Origin: an uncultured delta proteobacterium
GTDB taxonomy: Bacteria > Desulfobacterota > Binatia > UBA9968
Direction: 5' to 3'
NCBI GenBank assembly: GCA_963727625.1
Contig: CAVSHR010000006.1
Coordinates: 128,001-192,000, forward strand
Length of the DNA: 64,000 nucleotides
In this document: one piece after another, positions 1-64,000 of the stretch
Numbering within the stretch: the first letter of the stretch is position 1
Layout of the letters: the number at the start of each line of letters is the position of its first letter
Position numbers and translations under genes: made by a program
Notes under the pieces: model-generated
Seen by the model: only the letters and a program-made list of their open reading frames with translations
The model's database searches: none
Told to the model about the DNA's origin: nothing

Positions 1-173
1 TGACGACGCCGTCCACACCGGCGTCGTTCATCGACTGCAGCATGTCTTCCGCCATAAATTTCATGATCGGTGGGATCTGATGGATCGCCAGTTTCTTTCG
101 CGCGCCCATATGCGAGTGCGCATCGATGACTTCGATCTTTTCGCCTTCGACAGTGCTATGATGATCTCCCAAA
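1..173 (-). CDS. amidohydrolase_2 family protein, 5' part (runs off window; start approximate)
   Basis: Manual translation ...VEGEKIEVIDAHSHMG...MNDAGVDGVV; IDxHxH metal motif. Confidence 0.65.
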
Positions 174-249
174 AATTTTGGCTGCTCAAAGGAGATGGAT
201 CAAGGTTGCTCAGCCGGTCGATTTATAGAATCACTTAACCTCTTACACT

Positions 250-1275
250 TTACACTCCGCCGAATCCTTCATCCTGCGCTTCGGCCAGCAGCCACGGATC
301 TTTGATCTCGGTCGTCGGGCCTTTGCCGCTGAGCACGTTGACGACTTCTCGCGCGGCATGGGTTTGGCAATCGACGTAGGACTCGTCAGAGTTTGCCGCG
401 GTATGGCAGGTGACGATGACATTGGGCAGTGTCAACAGTTTATGATCGGCGGGCAAGGGTTCCGGTTCCGTGACGTCTAGTGCCGCGCCGGCCAGTTCAC
501 CGGCGACCAGCGCATCGTAGAGCGCGTCGGAGTCCACCAGGCCGCCGCGGGCGCAGTTTATCAAGTAGGCGGTGTTCTTCATCGCTTTGAACTGCGGCGT
601 GCTGAACATCTTGCGCGTCTGCTTGGTCAGCGGCGCGTGCACGCTGATAAAGTCGGAGGTCTTCACCAACTCGTCGAAGGAAACCATCTTGACGCCATAC
701 TCTTTGGCGGTTTTTTCGTCGAGATAGGGATCGTAGGTCTGCACGTTGAGTCTCATGCCCTGGGCGCGCGGCGCGACTTGCTTGCCGACATGGCCCAGGC
801 CGACGATGCCCAGCGTGCGGCCCTGAATCCGATAGACGCGGCCACGGTAGGCGTGCAACTCGGCGGTATGGCGGCGCCATTTGCCGTCGCGCACATATTG
901 ATTCATGCGCATGAGCTTGCGCGAGATCGCGATCAATAAGCCGATGGCCTGCTCGGAGACTTCGATGGAATTGCACCCGGCGGCGTTGCAGATGATCAAG
1001 CCGTGATCCTTGGCTGCGGCGAGATCCATGCGGTCGACGCCGACGCCGGTGCGGCACACGACTTTGGTGCGTTTCAGTTGCGCGATAATCTCGCGCGACA
1101 GCGGCACCGAGCCGTGCATGATGATGCCGTCGGCGTCCTTACCCATCTCGACCACTTCGGCGTCGTTGGTCGGGCGCCGGATGGTCATGTCGGCGTCGAT
1201 CTCGGCGAGAATCGGTTTGATCAGATCCACCGGTACGTCGTTGCTGCCGAAATACACTACATGAAACTTACCCAT
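250..1275 (-). CDS. D-isomer-specific 2-hydroxyacid dehydrogenase (CtBP/SerA-like)
   Basis: GVGVD, GIVGLGHVG Rossmann motif, LINCARG, AALDV, TCHTA; start placed at MGKFHVV. Confidence 0.9.
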   Translation of the reverse strand: MGKFHVVYFGSNDVPVDLIKPILAEIDADMTIRRPTNDAEVVEMGKDADGIIMHGSVPLSREIIAQLKRTKVVCRTGVGVDRMDLAAAKDHGLIICNAAGCNSIEVSEQAIGLLIAISRKLMRMNQYVRDGKWRRHTAELHAYRGRVYRIQGRTLGIVGLGHVGKQVAPRAQGMRLNVQTYDPYLDEKTAKEYGVKMVSFDELVKTSDFISVHAPLTKQTRKMFSTPQFKAMKNTAYLINCARGGLVDSDALYDALVAGELAGAALDVTEPEPLPADHKLLTLPNVIVTCHTAANSDESYVDCQTHAAREVVNVLSGKGPTTEIKDPWLLAEAQDEGFGGV

Positions 1276-1280
1276 TTGAG

Positions 1281-2418
1281 TTAAACCTCCAGTCCATAAA
1301 GGCGCAGCGGATTGTCCCATAAAATTTTCCGCCGCGCTTCAGCTGCAGATATGATCGTTCTTGGTGAGATCGCCCACGGTGCGATCGGGAAACTTGCCGA
1401 TGCAGTCGCTGTGCGGGTAATCGGTGGCGATGGTGAGATAGTCCTCGCCGACATGCTCGATGAACGCAGGCGCAAGCTCTTCGCCGGCTTCCGCGCTGGA
1501 AAAACATTGGCGCTTGAAATAATAGCTCGGTTTTTCTTTGGTGATTCTCGCTCGGCCATGGCCCTCATGCTCCCAGTGCTCGTCCATGCGCTCGAGCCAG
1601 AAGGGCACCCAGCCGCAGCCAGATTCCAGGTAGGCGACTTTGAGCTTGGGATATTTTTCCAGTACCCCATCGGCGCAGAAATTCAAACTGGCGAGCATCT
1701 GTTCGAGCGGATGGCAGGCGATATGGCGGCCGAACTCGCTGTAGCGATCCGAGCCGGCCTGCTCGAGCACGGTGCGCGCGCCTTCATGGACGCAAACCGC
1801 GACACCGAGATCGGCGGCCGTCTCATAAATTGGAAAATAGTCGGGGCTCGACAGCGTCCGGCCGCAGAGTTTATTCGGCCGCCAGAAGATCCCGACCAGG
1901 CCCAGTTTCTCCTTGGCGTATTTCAGTTCTTCGACGGCGCGTTTGGGGTCTTGCAGGGGAATCAAAGCGACGCCGTTGAGCCTTTTGCGGTCGTAGCTGC
2001 AGTAGTCCGAAAGCCAGGTGTTGTAAGCGCGGCAGATCGCCGCGCTCAACTCCGGGTCGAGATTGTCGCGCCACATGATGTAAAGACCCACGGTCGGGAA
2101 GAGCACGCCGAAGTCGACCCCTTCCTTGTCCATGTCGCGGACGTTGGATGCCGGATCGAATTTGGCGGCGAGCGCGTCGGCGAAAGTCTCGCGCCAGCGT
2201 TTCGACGCGCCGAAGGTGAAACCGTAGTCCTCCTGCTGGGTGGCGTTGCGCAGCTTGTCGGCATCGGAGATTTTTTCGCCATCGACGAGCCGGTACGACT
2301 GGTTCGGGCCTTTGATCTCCACGCGGCCGCGAAATTTTTCCGGCAGGTACCTGGCGAACAAGTCGGTCGGCTCGAGCACGTGGCGGTCGGCATCGATGAC
2401 TTTGAATCCGTCTTTCAT
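1281..2418 (-). pseudogene. amidohydrolase_2 family protein with +1 frameshift near C-terminus (~1346)
   Basis: IDADRH, HEG, LESGCGW, TDYPH; normal C-terminus ARRKILWDNPLRLYGL lies in another frame ending at 1281. Confidence 0.8.
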
Positions 2419-2571
2419 GGCTTCAATCCTTTCGGCTACGCGCCGCGCCGCGCAGAGATGCGGCGTCCGATTCGAGCGCAGTTTTCATAAATAAGACGAG
2501 TTCGCCGAGGGAGTCAACAGGAGCGAGGCGCGAGGCGGCAAGGTGAACGCCGGCGGCGCCAGCTATCATCC

Positions 2572-2741
2572 ATGCGTCGGGTCGGCCGGGCGACCGTGGG
2601 TGATGAGCCGAGGAAACTCATCGCGATTCGTTTGGATACGAAGGTTTTGGGTCGGTTGCGCAAGACTGCCGAGAGAAAAAACTTGCCCTACCAGTCCTCG
2701 TGAACGAGATGTTAGCCAGCGAGATGCCCAAGGCGAGTTAG
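2572..2741 (+). pseudogene. BrnA/CopG-like RHH antitoxin remnant (frameshifted)
   Basis: MRRVGRATVGDEPRKLIAIRLDTKVLGRLRKTAERKNLPYQS then frameshift; paralog of 5486-5656. Confidence 0.7.
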
Positions 2742-2761
2742 GACTGAGTAACGTGAAGAAT

Positions 2762-2786
2762 AAATGTCAAAAGTAAAGATCTTGCC
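2762..2786 (-). repeat. motif A (dispersed boundary motif) copy
   Basis: aaatgtcaaaagtaaagatcttgcc, near-identical to 5675-5701. Confidence 0.6.
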
Positions 2787-2921
2787 GTGGTGGCTTTTTT
2801 CTTCTCGGCTGGGATGTTTGTGCCTACTTGACCTGCCGTAATGGGTGACCCTCACGGCTCCACAAGCTTTTGCCCAGCGCTCTTATGATTTTTCAAAGAA
2901 AGGGTCTCCGTGCCGCGACCG

Positions 2922-3242
2922 TTAGGCCGGTTCGGGATGTACCGCGAGTTTGATTTTCTCTTTTTTCTGAATGTACGCGAAGACAGAAAACAGGTTCCGC
3001 GCTTGTGGGTTCCCCTTTTCGCCAAACATCCGCATTAAGCTCTTGGGCGACTTATGCACCGCGGCGCCGAGTTTTTCAAAACCGAGCGTTGCGTTGATAT
3101 AGTCGCGAAGGATGGTTTTTCCGGTTTCGACATCGCCAGCGAGAAGACACCCGGCGGCTTCGGTAATGAGGTTTTCGCGAAATTTTGGATCGCGTTGTAC
3201 TCGCGCCTGAACGGTTTCTTTAAAATCTCTTGTTAACGCCAT
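2922..3242 (-). CDS. addiction-module antidote / HTH antitoxin (HI1420-like)
   Basis: MALTRDFKETV...GFEKLG...SPKSLMRMFG..GNP; downstream of RelE-type toxin. Confidence 0.85.
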   Translation of the reverse strand: MALTRDFKETVQARVQRDPKFRENLITEAAGCLLAGDVETGKTILRDYINATLGFEKLGAAVHKSPKSLMRMFGEKGNPQARNLFSVFAYIQKKEKIKLAVHPEPA

Positions 3243-3244
3243 GG

Positions 3245-3571
3245 TTAGCTCTCCTTCTTTTTACGCTTCTTATAGTCTGCCCAAAGCGCTTGGGCATCTG
3301 CAATATCTTCTGACTGTTTTTTCTTCGTCCCGCCCGCGAGCAGAATAATCAACTCTTCGCCGTCCTTGCCGAAATAGATCCGATACCCCGGGCCGAAATT
3401 TATTTTGTACTCATGGACCCCTTGGCCAACGCTAGCGACGTTCGAAAGATTTCCCTTCGCCATACGGGTGACTGCCATTGTTACCTTCGCCGCGGCCTCC
3501 GAATTTAATCCGTCGAACCACTTGCGAAACGGAGATCGGCCGTTGCTAGCAAGATATTCTTTGATCTCCAC
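3245..3571 (-). CDS. RelE/ParE-family addiction-module killer toxin (HI1419/HigB-like)
   Basis: GRSPF..WF...GVHEYKINFGPGYRIYFG..ILLAGGTKKKQ. Confidence 0.88.
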   Translation of the reverse strand: MEIKEYLASNGRSPFRKWFDGLNSEAAAKVTMAVTRMAKGNLSNVASVGQGVHEYKINFGPGYRIYFGKDGEELIILLAGGTKKKQSEDIADAQALWADYKKRKKKES

Positions 3572-3580
3572 GTAATGGAA

Positions 3581-3608
3581 ATAGTAACATTTATGTTACT
3601 AGTGTCAA
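3581..3608 (-). promoter_or_regulatory. sigma70 promoter with palindromic TA operator
   Basis: TTGACA-16-TACTAT on minus strand; perfect IR TAGTAACAT-tt-ATGTTACTA (3582-3601) overlapping it, just upstream of toxin start. Confidence 0.75.
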
Positions 3609-3669
3609 GGGCAAAACCATAATAGCGGCGGTATCTAAAAAGGGCATGGGATTCGGGTTGTAAAGCTTT

Positions 3670-3920
3670 AAGAAATTGGCCGGTTGTCATCAAAACCAAG
3701 GGAAACAAAACTCGATCGGATTCGAAAGAAGATCAAAGCGCTGGGGTTGACGGAAAAAAGATGTTGACGCCGCCATTCGCCGGGCCCGGACCCGGTAGTG
3801 CGCGTCGTCCTCGATACGAACACCATCGTATCCGTTCTCTTCTTCAGCGGGGTTTCCTCAAAGCTGGTTTCACTTTGGCAAACGGGTTTGCTAACGCCGT
3901 TGCTCTTCGAAATTGCTTAG
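3670..3920 (+). pseudogene. decayed antitoxin C-terminus + truncated PIN toxin
   Basis: ETKLDRIRKKIKALGLTEKDVDAAIRRARTR* overlapping GTG at 3798 of VRVVLDTNTIVSVLFFSG... which stops after ~40 codons. Confidence 0.7.
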
Positions 3921-3965
3921 ATACCCAGCCACGACCCCGCTGGCGACCCTCACAAGATAACCGAC

Positions 3966-3992
3966 ATAAGCAAATAACCAAAGCCTGACGCC
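3966..3992 (-). repeat. motif A copy (degenerate)
   Basis: ataagcaaataaccaaagcctgacgcc, 13 bp from the breakpoint of the duplicated amidohydrolase. Confidence 0.5.
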
Positions 3993-4005
3993 ACTGCCCA
4001 AGTTT

Positions 4006-4480
4006 TCTTGCTGGGTGGCATTGCGCAGCTTGTCGGCATCGGAGATTTTTTCGCCGTCGACCAGCCGGAACGACTGGTTCGGGCCTTTGATCTCCACGCG
4101 GCTGCGGAATTTTTCCGGCAGGTACTTGGCGAACAGATCGGTCGGCTCGAGCACGTGGCGGTCGGCATCGATCACTTTGAATCCGTCTTTCATGGCTTCA
4201 ATCCTTTCGGCTACGCGCGGCGCCGCGCAGAGATGCGGCGTCCGATTCGAGCGCAGTTTTCATAAATAAGACGAGTTCGCCGAGGGAGTCAACAGGAGCG
4301 AGGCGCGAGGCGCGAGCCCGGCAACGTGAACGCTGGCGGCGCCAGCTATCATCCATGCGTCGGGTCGGCCGGCCGACCGTGGGTAATGAGCCGGGGAAGC
4401 TCATCGCAATTCGTTTGCATACAAAGGTTTTGCGGTGCTCCGCAAGACCAAAGAGAAAAAGGGATTACCCTACCAGTCGC
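4006..4480. repeat. duplication copy B: truncated amidohydrolase 5' end (4006-4193, -) + BrnA remnant
   Basis: MKDGFKVIDADRHVLEPTDLF...NATQQE nearly identical to 2231-2418 with scattered substitutions. Confidence 0.9.
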
Positions 4481-4666
4481 GCGGACGCTCACTCGACCGG
4501 TTGGTCGATGAAGTTGGCGACGACCAATCGCATTCCTCGCTTCGCTTATGGAAATTGTCGCCGTACTCTTCGAAAAGCACACTGTCCTGAGAAAAGTTGG
4601 GCCGCACGCCAGGGTCGTCGTTCAACTGCGTTGAAAAGGCCTCGCACCAACCAAAGCTGAGCGCTC

Positions 4667-4692
4667 GAAAAAGTACGTCCCCCTTTATTCCC
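4667..4692 (+). repeat. motif B-like hairpin (RAYT-end-like)
   Basis: gaaaaagtacgtccccctttattccc resembles gaaaaggttcgcgtccccttttccc at the Y1 transposase end. Confidence 0.55.
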
Positions 4693-4776
4693 TTGTCCTT
4701 AGTAGTCCCTAGCCTGATTTCCTAGTGGAAATGCCGGGCTTAGTTGGATATGCTAGAAAAACAGTGGAGGCCCGTC

Positions 4777-5001
4777 ATGCGTAAGCGAGCGTCTTCGACA
4801 GCGGAAAATCTGGTTTCGTTGCGCGTACCGAAAAAACTAGCAGGCAAAAAAGTGGTGCTGGTCGATGCCGCAGAGTACGCAGCGTTAAAGCGCCGTCTCA
4901 GCGAAATTAGCCACGCGCTGGAAGTGATTTCTCGCGGTGATGCCGCATACCGTCAAGGGAGGACGAAGACGGGCGCGTCTTTATCGGAGTTAGGTCGGTA
5001 G
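4777..5001 (+). CDS. putative antitoxin
   Basis: Small basic protein with GGAGG RBS, ...AYRQGRTKTGASLSEL, directly upstream of RelE-type toxin. Confidence 0.7.
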   Translation: MRKRASSTAENLVSLRVPKKLAGKKVVLVDAAEYAALKRRLSEISHALEVISRGDAAYRQGRTKTGASLSELGR

Positions 5002-5005
5002 CGGG

Positions 5006-5278
5006 ATGGCCCGGCCGATTACCGTTGTTCACATCACCCCTGATTTTGAAAAAGCCTATCTTCGATTACCCAAGCACATTCAAATACTCGCGACCCGCAA
5101 AGATCAATGGTTTCGCGATGACGCCTTTGATCCGCGCCTCCGAACTCACAAACTAAAAGGCGATCTCTCAGCTTACTGGGCCTACTCGATCAACCGCGAG
5201 TATCGTGTGCTATTTCGGTTTCTCGGTCCAAGCGAAGTCCTCTACTACGATGTTGGCACCCATGAAATCTATCGCTAA
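5006..5278 (+). CDS. RelE/StbE/YafQ-family mRNA interferase toxin
   Basis: F.KAY..L...FDPRLRTHKLKG....WAYSIN.EYRVLFRF...YDVGTHEIY. Confidence 0.88.
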   Translation: MARPITVVHITPDFEKAYLRLPKHIQILATRKDQWFRDDAFDPRLRTHKLKGDLSAYWAYSINREYRVLFRFLGPSEVLYYDVGTHEIYR

Positions 5279-5388
5279 ACATTTGCGACAGTCGAACCCG
5301 CGCCGTGAAGAAGAATACCGAGAAAGTAGGATATTCGACATCAGGGATAAATTTTGATTCTTACACTTCGGATTACCTCGGGCAGGTG

Positions 5389-5415
5389 AAAATAAGTCAA
5401 TACTCAGGCTCGAAC
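5389..5415 (-). repeat. motif A copy
   Basis: aaaataagtcaatactcaggctcg; 12-mer CAATACTCAGGC also at 15447 and 23130 (reverse complement). Confidence 0.7.
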
Positions 5416-5485
5416 ATCCCGCACACGGAGCGAGGCGCGAGGCGTGAGCCGGCAACGTGAACGCTGGCGGCGGCAGCGTTCATCC

Positions 5486-5656
5486 ATGCGTCGGGTCGGC
5501 CGGACGACTGTGGGTGACGAGCCAACGAAGCTCATCGCAATTCGATTGGATACAAAGGTTTTGGGTTGGTTGCGCAAGACTGCCGAGAAAAAAGGGCTGC
5601 CGTACCAGTCGCTGGTGAACGAGATATTGGCGAGCGAGATGCGCGAGGCGAGCTAG
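5486..5656 (+). CDS. BrnA/CopG-like RHH antitoxin (orphan, possibly N-truncated)
   Basis: KLIAIRLDTKVLGWLRKTAEKKGLPYQSLVNEILA; no BrnT toxin upstream. Confidence 0.7.
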   Translation: MRRVGRTTVGDEPTKLIAIRLDTKVLGWLRKTAEKKGLPYQSLVNEILASEMREAS

Positions 5657-5674
5657 GATTGAGAGATGCGAACG

Positions 5675-5741
5675 AAAATGTCAAAAGTTAAAGATCTGAC
5701 CGTGGAACCTGGTGAAAATCTGACCCTGGAACCTGGTGCAG
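5675..5741 (-). repeat. motif A copy followed by 24-bp tandem duplication
   Basis: aaaatgtcaaaagttaaagatctgacc; atctgacc(g/c)tggaacctggtg at 5694 and 5718. Confidence 0.7.
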
Positions 5742-5763
5742 CGGAATTGCCAATATTGATATC

Positions 5764-7106
5764 ATGGAAACACTGAACATAATCGGCACGTGGTGGGTGC
5801 CATCTAAAGGACAGTCAAGGGCGGCAGGTACGCTGACATTTTCCGAGAATGAAGGTGTTAGACTCGAAATCGACAAATCACTAACGGTCGGAAAAGAAAA
5901 AATCATAATAGGACGCGCGGGTGGCCGAGACGTAACATTACAAGGTTGCTACGAAATATCCAGCACATCTGTTGGCGGCGCATTGAAAATTACTGGTCAA
6001 GAGTATTTAGTTGAGACCGCCTTTTTGGGCGTAGCGCTAACAAAGACTTCGCAGTTTCGTTTCACAAAAGCTTCTTTCGACTTCACTCATTTAATTGACT
6101 GGGTTGCAACGAGTGGAATTAAAACAGGCTATTCAGCCGACAAAAAATTCACAGTCACCTACCAACGACCGGACGACATTTCCATTACCTTGCCAGAAGC
6201 TACCCTAAGCCTAGCCTTTAGTGGAAAATATCCGTTCGGGGGGCCAACACTTACGATACAGGAATCAGTGCGTTGGGACCTTACGACAAAACTACCAAAA
6301 ACCATCGACGAGATTGTCAATGCTTATATAACGCCTTTGTGGGACCTCCTAAGGCTAACTACAATGCGAGACAATACGCTCGAAGAGCTAGCCGTCTATC
6401 GCAAGGCAAATGATAAACCGAGCGACGCAATTCGCGTCATTTTCAAGACGGGTTATGTGGGCAACCGTACGAGGCACTTATCGTCGAGCGAAATGCTTTT
6501 TTCTCTGAGAGATATTGGTACTAGTTCACTTGAGTTTCTTAAGAATTGGATTCAGATTCATCCAAACGCCAGGGCTGTTATTGATAATCTCGTCGACCCT
6601 CCAACTGGAGCCAAAGTACGCCTGACTCAAAGGTTTTTTAATTTAGTTCAGGCTGCTGAAGTTTATCACCGGCTATTTCATTCAACGCAAAGCGAATTAT
6701 CCAAAGCGGAACATGACAAACGCCTGAGTGAAATCCTTAGCGACGTTCGTGATACACACAAAGATTGGCTTAAACAAATTCTAGCGGATAGTAATAAACC
6801 GAGACTTGCCGCTAGACTTACTGCAATTTTGAAAGAAACAGAGTTGATCGTAAGAAATCTGCTGCCGAACTCCAGCACACACCAAAACGTTTCACATCCA
6901 AGATCGCTCGGACGCGTAACGATTTAACGCATCGCCTGACGACGGCCGTTAAAAACGAGGACCTTTTTGTTATTTCAGAAGTACTGTTTCTTGTACTTGC
7001 TGCTTGTCTACTAATGAGATCCGGACTTCTAGAAGATAAAGTGGCAGCGATTATTGCAAACAACTTCCGTTATGTACGGGCGTTGGAGAATAGGGCTCTG
7101 TTGTGA
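5764..7106 (+). pseudogene. ApeA-like (N-terminal domain + HEPN) putative anti-phage RNase, frameshifted at ~6880
   Basis: N-term GTWWVP..GTLTFS..GVRLE; FFNLVQAAEVYHR; HEPN RNDLTH (6915-6932) in shifted frame, open to TGA 7104-7106; AT-rich. Confidence 0.75.
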
Positions 7107-7112
7107 TGAAGG

Positions 7113-7970
7113 CTAGCAGCCCGTGGCAAAAGAGCTGACGAGCGCGAATTTGATTCGATCTACTTTGCGAGACGTGTGCAAGGCAACAGTCGACGTAACC
7201 GATCGATACCATCTTCGAAGATGGGTCCAGAGCGTGTCTAAAGGTCTTACAAGCGAGCCTATGACGATAAAAAGCGCCGCAACGCGGCCTTGCAGGCTCC
7301 GCGGCGTCCCTACACCGAACAGCGTTCGCATCAACAAGCTGAGATTCAACGCCGCCGCATGGAGTAAGATCCGTTTGAGGATGTTCTGATGACCGCGCAG
7401 GTGCACCCGTGGCATCGCTCCGGTTTCGTACAGATGCGCAAACGGTCGTTCGAGGAGTTCTCCCCGCTGACGGAGCAGGCGCTTGCCGCGTGCGCCGCGA
7501 ATCCGCCGGCGGTTGCGATAGACAGCATGGCGTGCCTCGGGGTTATCCTTCCACTGTCGTCGCCCGCGATCGGGCTCCGAGATGTAGCTGCGCACGCCCG
7601 CGGCTTCGAAGTCCACGAGCGCTTGATTACTATGATACCCCTTGTCTGCGACGACCTCTTTCGGCCCGTCGCTGTCAGGGACAACCCCCTCGATCTGCTC
7701 GGCGGCCTCAATCAACGTCTCGATACTCGTGGTGGTGTCCCCTTGATCGGCGCCTTGCACGGTCACGGCCACCACTGCTCCCGTCTCCAGGTCGACCGCG
7801 TGCTCGGCCTTGTGCGCCAAGTGCGTGCGTCCGTCCTTCATCTTGGTGATCTTGGCGTCGGGGTCATGGGGATGGGTCCAGTCATCGTTGGAGCCCTTGT
7901 TCTTGCGCTTGCGGTCAAGGCGCGCCAAGTCCTCGCGGGTCGGTGTTTCAATCCCCGAGGCCTTGGCTAG
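7113..7970 (-). mobile_element. IS1182/IS5-like DDE transposase, 3' half only
   Basis: DPDAKI..MKDG..HLAHK, VADKGY, RQRGELLERPFAH; ends in TTTTGCCACGGGCTGCTAG; reading frame cut at IS1380 end. Confidence 0.8.
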
Positions 7971-9835
7971 TCCTCAAATAAGCGCTGTGGACAGGAAAAT
8001 TTGTTGAGGTGGATTTAAAAACGGGAAAAGCCCTCTGAAATGAGGTATACGAAGAGTTGCCACACAGCAACGTAACCCCAAAAAGCAGAGGGCTCCCAAG
8101 TGAAAATATCTATCGCATTTGGACGTGCAAGTCACGTCAATTCCGGTACGAGCATCGATCCTGCCGAACTTCCGTGGCCCGAGACTCAAGGGCGGGTGAT
8201 GCGCCATCCGCTGCTCCATCTTGAGAGCGATCCACGAGGTAACATTACGCATTATGGAGGTTTGGTCTTGGCGCAGCAGTTTGTCCGGCGGTTTCGGGTT
8301 GCGCAGCGGTTGGACCAGGCCCTGGTGTTGTTTAGGCGTCATGCCCCCTACTTTGAGTCGGACCATGTGCTGGCGCTGATGTACACGCTTTATGCCGATG
8401 GGACATGTCTGGAGGACCAGGCGGTGCTGCAAGGGAGCGAGGCGATTCGAAGACTGGTGGGAGCGTGTCGGATTCCGGACCCGACGACGGCGGGAGATTT
8501 TCTGCGTCGGTTTAAGAGCGCACAAGATTTGGAGCAGTTGAGTGGGGTGGGCGACGAGGTGCAAGAGGCGGTGTGGTCGAAGTTGCCCGCCCCGGTACGT
8601 CGTCACAGGAAGAAGCACGAGATGGCGCTGGTGGATCTCGATGGTCACATCAAGCCCCTGTACGGGGTGCAGAAAGAGGGGGCGGATTTTAGCTACGACG
8701 GGCGTTGGTCGTATCAGCCGTTGGTGGTGACGCTGGGTGGCAGTGGGGAGTGCCTCAAGGTGGTCAATCAGCCAGGCAGCGGGCATGCTGCGGACGGCGC
8801 CGCCGAGGCTCTCAAGGAAGTTTTGCCACGGGTGAAGCGCCATTTCAAAAGCGCCATTGTGCGGGGCGATACCGACTTTGATCGGGCCGACGTGTACCAG
8901 GCGGTGATCGAGCAGGGGGCGTACTTTGCCATTGGGGCCAAGCTGCATCCCAATCGCGCCGCGCTGGCCGAGGCGATTGCGGAGAAGCGTTGGCAGCGAT
9001 TTTGTCCGCGCGCCGAGCGCAACAAGCCAGCCGGGTCTAGTCGTGAGGGGCGCACCCCCAACTACCGCAAAACCAAAGCCCAACAGCGAGGGTACCGCAC
9101 GTTGAGCACGCTTCAGCAGTGGATCAGCGAGATCGACTATCAGCCCGCCGGGGTGCCCTTTCCGTGTCGCCTGATCGTGCGGCGGATTTTGATTGAAGAG
9201 TGCGATGGTCAGGGAGTGCTCTTTCGCCATTTCCGCTACCGGTTGGTGCTGAGCGATCTGCCGCGTTCTTACACGGCTCAGCGGGTCGTCGATCTGACCT
9301 ATCAGCGCTGCGACCAGGAAAACCTCATCGAGCAATTCGGTCACGGCATTGCGGGGTGGCGCATGCCGGTGGCGGAGTTTATGGGCAACTCGGCGTGGCT
9401 GGAAATAGCTCGGCTGGCGTGGAATCTGGGCAAGTGGATCGCCCAACTGGTCTTGCCCGAGGAGGTAGTGCGCTGGGAGTGGAAGCGCTTTCGCCGCCAC
9501 TTTGTCTACATTGCGGCCAAGGTTCTCAAGCTCGGCAGAAGCTTGGTGGTGCGGCTGGCCGGATCGCATCGGTATTTGCCCGACATCCTCGCCGCTCATG
9601 CTCGATTGCAGACCTAACAGACGGTTGCGACGCGACCTCATCCGGCTGCTCCCGCGGGCCGACGCACGCCGCGCTGCGCTCAAAATCACTCTCGACCTCG
9701 GTTCATCGTCCAACAACATCCGACTGGCTCCGATTTGTGATATAAACGCATGCTCATGATGGGCTTACGAACCGTCAAGGATCTCCCTATGAACCGACCA
9801 TGCATACTTTTAGACGCTTGGCGCTTATTTCAGGG
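7971..9835 (+). mobile_element. IS1380-family insertion sequence
   Basis: TIRs tcctcaaataagcgc / gcgcttatttcaggg (13/15 match), CTAG on both flanks, single large transposase. Confidence 0.88.
8100..9617 (+). CDS. IS1380 transposase (DDE_Tnp_1_4)
   Basis: THYGGL, PDPTT, VDLD, YQPL, VRGD, YQRCDQENLIEQ. Confidence 0.88.
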   Translation: MKISIAFGRASHVNSGTSIDPAELPWPETQGRVMRHPLLHLESDPRGNITHYGGLVLAQQFVRRFRVAQRLDQALVLFRRHAPYFESDHVLALMYTLYADGTCLEDQAVLQGSEAIRRLVGACRIPDPTTAGDFLRRFKSAQDLEQLSGVGDEVQEAVWSKLPAPVRRHRKKHEMALVDLDGHIKPLYGVQKEGADFSYDGRWSYQPLVVTLGGSGECLKVVNQPGSGHAADGAAEALKEVLPRVKRHFKSAIVRGDTDFDRADVYQAVIEQGAYFAIGAKLHPNRAALAEAIAEKRWQRFCPRAERNKPAGSSREGRTPNYRKTKAQQRGYRTLSTLQQWISEIDYQPAGVPFPCRLIVRRILIEECDGQGVLFRHFRYRLVLSDLPRSYTAQRVVDLTYQRCDQENLIEQFGHGIAGWRMPVAEFMGNSAWLEIARLAWNLGKWIAQLVLPEEVVRWEWKRFRRHFVYIAAKVLKLGRSLVVRLAGSHRYLPDILAAHARLQT

Positions 9836-9871
9836 CTAGTCAAGGAAAAGGTTCGCGTCCCCTTTTCCCCT
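9836..9871 (+). repeat. motif B: exact 36-bp copy of the Y1 transposase upstream end
   Basis: ctagtcaaggaaaaggttcgcgtccccttttcccct identical to 14562-14597. Confidence 0.92.
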
Positions 9872-10213
9872 GCCCTTTTTGCCCTGACCTGTTTCGCTCC
9901 GCTCCTGCTACCTGCTAAATTCCGATGGTAGACCCCATCTGTTGACACACTCTAAGGCCGGAGCCTTGACTTATTCCCCTTAGTCAACAACATCCCCTAA
10001 ATTCCGCGTATGCTCACCATGATCAATGAGTTGTAGCGGAGCAGAGGCCTGTTGTCTTGGCCGACACGGAGCCACTGCTTCTGATCATCCCGAAGAAAGT
10101 CCAGTTAGACTATTCGACTCGACGGCTAGCTAGCTAATAGCGAACGCCATCGCAGTTTGATTAGCTCGTCTGAGCCGTTTGTTTAAGGGTTTGGTGACTT
10201 TTGCTTTGAAAAT

Positions 10214-10702
10214 TCACAGATCTGGCAACACGCCACCGAAAAAGATCCCGGGAAAGAGTGAGTTATTCAATAAGACGTCGAATGAGACATAGATCAAGAG
10301 CCACAAACATGCAGCAACGATAAAAGACCTGCTCCATGAGACTGTACCCTGGATAATCAGGTATAAAAAGGTGTAGATTGGGACACTGAATTCAAAACCG
10401 AAAAAAAGAATAAACACAAATAACCCGGTGATCCATGCCACTACAGTAAATCCCGCAGGCCACGATGCCACGTCGTAAAAATTTTTTTCCTCCTCGTCAA
10501 GAGGGACGAAACCTTCACCACGAAAGACAGCCCGTAATCGTGCCCATAATGCTGTAGCAATCATCAAGACCGTTGGAACCCCAATCACTAAAGGAACGAT
10601 ACGACCTTCCCCCGCGAATTTTGTTGACTCAAGCACAATGAAAACACCAAAGGCGAGGTAACACAGGTTGACACTAAGATATGTTATGTGCGATGGCCTC
10701 AT
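10214..10702 (-). CDS. tctB: tripartite tricarboxylate transporter small TM subunit TctB
   Basis: About four hydrophobic segments, overlaps tctA stop. Confidence 0.75.
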   Translation of the reverse strand: MRPSHITYLSVNLCYLAFGVFIVLESTKFAGEGRIVPLVIGVPTVLMIATALWARLRAVFRGEGFVPLDEEEKNFYDVASWPAGFTVVAWITGLFVFILFFGFEFSVPIYTFLYLIIQGTVSWSRSFIVAACLWLLIYVSFDVLLNNSLFPGIFFGGVLPDL

Positions 10703-12183
10703 GCTTGTGTCTTATTTTTAAGCCTAAGTAGTTTGAGGAGCGGCACGGCAAACGTCACGGCGATTAAAGTCCAGGAGAGGACGCTACTAAATAGCCCGAC
10801 ATAACTCCCCTGGTGGATTCCGAGTGTCAAGAGAAACGACTTCTCTGCGAGCTTCCCCAACACAAAACCTATGACCAAGGGAAGTACAGGAAGTCCGGCC
10901 TTCCGAATGGCAAATCCGAAAAGGCCAAGTATAAGGACAAGCAGTACGTCCCAAATATTTTCCCTTAGCACGTACGATCCGACAAACGCTATCACTGCAA
11001 TCACCGGTGAAAGATAGTAGACCGGAATCCGAGTAACCATTGCCAGGTACCTGGCTGCGAAAAGACCAAAAACGCTGGCAAAGATATTTGCTACCACATA
11101 ACCGATGAGAAGCTTCCAAATGTAGATCGGCTGCTCTATGATTAACCGGGGACCGGCGGGAACTCCATGTATAATAAAGATGCTGAGCAAGAGTGTCATG
11201 GCAAGACTTCCCGGGATTCCAAAACTCAAGGTCGTCAGCAATGCCCCACCATCCTTCGCGTCGTTTGCGGACTCGCTGGCGATGACCCCCTCCGGATTCC
11301 CTTTACCGAAGGACCCGGGGTTTGAAGAAGACTGCACTGCCGCCGTGTAAGCGATAAGGTTAGCCGTCTCTCCACCGACACCCGGTATAATCCCGATCAA
11401 CGTACCTATAGCGGAGCTACGCACAAAACAAACAGGATGCCGGAATACCTCAACGACGCCGTCCCATGTGCCCGTGATTTCGGCAGAAATATTCTCGGCG
11501 CTGATTGTCCCACCGCGCGCGGAGTAATTAATCAGCTCACCGATTGCGAAAAGGCCGACGAAAAACGGCACTAAGGGAATACCATCCCACAGATACTCGC
11601 TTCCCTCCGTATAGCGAATCAGGCCAGTTTGCTCACTAAGCCCGATTAAAGAGAGTAGTATTCCCGTTCCACCTGCAATTAAACCATCCAGTAGTGAACC
11701 TTGGCTGATGCTCGCCGTCGCAACCAGACCGAATACAACCAGCCAGAAAATCTCTGCATGGCCGAAGGCAAGTACCACCGGCCGCATCACCTGAATGAGA
11801 ACCGCTAGAAGAAACAGGCCGAACACAGCGCCGCACAGCGACGCAGTAGCAGATATTCCGAGAGCTTTAGCGGCCTCCCCCCTTCTAGCCATCGGGTATC
11901 CATCAAAACAAGTCGCGACATTAACCGCTGTGCCAGGCGTGTTCAACAAGATAGCACTAATCGAGCCACCGAAGGCACTTGCACCCATAATGCCGCAAAA
12001 CAAATAAATGGCAGTCGTCGCACTCCAGGAGTAGGTAAACGGGAGTAACATGGACATGGCGATTATGCCGCCCAAACCTGGTATGGCACCGAACGTGAGG
12101 CCAAGCATACTGCCACAGGCAAGCGCCATGATGACGTTGAGACTAAAAATATCCAGAAACGCGGTGCCAAATCCGTCGAACAT
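10699..12183 (-). CDS. tctA: tripartite tricarboxylate transporter permease TctA
   Basis: GAIPGLG, FGGSISAILLNTPGT, DGYPMARRG, ESANDA..GG, GIPGS. Confidence 0.92.
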   Translation of the reverse strand: MFDGFGTAFLDIFSLNVIMALACGSMLGLTFGAIPGLGGIIAMSMLLPFTYSWSATTAIYLFCGIMGASAFGGSISAILLNTPGTAVNVATCFDGYPMARRGEAAKALGISATASLCGAVFGLFLLAVLIQVMRPVVLAFGHAEIFWLVVFGLVATASISQGSLLDGLIAGGTGILLSLIGLSEQTGLIRYTEGSEYLWDGIPLVPFFVGLFAIGELINYSARGGTISAENISAEITGTWDGVVEVFRHPVCFVRSSAIGTLIGIIPGVGGETANLIAYTAAVQSSSNPGSFGKGNPEGVIASESANDAKDGGALLTTLSFGIPGSLAMTLLLSIFIIHGVPAGPRLIIEQPIYIWKLLIGYVVANIFASVFGLFAARYLAMVTRIPVYYLSPVIAVIAFVGSYVLRENIWDVLLVLILGLFGFAIRKAGLPVLPLVIGFVLGKLAEKSFLLTLGIHQGSYVGLFSSVLSWTLIAVTFAVPLLKLLRLKNKTQA

Positions 12184-12241
12184 TATCTCATCTCTTGCCG
12201 ATCCTGCTTTGCCTCTGGCGGGTTCGAACAACACCCAAAAT

Positions 12242-13270
12242 TCACTTGACGTATTGTTTTAGTAACGACGCATTTTTCTCGACTAGTTGGATCATATCCG
12301 ATACCAACTGAGCAGACTCCTTGGCTGTTAGGGGTTTCACGAAGTTGCCCGCCGATTCGATTTTGCTGATCACCGCTTTGTCTCGAAGCGCCCTTGCTAG
12401 AGCATTTTCTAGCTTGCTAACGATCGCCGCTGGGGTCCCGGGAGGAAGCGCAATCAGATTCGTCCCCATCACTGTGGGTTGCGCCAGCTCTTTAAACCCC
12501 TGTTCGGCCCCAGTCGGAACGTCCGGTAACATGGGGTGTCGCTCCGCCGTATAAACGGCTATGGCTTTAGCTTCTCCCGATTGAATCGCCCCGAAATTGC
12601 TCTCGCTTACCGGTAGCGTCGTTGCCTCAAGATCTCCTCGCATGATGTTGGTGATGATCTCGGGGGATGTGAAACCAGGGATAAACCGAACGGGATACCC
12701 CACAATGTTGGTTGCTATGACAGATATAGGGAAAGTATTTCCTCCTGTCCCCGTTATTCCAGCTTGCAGAGGTTTTTTGCGTGCCCGGAGGTCACTCAAT
12801 GTAGAGACTCCAGTTTTTTTTGAAACTTGAAGAAAATATGGCTGCGCGACCGAGCGGCCAATCCATTTGAAAGTACGAATATCAGGAGACAGCCCGCGAA
12901 CGACCTGATTGACCAACTGACCTGGAACGTTGACAACGGCCATCGTGTGCCCATCGGGCTTGGCTCGATTGAGAAGGGTTACGGCATTCCGGCCACCCGC
13001 ACCGGGTACGTTTCTAACAACAACAGGAACTCCCAATTCTTTTCCCATCGCGTCACCCTCGAGCCTCGTTGCAATATCACCACCACTCCCTGCGGAAAAA
13101 CCAAAAAGAAGCGTGATAGGCTTGCTCGGATAGTCCTGTTGCGCAAATGAAGTTGAAGTAAACAGGAGCATTGTAACAGCGGCACTCAGGACCGTGCGGA
13201 ACGTTTTGTCGAATATCGCCTGGATGTGCACTCTTACCGCACTCCAGGACATTGTTCTCAAACCTTTCAT
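12242..13270 (-). CDS. tctC: tripartite tricarboxylate transporter substrate-binding protein TctC/Bug
   Basis: YPSKPITLL.GFSAGSGGD, NVPGAGG, KPDGHT, LPDVPT. Confidence 0.9.
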   Translation of the reverse strand: MKGLRTMSWSAVRVHIQAIFDKTFRTVLSAAVTMLLFTSTSFAQQDYPSKPITLLFGFSAGSGGDIATRLEGDAMGKELGVPVVVRNVPGAGGRNAVTLLNRAKPDGHTMAVVNVPGQLVNQVVRGLSPDIRTFKWIGRSVAQPYFLQVSKKTGVSTLSDLRARKKPLQAGITGTGGNTFPISVIATNIVGYPVRFIPGFTSPEIITNIMRGDLEATTLPVSESNFGAIQSGEAKAIAVYTAERHPMLPDVPTGAEQGFKELAQPTVMGTNLIALPPGTPAAIVSKLENALARALRDKAVISKIESAGNFVKPLTAKESAQLVSDMIQLVEKNASLLKQYVK

Positions 13271-13820
13271 GGCGGATTTCCTCCCTTCTTGCATTTCAGA
13301 GTAAGAAAGTAAACGTCGGTCCGAAACCAACAAAAGTTGTGATTAATTGATTGGGATCTTTCACGGAACAGGAGACTCGTTGCTACAAGTGTCCGCTATC
13401 GCGGCCTGCCTATGGCACCAACACGCCTGCCGCGGATGTGCGCGGCATAATTGTGCAAAGATTGAGCCTGAGCCTTTTGCAAATGTTAGATCAAGCGCTG
13501 AAAAATAATTTTCCTTTTACGTCTCACCTGGGATCGTTTATTATCCCATTCCGACCCGGTAACTCGTAAACGCCACCAAACAGGAATGATCCCTTTGGTT
13601 TTTGTTATCAACGAACGTGGGACGCTGTCAAGCAAAGCAGGATGTAAAAAAAAGATGGGCAGTGACCGCTTTGGGATTATGCCAAAAGGCGAGTTGGAAT
13701 TTCTTTTCTTCCGTTAACGCTTGCTTCCCGGACTTGGTCATCGAGCGCTACGAGAGGGAAAAGTGGCGGATACGGCAAAACCGCTCTCGTTGAAAGGCCG
13801 GTTTCGCTGCCCGGGGGTGA

Positions 13821-14597
13821 GAAAAGGGGACGCGAACCTTATTTACGTTTGCGTATTTGCTAATTCCACCGCCTTTCTAGGACGACCGCGTGGCTGAAGT
13901 GTATATTTCAATCCGAGCGTAGCCGCGATCTTTGTCTTCCAAGTTTCCGTGCCGTAGGGTGTGCCGCGGTTCACGCACCTCCGCAGCGCTTCGATTTCAC
14001 CTTCTGTTTGTGCCGTGTTCACCCATTCAACCCAGTTTGCCGGCCTATCGAAGGACCACTCGCTCAGCAACGATTCTCGATCCCCATGAACTTTTCGCCA
14101 TAGACTGCACCAGCGCCAGTCCTGCGCTTTGTCGACGAGGTTGGCTCGCAAGGCGTTGCGTTCCACATAGCGAATCACATTGAGCGCGGCTTGATCCTGC
14201 TCGACGGGAAAACTTTTGAACCGCCCTTGATAAATATGCCCGTAGCCGGTGGTGTGGCGGTGAGCGTGTAGACGTTGGCTGTGAGTGAGCGTGAGCCAGC
14301 GAAGAAACTCGGTCATCTCGCCGTCCTTCTTCGGCCACAAAACCATGTGCCAGTGATTGGGCATCAAACAATAAGCCAGCAGCCGGATCGGAGAACGGCG
14401 CATCGCTGCAACCATGATCCGCTCGAACGCGGCGTAATCTTCGGGCTTGTCAAAAAGTTGGCCGCGCCCGTTGGCGCGGTTGAGAGCGTGGTAAATTATT
14501 TCACCGGGAGCAATGCGCGCTCGTCTAGGCATCGAGCAACGCATACATCCATCGCCGTTATCTAGTCAAGGAAAAGGTTCGCGTCCCCTTTTCCCCT
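13821..14597 (-). mobile_element. RAYT-type element bounded by perfect 20-bp inverted repeats
   Basis: gaaaaggggacgcgaacctt (13821-13840) / aaggttcgcgtccccttttc (14574-14593). Confidence 0.85.
13843..14532 (-). CDS. REP-associated tyrosine transposase (HUH/Y1)
   Basis: MPRRAR..YHALNR, YCLMPNHWH (HUH), YQGRFKS, RYVERN (Tyr), WRWCS, C-term RGRPRK. Confidence 0.92.
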   Translation of the reverse strand: MPRRARIAPGEIIYHALNRANGRGQLFDKPEDYAAFERIMVAAMRRSPIRLLAYCLMPNHWHMVLWPKKDGEMTEFLRWLTLTHSQRLHAHRHTTGYGHIYQGRFKSFPVEQDQAALNVIRYVERNALRANLVDKAQDWRWCSLWRKVHGDRESLLSEWSFDRPANWVEWVNTAQTEGEIEALRRCVNRGTPYGTETWKTKIAATLGLKYTLQPRGRPRKAVELANTQT

Positions 14598-14603
14598 CCC
14601 CTC

Positions 14604-15269
14604 TTACTTTCCGCGGGTCGTCGTATCCGTGGACTCTGGCGGGGTGCTTTCAACCTCTTCGGCAGAAGCGAGATCTAGCTCTTCAAAAGGTACCCTATTC
14701 TCCTCCATCCATTTATGAAGTGCTACGTTCAGTACCAGTAATTCGCCAACTATGGAAACAGCAACTTTGTGAATCAATAAATCTTCCTCCGCCGAAACTA
14801 GAAGATCTGCAGATCCTTTCGGATGTGTGATGCGATTTCGAATTTCGATGGCTTTCTTGAACCCGTGCCACACTTCGCCCGAGGCATCCAGTACATGCTT
14901 TGACCGTACGGTCTTGGTGAGAGCATAGAAGGCAAAACGATAGTTATCCGCAACATTTAGGAACCTCAATTGTTCTCTGACCTGCCCGTCTTGAAAGTTG
15001 AATTGTACTTCCCGTAGCAAAACGAGTTCACCAGTCGTAAAATCGGCTCTCCCGTGTTTGTTAAGCATGAGACAATATTGTTTATGCAGCCAGGTTACTC
15101 CCTCAACAAAAGCAAAGAAGGTTCGAATGTGGGTACGACGCCAGAATTGTATTATCGCTTCATCGTCAGAGCTTGGCGACAAACCTAGCAGCCTAAGATC
15201 ACTAGTCAGCGATTCAAGCAAAGAATCCGATGAGGTGCGTACCCGCGGGTTTATTTTGTTGCCCTCCAT
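14604..15269 (-). CDS. HEPN-domain putative RNase
   Basis: QFWRRTHIRTFFAFVEG and IRNRITHPK (R-x4-H); AT-rich. Confidence 0.7.
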   Translation of the reverse strand: MEGNKINPRVRTSSDSLLESLTSDLRLLGLSPSSDDEAIIQFWRRTHIRTFFAFVEGVTWLHKQYCLMLNKHGRADFTTGELVLLREVQFNFQDGQVREQLRFLNVADNYRFAFYALTKTVRSKHVLDASGEVWHGFKKAIEIRNRITHPKGSADLLVSAEEDLLIHKVAVSIVGELLVLNVALHKWMEENRVPFEELDLASAEEVESTPPESTDTTTRGK

Positions 15270-15286
15270 AATACTAATACTCCCCT

Positions 15287-15308
15287 AGCGCTGTCCCTCC
15301 TTTAATTT
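15287..15308 (+). repeat. motif B-like degenerate copy
   Basis: agcgctgtccctcctttaattt, 17 bp upstream of the HEPN start, same orientation as 14574. Confidence 0.4.
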
Positions 15309-15367
15309 ATACGATCTTAATACCGATTGGGAGAGATCACCGGATGAGTGATAAGTAAGTAATAAGT

Positions 15368-15463
15368 GTCTTGAATCTTGACATCCTGTCACAATCGGTG
15401 CTTGCCTAACGTTTCGTCGGCAAAAGAATTCAGCTGGCGAAATCGGGCCTGAGTATTGACAAT
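15368..15463 (+). repeat. two motif A copies (15368-15386, 15441-15463)
   Basis: gtcttgaatcttgacatcc (15-mer shared with 16038-16052); aatcgggcctgagtattgacaat. Confidence 0.65.
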
Positions 15464-15511
15464 CACCTCTGAGCATTTCGCGCGCCCCTTCGGGAGGACG
15501 AAGGTCTAGCG

Positions 15512-15949
15512 CTAGCTCACCGGCTCCGCCACGAAGAGCGGAATCACCCGGGTCGTTCGAGTTTGATACTCCGCATACGGCGGATAGGCCGCCACGGCGG
15601 CTTTCCACAGGCGTTCTCGCTCCGCCGCGTCGCTGACCTCGCGCACCCGCATCTTCCGCACCACTGCCAGATCGCGAAGCTCCACTAGCGAATTGGCACG
15701 CAGGTTGTTGACCCAAACCGGATTCTTGGGCGCTCCGCCCGTCGACCCGACCAGCACATAGTTGGCGCCATCCTTGACGCGCATCAGCGGCGTCTTCCGA
15801 ACGGCTCCGGTCTTGTTGCCCGTGTGAGTGACGATGATGACCGGCAATCCAGTATCGCGCAGCGTGTTGCCTTCGGCCCCGTTCGTGCGCTCGTAGAGTT
15901 CGACCTGCTCACGCACCCAATCTCTCGGGCTCGGGATGTATTCAGCCAT
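15512..15949 (-). CDS. deazaflavin (F420)-dependent nitroreductase family oxidoreductase
   Basis: WVREQVELYE..G..G, TGNKTG.VRKTPLMRV, GSTGGAPKNPVW..NLRAN, YQTRTTRVIP. Confidence 0.9.
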   Translation of the reverse strand: MAEYIPSPRDWVREQVELYERTNGAEGNTLRDTGLPVIIVTHTGNKTGAVRKTPLMRVKDGANYVLVGSTGGAPKNPVWVNNLRANSLVELRDLAVVRKMRVREVSDAAERERLWKAAVAAYPPYAEYQTRTTRVIPLFVAEPVS

Positions 15950-16025
15950 TGGCTTGTCTCCAATTCTTTTGTTGGGGCGGTGCGCCGCTTTAATCCGAAT
16001 TTGGCTTACACTTTGCGGAGATTTT

Positions 16026-16052
16026 GGAGTCGCGTCATGAATCTTGACATCC
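16026..16052 (+). repeat. motif A copy
   Basis: ggagtcgcgtcatgaatcttgacatcc. Confidence 0.65.
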
Positions 16053-16183
16053 GGCCGTAATCGGTGCGCGCGATAATGCTCGGGTTCGTGCCTGGATATC
16101 AAAACAGTTTCTTGGACGAGTTCACAACCGCTCCGGGTAAGGTGAGTCGGACTCGGAAACATCGCTCCGCACATCGTGTGAGT

Positions 16184-16951
16184 TTACAGATGGTCGAATA
16201 GCCGGCCATAGCCGGCGATATCCGATTTGACTCCGGCGAGCTTGAGGCCGGCCCAGGCCATCGCCTGCATACTGGTGACCACGGGCACGCCGAGATCTTG
16301 CTCGAGCGGTTGAATGGCTCCGACGCTCGGCATCAGCGCGCCGGTGATCCAGATCCCATCGGCGTTCGGCGTCGAGCGAAAGAGCGCCTTGGCCGCTTGA
16401 TAGGGAACGGCCAGCGGCACCGTGGAGACCTCGTAGTGGCGCGAGATCTCCTCGGCGGCGGGCGGTCGGATGGAGCGGGCCGCGAGCACCTCAATCCCGG
16501 CGTTGGCAACGTAGCTCGTGAGTTGCTCGTGCATGGCGTCGTCAAAAGGCGTCACCATCACCACGCGCCGCATGCCCAGGCACTGCATGGCGTCGATGCA
16601 GGCGCCGATATCGGTGGCGAAAGGAATGGTCGTCAGCTTCGCGACTTCGGCAGTGAGCTTGCGATGATAATCCCAGCCCTTGGTCACAGTGAGCGGCACG
16701 CCCGCCTGCACCATGACATCGACTCTGCGGCTCACCATCTCGGCCACCGCCGCTTCGATCCGATTCACCGCCGCGTCGTACTGCGCCTGAGTCAGCCCCG
16801 TGACCCGGAGCGAGGTCATACACACCGTAACGCCCTCGGGCGCGATCAGATAAAATTCGTAGGCGTTGTTCTCATGGCCGGGGCTGGGCGTGATCAAGCC
16901 GACGCGGGCGCGCCAACCGTAGGGCGCGGCGAGGGAAGCCGTGAGTGCCAT
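16184..16951 (-). CDS. maleate isomerase / arylmalonate decarboxylase (Asp/Glu racemase) family protein
   Basis: YGWRARVGLITPS, APEGV, VTPF, LEQDLGVPVVTS.QA. Confidence 0.8.
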   Translation of the reverse strand: MALTASLAAPYGWRARVGLITPSPGHENNAYEFYLIAPEGVTVCMTSLRVTGLTQAQYDAAVNRIEAAVAEMVSRRVDVMVQAGVPLTVTKGWDYHRKLTAEVAKLTTIPFATDIGACIDAMQCLGMRRVVMVTPFDDAMHEQLTSYVANAGIEVLAARSIRPPAAEEISRHYEVSTVPLAVPYQAAKALFRSTPNADGIWITGALMPSVGAIQPLEQDLGVPVVTSMQAMAWAGLKLAGVKSDIAGYGRLFDHL

Positions 16952-17070
16952 CGGATGGTTTCCTCCAATAAACGATAGAGATCTATTTCTGCACAATCAA
17001 GAAAGCAACCCATCGGCGCTGCTTCAGCATCCGTCGAAGGATCGGATTAGAAACACGCCGAGAAGGGTCG

Positions 17071-17170
17071 TTAAATTTTCAGCACCGCGAGATTCTGGAC
17101 TCTTCGAAAGTCGCGCGTGTTCCGTGTTATCTAGATAATAGAGAATCGCGTTGGTATTGAGCGTGTACAC
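17071..17170 (-). pseudogene. VapC/PIN toxin with large internal deletion
   Basis: N-term VYTLNTNAILYYL fused to C-term TRNTRDFRRVQNLAVLKI*. Confidence 0.65.
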
Positions 17171-17350
17171 TTAGTCGAGCGACGGGCGCTTCTTGGCCCA
17201 TGAGGACCGCATTTTCTTGAGCTCCCGAATCGGTTCGGGAACTCGCCCTTTCCACAAACCGCGAGCTTTCTCCCAAATCGCGAGCCGCTCCTTCGTGGTT
17301 ATGAGCGGGTACATGCGTGGCCTCGAAGGCGATGGAGAACGTTTGGCCAT
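17171..17350 (-). CDS. putative VapB-like antitoxin (59 aa, not in ORF track)
   Basis: MAKRSP...WEKARGLWKGR...LKKMRSSW; stop abuts GTG of PIN remnant. Confidence 0.6.
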   Translation of the reverse strand: MAKRSPSPSRPRMYPLITTKERLAIWEKARGLWKGRVPEPIRELKKMRSSWAKKRPSLD

Positions 17351-17499
17351 GGATGAATCTTATATCAGGCAGCCGCCGAAAGAAACCGAATTTTCCAGTG
17401 ACAATCCAGCTGCCGATCCCGTCATCCTTTGCGAGCGGATCCAGAAGTGCGCTAAATCGAGTTGAACCAAAACGCGGGCGTCAGGATTTGATTCTTTAC

Positions 17500-17901
17500 T
17501 CAAGTGTTGGGCAATGCCGCGACCAAATCCGTTTTCGAGAAATCGCTTCCCTTGAAGAGCAACGGCAAACCGGTGGCCTTTGCCAGCGCGTAAGAGAAAC
17601 AATCTCCATAGTTGAGCCCTGCACCGTTTCTGCCTTTGCCATAGCGGGCATAGGCTTCGCGCGCGAGATCGAGATGCTGAGTGGTAAAGGTTTCAATTTT
17701 AAAACCGGCGTCTTGAATTAACCGGTCGACGAGCCGCCCGGATCTACCGCCGTGCCGATTGAGCATCACGATGTGCAATTCGAGCAGAGTCGCCGCGGAA
17801 ATGAGCGGGGAATCCGTCTCAGCGATCGCTTCTGCGTACATCGCCGCGTCCGGCTCCCGGTCGAGGATCGCAATCAGCGCAGAGGTATCCACGACGATCA
17901 T
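17500..17901 (-). CDS. vapC: VapC PIN-domain toxin
   Basis: MIVVDTSALIAIL..EP, LNYGDCFSYALA, LLFKG.DFSKTD. Confidence 0.92.
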   Translation of the reverse strand: MIVVDTSALIAILDREPDAAMYAEAIAETDSPLISAATLLELHIVMLNRHGGRSGRLVDRLIQDAGFKIETFTTQHLDLAREAYARYGKGRNGAGLNYGDCFSYALAKATGLPLLFKGSDFSKTDLVAALPNT

Positions 17902-18149
17902 CGTGGCAAGCCAGTCTCATCGTAAAGCATCTCTTCGGCCGATCGCTTGTCGATTACAGGCAACCGGCTGCACTGCTCGCCCAACTTGAGCAGCTTCGCC
18001 GCGAGCGCTTTCCGATTGCGTTGGCGCCGCAAGCGTTCCAGGCGCTCGGTGACCGCTTTGTCCACAGCCTCGGCGATTGTCTCGCCCGTAATGCGCGCCA
18101 ATTGCTTGGCTCGACGGTGCGTATCGTCGCTCTTAATGTTCATGCCCAT
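17898..18149 (-). CDS. vapB: VapB antitoxin
   Basis: MNIK....RAKQLA..TGET..EAV...LYDETGLP; ATGA overlap with vapC. Confidence 0.9.
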   Translation of the reverse strand: MGMNIKSDDTHRRAKQLARITGETIAEAVDKAVTERLERLRRQRNRKALAAKLLKLGEQCSRLPVIDKRSAEEMLYDETGLPR

Positions 18150-18285
18150 ATGAAAAATCCTAGGGTATACTTTCCTCGATTTTATACCCCGACTCGGTTT
18201 TGCACAACCGAGCGGCGAAGCTGGAGGGCGGCTTCGAGTTTGGCGTGAGTTTTGACTGATGGCGCGCTACGCACAGCAAAATCGT

Positions 18286-19747
18286 CTATGCGGTCGCAGC
18301 GGGCGATGTCCTTTCCAGCCCCAACTCATCGGCAACCGCTTGCTCGACGACGGTGTCCTTGAAGAAGCCCGGGTTGTTGCGCGTGTGCAGCATGGAGGCG
18401 TTGGTGAAGGTGAACTCGCGGAAATCCTGTTCGGTGACGAGGCCTTTTTCGACCATCTCGAACGCTTCGGGGATGACATCGGCGAAGTCGGGGACGTCGA
18501 AATGCGTGAAGTCGGAGCTGAACACCGGCCGGAGCCGGAAGCCCATTCGCGGATCGAAGGCCCACATCGTCGTTCGGTCGTCGGCCTCGCAGCCGAAGTA
18601 AAAGTTGCTGGCGAAGGCCGCGCGGATATCGTCTTTCGACTCGACGCCCGCCGCGGCGAAATCGTCGGCGACAAACTCCGGCCGCGCCAGTTCTTCGACG
18701 CTGCATTCCGGCCGCAAAAAGTCCAGGCTGTTCATGATCGCGTCGGCGTTGGCTTTCAGTCTCGCGTCGCCGTACCGGGCGATGAACTGATGCATCTCGG
18801 CGATGCTGGTGGCGCCGGGGTTTTGCAGGCCGGCGGGGCGGCGCTTTTCCCAGTGTTCGATCAGGTCGGCGCACAACTGGCAGGCCCAGCTGACGCCGCC
18901 TTCCATGAAGCCGAAATTAAGGCTCGGGTAGCGCCGCACCAGACCGCCCAGGAAAACGGACTTCGCGAAGGCGCGATTCGATGCGGCGAAGTGGCCGATA
19001 TGGTTGTGGGTGAAGTTGCTGATGGAGCTGCGATCCGGCCAACGGCCGCTGCCCGAGTGTTGGGTTACGGCGACGCCAAGATCAACGCAGCGCCGCCAGA
19101 ATGGATCGTAATCAAGCGGGCTGTCGAGGGCGACGGTGTCGACGTACCACGCGGCTTTCTTCGCATCGATGCCTTCCGCCGCACTCGGGATCGGCCGCTC
19201 CTGGTTTCCCTTGAGCATGATCGCTCGGTAGCCCAGCTTGCCAACGGCGTATTCGAGCTCCTCGATCGCTTCCTCCGGCGTGTGCATGGGAATAATCGCC
19301 ACCGGGGCAAATCTTGCGGCATGGGGCGCGAACATGTCGACCGTCATCTTATTGTAGGCGCGGGCGGCGGCCTGGCGCAGGTCATCCTGAGCGATGCCAT
19401 TGAACGCGAGCCCGAGGCTCGGATAGATCAACGCGAAGTCGATGCCCAACTCCGGCAGTCGTTCGTTCAACAAAGCCGGCAGCAGCGCGGTGGCCTTGTC
19501 GAGGGTCTTGCTGGTGACGCCCCACCAGTTGCTGCGCCGGGTGCGATCGTGCCGGCGCTCGCGGCCAGGTGGAGCGGTACCAGGCGTGATTGCGCTGCCA
19601 GAGCGCTCTCATCCGCTCGACCGATTGAGCGCCGCCCGCTTCGCGCAAGTACTCGAGAAAGACCGGCACCGGTTCCAACCAGTGGCCGTCGCCGTCGATC
19701 ACGGGGTGTTTCAGGCCGGCGTGTATTTCTGCGGCGCGATGCTTCAT
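18286..19747 (-). pseudogene. amidohydrolase family protein, frameshift near 19565
   Basis: N-term PVIDGDGHWLE in ORF 19382-19747; remainder (MEGG, SSDFTHFD) in ORF 18286-19473. Confidence 0.78.
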
Positions 19748-20127
19748 CGTCGCGGCTCCTCTCGCTTGTGCTTTTTCTATAATCGCTTCGTCGCCGGGTC
19801 GTCAAACGAGCTTGGGAGATCTCTTCTTTGCAGCGATTCAGAAAATTCATTTTTGAGAGCTGCCGGTAGCACACCGGACACCGCCGCATCGTAAGCAAAC
19901 TTGAAATGCGATCCCTTGCGCCGAACGGTCTTCCTTGTCACTCGAATGCGTTAATGGGCGAACGTCCTGGAAAGGGACATTTCCGTACGCGGTTGTGCGC
20001 ACTTATGCTATTTTCACTGTTCTTTCTGTCGTTTAATGCCCTGTATCGGCCGCTTCTGAGCCTCTTCGCCGCCGCTGTCGTGTGAGATCTTGGGGGGCAT
20101 GGTCATTGCTGATGATAGCCGTGACCC

Positions 20128-20763
20128 ATGCAATTATTTCGCGGACAAAATTCGCCGTCTCAGGCGAGCGCCGCGGATTGGCGAGTGGGCGCCATCGTGC
20201 TAGCGGCGCTGATCTCTGCTCAAGGTTGCGGCATCATGGCGGATACGCCTGGCCGCGCATTATCGACGAAAAGAGTCCCCCCTTCGCAATCCGAACCGGG
20301 CGATCTTTCCAGCGATAAGCCGGCGGAGCCCGCGCGCCGGCGTGAACCCCCGCCGGCAGCGAGCCTCCCTCCCCCTCCGGAAACTAAACTGGCGCCGCCG
20401 GTCCCAAAGATCCCCGAGCCGTCGGAGCATATAATGACGGAGACGGGTCTGGCCTCGTGGTACGGCGGAAAGCATCATGGCAAGCTCACCGCCAGCGGTG
20501 AAGTTTTTAATCAAAACCGTTTCACGGCCGCGCATCCAACGCTCCCCTGGGGCACTAGAGTGAAAGTCATCAATCTCGACAACGGCAAGTCCGTCGACGT
20601 GCTGATCAACGACCGCGGGCCTTTCAAGCCGGGCCGCATCATCGATGTCTCCCGGGCCGCGGCACGAGCCCTGGGCATGGTCAGACGGGGAATAACGAAA
20701 GTCCGCATCGAATGGCTTGCCGCTCCTGAATCAACCAACGAACTGGCCTCGCAAAATAAGTAG
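20128..20763 (+). CDS. rlpA: RlpA-family septal ring lytic transglycosylase lipoprotein
   Basis: [36 protein letters not shown]; AQGC lipobox-like. Confidence 0.88.
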
Positions 20764-20799
20764 ACACGAACCCTCCGTTCCATAACCGCACAGGCGTGC

Positions 20800-20826
20800 G
20801 GGTCCGGTCTTGCCTTGACGCAGTTT
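20800..20826 (+). repeat. motif A copy
   Basis: gggtccggtcttgccttgacgcagttt downstream of rlpA. Confidence 0.5.
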
Positions 20827-21054
20827 GCTCGGCTTTGCTTCGATGACTCAACGACCCGGCTTACCGAGTCGGATCGCTAAACCTTTTTCGGCTTAGACCG
20901 GTCAAATCGATTTTGCTTTCGCCGGCAAAGCATTGCTTGACACTTGCCCGTTGTTGTTCGTACATGTCGCCTTGCTGGATCGTCGGCGTTATGTTTATTG
21001 TTCCGAGAGTTAATCCTAATATCATCCCGAAGATGTGATAACGAGAATCGCGGC

Positions 21055-21780
21055 ATGAAAGACGTCGAACAACAGCTCATCGGGACTGCGCTGCCGTATT
21101 GGGAAACTGAGGCGACGATCGTTCGGCGGTTTTTTCAGAGCAAGCCGACCCGGAACGATCATATTTTTTGGCTCAAGGCGCAACTGTGGAAGGAGCTCCA
21201 TCCGGTGGACGGTTATTTCACCGGGCTGCAAAAGGAGCTGAACAACCTGGTGGCGCGTTTTCCGGAGATCGACAAAACCGTCGAACGGCACCAGTATCAC
21301 TCGCAGCTGGAACAACTCACCCAGGAGTTCAATCACTACGTGCTCATGGCTGACGTTCTCGAATATCTTTTGGGCCATCCGGTTTCCGCCGAGGATACGT
21401 TTCAACTGCCCCAGGAGAAAAAACTCGGCGATCTGCGAAGAGATTACGCGAATTCGGGATCGGCCGTGGATAAAGCCGCCGTGCTCGTCACCGAAGGCGG
21501 CGGCGCGCGGATGTTTCGCGAAGGAAGAAAGCTAAAGGGCGGCCGGCTCGAAAGAATGATCGCCAGCGCGATGGAAGTCGTCTATCGGGACGAGAAGAAC
21601 CACTACAAGGAAGCCGCAAGGGAAGCGGCCGGCGCAGTTCAGACCAAGCAAGACCTGGAGCGAATGAGAAAGGCGGTGCAGGAAGTGAGCCTGCAGCGAA
21701 TTTACATGCGCAACGAGATGTTCAAAGAACCGCTGACACGCGACGAAATCAAAAGTTGCCTGGAATCTCACAAACATTGA
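21055..21780 (+). CDS. hypothetical ferritin-like (diiron) protein
   Basis: Helical; KELH, QEFNH, TEGG, DEKNH spacing. Confidence 0.55.
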   Translation: MKDVEQQLIGTALPYWETEATIVRRFFQSKPTRNDHIFWLKAQLWKELHPVDGYFTGLQKELNNLVARFPEIDKTVERHQYHSQLEQLTQEFNHYVLMADVLEYLLGHPVSAEDTFQLPQEKKLGDLRRDYANSGSAVDKAAVLVTEGGGARMFREGRKLKGGRLERMIASAMEVVYRDEKNHYKEAAREAAGAVQTKQDLERMRKAVQEVSLQRIYMRNEMFKEPLTRDEIKSCLESHKH

Positions 21781-21927
21781 GTCGGCAGCGTCGGAGTCGG
21801 CATACACCGCCGGCACTCTTCGCTTCGATGATTCACCGCCTGGATTGACAGGTCTGAGCCTCCTCATTTACAGTATCGGTGATCGTGTCAGCTTATTTCG
21901 TTTCCAACAACACCACAGGAGTCCGCT

Positions 21928-22791
21928 ATGATCGTCGAGAATCATGCAAAGGGGAAAATCTCTTGGCCCAATAACCAGCGCGTTGCGGTTGCGATCACAT
22001 TCGATCTTCAAGGCGGTGAGCCGGTGCGGCCGGGGCCCAAAGGCAAGATGAACAACGAGGATTACGCCGAAGGAGAATACGGGCCGAAGACGGGCATCTG
22101 GCGGCTTGTGCGCATGCTCGATGAAGTCAATGTGAAAACCACGTTCCTCACTTGCGGCGGCATCGCCGAAAGATATCCGGAGGCGATGAAGGCGCTCGCC
22201 GAGAGCCAGCATGAGGTCGCCAGCCATGGCTATCACCACGAGATCGCGCGCGACCTCACGCGCCAGGAGGAGCTCGATTGCATCCGGCGCACCACCGACA
22301 TGCTGATGAAACGCACCGGCAAGCAGCCCGTGGGCTGGCGCACCTGCACCCAGAGCGACAATACCGTCGAGCTGCTGATGGAAGAAGGCTACATCTGGAA
22401 CAGCAACTCTTTCGCCGACGATCTGCCGTTCGTCTGGGAAAACGGGCAGGCCCGCTTGGTCGAATTGCCGCGCCAGCCGTTCGGCGACGGCAGACTTTAC
22501 GGCCATCAAAATCGCGCCGGCGATCATCCCGAAAACGCGCTCCGCTTGTGGAAACGGTTTTTCGACGATTTATACAAGGAATCGGCGCTGGCGCCGGTGT
22601 TTACCACTTTTCAATTGCACCCCTACGTCTCCAGCAGACTGGGCCGAACCAGCGCGCTCAAAGAAATGATCGAATACATGAAGGGTCATGAAGGCGTATG
22701 GTTCGCGACCGGCATCGAGCTTGCCGACTGGTGGCTCAAGCAAGGCTTTTCCGAGCAGCCGGCGCCGCTGCGGATGGCCACGGCTTCCTAG
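21928..22791 (+). CDS. polysaccharide deacetylase (PuuE-like) family protein
   Basis: AITFD, EYGPKTGIWRL, HEVASHGY, PVGWR, LHPY, VWFAT. Confidence 0.85.
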   Translation: MIVENHAKGKISWPNNQRVAVAITFDLQGGEPVRPGPKGKMNNEDYAEGEYGPKTGIWRLVRMLDEVNVKTTFLTCGGIAERYPEAMKALAESQHEVASHGYHHEIARDLTRQEELDCIRRTTDMLMKRTGKQPVGWRTCTQSDNTVELLMEEGYIWNSNSFADDLPFVWENGQARLVELPRQPFGDGRLYGHQNRAGDHPENALRLWKRFFDDLYKESALAPVFTTFQLHPYVSSRLGRTSALKEMIEYMKGHEGVWFATGIELADWWLKQGFSEQPAPLRMATAS

Positions 22792-23005
22792 GAGTCAAGA
22801 AACCATCTTTCCACGCTCGAGCGGAAGGCGCGGTTACGCTGCGCCTTCCGCTACAACAACTCATGCTGCCTAACTCTACTTACCTGTCAGCCGGCTTGTG
22901 CATAAATTTGCGCAAAATAAACCTCCGTCACCCCGTTAGCGCTTGCCGGGTCGGCGCGGTCTGATCTTTCATTTTCTCCGCGCGAACAAGGAGCAGGAGG
23001 CGGGA

Positions 23006-23149
23006 GGGTCAGGTCTACTATCGTAGCAAAACCGATCATCGCGCCCTGTCATGTGGCCTGCGCCCAGGTCTGTGAAGCCGACGGGGTGATGTCGTTACCT
23101 TCGACGTTTCGAGAAGGCTGGAGGGTCTGGCCTGAGTATTGCCTTATTT
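23006..23149 (+). repeat. two motif A copies (23006-23031, 23123-23149)
   Basis: gggtcaggtctactatcgtagcaaaa; gggtctggcctgagtattgccttattt. Confidence 0.7.
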
Positions 23150-23238
23150 ACATTAGGTGGGGCACCAACTGTGCAAACGACAAACGGCTCAGTTGTAAGC
23201 ACATACCGGCTGAACACCTTCGTCATGTGAACGCCATC

Positions 23239-23472
23239 TCAGGGAATTTGGTAGACCGTACCCACTGAGCGCGGATTGATCTGCTTGCTTGCAAACTCGT
23301 CTCGTAACCGATCAAGCTGCTGCAAATTCTCCGTCGAGTAATAAGTCTCGCCGCACTCAACACAGCATTCCGCCTCAACGGTTGTCAATAGATGGTCGTA
23401 CCCTACTTTAACTTCGACTTGTACCGAAGATTTCCTCACCTCACCGGTCTTGCAGATGACACATTTCATCAC
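23239..23472 (-). CDS. YgiT-type zinc finger protein (MqsA-like antitoxin)
   Basis: MKCVICKTG...AECCVECGETYYS. Confidence 0.85.
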   Translation of the reverse strand: MMKCVICKTGEVRKSSVQVEVKVGYDHLLTTVEAECCVECGETYYSTENLQQLDRLRDEFASKQINPRSVGTVYQIP

Positions 23473-23785
23473 CGTTTCCTCCGTTTAAAATCTGCTTCCC
23501 ACCTGGCCGGATCGGGTTGATATATTGTTATAACGATCAGCCGCTGCTCAGTTAAAACAGAGCGCATACAATATGGAGCGGCCTTGTTGCTCGCGTTAGA
23601 CCTAAAATCAGGCAGCTTGGATACGGCTCGTCGTCCGGGTATTCTTCGATAATCTCCCCTGCGTCGAGTGCTTCAAGCACGTCGTCCACTCGAATCAGCC
23701 CGAAGGATTCTGACTCCATCTCTCGACGCGCATGCTCGGTGAATCGGCAATCTGCCGAACACGATTGAATATCAGAATAATCCAC
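23469..23785 (-). pseudogene. DUF4258 toxin, frameshift near 23560
   Basis: FTEHARREM, GEIIEEYPDD.PYPSCLILG, PLHIVCA; C-term IVITIYQPDPARW..FKRRKR in another frame. Confidence 0.8.
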
Positions 23786-23934
23786 AGTGGAAGTTTAATT
23801 CATGGACTTTAATTATGCCATCTTTCAGCTCCCTGCGTGTCCGAGAATCTTTGAATAACAGAACCCCGGTCCCGACTCGATCATTTTCCGCTTTGATCCA
23901 ATTGGCTAGGGCCGTGGCCCTTTGGTTATTTTCG

Positions 23935-23988
23935 GGGGTCGGATTTCTGGGTCGGGGTCGTCGGGGTTGGTTCTAGCATCGTAGCATT
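23935..23988 (+). repeat. motif A copy with stuttered GGGTCGG end
   Basis: ggggtcgg..gggtcggggtcgtcggggttggttctagcatcgtagcatt; atcgtagca shared with 23020. Confidence 0.6.
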
Positions 23989-24025
23989 CATTATCACCCG
24001 AATACTGAGTTCAGTGGTTACCGGG

Positions 24026-24880
24026 TCAGGCGAACGGCTGGTCGCCTATTGTCGATGTGCGATGCAGCAAGCGGATGTCGTCCATCGCGTATCCGCCGCA
24101 GGCCTGGTGATTGACGCTGCGATTATCCCACATCACGAAATCGCCGAGGCTCCATTGATGACGATACACATTTCCCGGCGCTGTCTGGTACGCGAATAAC
24201 GTGTCGAGCAGTGGCTGCGCCTCGGCGTCGTCCATGCCCGCTATGCCGACGGTAAAACGCGGCGAGACATATAGACCCCTGCGACCCGAGACCGGATGGG
24301 TGCGGACAATCGGATGGAGCACATTCTTGCCGGCCTGCCTTTTGTAATATTCCTCGCCGCCCTCCCGGGTCACCGCGACGCGTGGATTGCCTAATTTGCT
24401 GCGCTGGTGGATACCGAGGCGGCCCTCGATACGCTTTTTAATATCATCGGGCAGGCTTTCATAGGCGCCATGCATGTCGGCGAATTCCGTATCGCCACCG
24501 TGCTTGGGTAGCTTGCGGGCATAGAGCAGCGTCGCGAGCGACGTCTCTTTTCTGTAGGACTGGTCCGAATGCCAGAAATCGCCGGCCGCGACGACGCCGA
24601 TGAACTTACCGTCGACCTTCTCATTGGAGAGGATGGCAACTTCCGGAAAGCCCGGAACCCGCTGGTCCTCGTCAAACAACATTTCCAGCGGGCCAAACTT
24701 CCGGCTGAAGGCGACTTGATGCTGCGGCGCGATATGTTGATCGCGGAAAACCAAGACCTGCTTCTTTACGAAGACATCGACAATCTCATTAAAGAGGTTC
24801 TGGTCGACGTCTTTTGACAGGTCTACGCCGGTAATGGCCACACCGAACTTGTTTGACAAAGCTTGCATATTCAGCGGCAT
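24026..24880 (-). CDS. TauD/TfdA-family 2-oxoglutarate dioxygenase
   Basis: WHSD, GGDTEFAD, HPIVRTHP, WDNRSVNH, R.LHR. Confidence 0.92.
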   Translation of the reverse strand: MPLNMQALSNKFGVAITGVDLSKDVDQNLFNEIVDVFVKKQVLVFRDQHIAPQHQVAFSRKFGPLEMLFDEDQRVPGFPEVAILSNEKVDGKFIGVVAAGDFWHSDQSYRKETSLATLLYARKLPKHGGDTEFADMHGAYESLPDDIKKRIEGRLGIHQRSKLGNPRVAVTREGGEEYYKRQAGKNVLHPIVRTHPVSGRRGLYVSPRFTVGIAGMDDAEAQPLLDTLFAYQTAPGNVYRHQWSLGDFVMWDNRSVNHQACGGYAMDDIRLLHRTSTIGDQPFA

Positions 24881-25019
24881 CGATTACGCCCCCTTTGCTT
24901 ATCGCGATAACAAATAGGATACCGTGGTCAAGTTGAGCCGGCCAGGATGAGACATAACAATCTTGACAATGTACCAGGGTTCGAGGTTCGCCTGAATATT
25001 CTTTCAACGAACGATCGGA

Positions 25020-26210
25020 TTAGAACCGCCCCGGATCGACCTTCACCCCGAGCAGATGTTTTCCGATCAATTCGTAGTTGGCGAGACTGGCCTGGGCGTG
25101 TTGGCTAATCACGTGGATGTCCTGGAAGTAGCGCTGGATCGCGTTGCCTTCGAAGATCGATGTAACGCCGCACGCGTTGTAGACCGAATCGACGATCTCC
25201 ACCGCCAATCGAATCACGTGAGTCGTGGCCAAGCGGAGAATGGCGAGCCGGTCGGCGCTGAGTTTTCCTGTGGACACGGCCTCGCTCCAGATGTCGCGCA
25301 GCGACTCGAATAGGAAAGCGCGGGCGGAGCGCAGTTGAGCTTCGCTGCGGCCGACGCTCGCTTGAATCGTCGGCTGCTCGCGTAGCGTGGCCTGCGCCAG
25401 GCGCGGCTTCTTGGCGCCGGCCAGCTCGGAGAACGCATCCAAACACGCGCGCGCGGTTGCCAACGCCACCGCGGCGTCGCCCGAAGCGAACAGCAAGCGC
25501 CGTGAAAACAGATAGAGCGGTCCGCTCTCCAGGACCGGCGCTCCGGCCTGAAGCACGGTTCTCTCGGCGGGGACGAAGACGTCCTTGACGACGAAGTGAT
25601 GGGTGCCGGTGCCGCGCATGCCGCGCACGTTCCAGGCATCCACGATCTCGGCCTCGGCGGCGGGCACGAACAGGAAGCGCTCCTCGGGTTTGCCATCTAA
25701 CAGTTTCGGTTGGCCGTTTTCCTTGACCACACCGCGCGCCGCAAGCCAAGCCGCGTGGCGGCAACCCGAGCTGAAGCCCTGCTGACCGCTGACCCGGAAA
25801 CCGCCGGGGACAACGTCCACTTCAGCCGTTGGCATGGAAGTATTGGCGACCACGCTGTGCGGCGTGTCGATCCAGATCGAGCGCGCGACGTCCCGCGGCA
25901 TCAGCGCGGCGTAGGTGGCGAAGACCGCGCACTGATTGACCACCCAGGCGGTGCTCGCATCGGCTTTGCCGAGCGTTTCGAGAACCTGCACGTAGGTCGA
26001 CAAATCGATCTCGGCGCCGCCGACATTGCGCGGAATCAGCAACTGAAAAAACCCGGCGGCGGCCAGCGCCTCGAAGAGCGGCCGCGGCAGCTCGCGATTT
26101 TTTTCGATCTCATCGGCGCAGGAGCGGATCGCCGGAGCGATCTCCTGCGCGGCGTCAAGCGGCGATCGAATCTCTTCCGTGGCTATGGATCGGTCTCGCG
26201 TCAGCGACAT
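25020..26210 (-). CDS. acyl-CoA dehydrogenase-like flavin-dependent monooxygenase (HsaA-like)
   Basis: DASTAW, FSSGCRHA.W, WNVRGMRGTGTH, IQRYFQDIH. Confidence 0.85.
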   Translation of the reverse strand: MSLTRDRSIATEEIRSPLDAAQEIAPAIRSCADEIEKNRELPRPLFEALAAAGFFQLLIPRNVGGAEIDLSTYVQVLETLGKADASTAWVVNQCAVFATYAALMPRDVARSIWIDTPHSVVANTSMPTAEVDVVPGGFRVSGQQGFSSGCRHAAWLAARGVVKENGQPKLLDGKPEERFLFVPAAEAEIVDAWNVRGMRGTGTHHFVVKDVFVPAERTVLQAGAPVLESGPLYLFSRRLLFASGDAAVALATARACLDAFSELAGAKKPRLAQATLREQPTIQASVGRSEAQLRSARAFLFESLRDIWSEAVSTGKLSADRLAILRLATTHVIRLAVEIVDSVYNACGVTSIFEGNAIQRYFQDIHVISQHAQASLANYELIGKHLLGVKVDPGRF

Positions 26211-26435
26211 GAAATTTAGTGTTTCGAAACCCGGAGCAACGAAGCGCTTATCTTTCCTCCGGCAGCGAAGTACATTGAGCGTGCTGCGCTTCTGAAACTT
26301 CTCTACTGCAGCGAGATCTCAATGTCTATGGTAATTTTTGGATCGGTTCTCCGACTGGTGCTCGACCAGTGTTACTGATGCGCATCGGCGCTCAAGGGCT
26401 GAGCGGTTACGAGTCTAAACGGTTCCCAAGATCGT

Positions 26436-26645
26436 TCAATCATCGAAGCGGTGGTCCTTGGGCGTTTTCCAGGGATCGATCCGAATCTGCGGATCGGAGA
26501 GATCGAGCTTGATCCCGGTGCGATTGAACGGCTGCTCGGTCTCCGGGCCGCCGGGCATAAAGAGCGTGAATCTCTGGCGCCACTGGCTGGTCCCGGCGAT
26601 TTCCTCTTCGATCAAGTCTTTGACTTCGGGTGCTACTCGTTCCAT
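26436..26645 (-). CDS. small hypothetical protein (or gene 3' remnant)
   Basis: 69-aa ORF with host-like codon usage. Confidence 0.4.
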   Translation of the reverse strand: MERVAPEVKDLIEEEIAGTSQWRQRFTLFMPGGPETEQPFNRTGIKLDLSDPQIRIDPWKTPKDHRFDD

Positions 26646-27258
26646 GCGGATTCTTTCTTCCCGCGCCTTGTCGTCCGCGCGCGTTCCGTTCCGACATCGA
26701 GCAGTTTTTTTCTCTGAAAGAAGAAGAAAACCTATTCCCGCTAAAGCTCTATCCGCCGACCTGGAAGTAAAGCGGGAATATCGCCAGAGTCAGTCCCTAT
26801 GTCTTCAACCGTTCCAGGCGCTTCGCTCCAGTTGCTTCAAACATTCCGTACGTCCCGGTCGGATGACCGTGTTCGTGGGGCGTCATCGCGTCTCAAGAAT
26901 AAACCCGAGAGTTGGTGCCTCAATAAAATTTAAAGACCTAATTCTCCACACTTTCGAATTCCATCCTTGAACCTTGAACAAATTACTGCCGTTCTGGCAA
27001 CCCTGTGTAAAGGCCCACTTGCGAACGAGTTTCGTCGATCGTGGGCAATATTGTGCGTCCAGAAATTGCCGCATCGTCCCATCGCGCCATTTATCGAGTT
27101 CGCTACGGCGGCCAAGCACCGTATTCCAGTCGCTATATTGGGAGGAAAGAGCGGGTTTGCGCAAGTTTTGGCCGAGTGTTCGTGCCGCAGCAAATTTCTC
27201 CGCGAATGGCAAACGCCTTGCGTTAGGTATGGAAGTGAATAGCCTATCGGAGGGAAAC

Positions 27259-27660
27259 ATGAAACGATTTGTCATCGCTTTTCTCCTGCTTTTCGTAGCT
27301 GGCCTTTTTGAGCCTTTGCCCGTGCGCGGCAACGAATTCAAAGAACGAGAGGCAAAAATTGCTCAGTACAAGAAATGGCTCGATACAATGGGACCTCAGG
27401 GATCCCATTACTGGACGCGCCTCGACGCGCGGCACCGGCCCCATCGGTTGTATCTCGGGGAAGGTTTCTATCGCGCCGACTTTCAAAGCCAAGAGCATTT
27501 CGTGGACACGTTTTCGAACTATCTTGCGGGGCACCCGGATAAATTTATGCTGATCGATCTCTTCGATGCCAAGACCAACAAACCCATAGGCGAGTACGGC
27601 TTCGGCGGCTTCAAGCTTTACGCAAAGCCTGTGCGAACGGCCGAGCGCCCGAAAAAATAG
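27259..27660 (+). CDS. secreted hypothetical protein
   Basis: GGAGG RBS, signal peptide MKRFVIAFLLLF. Confidence 0.65.
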   Translation: MKRFVIAFLLLFVAGLFEPLPVRGNEFKEREAKIAQYKKWLDTMGPQGSHYWTRLDARHRPHRLYLGEGFYRADFQSQEHFVDTFSNYLAGHPDKFMLIDLFDAKTNKPIGEYGFGGFKLYAKPVRTAERPKK

Positions 27661-27732
27661 CCCTGCGGAGCTGCTGAAAAAGACCCATCTGCTTCGTTGC
27701 GCCGAATCGCCCCAGCACGATCCGGCCATCTG

Positions 27733-28551
27733 TCAGTGTCGCTGGATAAACTCCAAAACATTACGATTAAAAGCCTCGGGCTGCTCCCAGTTGATCGAGT
27801 GCGAAGCTTCGGGCAACACGACGAACTTGGCGCCGGTAATATGCGCGAGCTGCCGGCGCATAACCCAGGGCGGCGTCTGCAAATCCTGATCTCCGGGCAT
27901 AAGCAATGTCGGAACACGAATCGTTTCAAGCTTCTCATAGGTGATCGTCGTGCGTTGGGGCTGCGCCGGAGCGCCCGGTTGGCGCGAGTTGTGATGAATC
28001 TCCAGCCAGCGCTTTAGACCCTCGGGGTTGGTCGCCATGTAGCCCATGCTCACTTCGCGAAACTCCGCGGGCCAGCTCGAAAACCCAGGGAGCGTGGTCT
28101 TCTCGCGCAGCTGGCGCATTTCCTGGTCGGTGATCGCGCCGCCGCTGGCGGCGATGACCAGACTGCGGAGCCGCTCCGGATGCCAGAGGACATAATCATA
28201 GGCGGCGAAGCCGCCGCCCGCCACGGCGACAAGATGAAACCGGTCGAGCTTCAGCTGTTCCGCCAGGGCGTGAAGATCTTCCGCGATGGTGCCGGGCTGG
28301 GGACCGGTGGCAGGATTTGCAGTGCTGCGGCTCCAGCCGCGACGATCGAAGGCGATGACCCGATAGCCCGTCTCGACAAAGCCCGGGATGTTGCCCTGCC
28401 AGCTGTCGGCATTGCCGGTGTTGGCGTGCAGCAGCACGACCGGCACACCATCGCCGCCGCTATCCGTGTACCAGAGTCGCACGCCCGGGAGATCCGCATA
28501 TCCCGCGAATGGCCGGTTTTGTGTTTGTCTTGCGCTCGCCATAAAGGGCAA
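27733..28551 (-). CDS. alpha/beta hydrolase fold protein
   Basis: VVLLHA, FDRRGWSRS, GDQD, SHSINWEQP; nucleophile elbow reads VAVAGGG. Confidence 0.85.
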   Translation of the reverse strand: MPFMASARQTQNRPFAGYADLPGVRLWYTDSGGDGVPVVLLHANTGNADSWQGNIPGFVETGYRVIAFDRRGWSRSTANPATGPQPGTIAEDLHALAEQLKLDRFHLVAVAGGGFAAYDYVLWHPERLRSLVIAASGGAITDQEMRQLREKTTLPGFSSWPAEFREVSMGYMATNPEGLKRWLEIHHNSRQPGAPAQPQRTTITYEKLETIRVPTLLMPGDQDLQTPPWVMRRQLAHITGAKFVVLPEASHSINWEQPEAFNRNVLEFIQRH

Positions 28552-28577
28552 AATTTACTCCGCCCCGCCGTTTTTCG

Positions 28578-43953: not shown

Positions 43954-44559
43954 TCAACGTTCGTTTAACAATCGACGCACGTCACCCAACACCAATTTTG
44001 GGTCGGGCGACGCACCGACGTACGCAATCCGCATGACTCCATTTTTGTCGACAATCGCGGTCAGCGGCGTGTGGTCAACCAAGCCCCGTGCCTTACGCTT
44101 CACCCCCACACCAAAATTTTTCCAGACCTTTACGAGCTCCGATTCGCTGCCGGTGAGAAATAACCAGTTATCGAAGTCGGCGGTATAGCGCGCGGCGTAC
44201 GCAGCTAAAATTCCTGGCGAATCGATCTCCGGATCGGTGGTCACGGTGAGCAACTGCACGCGACGATGCTCCGCTCTCGATAAACCGCTTTGCACCCGCC
44301 GCTCCGACGCCGTGATGAGAGGACAAACATCCGGACAACTGGTGTAGGCAAACGCCACGATCACAACTTTGCCGCGCAGATTGTTAAATTCAAAGCGCTG
44401 TCCAGCCTGATCCGTAGCCGCAAAATCGTTGATCTGGACCTGTGCTTCCCGGCGCTGCACCGGTAGCAGGTGGGGCTCATGCGCAAGCGCATTCCCAGCA
44501 CTCGTCAATAGAGCGGCCGCAAGAAAGGATCTAGTCCAATGAACAGCTTGGCGCTTCAT
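43954..44559 (-). CDS. SCO1/SenC copper chaperone
   Basis: YTSCPDVCP, TDPEID, FLTG, VDH. Confidence 0.9.
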   Translation of the reverse strand: MKRQAVHWTRSFLAAALLTSAGNALAHEPHLLPVQRREAQVQINDFAATDQAGQRFEFNNLRGKVVIVAFAYTSCPDVCPLITASERRVQSGLSRAEHRRVQLLTVTTDPEIDSPGILAAYAARYTADFDNWLFLTGSESELVKVWKNFGVGVKRKARGLVDHTPLTAIVDKNGVMRIAYVGASPDPKLVLGDVRRLLNER

Positions 44560-45000
44560 TTAGGTTTTGCTGTCGACGGCGTTTCGCTATAGTCGCTATA
44601 GTCCAGAACCGTTTCCCACGGTATACTACAATGTGCCACAACGAGTGCGTCGAAATTTTCCCACCAGGCCAGGTCTCTTCCCTCCCGGCTCAAAAAACGC
44701 ACCATTTGCACCATATCGGTGATCTTGGAAGGCTGCAGCACCGGACCGAAAGCGGGCATGACGCCCCTGCCTTCCGTAATCACGCGGCGGATTTGACCAA
44801 CGCTCTTGTACTGCACCGTGTCGCGAAAATCCGGTGGCTTAACGGGTAAGGCCACCGCGAGCGAGCCATCGCCGCGACCGCTGCTGCCATGACAGTTAAT
44901 ACAGCGCTGGGCATAAATCTTGTCCATTCTCTCGTTCCGCCCGCAGCCACCCAAGACGACAAGAATAAACAAAAATATTGCTAAACCGTCTCGATTAGTC
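44556..45000 (-). CDS. monoheme cytochrome c lipoprotein (start approximate)
   Basis: LGGC lipobox, CINCH, GRGDG, GVMPAF. Confidence 0.8.
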
Positions 45001-45118
45001 ACGCCTAGACAAGACCTACCACAGGGCCGGAGCACAACCAACTCCGGGGTTACGGCAGAAAATCGCATCTTGATCGCGAACCAGGTCAAGGTATAGAATC
45101 CGGGAACGTGACGCTGAC

Positions 45119-45493
45119 ATGAACCGCACTCAAAAAACGGCATATTCCAGATTTCGCCGTTTCGCGTACTTTATTTGTGCGTCCGTTTTTGTCTTTTTCC
45201 TGGCTTACTCCGCTCCCCATAGGGTCCATCACCTCTTCGACCAGTTCCCGGTGGCACACCATCATGGTGACCACGATCACTCCCAAGACCGCGATCATGA
45301 CAATCGCTCCAACGGCGATTCGAATTGCGTTTTTCAAGCTTCGGCCAGCCGTTGCCAACTGAGTCTGGCTGCGCCCATCGCGCCCCCTTCGCAATCCATC
45401 GTAGTGGTCACGGCCTCCATTCTAGGCGTAACGCGCGCTGCTTCTGTTTTTGTTCCCAACGCCTTTCACATCCGCGCTCCTCCGCTAGCATGA
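45119..45493 (+). CDS. DUF2946/CruR-like His-rich protein ending in RAPP
   Basis: Signal/TM segment, HRVHH, HHHGDHDH, Cys, C-terminal IRAPPLA. Confidence 0.65.
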   Translation: MNRTQKTAYSRFRRFAYFICASVFVFFLAYSAPHRVHHLFDQFPVAHHHGDHDHSQDRDHDNRSNGDSNCVFQASASRCQLSLAAPIAPPSQSIVVVTASILGVTRAASVFVPNAFHIRAPPLA

Positions 45494-45611
45494 TCCTAGT
45501 TCATACAAGTTTTCACAAAAAGCTGTCCAACGAGTCGGCGGGCCGCTAACTACGGCACGGCTTTGACCCGTGGGGGTTATGCACACAGCGTCATTGTAGA
45601 GGAGAGCAAAG

Positions 45612-46070
45612 ATGAATAAATCATATTGTAAAAATTCTTTAGGGCATATTTCTGCGCAAGCCATTATGGCTATGGCAATTGGAATAATTTTAACTGGAAG
45701 AACCGCTTTGGCTCAGGACAGCCATGATCACATGAAAGCCATGGTCATGCCCATGAAACATAGCGATAAGATGCCCCCAAAATCGGCCCTCAAACCGGCC
45801 CAGGGGGCCAGCGTCAAAATTATTTCCCCTAAACCGGGCCAAGTCATCAACGGAGACTCCGTGCCGCTCGAATTCCAGATGAAAAAAGGCAAGGTCGGCG
45901 AGCATGTTCACGCCTATGTCGATGGCGAAATGGCCGGCATGTTCAAAAGCGTCAAGGGAACCCTGACCGGTATCAAACCAGGCCAGCATACTCTTGAGCT
46001 TCGCGTCGCGACCAGCGACCACAACACCGAACTGGACGCGACCGACAAGGTTTCATTCAGAACCAAGTGA
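45612..46070 (+). CDS. secreted Met/His-rich putative metal-binding protein
   Basis: Signal peptide, HDHMKAMVMPMKH, HVHAYVDG, PGQHTL. Confidence 0.65.
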   Translation: MNKSYCKNSLGHISAQAIMAMAIGIILTGRTALAQDSHDHMKAMVMPMKHSDKMPPKSALKPAQGASVKIISPKPGQVINGDSVPLEFQMKKGKVGEHVHAYVDGEMAGMFKSVKGTLTGIKPGQHTLELRVATSDHNTELDATDKVSFRTK

Positions 46071-46514
46071 GCTTCTGTTCGTTTGATCGCCTTGCGAAAA
46101 ATCAACGCCGAGATCGGTCGATGGCGTGAGATGGGGATTCCTGCCGTGTCCTGCGTTTGCTCGCCGGTAAAGTTCGGCGCTTCGGTGCGGTAGCCCGGCA
46201 TGCGGCCGATCATTTGGCCGCAGATGGTAAACCACAGGCGGTTTGAGTCTTATTTTAATGAAATTTGCGCTAGGCATATCGTCTATTGAAATATTTCTAC
46301 AAGCACAACGACTCGACTCATTTGACGCTACTCGGAGGGCAATTTTGCGATCCTTACATGACTAAAAGCTCGGCCAAGGATCTTTTGCTCTTCGCTGCCC
46401 TCTTTATTTAGGCCCGCTCGTAATCGCCAGAGGCAGGAATCTGGCAGCCCGGTCGTTTTTATGGTTAATTAAAAATTGCACGGCGTGGGGTTTTCGGTCG
46501 TCTAACCGATAAGA

Positions 46515-46787
46515 ATGAAGAGTATGCAAAACTTTCGTCGATTGTGTTTGCTCGTTGGGCTTGTGACTCTGGGCCTGATGCTGCAGTCACGGTCACTTGA
46601 ATTCAGCCACGCGCAGGATTCGCTTTTCGGCTCGAAAAAACTCGTGCCGTTCGGTCCTTCGCCTAATGAGTTCGTCGACACGACGATTGAGCCGCCAGGC
46701 GTTAAGAAAGGCGATCTGGTTTATGAGCTGGGATCAGGTGACGGGCGCATAAACGAGCTTTGGTTCGTTCCGGCGAAAGCACCCTAG
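46515..46787 (+). pseudogene. truncated SAM-dependent methyltransferase
   Basis: VPF.PSP...VKKGDLVYELGSGDGRI then abrupt end. Confidence 0.6.
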
Positions 46788-46832
46788 ATCGCTCGTGTCC
46801 TCCCTCCCGGAAAGCTTGCTCTGAATAAACTG

Positions 46833-47726
46833 ATGCCCCAATTCGTAAAAAGATCCCTGCTATTTTGCGTGACCGCCTTCCTGTTAGCCATCCCGCCGCT
46901 GCTCTGGTTGGAAACGGCGCACCGAGATCGCGATGACAAACCGGTGCAGGTTTTGAACGAATATCTTAAATTTCTCTACGCGCGCGATTTTCGCCACGCT
47001 TACCAATTCATTTCCGCCGAGGATCGCCGGTTAAAATCTCAAAACGATTACGTGCGCGAGCGCGGTCCGTTTACCGGCTTCACTCTAGAGGTAGCGCGCA
47101 AGCTCTCCAGCCTGATTGAAGCGCGTCCGGTCGCCCAACAGCCGGATGGCAACCGGAGTCGCGTCCGTCTGGACTTAAAACTTCCCGACGCCAACGCGGT
47201 TTCCGGATTATTGCTCGATTGGGACGAGCAACGCCTCAATAGTTTGCCGGCGTCGCAGCAGCGAAAAATCCTTTCTGCCATTGACGCGCTGAGCCGTGAA
47301 AATAAATTGCCCATGGTCGAAGGCGAAGAGGAGTTTGTTCTGGTTCGAGAAAGTTCCCGCTGGAAAATCTACCTTAACTGGGCGGCCGGCGTGCGCGTCA
47401 ATTTTGCGACCACGCTTCCAGCCAATGGATTGCTCGCGGCGGCGCCGACGATTAAGGAAACCGTCGCCCGCTCCGGAGACCTATTCACGATCGGATTTAA
47501 AGTAACAAACCGCAGCCCGAGCGAGATCATCACAAGAATCGTGCACAGGATTGAACCCAAAGATTTGGCGCCCTATCTGGATCTGGTTGAATGCGCTCTG
47601 TTGCTGCCGGTGCGGCTGCGCCCCGGCGAAGAGCAAGTTTTCAACAGCACCTATGTCGTGCGTGGCGACCTGCCCGATGGCAGCAAAGCTTTCAATGTAA
47701 CCTATGAATTTCAAATCGTACGTTAA
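46833..47726 (+). CDS. membrane-anchored protein with C-terminal CtaG/Cox11-like domain
   Basis: N-term TM; C-term F.VTN, IEP..APYLDLVEC..PVRLRPGEEQ, VTYEF. Confidence 0.55.
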   Translation: MPQFVKRSLLFCVTAFLLAIPPLLWLETAHRDRDDKPVQVLNEYLKFLYARDFRHAYQFISAEDRRLKSQNDYVRERGPFTGFTLEVARKLSSLIEARPVAQQPDGNRSRVRLDLKLPDANAVSGLLLDWDEQRLNSLPASQQRKILSAIDALSRENKLPMVEGEEEFVLVRESSRWKIYLNWAAGVRVNFATTLPANGLLAAAPTIKETVARSGDLFTIGFKVTNRSPSEIITRIVHRIEPKDLAPYLDLVECALLLPVRLRPGEEQVFNSTYVVRGDLPDGSKAFNVTYEFQIVR

Positions 47727-48324
47727 TCGGCGAATTTTGATGGTTCTGCTCGGCGTCATCTTATTGCCGACGGCGGGCTTTGCGCATGTTCCGATACCGC
47801 CCAAAGAGCCCGGCGACATCGGCCGAAGGTTGGTCAATACACCGGTGTCCGGTTTCAGGCTTACCGATCAAGACGGCAAGCCGTTTCGCTTCGCCGCGGC
47901 GCGCGGCAAGCTGACCCTGGTTACTTTTGTCTTCACCGCCTGCCCCGATGTCTGTCCGCTGCTGACTGCCAAGTTCGCCGCGATCCAGAGGACGCTCGAT
48001 GCAAAGCAGGTCAATGACTATTTGCTGCTGACTATTACTACCGACCCCGAGCGCGATAGCGCAGCGGTATTGAAAGAATATGCCGGGCGCTTTAAGGCCG
48101 ACTTCCGGCACTGGTCTTTTCTAACCGGAACGCGCAGCGAGCTTGCCAAAGTCTGGAGAAATTTTCGGGTCAACGTCACTAAAACCCAGTCCGGGGACGT
48201 TAATCACACGACCTTGACGACTCTCATCGATCGTCAGGGCAAGCGGCGCGTCGATTATTATGGCGACAAATGGCAGGATAGGGAAGTTCTTAAAGATATC
48301 CAATGGCTCGCTACATCCCAATAA
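47704..48324 (+). CDS. SCO1/SenC copper chaperone
   Basis: FTACPDVCP, TDPERD, FLTG, VNH. Confidence 0.9.
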   Translation: MNFKSYVNRRILMVLLGVILLPTAGFAHVPIPPKEPGDIGRRLVNTPVSGFRLTDQDGKPFRFAAARGKLTLVTFVFTACPDVCPLLTAKFAAIQRTLDAKQVNDYLLLTITTDPERDSAAVLKEYAGRFKADFRHWSFLTGTRSELAKVWRNFRVNVTKTQSGDVNHTTLTTLIDRQGKRRVDYYGDKWQDREVLKDIQWLATSQ

Positions 48325-48887
48325 ACACCGGAAGAGTTGTATACGCGGTTGCCGCACTGGTATTCGTTTTCTGCATTATTGCGGCGTCGGCGATTGCGGC
48401 GGGGCGCGATCAGGGTGTGCTCGAGATCCAGGTCAAAGATCACCGCGAGGCCATCGGCGATTTCGCCAAGTTCGGCATCACCATTGACAAAATCTCGATC
48501 AGCCCAAAGCCCGGGCTGATGTTTTGGCAAACCGGCTGGGAAGATCTGATTCCATCGACTCCTACGGTAGATCTTACTCAATACGTCGGCAAAACAGCCC
48601 GAGTCTTTCACGCCGCGATCAAGGCCGGCGCGTTTGACGCCTTTCACGTAAAAATCAAGAGCATCGCCGCAGTGCTCAAGAAAAAACCGCGCAACGCGCC
48701 GGTCAAAAATACCTTGGGACCGGTAAAACTGTCCTTCGAGGTTCCCATCGAAGGCGAAACGGTTTTAATTCTCGATCTCGTCGTCACCGATTTTTCCGAC
48801 CATCCACCGCGCGGCTACGAACTAGGAATCAAGGGATACGAGCTCTACACTAACGGCAAACTGATTGATAAAGTTCCACCGGGATAA
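48303..48887 (+). CDS. secreted DUF4382-like protein
   Basis: Signal peptide, LEIQVKDH, TVDLT, ILDL. Confidence 0.5.
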   Translation: MARYIPINTGRVVYAVAALVFVFCIIAASAIAAGRDQGVLEIQVKDHREAIGDFAKFGITIDKISISPKPGLMFWQTGWEDLIPSTPTVDLTQYVGKTARVFHAAIKAGAFDAFHVKIKSIAAVLKKKPRNAPVKNTLGPVKLSFEVPIEGETVLILDLVVTDFSDHPPRGYELGIKGYELYTNGKLIDKVPPG

Positions 48888-49033
48888 ACGCCGGACCAAA
48901 TTGTTTAACCAGCCCGCTTAATCTCGCCGCACAACGCGGAGTCGAGATAAAGTTTGTCATGCTCGCAAAGCAAAAAGGCTCCGCAAGCAGATAACTTCCA
49001 GAGCCTTCAGGTAATATGAGCAGGGGAGCTTAG

Positions 49034-51511
<2,478 letters not shown>

Positions 51512-51585
51512 GGGCTGACCTCCAACGGCACAAAACCCCAAAATTAATCAATCTTGTATAACGAATACGAGGGGGGGATTCAACC

Positions 51586-51861
51586 TTACTCGTGTTCATT
51601 GAATCGATGGTCGATAAGCTTTTCGATCGCCCTAACGGCACGTTCGGCGTCTTCGCCGTTCGCGTCCACTTGAATTTTGCTGCCTTGAGGCGCAGCCAGG
51701 GTCAAGACTCCCATGATGCTCCGGCCGTCGGTCGTTTGGCCGTCTTTGGAGAAATTCACCTGGGCGGAGAACTTGTTGACCGTCTGCACCAATAAAGCGG
51801 CGGCGCGCGCGTGTAAACCGAGTTTATTTTTGATTTCCAGCTTCTTGACGACCTTGCTCAT
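51586..51861 (-). CDS. ptsH: HPr/NPr phosphocarrier
   Basis: GLHARAA, GRSIMGVL. Confidence 0.9.
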   Translation of the reverse strand: MSKVVKKLEIKNKLGLHARAAALLVQTVNKFSAQVNFSKDGQTTDGRSIMGVLTLAAPQGSKIQVDANGEDAERAVRAIEKLIDHRFNEHE

Positions 51862-51865
51862 GGTT

Positions 51866-52732
51866 TTATTTGTCCACGTCCCGATGTTTGGCATGTATCC
51901 AAAAGCCGCCGTCGCCGAATCTTTTTTTGAGCTCTTCGACCAAAACAACCGAACGGTGTCGGCCGCCCGTGCAGCCCAGCGCGAGGGTCAAACTGCTCTT
52001 CCCCTCGCGCTCATAAAGCGGCAAGGCAAATTCAAGAAGCGCGAATAGCCGTTCGAGAAAGGCCCGCGTCTCGGCATCGCCAAGTAAATAATCACGCACG
52101 GCCGAATCGAAGCCGCTTTGCTCGCGCAGTTCGTTGACGAAATAGGGATTCGGCAGAAACCGCACGTCGAGAATCATGTCGGCATCGTGAGGGATGCCGT
52201 ATTTGTAACCAAAAGAGGTAAAAAATAAAGCCATCCGGCGCGCCGCCGCAGTTTGGCAAAATTGCTGCTCCATTTCGCGCTTAAGCTGGTGCACGTTAAA
52301 ATCACTTGTATCAATCACCTTGTCGGCCAAGGCGCGGATCGGCGCCAAGGCCTTCCTCTCGCGCGAAATGCCGTCTTGGATCGAACCCTCGCTCGCGAGC
52401 GGATGCGGCCGGCGGGTTTCGCTGAAACGGCGCAACAACACATCATCGGACGCGTCGAAAAAAAGAACCTGAATGTGGTGGCCCGCGGCGCGCACCTCGG
52501 CAAGCACTTGGGGTAAGGCCTTCAAGAACTGGCCGCCACGCAGGTCGACGCCGAGCCCGATGCGCCGGATTTCTTCCTGATAGCCCCGGCAAAGATCGAT
52601 AAACTTCGGAATCAGTGGCGCGGGTAGATTGTCGACGCAAAAGTACCCGTTATCCTCGAGGGCGCGAATGGCGAAACTTCTCCCGGACCCCGAAAGACCG
52701 GTGATAATGATGATGTCCAAGCCGTCGGCCAT
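51866..52732 (-). CDS. rapZ: RNase adapter RapZ
   Basis: TGLSGSG, CVDNLP, ETRRPHPL, GCTGGRHRSV. Confidence 0.95.
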   Translation of the reverse strand: MADGLDIIIITGLSGSGRSFAIRALEDNGYFCVDNLPAPLIPKFIDLCRGYQEEIRRIGLGVDLRGGQFLKALPQVLAEVRAAGHHIQVLFFDASDDVLLRRFSETRRPHPLASEGSIQDGISRERKALAPIRALADKVIDTSDFNVHQLKREMEQQFCQTAAARRMALFFTSFGYKYGIPHDADMILDVRFLPNPYFVNELREQSGFDSAVRDYLLGDAETRAFLERLFALLEFALPLYEREGKSSLTLALGCTGGRHRSVVLVEELKKRFGDGGFWIHAKHRDVDK

Positions 52733-52738
52733 AGCCGT

Positions 52739-53200
52739 TCAAAACTTCTCATCCTCTTCGGCGATGATCGTATAGAGATCCTGCGCGGTTTCGCCGGCGA
52801 TCAAACGGCGGCGAAATTCTTCGTCTTTAAGCAGTCGAGAAATTCGCGCTAAGGCCTTCAGGTGGTCGGCTGCGGCGTTTTCCGGCGCGATCAAAGCGAA
52901 AAACAGATGCGTCGGCTCGCCGTCGAGGGAGGCAAAATCCACTCCCTCCGCGCTGCGCGCGAACGCTCCCAGCACGCGGTCCACCCCGGCGAGTTTGCCA
53001 TGCGGGATCGCGACTCCCTCGCCGATCGCGGTCGTGCTGATTTTTTCGCGCTCCTGGAGCACATCAAGCACGAGTTTTTTGTCTAATTGCGGGTGAGCGG
53101 AAGCCAACCAACCGGCGATTTCGTCGAGCACGGCGTTTTTCTCCCTACTTTTAAGCTCCGGAATGACGGATCGGACGGTGAGAAAATCGGTGATCTTCAC
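52739..53200 (-). CDS. ptsN: PTS EIIA-Ntr
   Basis: RE..STT.IG.GVAIPH, HLKALARISR. Confidence 0.92.
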   Translation of the reverse strand: MKITDFLTVRSVIPELKSREKNAVLDEIAGWLASAHPQLDKKLVLDVLQEREKISTTAIGEGVAIPHGKLAGVDRVLGAFARSAEGVDFASLDGEPTHLFFALIAPENAAADHLKALARISRLLKDEEFRRRLIAGETAQDLYTIIAEEDEKF

Positions 53201-53514
53201 GCGTTCGACCTTTTTCGCTTAAGCTTGGTTTTTTCTTTTTGTTTCTTGATCTGCCGCTCGATCTTGTCGATGGTCAAATCGATCGCCGCATATAAGTCTT
53301 GGTTCTCTTCTTTGCCGTGCAACGTTGCACCGTGGGCATGCAGTTCCACTTCGGCCAACTGGCATTCTCTCGATTCCACTGCGAGAATCACGTGGGCATC
53401 CAGCGGACGGGAAAAAAATTTGCCAATGCGGTGAAGTTTCTGCTCGACATACTGCTTCAAGGCCTCGGTCGGTTCAATATGCCGAAAAGTGACTGAAACT
53501 TTTATTTCGCTCAT
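53197..53514 (-). CDS. hpf: ribosome hibernation promoting factor
   Basis: VTFRH, TEALK.YV, DLYAAID..KIERQ. Confidence 0.92.
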   Translation of the reverse strand: MSEIKVSVTFRHIEPTEALKQYVEQKLHRIGKFFSRPLDAHVILAVESRECQLAEVELHAHGATLHGKEENQDLYAAIDLTIDKIERQIKKQKEKTKLKRKRSNA

Positions 53515-53536
53515 GAATGCTTCAGCTCCCTGAAAA

Positions 53537-55012
53537 TTATTTGCGCAGGAAAGGTTGGCGGCGCCTTGAAGAAGGAAGGATACCCATGGCCTCGCGATAT
53601 TTCGCCACGGTGCGCCGCGCGATATCGATGGAATCGATCGATAACATGGCGGCGATGTGTTGATCACTGTACGGCTTGCGCGGATCTTCGGCACCTATGA
53701 TGCCGCGAATTTTCTCTTTGACGCTTTCACTCGCCACATCCTCCCCGTTGCCGCCTTTGAGACCGCTCTGGAAAAAGAATTTGAGCTCGAAGAGCCCCTG
53801 GGGCGTGTGCACGTATTTGTTAGCGGTGGCGCGGCTCACGGTGGACTCATGCATGTGAATATCTTCGGCCACGTCGCGAAGCACCATCGGCTTGAGGTGG
53901 CTGACCCCGTGGTCGAGGAACTCCTGTTGGACCTTGAAGATGCTTTGCGTGACTCGAAAAAGTGTCTGTTGGCGCTGCTGGATGCTCTTGATCAACCAAG
54001 TCGCGGCGCGCACTTTTTCCTGCAAGTACTGCCGCGCTTGTTCTTCCTCCGCTCCCTCTTGGCCGGCCATGCGCCGATAGAGCGAGCTCACGCGCAGCCG
54101 CGGCACGCCGTCGTCGTTTAAATAAATGTGAAATTCGTCGCCGATTTTTTCGACGAAGACATCGGGCAGCACGGTGCGAACCTCATCCTGCTCGAAGCCG
54201 CGCGACGGTTTGGGCTCGAGGGACGCGATCAGGTGCGCCGCCTCGGCGATCTCGTCGATGGTAATGCCCAAATCCTTGGCCAACTTTTCGTATCTTTTCG
54301 ACTCGAGGAAACTTAGGTAATCGGCGACGATCTTCGCCGCCAGGCTGTCGATCAGTTGTAAGTTTTCCAGCTGAACCAGCAAGCATTCGCGCAGGCCGCG
54401 CGCGGCAACCCCGACCGGGTCGAAAAACTGAACGCGTTTTAGAACACTCTCGAACTCTTCCGGGCTGCTTTCCGTGGCGTTGCAGATCTCTTCGCCGCTG
54501 AGCGCCAGATAGCCATTTTCGTCGAGGTTCTGGATGATATACTGGCCGATTGCCGATTCTCGCTCAGTGATTTTGGAAAGACGCAACTGCCATATCAAAT
54601 GATCTTCCAAGGTGGTTTTCTTCGTCAGGCTGTTTTCCCATGACGGCGGCGAGTCGCCGTCTTCCGCCGTGGCTTCCGCCGTGAGCGAACCATGGATGGA
54701 ATTGGAATGGGTGTCGAGATATTCCTGCCAATCCAGCGTGCCGATCTTATCGACCGCCGAAAGCTCGCGGTTGACAACCAACTCTGCAGCATCGGGCGCG
54801 GCATTCTCTGGAATTTCGTTGCGCGGCTGCTCGCTGCTCTCGGCGTCTTCGCCAGGGCCTTCTTCCAAGGCGGGATTTTCCTGCAGCTCTTTTGACACCA
54901 TCTCTTCTAATTCGACGCGGGATAACTGCAATAGCTTGATCGCTTGCTGCAGCTGCGGCGTCATCACCAGTTGTTGGGCGAGCTTTTGAACCTGTCGGAT
55001 TTCGAGAGCCAT
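53537..55012 (-). CDS. rpoN: RNA polymerase sigma-54 factor
   Basis: QQLVMTPQLQQAIKLLQ, HESTVSR, RpoN box ARRTVAKYR. Confidence 0.98.
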   Translation of the reverse strand: MALEIRQVQKLAQQLVMTPQLQQAIKLLQLSRVELEEMVSKELQENPALEEGPGEDAESSEQPRNEIPENAAPDAAELVVNRELSAVDKIGTLDWQEYLDTHSNSIHGSLTAEATAEDGDSPPSWENSLTKKTTLEDHLIWQLRLSKITERESAIGQYIIQNLDENGYLALSGEEICNATESSPEEFESVLKRVQFFDPVGVAARGLRECLLVQLENLQLIDSLAAKIVADYLSFLESKRYEKLAKDLGITIDEIAEAAHLIASLEPKPSRGFEQDEVRTVLPDVFVEKIGDEFHIYLNDDGVPRLRVSSLYRRMAGQEGAEEEQARQYLQEKVRAATWLIKSIQQRQQTLFRVTQSIFKVQQEFLDHGVSHLKPMVLRDVAEDIHMHESTVSRATANKYVHTPQGLFELKFFFQSGLKGGNGEDVASESVKEKIRGIIGAEDPRKPYSDQHIAAMLSIDSIDIARRTVAKYREAMGILPSSRRRQPFLRK

Positions 55013-55014
55013 AA

Positions 55015-55737
55015 TTAAAACTTGAAGCCTTCTCCCAGGTAGAATTTGCGCGCTTTGGCGCTCGCGGCGATAGTTTCCGGCGTGCCCTCTTCCAGCACGA
55101 CCCCTTCATTGACGATGTAGGCCCGGTCGCAGATTCCAAGCGTTTCCCGAACATTATGGTCGGTGATCAGAATTCCGATGCCGCTGTTAATCAGCCGGCG
55201 CACAATTTTCTGAATCTCGGCCACGGCAATCGGGTCGATGCCGGTAAAAGGCTCGTCGAGCAGTAGGAAATAGGGCGACAGCACCAGCGCTCGGGCAATT
55301 TCGACTCTGCGGCGCTCGCCGCCGGATAGGGTGATCGCCTTATGGGTTGCCAGGTGGGTGACACCGAGCATTTTCATCAACGCGTCGCCCCGTTCTTGCT
55401 GCTCCGCGGCGCTCAGTTCGAGGGTCTGAAGAATCGCCCGTAAATTTTCCTCGACGGTGAGCTGACGAAAGACCGACGATTCTTGCGGCAAGTAACTGAT
55501 CCCGGCCCGCGCTCGCTCATGAATCGGCGCGCCGGTTAAATCCTCATCGTTCATGAGCACTTTCCCGTCGTCGGGCTGAATCAAACCGACCATCATATGA
55601 AACGTAGTAGTTTTGCCGGCGCCATTCGGACCGAGCAAGCCGACGACCTCGCCGCCCTTCACCTCCAAGTTGATTCCGTTCACCACGAGCCGACCGCCGT
55701 AGGATTTGGCCACCGACGCCGCTTTGAGGACGCTCAT
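55015..55737 (-). CDS. lptB: LPS export ABC ATPase
   Basis: GPNGAGKTT, LSGGERRRVEIAR, TDHNVRET. Confidence 0.96.
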   Translation of the reverse strand: MSVLKAASVAKSYGGRLVVNGINLEVKGGEVVGLLGPNGAGKTTTFHMMVGLIQPDDGKVLMNDEDLTGAPIHERARAGISYLPQESSVFRQLTVEENLRAILQTLELSAAEQQERGDALMKMLGVTHLATHKAITLSGGERRRVEIARALVLSPYFLLLDEPFTGIDPIAVAEIQKIVRRLINSGIGILITDHNVRETLGICDRAYIVNEGVVLEEGTPETIAASAKARKFYLGEGFKF

Positions 55738-56306
55738 TTTTCCTTGGCATCCTTTTGCTCCCCACCCTTGAGCTCATCCGGAAATATTGTCGCTTGCACG
55801 CGAACTTTGCCATCGCCTTCGGCGATCGCCTTATCCTTTTCCATGTAGTACACGACCTTGACGCCACTCACCTGATTGTTACCCTGGCGCATGACGGGAC
55901 TACCGGTAAGCGTGACGGTCTTGGATTGATCGTCGAAGACCAACTTGTTGGCCGTAGCGACGCGATTGCCCTGTGTCGCATTCACTTTGCCTTCGGCGAT
56001 GATCTGCTTCATTTGCTTCATCTCAGGGTCATAATAGGCGGTGAGAGTCTCGCTGCGCATCGTCATGTCATTTTGAATCGTGACAACCCGACCCTTGTAG
56101 GTGATGGTATTCTGGTTCTGGTCGACTTCCATCCAATCCGCGGTGATATAAATCGGATCCTTCCTGTTGAATTCGAACGCTGGAGGGCTCTTCTTCTCAT
56201 CTTTTTTAGCGTCCTCCTTAGCCGCCCCGGGGGCGTTGGCTGCCACCACCGGGCGGCAGAGAAAAGCCAAAACAAAAACTAGTGAGACGATCACTGCGCG
56301 CGCCAT
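55734..56306 (-). CDS. lptA: LPS transport periplasmic protein
   Basis: Signal peptide, PIYITAD, OstA-like repeats; upstream of lptB. Confidence 0.88.
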   Translation of the reverse strand: MARAVIVSLVFVLAFLCRPVVAANAPGAAKEDAKKDEKKSPPAFEFNRKDPIYITADWMEVDQNQNTITYKGRVVTIQNDMTMRSETLTAYYDPEMKQMKQIIAEGKVNATQGNRVATANKLVFDDQSKTVTLTGSPVMRQGNNQVSGVKVVYYMEKDKAIAEGDGKVRVQATIFPDELKGGEQKDAKEK

Positions 56307-56310
56307 CTTA

Positions 56311-56937
56311 TTATCCCCCGACCCGCTGGCTTGCGGAAGCTATATTTTTTTTCTTTGCCAACTTTTCGGGCTCAATTTTAGTTTTCACGTTCCGAATCAC
56401 ACGAATTTTTTTAGCCTCCAATTCGACTTCCATTCTGGACCCTTCTAAAGCGATCCCATCGCCGACTACGGTGGTATGGCTTGGCAGCACAATCTGATCC
56501 TTGGCCGGCAGATAATTGGCTTGCTCCGCCTTGAGCACATAGCCCTGAAAAGAAACCTGAACACCGCCGCGAAGCTCCATTCTATCCAATTCTCTTTCAT
56601 TTAGATAAATGAGCGCTTCTTCCCCCTGGGTCTCGGCCACCTCGCCTTTTTTGTCGTAGTAGTAAAACCTGGGTTTTTTGATCACGGCCTCCTTTTGTTC
56701 TTTGAAATAGTTTGCCTCGTCGCCGAAGAGCTCCCACACTTTGCGTCCGTCTTCGATCTTGGAGCGGTGGAAATCCTTCATGTGCAGGGCCGATTCAGGA
56801 AGGTAATCAAGCGCTTTCATGGGGTTGGTTTTAAATTCTTTTTGCACGTTACGAACGATGCCGGCCACCTTATAGCCCACCCCCCCTAAAGATAGCAGGA
56901 TCGCCAACAGCAATACCGAGCGTCTAGTTACATGCAT
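56311..56937 (-). CDS. lptC: LPS export protein LptC
   Basis: N-term TM + beta-rich domain; operon position. Confidence 0.8.
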   Translation of the reverse strand: MHVTRRSVLLLAILLSLGGVGYKVAGIVRNVQKEFKTNPMKALDYLPESALHMKDFHRSKIEDGRKVWELFGDEANYFKEQKEAVIKKPRFYYYDKKGEVAETQGEEALIYLNERELDRMELRGGVQVSFQGYVLKAEQANYLPAKDQIVLPSHTTVVGDGIALEGSRMEVELEAKKIRVIRNVKTKIEPEKLAKKKNIASASQRVGG

Positions 56938-56957
56938 GGTGTTTCACCTAAAATGCA

Positions 56958-57007
56958 AAAGTAACACTCTTAGGGACAGCTGTAAAGGAATCGGCACGAA
57001 ATTTGCT
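56958..57007. promoter_or_regulatory. lptC sigma70 promoter (-) with adjacent antisense sigma54 site (+)
   Basis: TTTACA-17-TACTTT on minus; CGGCACGAAATTTGCT (GG-N10-GC) at 56992-57007 on plus. Confidence 0.55.
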
Positions 57008-57034
57008 TTGTGCGACTAACAATTCATCCGGAAA

Positions 57035-57568
57035 TCAACCAAGCTGGGCTATTGCCGCCGTCCACTTACCTTGAACTTTCATCAATAATTCGGCTACTTC
57101 ACGAACCGCGCCGGCGCCGCCTTTTGCATTGGTGACATAATCCACGACCGAGCCAAGTCCGGGCCAAGCATCGGCCACTGAAACCGCTAAGCCAGCTTGT
57201 CGGAGAATCGCAAGATCGACGATATCGTCCCCAATGTAAGCAATTTGGTTATCTTTGAGAGCCCGTCGCCGCTTGATCTCGTTGTAGGTGGCAAGCTTGT
57301 CGCGCACGCCCTGACGGACCAGGCCGATGCCCAGCTCGTTGGCCCGGTGGCGCACGCTCTGAGAGGAACGCGAAGTGATGATACCGACGTCTATGCCTGA
57401 GCGTAGAAGCAAGGAAATGCCTTGCCCGTCGCGCACGTGAAAGTGCTTGGTTTCGACACCGCGGTCATCGATGATGATTCGGCCATCGGTGAGGACACCG
57501 TCCACGTCAAGGAGAAGCAAGACAATGCTTTTGGCTTTCGAGCGCACGCCCGAGGAAATACGATTCAC
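57035..57568 (-). CDS. kdsC: KDO 8-phosphate phosphatase
   Basis: LDVDGVLTDG, YIGDD, GG.GAVRE. Confidence 0.93.
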   Translation of the reverse strand: MNRISSGVRSKAKSIVLLLLDVDGVLTDGRIIIDDRGVETKHFHVRDGQGISLLLRSGIDVGIITSRSSQSVRHRANELGIGLVRQGVRDKLATYNEIKRRRALKDNQIAYIGDDIVDLAILRQAGLAVSVADAWPGLGSVVDYVTNAKGGAGAVREVAELLMKVQGKWTAAIAQLG

Positions 57569-57575
57569 CGAGAGC

Positions 57576-58556
57576 TTAAATCCCTGTCTTGAGTATATCG
57601 TGGAGATGAATGATGCCGATCGGCTTGCACTCGCGGTCGAGCACGAAAAGTGCGGTGATGGGCCGCGGCAAATTCTCTTCCATTTGAGCAAAGGCCTGGG
57701 CTGCGAGAACCTCTTTTTCAATGGTGCGCGGATTAGCCGTCATCACTTCGCCCGCGCTCTTATGGAGGATACCGTCGCCATGGGTCTGTAAGCCGCGGCG
57801 CAGATCGCCGTCGGTAATGACACCGATCAAAGTGCCACTGGCATCGATCACCCCGGTAACTCCCAAGCGTTTTGAAGTAATCTCGAACAGCGCTTCTTTA
57901 ACCGGTGTGTCCTGGCAGACCAGGGGAAGTTCTTCGGCTCTGTGCATCAAATCTTCAACACGTAAAATTAATCTCCGGCCCAGAATGCCACCGGGATGAC
58001 GCACCGCGAAGTCTTCTTCCTTAAAACCCTTTTCTTCGAGCAACACCACCGCCAGGGCGTCGCCCATCGCCAGCGCAACCGTAGTACTCGCTGTCGGCGC
58101 TAGGCCCAAGGGGCAAGCCTCCTCTTTCACCCTGACATTCAAGACGACATCACCGGCCTTGGCCAGCGATGAATCAGGATTGCCGGTCATAACGATCAAT
58201 TTGTTACCATTAATCGTGAAATGTGGCAGCAGCTTTAGAATCTCGTCGGTCTCGCCGCTATTCGAAACTGCCAAAACCACGTCGCAGCTCATGACCATGC
58301 CGAGATCGCCGTGAACCGCGTCGCCGGAATGGAGAAAAAATGCCGGTGTACCCGTGCTGGCGAGCGTCGCGGCAATTTTATGACAAATCAAGCCGGACTT
58401 CCCCAACCCTGTGACGACAACCTTACCGCGGCAATCGCGCAGCAATTCGACCGCGCGAACAAAATTTTCGTCGAGCCGTTCGATAATCGATAAAATTCCC
58501 TGCGACTCGATGCGCAGCACATCCGCCGCACGCTTGAGAATCTCACCATTCTTCAC
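57576..58556 (-). CDS. kdsD: arabinose 5-phosphate isomerase (SIS+CBS)
   Basis: GKSG, STGTP, HGDLG, APT.ST, HPGG.LG. Confidence 0.95.
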   Translation of the reverse strand: MKNGEILKRAADVLRIESQGILSIIERLDENFVRAVELLRDCRGKVVVTGLGKSGLICHKIAATLASTGTPAFFLHSGDAVHGDLGMVMSCDVVLAVSNSGETDEILKLLPHFTINGNKLIVMTGNPDSSLAKAGDVVLNVRVKEEACPLGLAPTASTTVALAMGDALAVVLLEEKGFKEEDFAVRHPGGILGRRLILRVEDLMHRAEELPLVCQDTPVKEALFEITSKRLGVTGVIDASGTLIGVITDGDLRRGLQTHGDGILHKSAGEVMTANPRTIEKEVLAAQAFAQMEENLPRPITALFVLDRECKPIGIIHLHDILKTGI

Positions 58557-59389
58557 GGCTGGCCGCCTTGCTTGACCATGGCGTCGATCTCTTTGACCAC
58601 CTTGAGCAGGCTTTCAAAATGGCCCAAGTCAAGCGAATTGGGCCCGTCGCTCAGGGCATGATCGGGATCTTCATGGACCTCCAGGAACAGCGCATCGATG
58701 CCGACCGCCACTCCGGCCCGGGCCAATGCGGGAATATATTTGCGCTCGCCGCCCGACGCGTTGCCGAGACCGCCTGGCAGTTGGAGGCTGTGGGTGGCGT
58801 CGAACACTACCGGGTAGCCGAGCTCGCCCATGACCACCAGCGAGCGCATATCGGAAACCAAATTGTTGTAGCCGAAGGACGCGCCCCGCTCGGTCAAAAG
58901 AATTTGCTCGTTGCCGGTGGAAATAATTTTGTCGATGATGTTGCGCATGTCCCACGGGGCCAGGAATTGCCCCTTTTTGACATTCACGACTCGGCCGGAA
59001 TTCGCCACCGCCAGCACGAAATCGGTCTGGCGGCACAGAAAGGCGGGGATTTGTAGAATGTCGGCGACCTCGCGAACCGGCGCCACTTGATCGATTTCAT
59101 GAACGTCGGTCAGTACTGGCACGCCGATCTTGGCTTTTACCTCGGCGAGGATCTCTAGGCCTTTTTCCAATCCCGGGCCGCGAAAAGAATTCACCGAAGA
59201 GCGATTGGCTTTGTCGTAAGAAGACTTGAAGATATAAGGCACGCCGACATGATCGGCTTTCTCTTTGAGCGCGGCGGCGTGGCGCAGCGCCGACTCTTGA
59301 CTTTCGATCACACAGGGACCGGCGATCACGGCGAGGGGTAAACCAGCGCCGATTTTGAGCTGCCCAACCTTGACTGCCTTACTCGCCAT
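58553..59389 (-). CDS. kdsA: KDO 8-phosphate synthase
   Basis: AGPCVIE, KANRSS, QIPAFLCRQT, FDATHS. Confidence 0.97.
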   Translation of the reverse strand: MASKAVKVGQLKIGAGLPLAVIAGPCVIESQESALRHAAALKEKADHVGVPYIFKSSYDKANRSSVNSFRGPGLEKGLEILAEVKAKIGVPVLTDVHEIDQVAPVREVADILQIPAFLCRQTDFVLAVANSGRVVNVKKGQFLAPWDMRNIIDKIISTGNEQILLTERGASFGYNNLVSDMRSLVVMGELGYPVVFDATHSLQLPGGLGNASGGERKYIPALARAGVAVGIDALFLEVHEDPDHALSDGPNSLDLGHFESLLKVVKEIDAMVKQGGQP

Positions 59390-59411
59390 AGGAACACAAA
59401 AAGAGCTGGAG

Positions 59412-61070
<1,659 letters not shown>

Positions 61071-61841
61071 CTATACGAGCGTTTTAAAATAGCGCTCGGC
61101 TTTTCGAAGATCCGCCGGAGTATCCACCTCCACCGATTTTTCGTCGACTTCCGCGACAAAAATTCGATAACCGTTCTCCAAGGCCCGGAGCTGTTCCAAA
61201 CTCTCGATTCGCTCCAGTAAGGTTGGTCGCAATCGGGCAAACTTCAAGAGAAAATCCCGCCGGTAAACGTAAAGCCCGAGGTGTCGATAGCCCCATAAAC
61301 GCCGATCGTCGTTCGATTGATTCTTTCGCCCGCTCGGATCAAGCTCCATGTTACGTGCGTAGGGAACCGGCGCGCGGGAAAAATACAGCGCGAAGCCGTC
61401 GTGATTGGCGAGGACCTTGACGATGTTCGGATTACGCCATTCTTTTAAATCGTAAATCGGCGCACACACGGTACCCATGGGGATCGCCGGATTCTGCCGC
61501 AGCGGGCGCACCGCACGCGCGATGGTTTCAGCATGAATAAAGGGCAAATCGCCCTGCACGTTTACCACCCAGTCCGCCCTTATTTTGCGCGCCACCTCGG
61601 CCAAACGGTCGGTGCCGCTGGCATGCCGGCGCGACGTCATCACCACCTCGCCGCCGAAGTTTTTGACCGCTCGTTCGATGCGGCGGTCATCGGTGGCGAC
61701 CAAAACCCGACTCAATTCCCGTGCCCGCGATGTGCTTTCATAGACATGCTGGATCATCGGTTTACCGCCGATCTTGGCCAATGGCTTTCCCGGCAGACGG
61801 GTCGAACCATAGCGCGCCGGGATAATCGCCACAACGCTCAT
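61071..61841 (-). CDS. kdsB: CMP-KDO synthetase
   Basis: IPARYGSTRLPGKPL, SGTDR, NVQGD, LEQLRALE. Confidence 0.96.
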   Translation of the reverse strand: MSVVAIIPARYGSTRLPGKPLAKIGGKPMIQHVYESTSRARELSRVLVATDDRRIERAVKNFGGEVVMTSRRHASGTDRLAEVARKIRADWVVNVQGDLPFIHAETIARAVRPLRQNPAIPMGTVCAPIYDLKEWRNPNIVKVLANHDGFALYFSRAPVPYARNMELDPSGRKNQSNDDRRLWGYRHLGLYVYRRDFLLKFARLRPTLLERIESLEQLRALENGYRIFVAEVDEKSVEVDTPADLRKAERYFKTLV

Positions 61842-62118
61842 CGGTCCAATAATTCAGAGGTGTAAAGACAACTCAACGTTTTCTAAGAGATGCGATTGGG
61901 CGCCTAAAAGAAAAAACCGTAATGGCTTTCTCGGAAAGCACATCACGGAATTTGAATATACGCGGTGGCGGAAAAAGTGTCAATGAGATTTTGCGTCGGT
62001 GTAGTAGCAAAGTGAATCTGACAGGGTCTAACGGCAAGGTACTTATGTCACCGGTTAACTACAACGCAACTAAGTCAGGCCGCAGGACGATTGTCGGGAG
62101 CGGCAGTGGATCGGAAAT

Positions 62119-64000
62119 TTACGACGTGCGTAGTGAATGGTCCGATTCGTTTTGGTTGCGCGGTTCTTCGGCAGCGACGACGATACGGTCGCGGCCAGCT
62201 TGCTTGGCCCGGTAAAGCGCTTGATCCGCCGCCTGGAGTAAGGATGGGTTGGTTTGTCCATGCGCCGGGAAATAGGCGATTCCCATCGAAACCGTGATGT
62301 TCTTGATGGTTTGCCCCTCTTCCCTGACGACCATCCGACGCAAGCCAATGCGCAGTTGTTCGAGCCGGTGGCGCGCCGGTTCGACCGAGATGTCTGGCAG
62401 TATGATGACAAACTCGTCGCCGCCGTAGCGGCAGACGATATCGCTGCCGCGAAACTTGGCCTTGAGCAGATTGCTCCATTCGCGTAGCACGGCATCGGCG
62501 GCCGTGTGGCCGTAAGTGTCGTTGAGCAGTTTAAAGTTATCGATATCCAGCATCGCCACCACCACGGCTTTAGCCGAACGCTCCGCCCGGCTCAGCTCAC
62601 GATCGAGGGTGTCTTCCATGTAGCGGCGGTTGAACAATCCGGTTTGCGGGTCGCGAATGCTCTGGTTCTTAAGCGTTTCCCGCAAACGCAAATTAGCCAA
62701 GATCAACGATAGTTGTTCCGCCACCGCTCGGGCGGAGTTAGCGATGATGTTCTTGGCCCCAGCGCTCTGATCCGAATAGCGTAGGTGCAATAGCCCCAGG
62801 TTCTCCCCGTGCGCGATCATCGGTAAACACAAGTAGCCGTTTTCGGGCTCGTCCTCGGTGCCGACATGTTGGCAAATCAGATCGGCTTCGCCTGGTGCCA
62901 TTCCATGCGGCTTATTGCGCCGCAAGGCCCAGCAATCGTCCGGGTCCAAGATACTGTCGAACTCGCCGGCCCGTCTTCCCCACTGGCTTACGCTCTCGAG
63001 CAAGCTTCGCGACGCCACCACCATGTAGAGCACGCCGCGGGTACCCTGCAGCAGCAGCGGCATCCGCCGGCTGATCACACCGTGGGCCTCGTCCAAATCG
63101 CGGCAGGACTCCAGCAACTCTACCATCTCGCTCACCAGGCGCATTTCTTGGTTACGCCTTTCCAACTCCAGAACCGACTTTTGGAGCTCATCGTGGGCCT
63201 GCTGCAGCTCGCGTTCGATCAGCCGCCGTTGGGCATTTTCCCCCTCAAGTTCTTTGGTCCGTTCCGCGACTCGGTGCTCCAAGCTGGCATTTAAAGCCTG
63301 GATCTCCTCGGTCCGCTCGTTCACCCGGCGTTCCAGGGTAACGTTTAGAGCGCGGATTTCCTCTTCGACTTGCTTGCGTTCGGTGATATCGACGACGGAC
63401 GCGAGCACTTGCGAGCTGCCCGGCCCCTGAATACGATTCAGGCCGATCTCAACGGGAATTTCTCGGCCATCGCTGGTCAAGGCAAGGAGCTCCCGACCGT
63501 GGCCCACGACGCGCACCTCGGCAGCATCGAAAAAATGCTCGCGCTGGCTTGGATGGCTAGCACGAAAACGCGCCGGCACGAGAAACTCAACGGGTTTGCC
63601 GACCAGCTCGTCACGACTATAACCGAACAGGCGCTCGGCTTGCGAGTTGACTAGAGTAATTGCACCGCTCGCATCGACACGGAGCATGCCGTAGGGTGCC
63701 GATTCGACCAATAAGCGAAGCTGCTCCTCAGCGCTTTTCTGCTCGCTATTATCGACGTACATGGCTCGCGTTCCGGTGACTTTGCCCGTCTCGTCGGTGA
63801 TCGGATCGCCGCGCACCAAGACCGGAATAATCTGCCCGTCACTGACCACCAGCTCTCGTTCTCCCGATACCACGCGGCCTTGCAACGCGTTGCGATAGCC
63901 GTTTTCGCCCAATAATTTAAGCCTTGAGTCGGCCGAGTGGAAATCGGCCAGCGAGCGGCCGATGACATCCTTGCGGTCGTACTTTAATGTTTGCAAAAAC
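62119..64000 (-). CDS. PAS-PAS-GAF-GGDEF diguanylate cyclase (5' end outside window)
   Basis: PAS motifs, DPQTGLFNRR, I-site RGSD, GGDEF. Confidence 0.92.
   Translation of the reverse strand, partial: FLQTLKYDRKDVIGRSLADFHSADSRLKLLGENGYRNALQGRVVSGERELVVSDGQIIPVLVRGDPITDETGKVTGTRAMYVDNSEQKSAEEQLRLLVESAPYGMLRVDASGAITLVNSQAERLFGYSRDELVGKPVEFLVPARFRASHPSQREHFFDAAEVRVVGHGRELLALTSDGREIPVEIGLNRIQGPGSSQVLASVVDITERKQVEEEIRALNVTLERRVNERTEEIQALNASLEHRVAERTKELEGENAQRRLIERELQQAHDELQKSVLELERRNQEMRLVSEMVELLESCRDLDEAHGVISRRMPLLLQGTRGVLYMVVASRSLLESVSQWGRRAGEFDSILDPDDCWALRRNKPHGMAPGEADLICQHVGTEDEPENGYLCLPMIAHGENLGLLHLRYSDQSAGAKNIIANSARAVAEQLSLILANLRLRETLKNQSIRDPQTGLFNRRYMEDTLDRELSRAERSAKAVVVAMLDIDNFKLLNDTYGHTAADAVLREWSNLLKAKFRGSDIVCRYGGDEFVIILPDISVEPARHRLEQLRIGLRRMVVREEGQTIKNITVSMGIAYFPAHGQTNPSLLQAADQALYRAKQAGRDRIVVAAEEPRNQNESDHSLRTS

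Follow-up and report, generated by a model that had tools for sequence, protein, structure and literature searches.

An accessory island with one intact TIRtron and orphan end-repeats of further TIRYT families

The short motifs scattered over 2.7–24 kb of the window (the whole 64,000-nucleotide stretch that was analysed) are mostly real and constitute end-repeats of known, barely studied TIRYT tyrosine transposase elements. This region is an accessory island. It contains one intact, recently active TIRtron, i.e., a RAYT-like Y1/HUH gene between 28-nt inverted repeats, as well as about 12 orphan end-repeats from no fewer than four further TIRYT families that have their genes elsewhere in the genome. 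The original prediction, that the motifs capture genes in an integron-like manner, is unsupported so far, because an integrase is absent, most sites lack a hairpin, and the cargo modules of relatives are mostly repeat-free. To this reading as a whole (an intact TIRtron and orphan TIRYT ends in an island, with no gene capture) we assign a probability of about 0.68. According to it, toxin-antitoxin (TA) pairs, HEPN, and enzyme genes adjoin the repeats because all of them accumulate in the same dispensable DNA, and not because they are repeat-borne.

TIRtrons, or TIRYT, are TIR-associated tyrosine transposases (Di Nocera, De Gregorio and Rocco 2013, PMC3733652) and have been equated with TnpA-Y1 subclass 2.1 (Quentin et al. 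2018, PMC6006769); the available parts of both papers give the tip consensus GGGGWSAS. The island probably lies near the replication terminus; the cumulative GC skew of contig C6 peaks at C6 130–160 kb. It is rich in TA pairs, IS copies, and pseudogenes.

Table 1. Repeats and associated features of the island (positions in the window).
Position	Strand	Feature	Matches
2226–5705	+	Segmental-repeat block: amidohydrolase 5' stump and BrnA-like gene, 2–3 copies (families D1, D2, D4)	Copies at 67–95% identity
2762–2790	-	F10-type TIR-like repeat, tip right, at the end of frameshifted BrnA-like copy 1	17/17 exact with tandem copies upstream of Y1 gene C11:290636-291538
3966–3996	-	Low-copy TIR-like repeat, GGYGTCAGG tip, tip right	21/22 identical to C5:957947-957965
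4667–4700	-	B-like G-run motif, 7 nt past frameshifted BrnA-like copy 2	
5387–5418	-	Solo F1 TIR, ~30 nt, tip right, 109 nt past RelE/ParE-like toxin gene	F1 TIR profile, nhmmer E 1e-4
5675–5705	-	F10-type TIR-like repeat, tip right, 19 nt past intact BrnA gene	Tip recurs once at ~5718–5738
9836–9879	-	Solo left-type F2 TIR (motif B), tip right	95% identical to 14562–14605; 1 mismatch in 20
9903–9937	+	Conserved element of 35 nt that separates the two polarity groups	
9955–9985	.	Predicted site, no second genome copy	
13813–14601	-	Intact TIRtron, family F2, inverted repeats around Y1/HUH gene: right TIR 13813–13840, gene 13843–14544 (-), left TIR 14574–14601	
15366–15434	.	70-nt repeat (predicted site 15368)	84% identical to C6:1126-1195, 85% to 16029–16076
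15438–15465	+	Solo F1 TIR, tip left, 47 nt past F420H2 quinone-reductase gene	nhmmer E 3.4e-4; 3 mismatches in 20
16029–16076	.	Partial second copy of 70-nt repeat (predicted site 16026)	
20800–20830	.	Predicted site, no second genome copy	
23006–23030	+	Low-copy TIR-like repeat, "23006 type", tip left	25/28 identical to C14:4990
23119–23155	+	Solo F1 TIR, tip left, 84 nt past MqsA-like antitoxin gene	nhmmer E 5.3e-5; 2 mismatches in 20
23963–23986	+	Diverged 23006-type repeat, tip left, 40 nt past TauD gene	17/23 identical to 23006 repeat

Repeat families behind motif A

Motif A had been proposed as about 12 copies of a single degenerate motif. Ten of the 12 sites do have independent copies elsewhere, while 9955 and 20800 have none, and the sites do not represent one motif. 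They match copies of different families and hence belong to several families with a common GGGTCAG-type tip: motif A comprises the TIRs of at least four TIR-flanked Y1/HUH gene families and one unrelated 70-nt repeat. Sites 9955 and 20800, unique in the genome, are probably non-members; at 9955, the genome scan yielded only self-matches and chance-level matches of 13–19 nt.

The exact cores named in the prediction occur in the window as described, CAATACTCAGGC three times (5398 +, 15447 -, 23130 -), TGAATCTTGACATCC twice, and AAATGTCAAAAGT twice. Genome-wide, CAATACTCAGGC has 17 occurrences vs. less than one expected (2 x 6.62 Mb / 4^12), and the bare 8-mer GGGGTCAG shows no enrichment (114 observed vs. 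109 expected). Several further observations of the prediction were reproduced. All sites are intergenic relative to Pfam-supported genes, no family-specific copy occurs past 24 kb of the window, and there are two orientations, all six sites left of 9.9 kb pointing one way and the right-hand sites the opposite, following the gene strand. That the motifs are RAYT-type sites is supported insofar as they represent the recognition ends of Y1/HUH enzymes resembling RAYT; their strings match the ends of Y1 genes.

The suggestion that motif A belongs to another RAYT encoded elsewhere was correct for the main family, F1, whose Y1 genes lie on contigs C8 (three full element copies and fragments), C4, and C7. 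F1 elements are about 1.0 kb long and encode a 310-aa protein with Y1_Tnp and a weak DnaA_C-type HTH; a sequence search of this protein against PDB gave no matches at E <= 0.01, which counts against our reading. The F1 repeats have 24 matches in this genome, and of 30 further genomes of the genus 19 contain matches as well; with the F1 TIR profile, 23 of the 59 listed matches have E <= 0.011 (nhmmer). The solo copies have about 30 nt in common with no further inward likeness, and so are discrete units without the element interior.

The remaining families are represented by fewer sites. The F10-type repeats at 2762 and 5675 differ by at most two mismatches in 20 from two tandem copies just upstream of the C11 Y1 gene; a partner end of this repeat was looked for and not found, which also counts against our reading. 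A relative of the 23006 repeat (4 mismatches in 20) is located behind a BrnA gene in genome G014. The two window copies of the 70-nt repeat bracket the F420 gene, and on X1 and X2 contigs the unit 15460–16100 is tandem or located elsewhere; a third copy lies at C6:1126-1195 (84–85% identity). This repeat is not established as a TIR.

The Y1 gene load of the genome is large. Pfam Y1_Tnp has 36 matches, and 31 ORFs form 19 clusters at 70% identity; these numbers (32–36 matches, at least 19 families) are the highest in the genus. Many Y1 genes are flanked by inverted repeats starting with GGGGTCAG or GGGGAC, which fits the published TIRYT consensus. Recent activity is evident from five F1 proteins with 95–99% identity and two near-identical (99.9%) F2 copies.

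The intact TIRtron and motif B

Motif B had been described as the end of the intact Y1 transposase, and it is in fact both ends, the 28-nt inverted repeat, of the F2 element. Distances of 2 and 29 nt separate the repeats from the ORF, which encodes a 233-aa Y1/HUH transposase (Pfam Y1_Tnp E 2.7e-13) with readable H-W-H and Tyr motifs. The second, 99.9% identical copy of the element is at the start of contig C6. Two properties of the protein argue against our reading: its NCBIfam REP_Tyr_transpos score of 63.1 bits is under the cut-off of 80, and no Pfam HTH was found in it.

The proposed recurrences of motif B hold in part. That at 9836–9879 is real, while 4667 resembles the motif by eye alone, reaching significance in no motif scan of the genome, and 15287 is unsupported. 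Only the left-end form folds into the predicted hairpin (-6.3 kcal/mol; equalled by none of 200 shuffles). The genome contains 16 copies of the motif at <=3 mismatches. The inner side of the 9836 solo is cut off by an IS ending at 9843–9845; this IS (7967–9845) recurs with 100% identity on C2, C4, and C14. The 9836 orphan is an end left behind by IS insertion.

Gene neighbourhoods and competing explanations

In the block at 2226–5705, copies of the amidohydrolase stump and BrnA-like gene are interleaved with HigB-like and RelE/ParE-like TA pairs; the intact BrnA gene (5444–5656) matches BrnA_antitoxin (Pfam E 5.2e-8). Such an arrangement could reflect portable homology, the repeats and BrnA stumps allowing modules to be swapped by homologous recombination in the minimal-mobile-element style, without Y1 catalysis. 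The stump and BrnA block is indeed present two to three times around TA pairs, BrnA copies 1 and 2 are relics with frameshifts, and the uneven identities (95%, 87%, 74%, 67%) fit single-crossover import of diverged alleles better than in-place duplication. Nevertheless, we consider this explanation unlikely: at about 30 nt, the repeats offer little length for RecA-dependent exchange, tip-plus-flank duplications and polarity are left unexplained, and no donor allele was identified.

Of the 14 sites in the window, 12 turn the inner side of the repeat towards the 3' end of a gene; the same holds for 9 of 12 in the rest of the genome and for 14 of 22 among relatives. Outside the window these counts rely on crude ORF calls, and because paralogous copies account for several of the sites, they cannot be treated as independent. 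This uniform polarity is poorly accounted for by pure co-accumulation, contrary to our reading. It is what an HUH cassette system would produce, in which Y1 cuts at two same-orientation repeats, frees a single-stranded circle of one gene module plus one repeat, and reinserts the circle at a different repeat, building polar gene-repeat arrays like integron/attC. The correspondence of site orientation to the gene strand agrees with this, as do the adjacent units of RelE/ParE pair with F1 repeat and BrnA with F10 repeat. In G041, the RelE/ParE pair retains the same F1 repeat in the same place, and homology stops at its outer end; on C2, the unit DUF4160-DUF7700-F2 repeat occurs twice in tandem (90% identity) and is mirrored 1.9 kb away; G038 carries five F1 repeats of the same orientation in a span of 30 kb. 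Moreover, the repeat families are alike in the tip only, resembling attC sites, which have little common sequence. One metagenome indel was observed, an X1 contig without the 2231-nt segment 21764–23994 (joint 21763->23995), whose right break is 9 nt from site 23963, whereas the other end is at no repeat. However, the polarity, the G041 repeat, the C2 array, and the X1 indel are also expected of REP-like repeats in 3' intergenic spacers.

Other data from relatives argue against the predicted motif-bounded cargo. The DUF4258/MqsA pair of three relatives (G041, G036, G007) is homologous over 23201–23842 only, with no such repeat on either side, and in three of four related copies of the RelE/ParE pair (G017 and two from G032) homology ends at the stop codon, with no repeat. 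Among species so diverged, all breakpoints are intergenic, where repeats sit anyway. Depending on the species, the repeat behind the same BrnA stop codon belongs to one family or another; as the BrnA sequence is kept while the family changes, gene and repeat are not inherited as a single unit. This switch is also poorly accounted for by pure co-accumulation and hence weighs against our own reading. Solo repeats elsewhere are mostly located beside ordinary genes: neighbours of 11 of them (20 flanking proteins scanned) are mixed, including one MazF, one DUF4160, IS110 and DDE fragments, HerA-like and M78 proteins, and ordinary enzymes. Neither circle junctions nor precise gain or loss of single units were seen in sequencing runs each containing at most 10% of the words of the stretch. 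Altogether, we regard the cassette system as quite improbable.

Nor does the likeness to integrons (IntI, attI, attC cassettes) extend beyond runs of small modules, often TA, each with a short variable site of constant orientation behind it. The window contains no IntI or other tyrosine recombinase, as had been noted (0 of 16 genome matches fall in it), and no attI or Pc is evident; copy numbers are low, three of four folded TIR types form no hairpin, the sites are not imperfect palindromes folded like attC, and relatives carry modules without them.

Host regulatory signals (promoter -35 boxes, terminators) or chance resemblance to a loose consensus, to which the TTGAC word in several copies, the unenriched GGGGTCAG, and the two sites lacking a second copy might point, are a very remote explanation, as the same 20–30-nt strings are inverted ends of Y1 genes, follow stop codons rather than precede starts, and are carried at the same boundaries by 19 of 30 related genomes.

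The orphan-end interpretation is supported by the clustering of solos. Of 23 sites (<=2 mismatches) lying >130 nt from any Y1 ORF, five are in this 21-kb stretch, vs. about 0.07 expected by length. The orientation of solos elsewhere agrees with replication direction in four cases and disagrees in 11 (three with weak skew were omitted), which weighs against this interpretation.

Relation to known elements and possible mechanism

As far as the available parts of the TIRYT papers go, the elements described here share with TIRYT a RAYT-like Y1/HUH gene few bases from long TIRs whose tip fits GGGGWSAS, a C-terminal HTH of the DnaA_C/HTH_23 type in some proteins, repeat families of low to moderate copy number occurring as singles, pairs, and groups, and the possibility of several different TIRYT genes per genome. 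In contrast to the 2–3 genes per genome given there, 32–36 Y1 matches in at least 19 clusters are present here. Two families comprise several nearly identical copies and therefore behave like an IS, and a single 21-kb island harbours a concentration of orphans from four families or more.

The IS200/IS605 elements (IS608, ISDra2) have subterminal hairpins and no inverted repeats, encode a TnpA of ~130–150 aa, and insert 3' of a tetra- or pentanucleotide. The Pfam Y1_Tnp catalytic domain, the 0.8–1.0-kb one-gene organization, and recent mobility (at least two families here) are common to both, whereas the elements of this genome have inverted-repeat ends and proteins of 225–345 aa, placed nearer to RAYT by NCBIfam (74.2 vs. 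26.1 bits).

REPtrons (RAYT/TnpA-REP with REP, BIME, and REPIN) were reportedly described by Nunvar in 2010 and by Bertels and Rainey in 2011. Judging from the accessible parts of later accounts (Bertels 2017, PMC5581495; Corneloup 2021, PMC8266576), they resemble our elements in an IS200-transposase-related Y1/HUH enzyme flanked by inverted short-repeat copies, in dispersal of the repeat in extragenic DNA, mostly downstream of genes, and in single-strand cleavage and strand transfer as the likely chemistry. Unlike in REPtrons, most repeats here are non-palindromic (three of four folded types are no better than shuffles), lack the GTAG tag, and number tens rather than hundreds, and the genes occur in multiple copies, whereas REPtron genes are single and domesticated.

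By analogy, the Y1 enzymes may nick single-stranded DNA within the conserved GGGGWSAS tip, and single ends and end-pairs could spread in trans via cleavage and strand transfer, like REP/REPIN. In vitro, TnpA-REP cuts single-stranded REPs between C and T with formation of a 5'-P-tyrosine link, leaving a 3'-OH able to prime synthesis or strand transfer (from the available part of PMC8266576). The TIRYT/TIRtron literature, in its available parts, is comparative and yielded no biochemical test of any TIRYT, a point against our reading; cleavage at the tip is therefore putative.

The TIR tip with its flank is often tandemly duplicated, at 12 of 58 TIR sites vs. 113 of 20000 random positions, and in relatives at 8 of 35 vs. 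36 of 5000, which suggests nick-extend-reseal. The duplication, of which the available parts of the TIRYT literature make no mention, would be a by-product of a nick, short 3'-OH-primed synthesis, and resealing of the tyrosine-linked 5' end.

The conserved 35-nt element at 9903–9937 has no significant fold and no Rfam family. It is present in seven copies in the genome and is 92–96% identical in four other species, including G005. One of its copies adjoins the C5:957947 copy of the 3966 repeat.

Families of Terminal Inverted Repeats

The repeats in the window belong to a known, little-studied kind of element, the TIRYT or TIRtron, described in the accessible text of two papers (PMC3733652, PMC6006769) as a RAYT-like gene flanked by terminal inverted repeats (TIRs). 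The likeness lies in the Y1/HUH domain, the close terminal inverted repeats without hairpin REPs, the dispersed copies, and the GGGGWSAS tip (the outer end of the repeat), which many TIRYT repeats share according to the accessible part of PMC3733652. Our literature search found no experimental work on these elements, the work found being comparative. Y1_Tnp genes with matching ends are present, and the original prediction was right in naming a Y1/HUH, RAYT-like enzyme.

The assembly (6.62 Mb, 15 contigs) yielded 36 matches to Y1_Tnp in a Pfam search. The 31 extracted Y1 ORFs form 19 clusters at 70% identity, and most encode proteins of 225–345 aa. Inverted repeats with a score of at least 25 lie within approximately 60 nt of the ORF ends for 12 of the 22 Y1 ORFs of 200 aa or more; read from the outside in, they start with GGGGTCAG or GGGGAC. 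The tips of F1 (the TIR family of a transposase from contigs C8, C4, and C7), F3, F4, and F6 start with GGGGTCAG and fit the GGGGWSAS consensus. The tip of F2, the intact element of the window, is GGGGACGC, with G as the seventh letter, and its right end also carries an outer GGGGTGAG. The word GGGGTCAG is not itself enriched in the genome. At E ≤ 1e-5, 32 Y1 matches were found here, compared to 0–15 in 30 relatives from the genus (unpublished G005 included) and 2–6 in the four relatives with comparably contiguous assemblies. The TIRYT load and diversity of the genome are exceptional: the families number 19 or more, and two of these were active recently. Such elements are widespread, and the genome provides an unusually rich natural sample with many orphan ends, i.e., TIR-type repeats lacking their gene.

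The Y1_Tnp domain was detected with E-values of 2.7e-13 in the window gene and 9.2e-18 in the F1 gene, and the H-W-H/H-V-H and catalytic tyrosine motifs are readable by eye in the Y1 proteins, taken without a reference alignment. For both proteins the top NCBIfam match is REP_Tyr_transpos, at 63.1 bits (window) and 74.2 bits (F1) against a cut-off of 80, while the IS200 model scores 26.1 bits for F1 (cut-off 55) and does not match the window protein. Many proteins of subclass 2.1 have Bac_DnaA_C or HTH_23/28 tails, and an HTH tail is expected for subclass 2.1.2, as stated in the accessible text of PMC6006769 and PMC3733652. The F1 protein gives weak HTH matches below threshold, to Bac_DnaA_C at 25.8 bits (cut-off 31.5) and HTH_23 at 20.1 bits (cut-off 24.6); Pfam found no HTH family in the 233-aa window protein, and a PDB sequence search with the F1 protein gave no match at E ≤ 0.01.

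Two related classes fit less well. IS200/IS605 elements have subterminal hairpins without inverted repeats and a small TnpA, in contrast to the inverted repeats and larger proteins observed here. REPtrons combine a RAYT with palindromic REPs that carry a GTAG tag and, in the accessible literature, exceed 100 copies per genome, whereas here a family has at most 24 copies, mostly with no hairpin. In single-strand folding, sites of the F1, F10 (the type near a Y1 gene on contig C11), and 23006 (low-copy, TIR-like) types formed no hairpin, and their folds did not surpass those of shuffles (z −0.40 to +1.14); only the left-end form of the F2 repeat yielded an 8-bp hairpin (z −2.9).

The motifs in the original prediction are mostly real. 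Motif A, presented as one motif of about 12 copies, recurs in the genome at most of its sites but comprises several families, and BLAST found no second genome copy of 9955 or 20800. Its three exact cores are present as claimed (exact-match check). The genome contains 17 copies of the F1 core CAATACTCAGGC, in clusters, against less than one expected; on C8 they form inverted pairs with a spacing of about 990 bp, and every pair surrounds a Y1_Tnp ORF of 310–313 aa (E about 1e-17) with weak DnaA_C/HTH_23-type matches. A profile of F1 ends retrieved 23 genome sites at E ≤ 0.011, including 5389, 15441, and 23123 of the window. Hence, the guess that motif A is owned by a RAYT encoded elsewhere proved right for F1. 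A general profile of all TIR tips was dropped for family-specific scans, because with approximately 10 shared columns it is not informative enough to search 13 Mb. The remaining sites were assigned by BLAST against the genome, pairwise alignments, and a scan with 28 coordinate-derived end patterns, which gave 78 sites at ≤3 mismatches versus about 11 expected by chance.

Window element and repeat sites with their counterparts in the genome (bare coordinates are window positions; C numbers are contigs)
Feature	Position	Spacing or matching copies	Y1 gene
Window element (F2)	ORF 13843-14544; 28-nt inverted repeat 13813-13840 and 14574-14601	Repeats 2 and 29 nt from ORF	233-aa Y1_Tnp
F10-type sites	2762, 5675	Two tandem copies just upstream of Y1 gene	C11:290636-291538
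Site 3966	3966	21/22 twin on C5	
23006-type site	23006	25/28 twin on C14; diverged twin at 23963	
70-nt repeat	15368, 16026	Third copy C6:1126-1195	Tied to none

Motif B is, as predicted, the end of the intact Y1 element, namely its 28-nt inverted repeat, and has 16 genome copies at ≤3 mismatches, including decayed elements on C11 and C5. Among its claimed recurrences, that at 9836 was recovered as a solo repeat (9836–9879), that at 4667 resembles a B tip by eye only, and that at 15287 is unsupported. The solo has lost its inner side to an insertion sequence (7967–9845). This IS encodes a DDE_Tnp_1_4 transposase, abuts a truncated DDE_Tnp_1 gene (7113–7928), and has copies on C2, C4, and C14 that are 100% identical, which shows that it was active recently. 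The whole window element has a second, 99.9% identical copy at the start of contig C6.

The accessible text of PMC6006769 and PMC3733652 describes TIRYT repeat families as moderate in size and as occurring singly, in pairs, or in groups. All three arrangements were seen here, e.g., a 75-nt inverted doublet at C5:844820/844895 and a grouped array in relative G038. At C8:232001-250000 (L001), the F1 element is present in three full and two partial copies, between which lie fragments of an RHS-repeat protein that are themselves duplicated (92–98%); the locus resembles an Rhs orphan-tip array that the transposase element has invaded or been co-duplicated with. Outside the window, repeated BLAST matches of the flank of a TIRYT gene (C9:287873-288820) brought up a CRISPR-like array directly downstream of it (C9:286129-287842), with 36–39-nt repeats at a spacing of about 72 nt.

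Placement of Orphan Repeats

Of 23 sites found in the genome at ≤2 mismatches and >130 nt from any Y1 ORF, five fall inside a 21-kb island of the window and none in its remaining 40 kb. Orphans from four or more families are therefore concentrated in the island. The gene content of the first 26 kb is as the original prediction listed it, with toxin–antitoxin (TA) pairs (HigB-like, RelE/ParE-like, VapBC, DUF4258/MqsA-like), ApeA-HEPN, two DDE transposases, a TctCBA transporter, the Y1_Tnp gene, an F420H2 quinone reductase, and further enzymes. No Rfam family was found at 1–26 kb, those in the window being the rRNA operon and two tRNAs at 33–38 kb. Along contig C6 (357 kb), the cumulative GC skew reaches its peak at 130–160 kb (window 1–30000), and the rRNA operon, pointing towards this peak, is co-oriented with a leftward fork. 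On this evidence from one contig, the island probably lies near the replication terminus.

Two local features of the island deserve mention. At 2226–5705, two TA pairs are surrounded by two to three copies (67–95% identity) of the 5′ stump of an amidohydrolase gene and of a BrnA-like antitoxin gene; frameshifts affect BrnA copies 1 and 2, and no copy has a BrnT toxin gene beside it. A 35-nt element at 9903–9937 is 92–96% conserved in four other species (one being unpublished G005), more than the neighboring genes. It has seven genome copies, several beside TIR copies (the others at C8:236887, C8:234665, C5:957901, C5:958001, C9:176443, and C2:218867), no significant fold, and no Rfam family.

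At 12 of the 14 orphan or repeat sites in the window, the inner side of the repeat faces the 3′ end of the neighboring gene, at a distance of −14 to 229 nt. The two orientations reported for motif A arise because polarity follows the gene strand, which is plus to the left of 9.9 kb and minus to its right. Elsewhere in the genome, a gene 3′ end was found towards the inner side at 9/12 sites and towards the outer side at 6/12 (six sites inside crude ORFs excluded). In relatives, the inner side of 14 F1 solos faces a gene 3′ end, versus eight in which it does not; two of the eight exceptions concern BrnA genes too short for the ORF caller, and one site enters the count twice (as L054 and as L070). 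Such placement behind gene 3′ ends with one polarity suggests, therefore, that transcription or selection shapes the landing place.

The two polarity groups of the window also meet near the GC-skew peak of the contig. A replication-strand rule for solo orientation was rejected, as elsewhere four sites agree and 11 disagree with the local skew (three excluded at |skew| < 0.01). Solo polarity follows the gene strand, not the replication strand.

At C2:451001-456500 (L026), an F1-like repeat marks the exact point where the ORF of a LysR-type regulator ends, after 184 aa (the HTH and the initial 60 residues of the substrate domain), and a second F1-like copy lies 415 nt further in the same orientation.

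Duplications at Repeat Tips

Immediately outside many ends, the last 3–8 tip bases are repeated in tandem together with 8–16 flank bases. This duplication was observed at 12 of 58 sites in the genome versus 113 of 20000 random positions, and at 8 of 35 F1 ends in relatives versus 36 of 5000 control positions; the latter count was made after removal of four duplicate loci, two of the eight cases come from unpublished G005, and two more ends exceed the period limit. Single intact elements carry duplications at both ends with differing units, and these are therefore not target-site duplications.

The duplicated unit starts within the conserved tip, and this points to the tip as the likely cut site of the enzyme. 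As described in the accessible text of PMC8266576, TnpA-REP cuts single-stranded DNA, holds the 5′ end via its tyrosine, and leaves a 3′-OH able to prime synthesis. By analogy with this chemistry, the observed duplication would arise if the tip were nicked, a short stretch were made by displacement synthesis, and the end were then resealed. We found no mention of such duplications in the accessible TIRYT and TnpA-REP literature. Together with polarity, the likely cut site, marked by duplications at about a fifth of ends and in relatives too, offers a testable clue to how TIRYTs work.

Possible Cassette Capture and Gene Neighborhoods

The original prediction claimed integron-like capture, with the orphan repeats as working sites of a Y1/HUH-driven cassette system, an integron analogue without integrase. 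This is now an unlikely, minority reading, as modules occur without repeats in relatives and the window has no tyrosine recombinase. A gene module with the repeat behind its stop codon would be excised as a single-stranded circle at the GGGGWSAS tip and pasted beside another tip, which we consider improbable; that polar arrays of TA, defense, and enzyme cassettes would be built in this manner, leaving the tip-plus-flank duplications as reaction scars, seems to us equally doubtful. If it is true that the repeats also move neighboring genes, they would provide a new route of gene shuffling. Unlike integrons, the array has no IntI-type tyrosine recombinase beside it and no attC-like fold at most sites; the genome contains 16 Phage_integrase matches, with none in the window (C6:128001-192000), as the original prediction had noted.

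The TA pairs give a divided picture. The G041 copy of the RelE/ParE pair has the same F1 repeat behind it, and homology stops at the outer end of the repeat, the other boundary being a contig end only. However, in G017 and in two copies from G032, homology of this pair stops at the toxin stop codon, and the DUF4258/MqsA pair, present in 4 of 30 genus relatives, is homologous in the three with long matches over 23201–23842 only, with no flanking repeat. The neighbors of 11 solos elsewhere in the genome are mostly ordinary or IS genes.

The repeats are recurrently paired with BrnA. A repeat stands behind the intact BrnA gene and behind each of the two frameshifted copies; two BrnA genes of G003 have an F1 repeat immediately behind the stop codon, and one in G014 has a 23006-type repeat. 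Yet BrnA stays constant while the repeat behind it changes family, which argues for repeated arrival in the same 3′ spacer and against a heritable gene-plus-repeat unit.

In favor of cassettes, arrays are seen on C2, where a DUF4160–DUF7700–B repeat unit occurs twice in tandem and again mirrored, and in G038, with five same-orientation F1 repeats within 30 kb. The C2 locus (C2:813001-820500, L031) is an inverted duplication (98.5% identity) around a 1.9-kb center of small ORFs; each arm holds two tandem DUF4160–DUF7700 pairs (90% alike), with a B-type repeat behind every pair. In G038 (C19:1-16000, L070), the F1 repeat belongs to a composite unit, about 85 nt long, that also includes an F10-like unit (by eye), in five copies of one orientation over 30 kb; this genome has only two Y1_Tnp matches despite the array, and three ORFs of the repeated interior match no Pfam family. 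F1 repeats were found in 19 of 30 relatives, G038 and unpublished G005 included.

Repeats beside defense and TA genes are to be read with caution, as footprints of a known repeat family and not as markers of a cargo vehicle. Worth retaining are the exceptional number and diversity of TIRYTs, the one-sided orientation of repeats behind genes, their recurrent association with BrnA, and the tip duplications, which may lead to the cleavage site.

Synteny with relatives was tried as a source of precise indels and is uninformative because the species are too diverged, G014, G018, and G004 matching by single genes only, plus an inversion. No public reads of the same strain were found, the best run containing 0.10 of the sampled words. 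A metagenome contig from a relative of about 90% identity joins 21763 to 23995, skipping a deacetylase, three repeat sites, and a TA pair; on the right it breaks 9 nt from site 23963–23986, on the left away from any repeat. Breakpoints do not separate repeat-mediated from intergenic events, because the distance between gene ends and repeats is just tens of bases. In metagenome contigs of about 90% identity, the F420 unit (15460–16100) is found in tandem or elsewhere.
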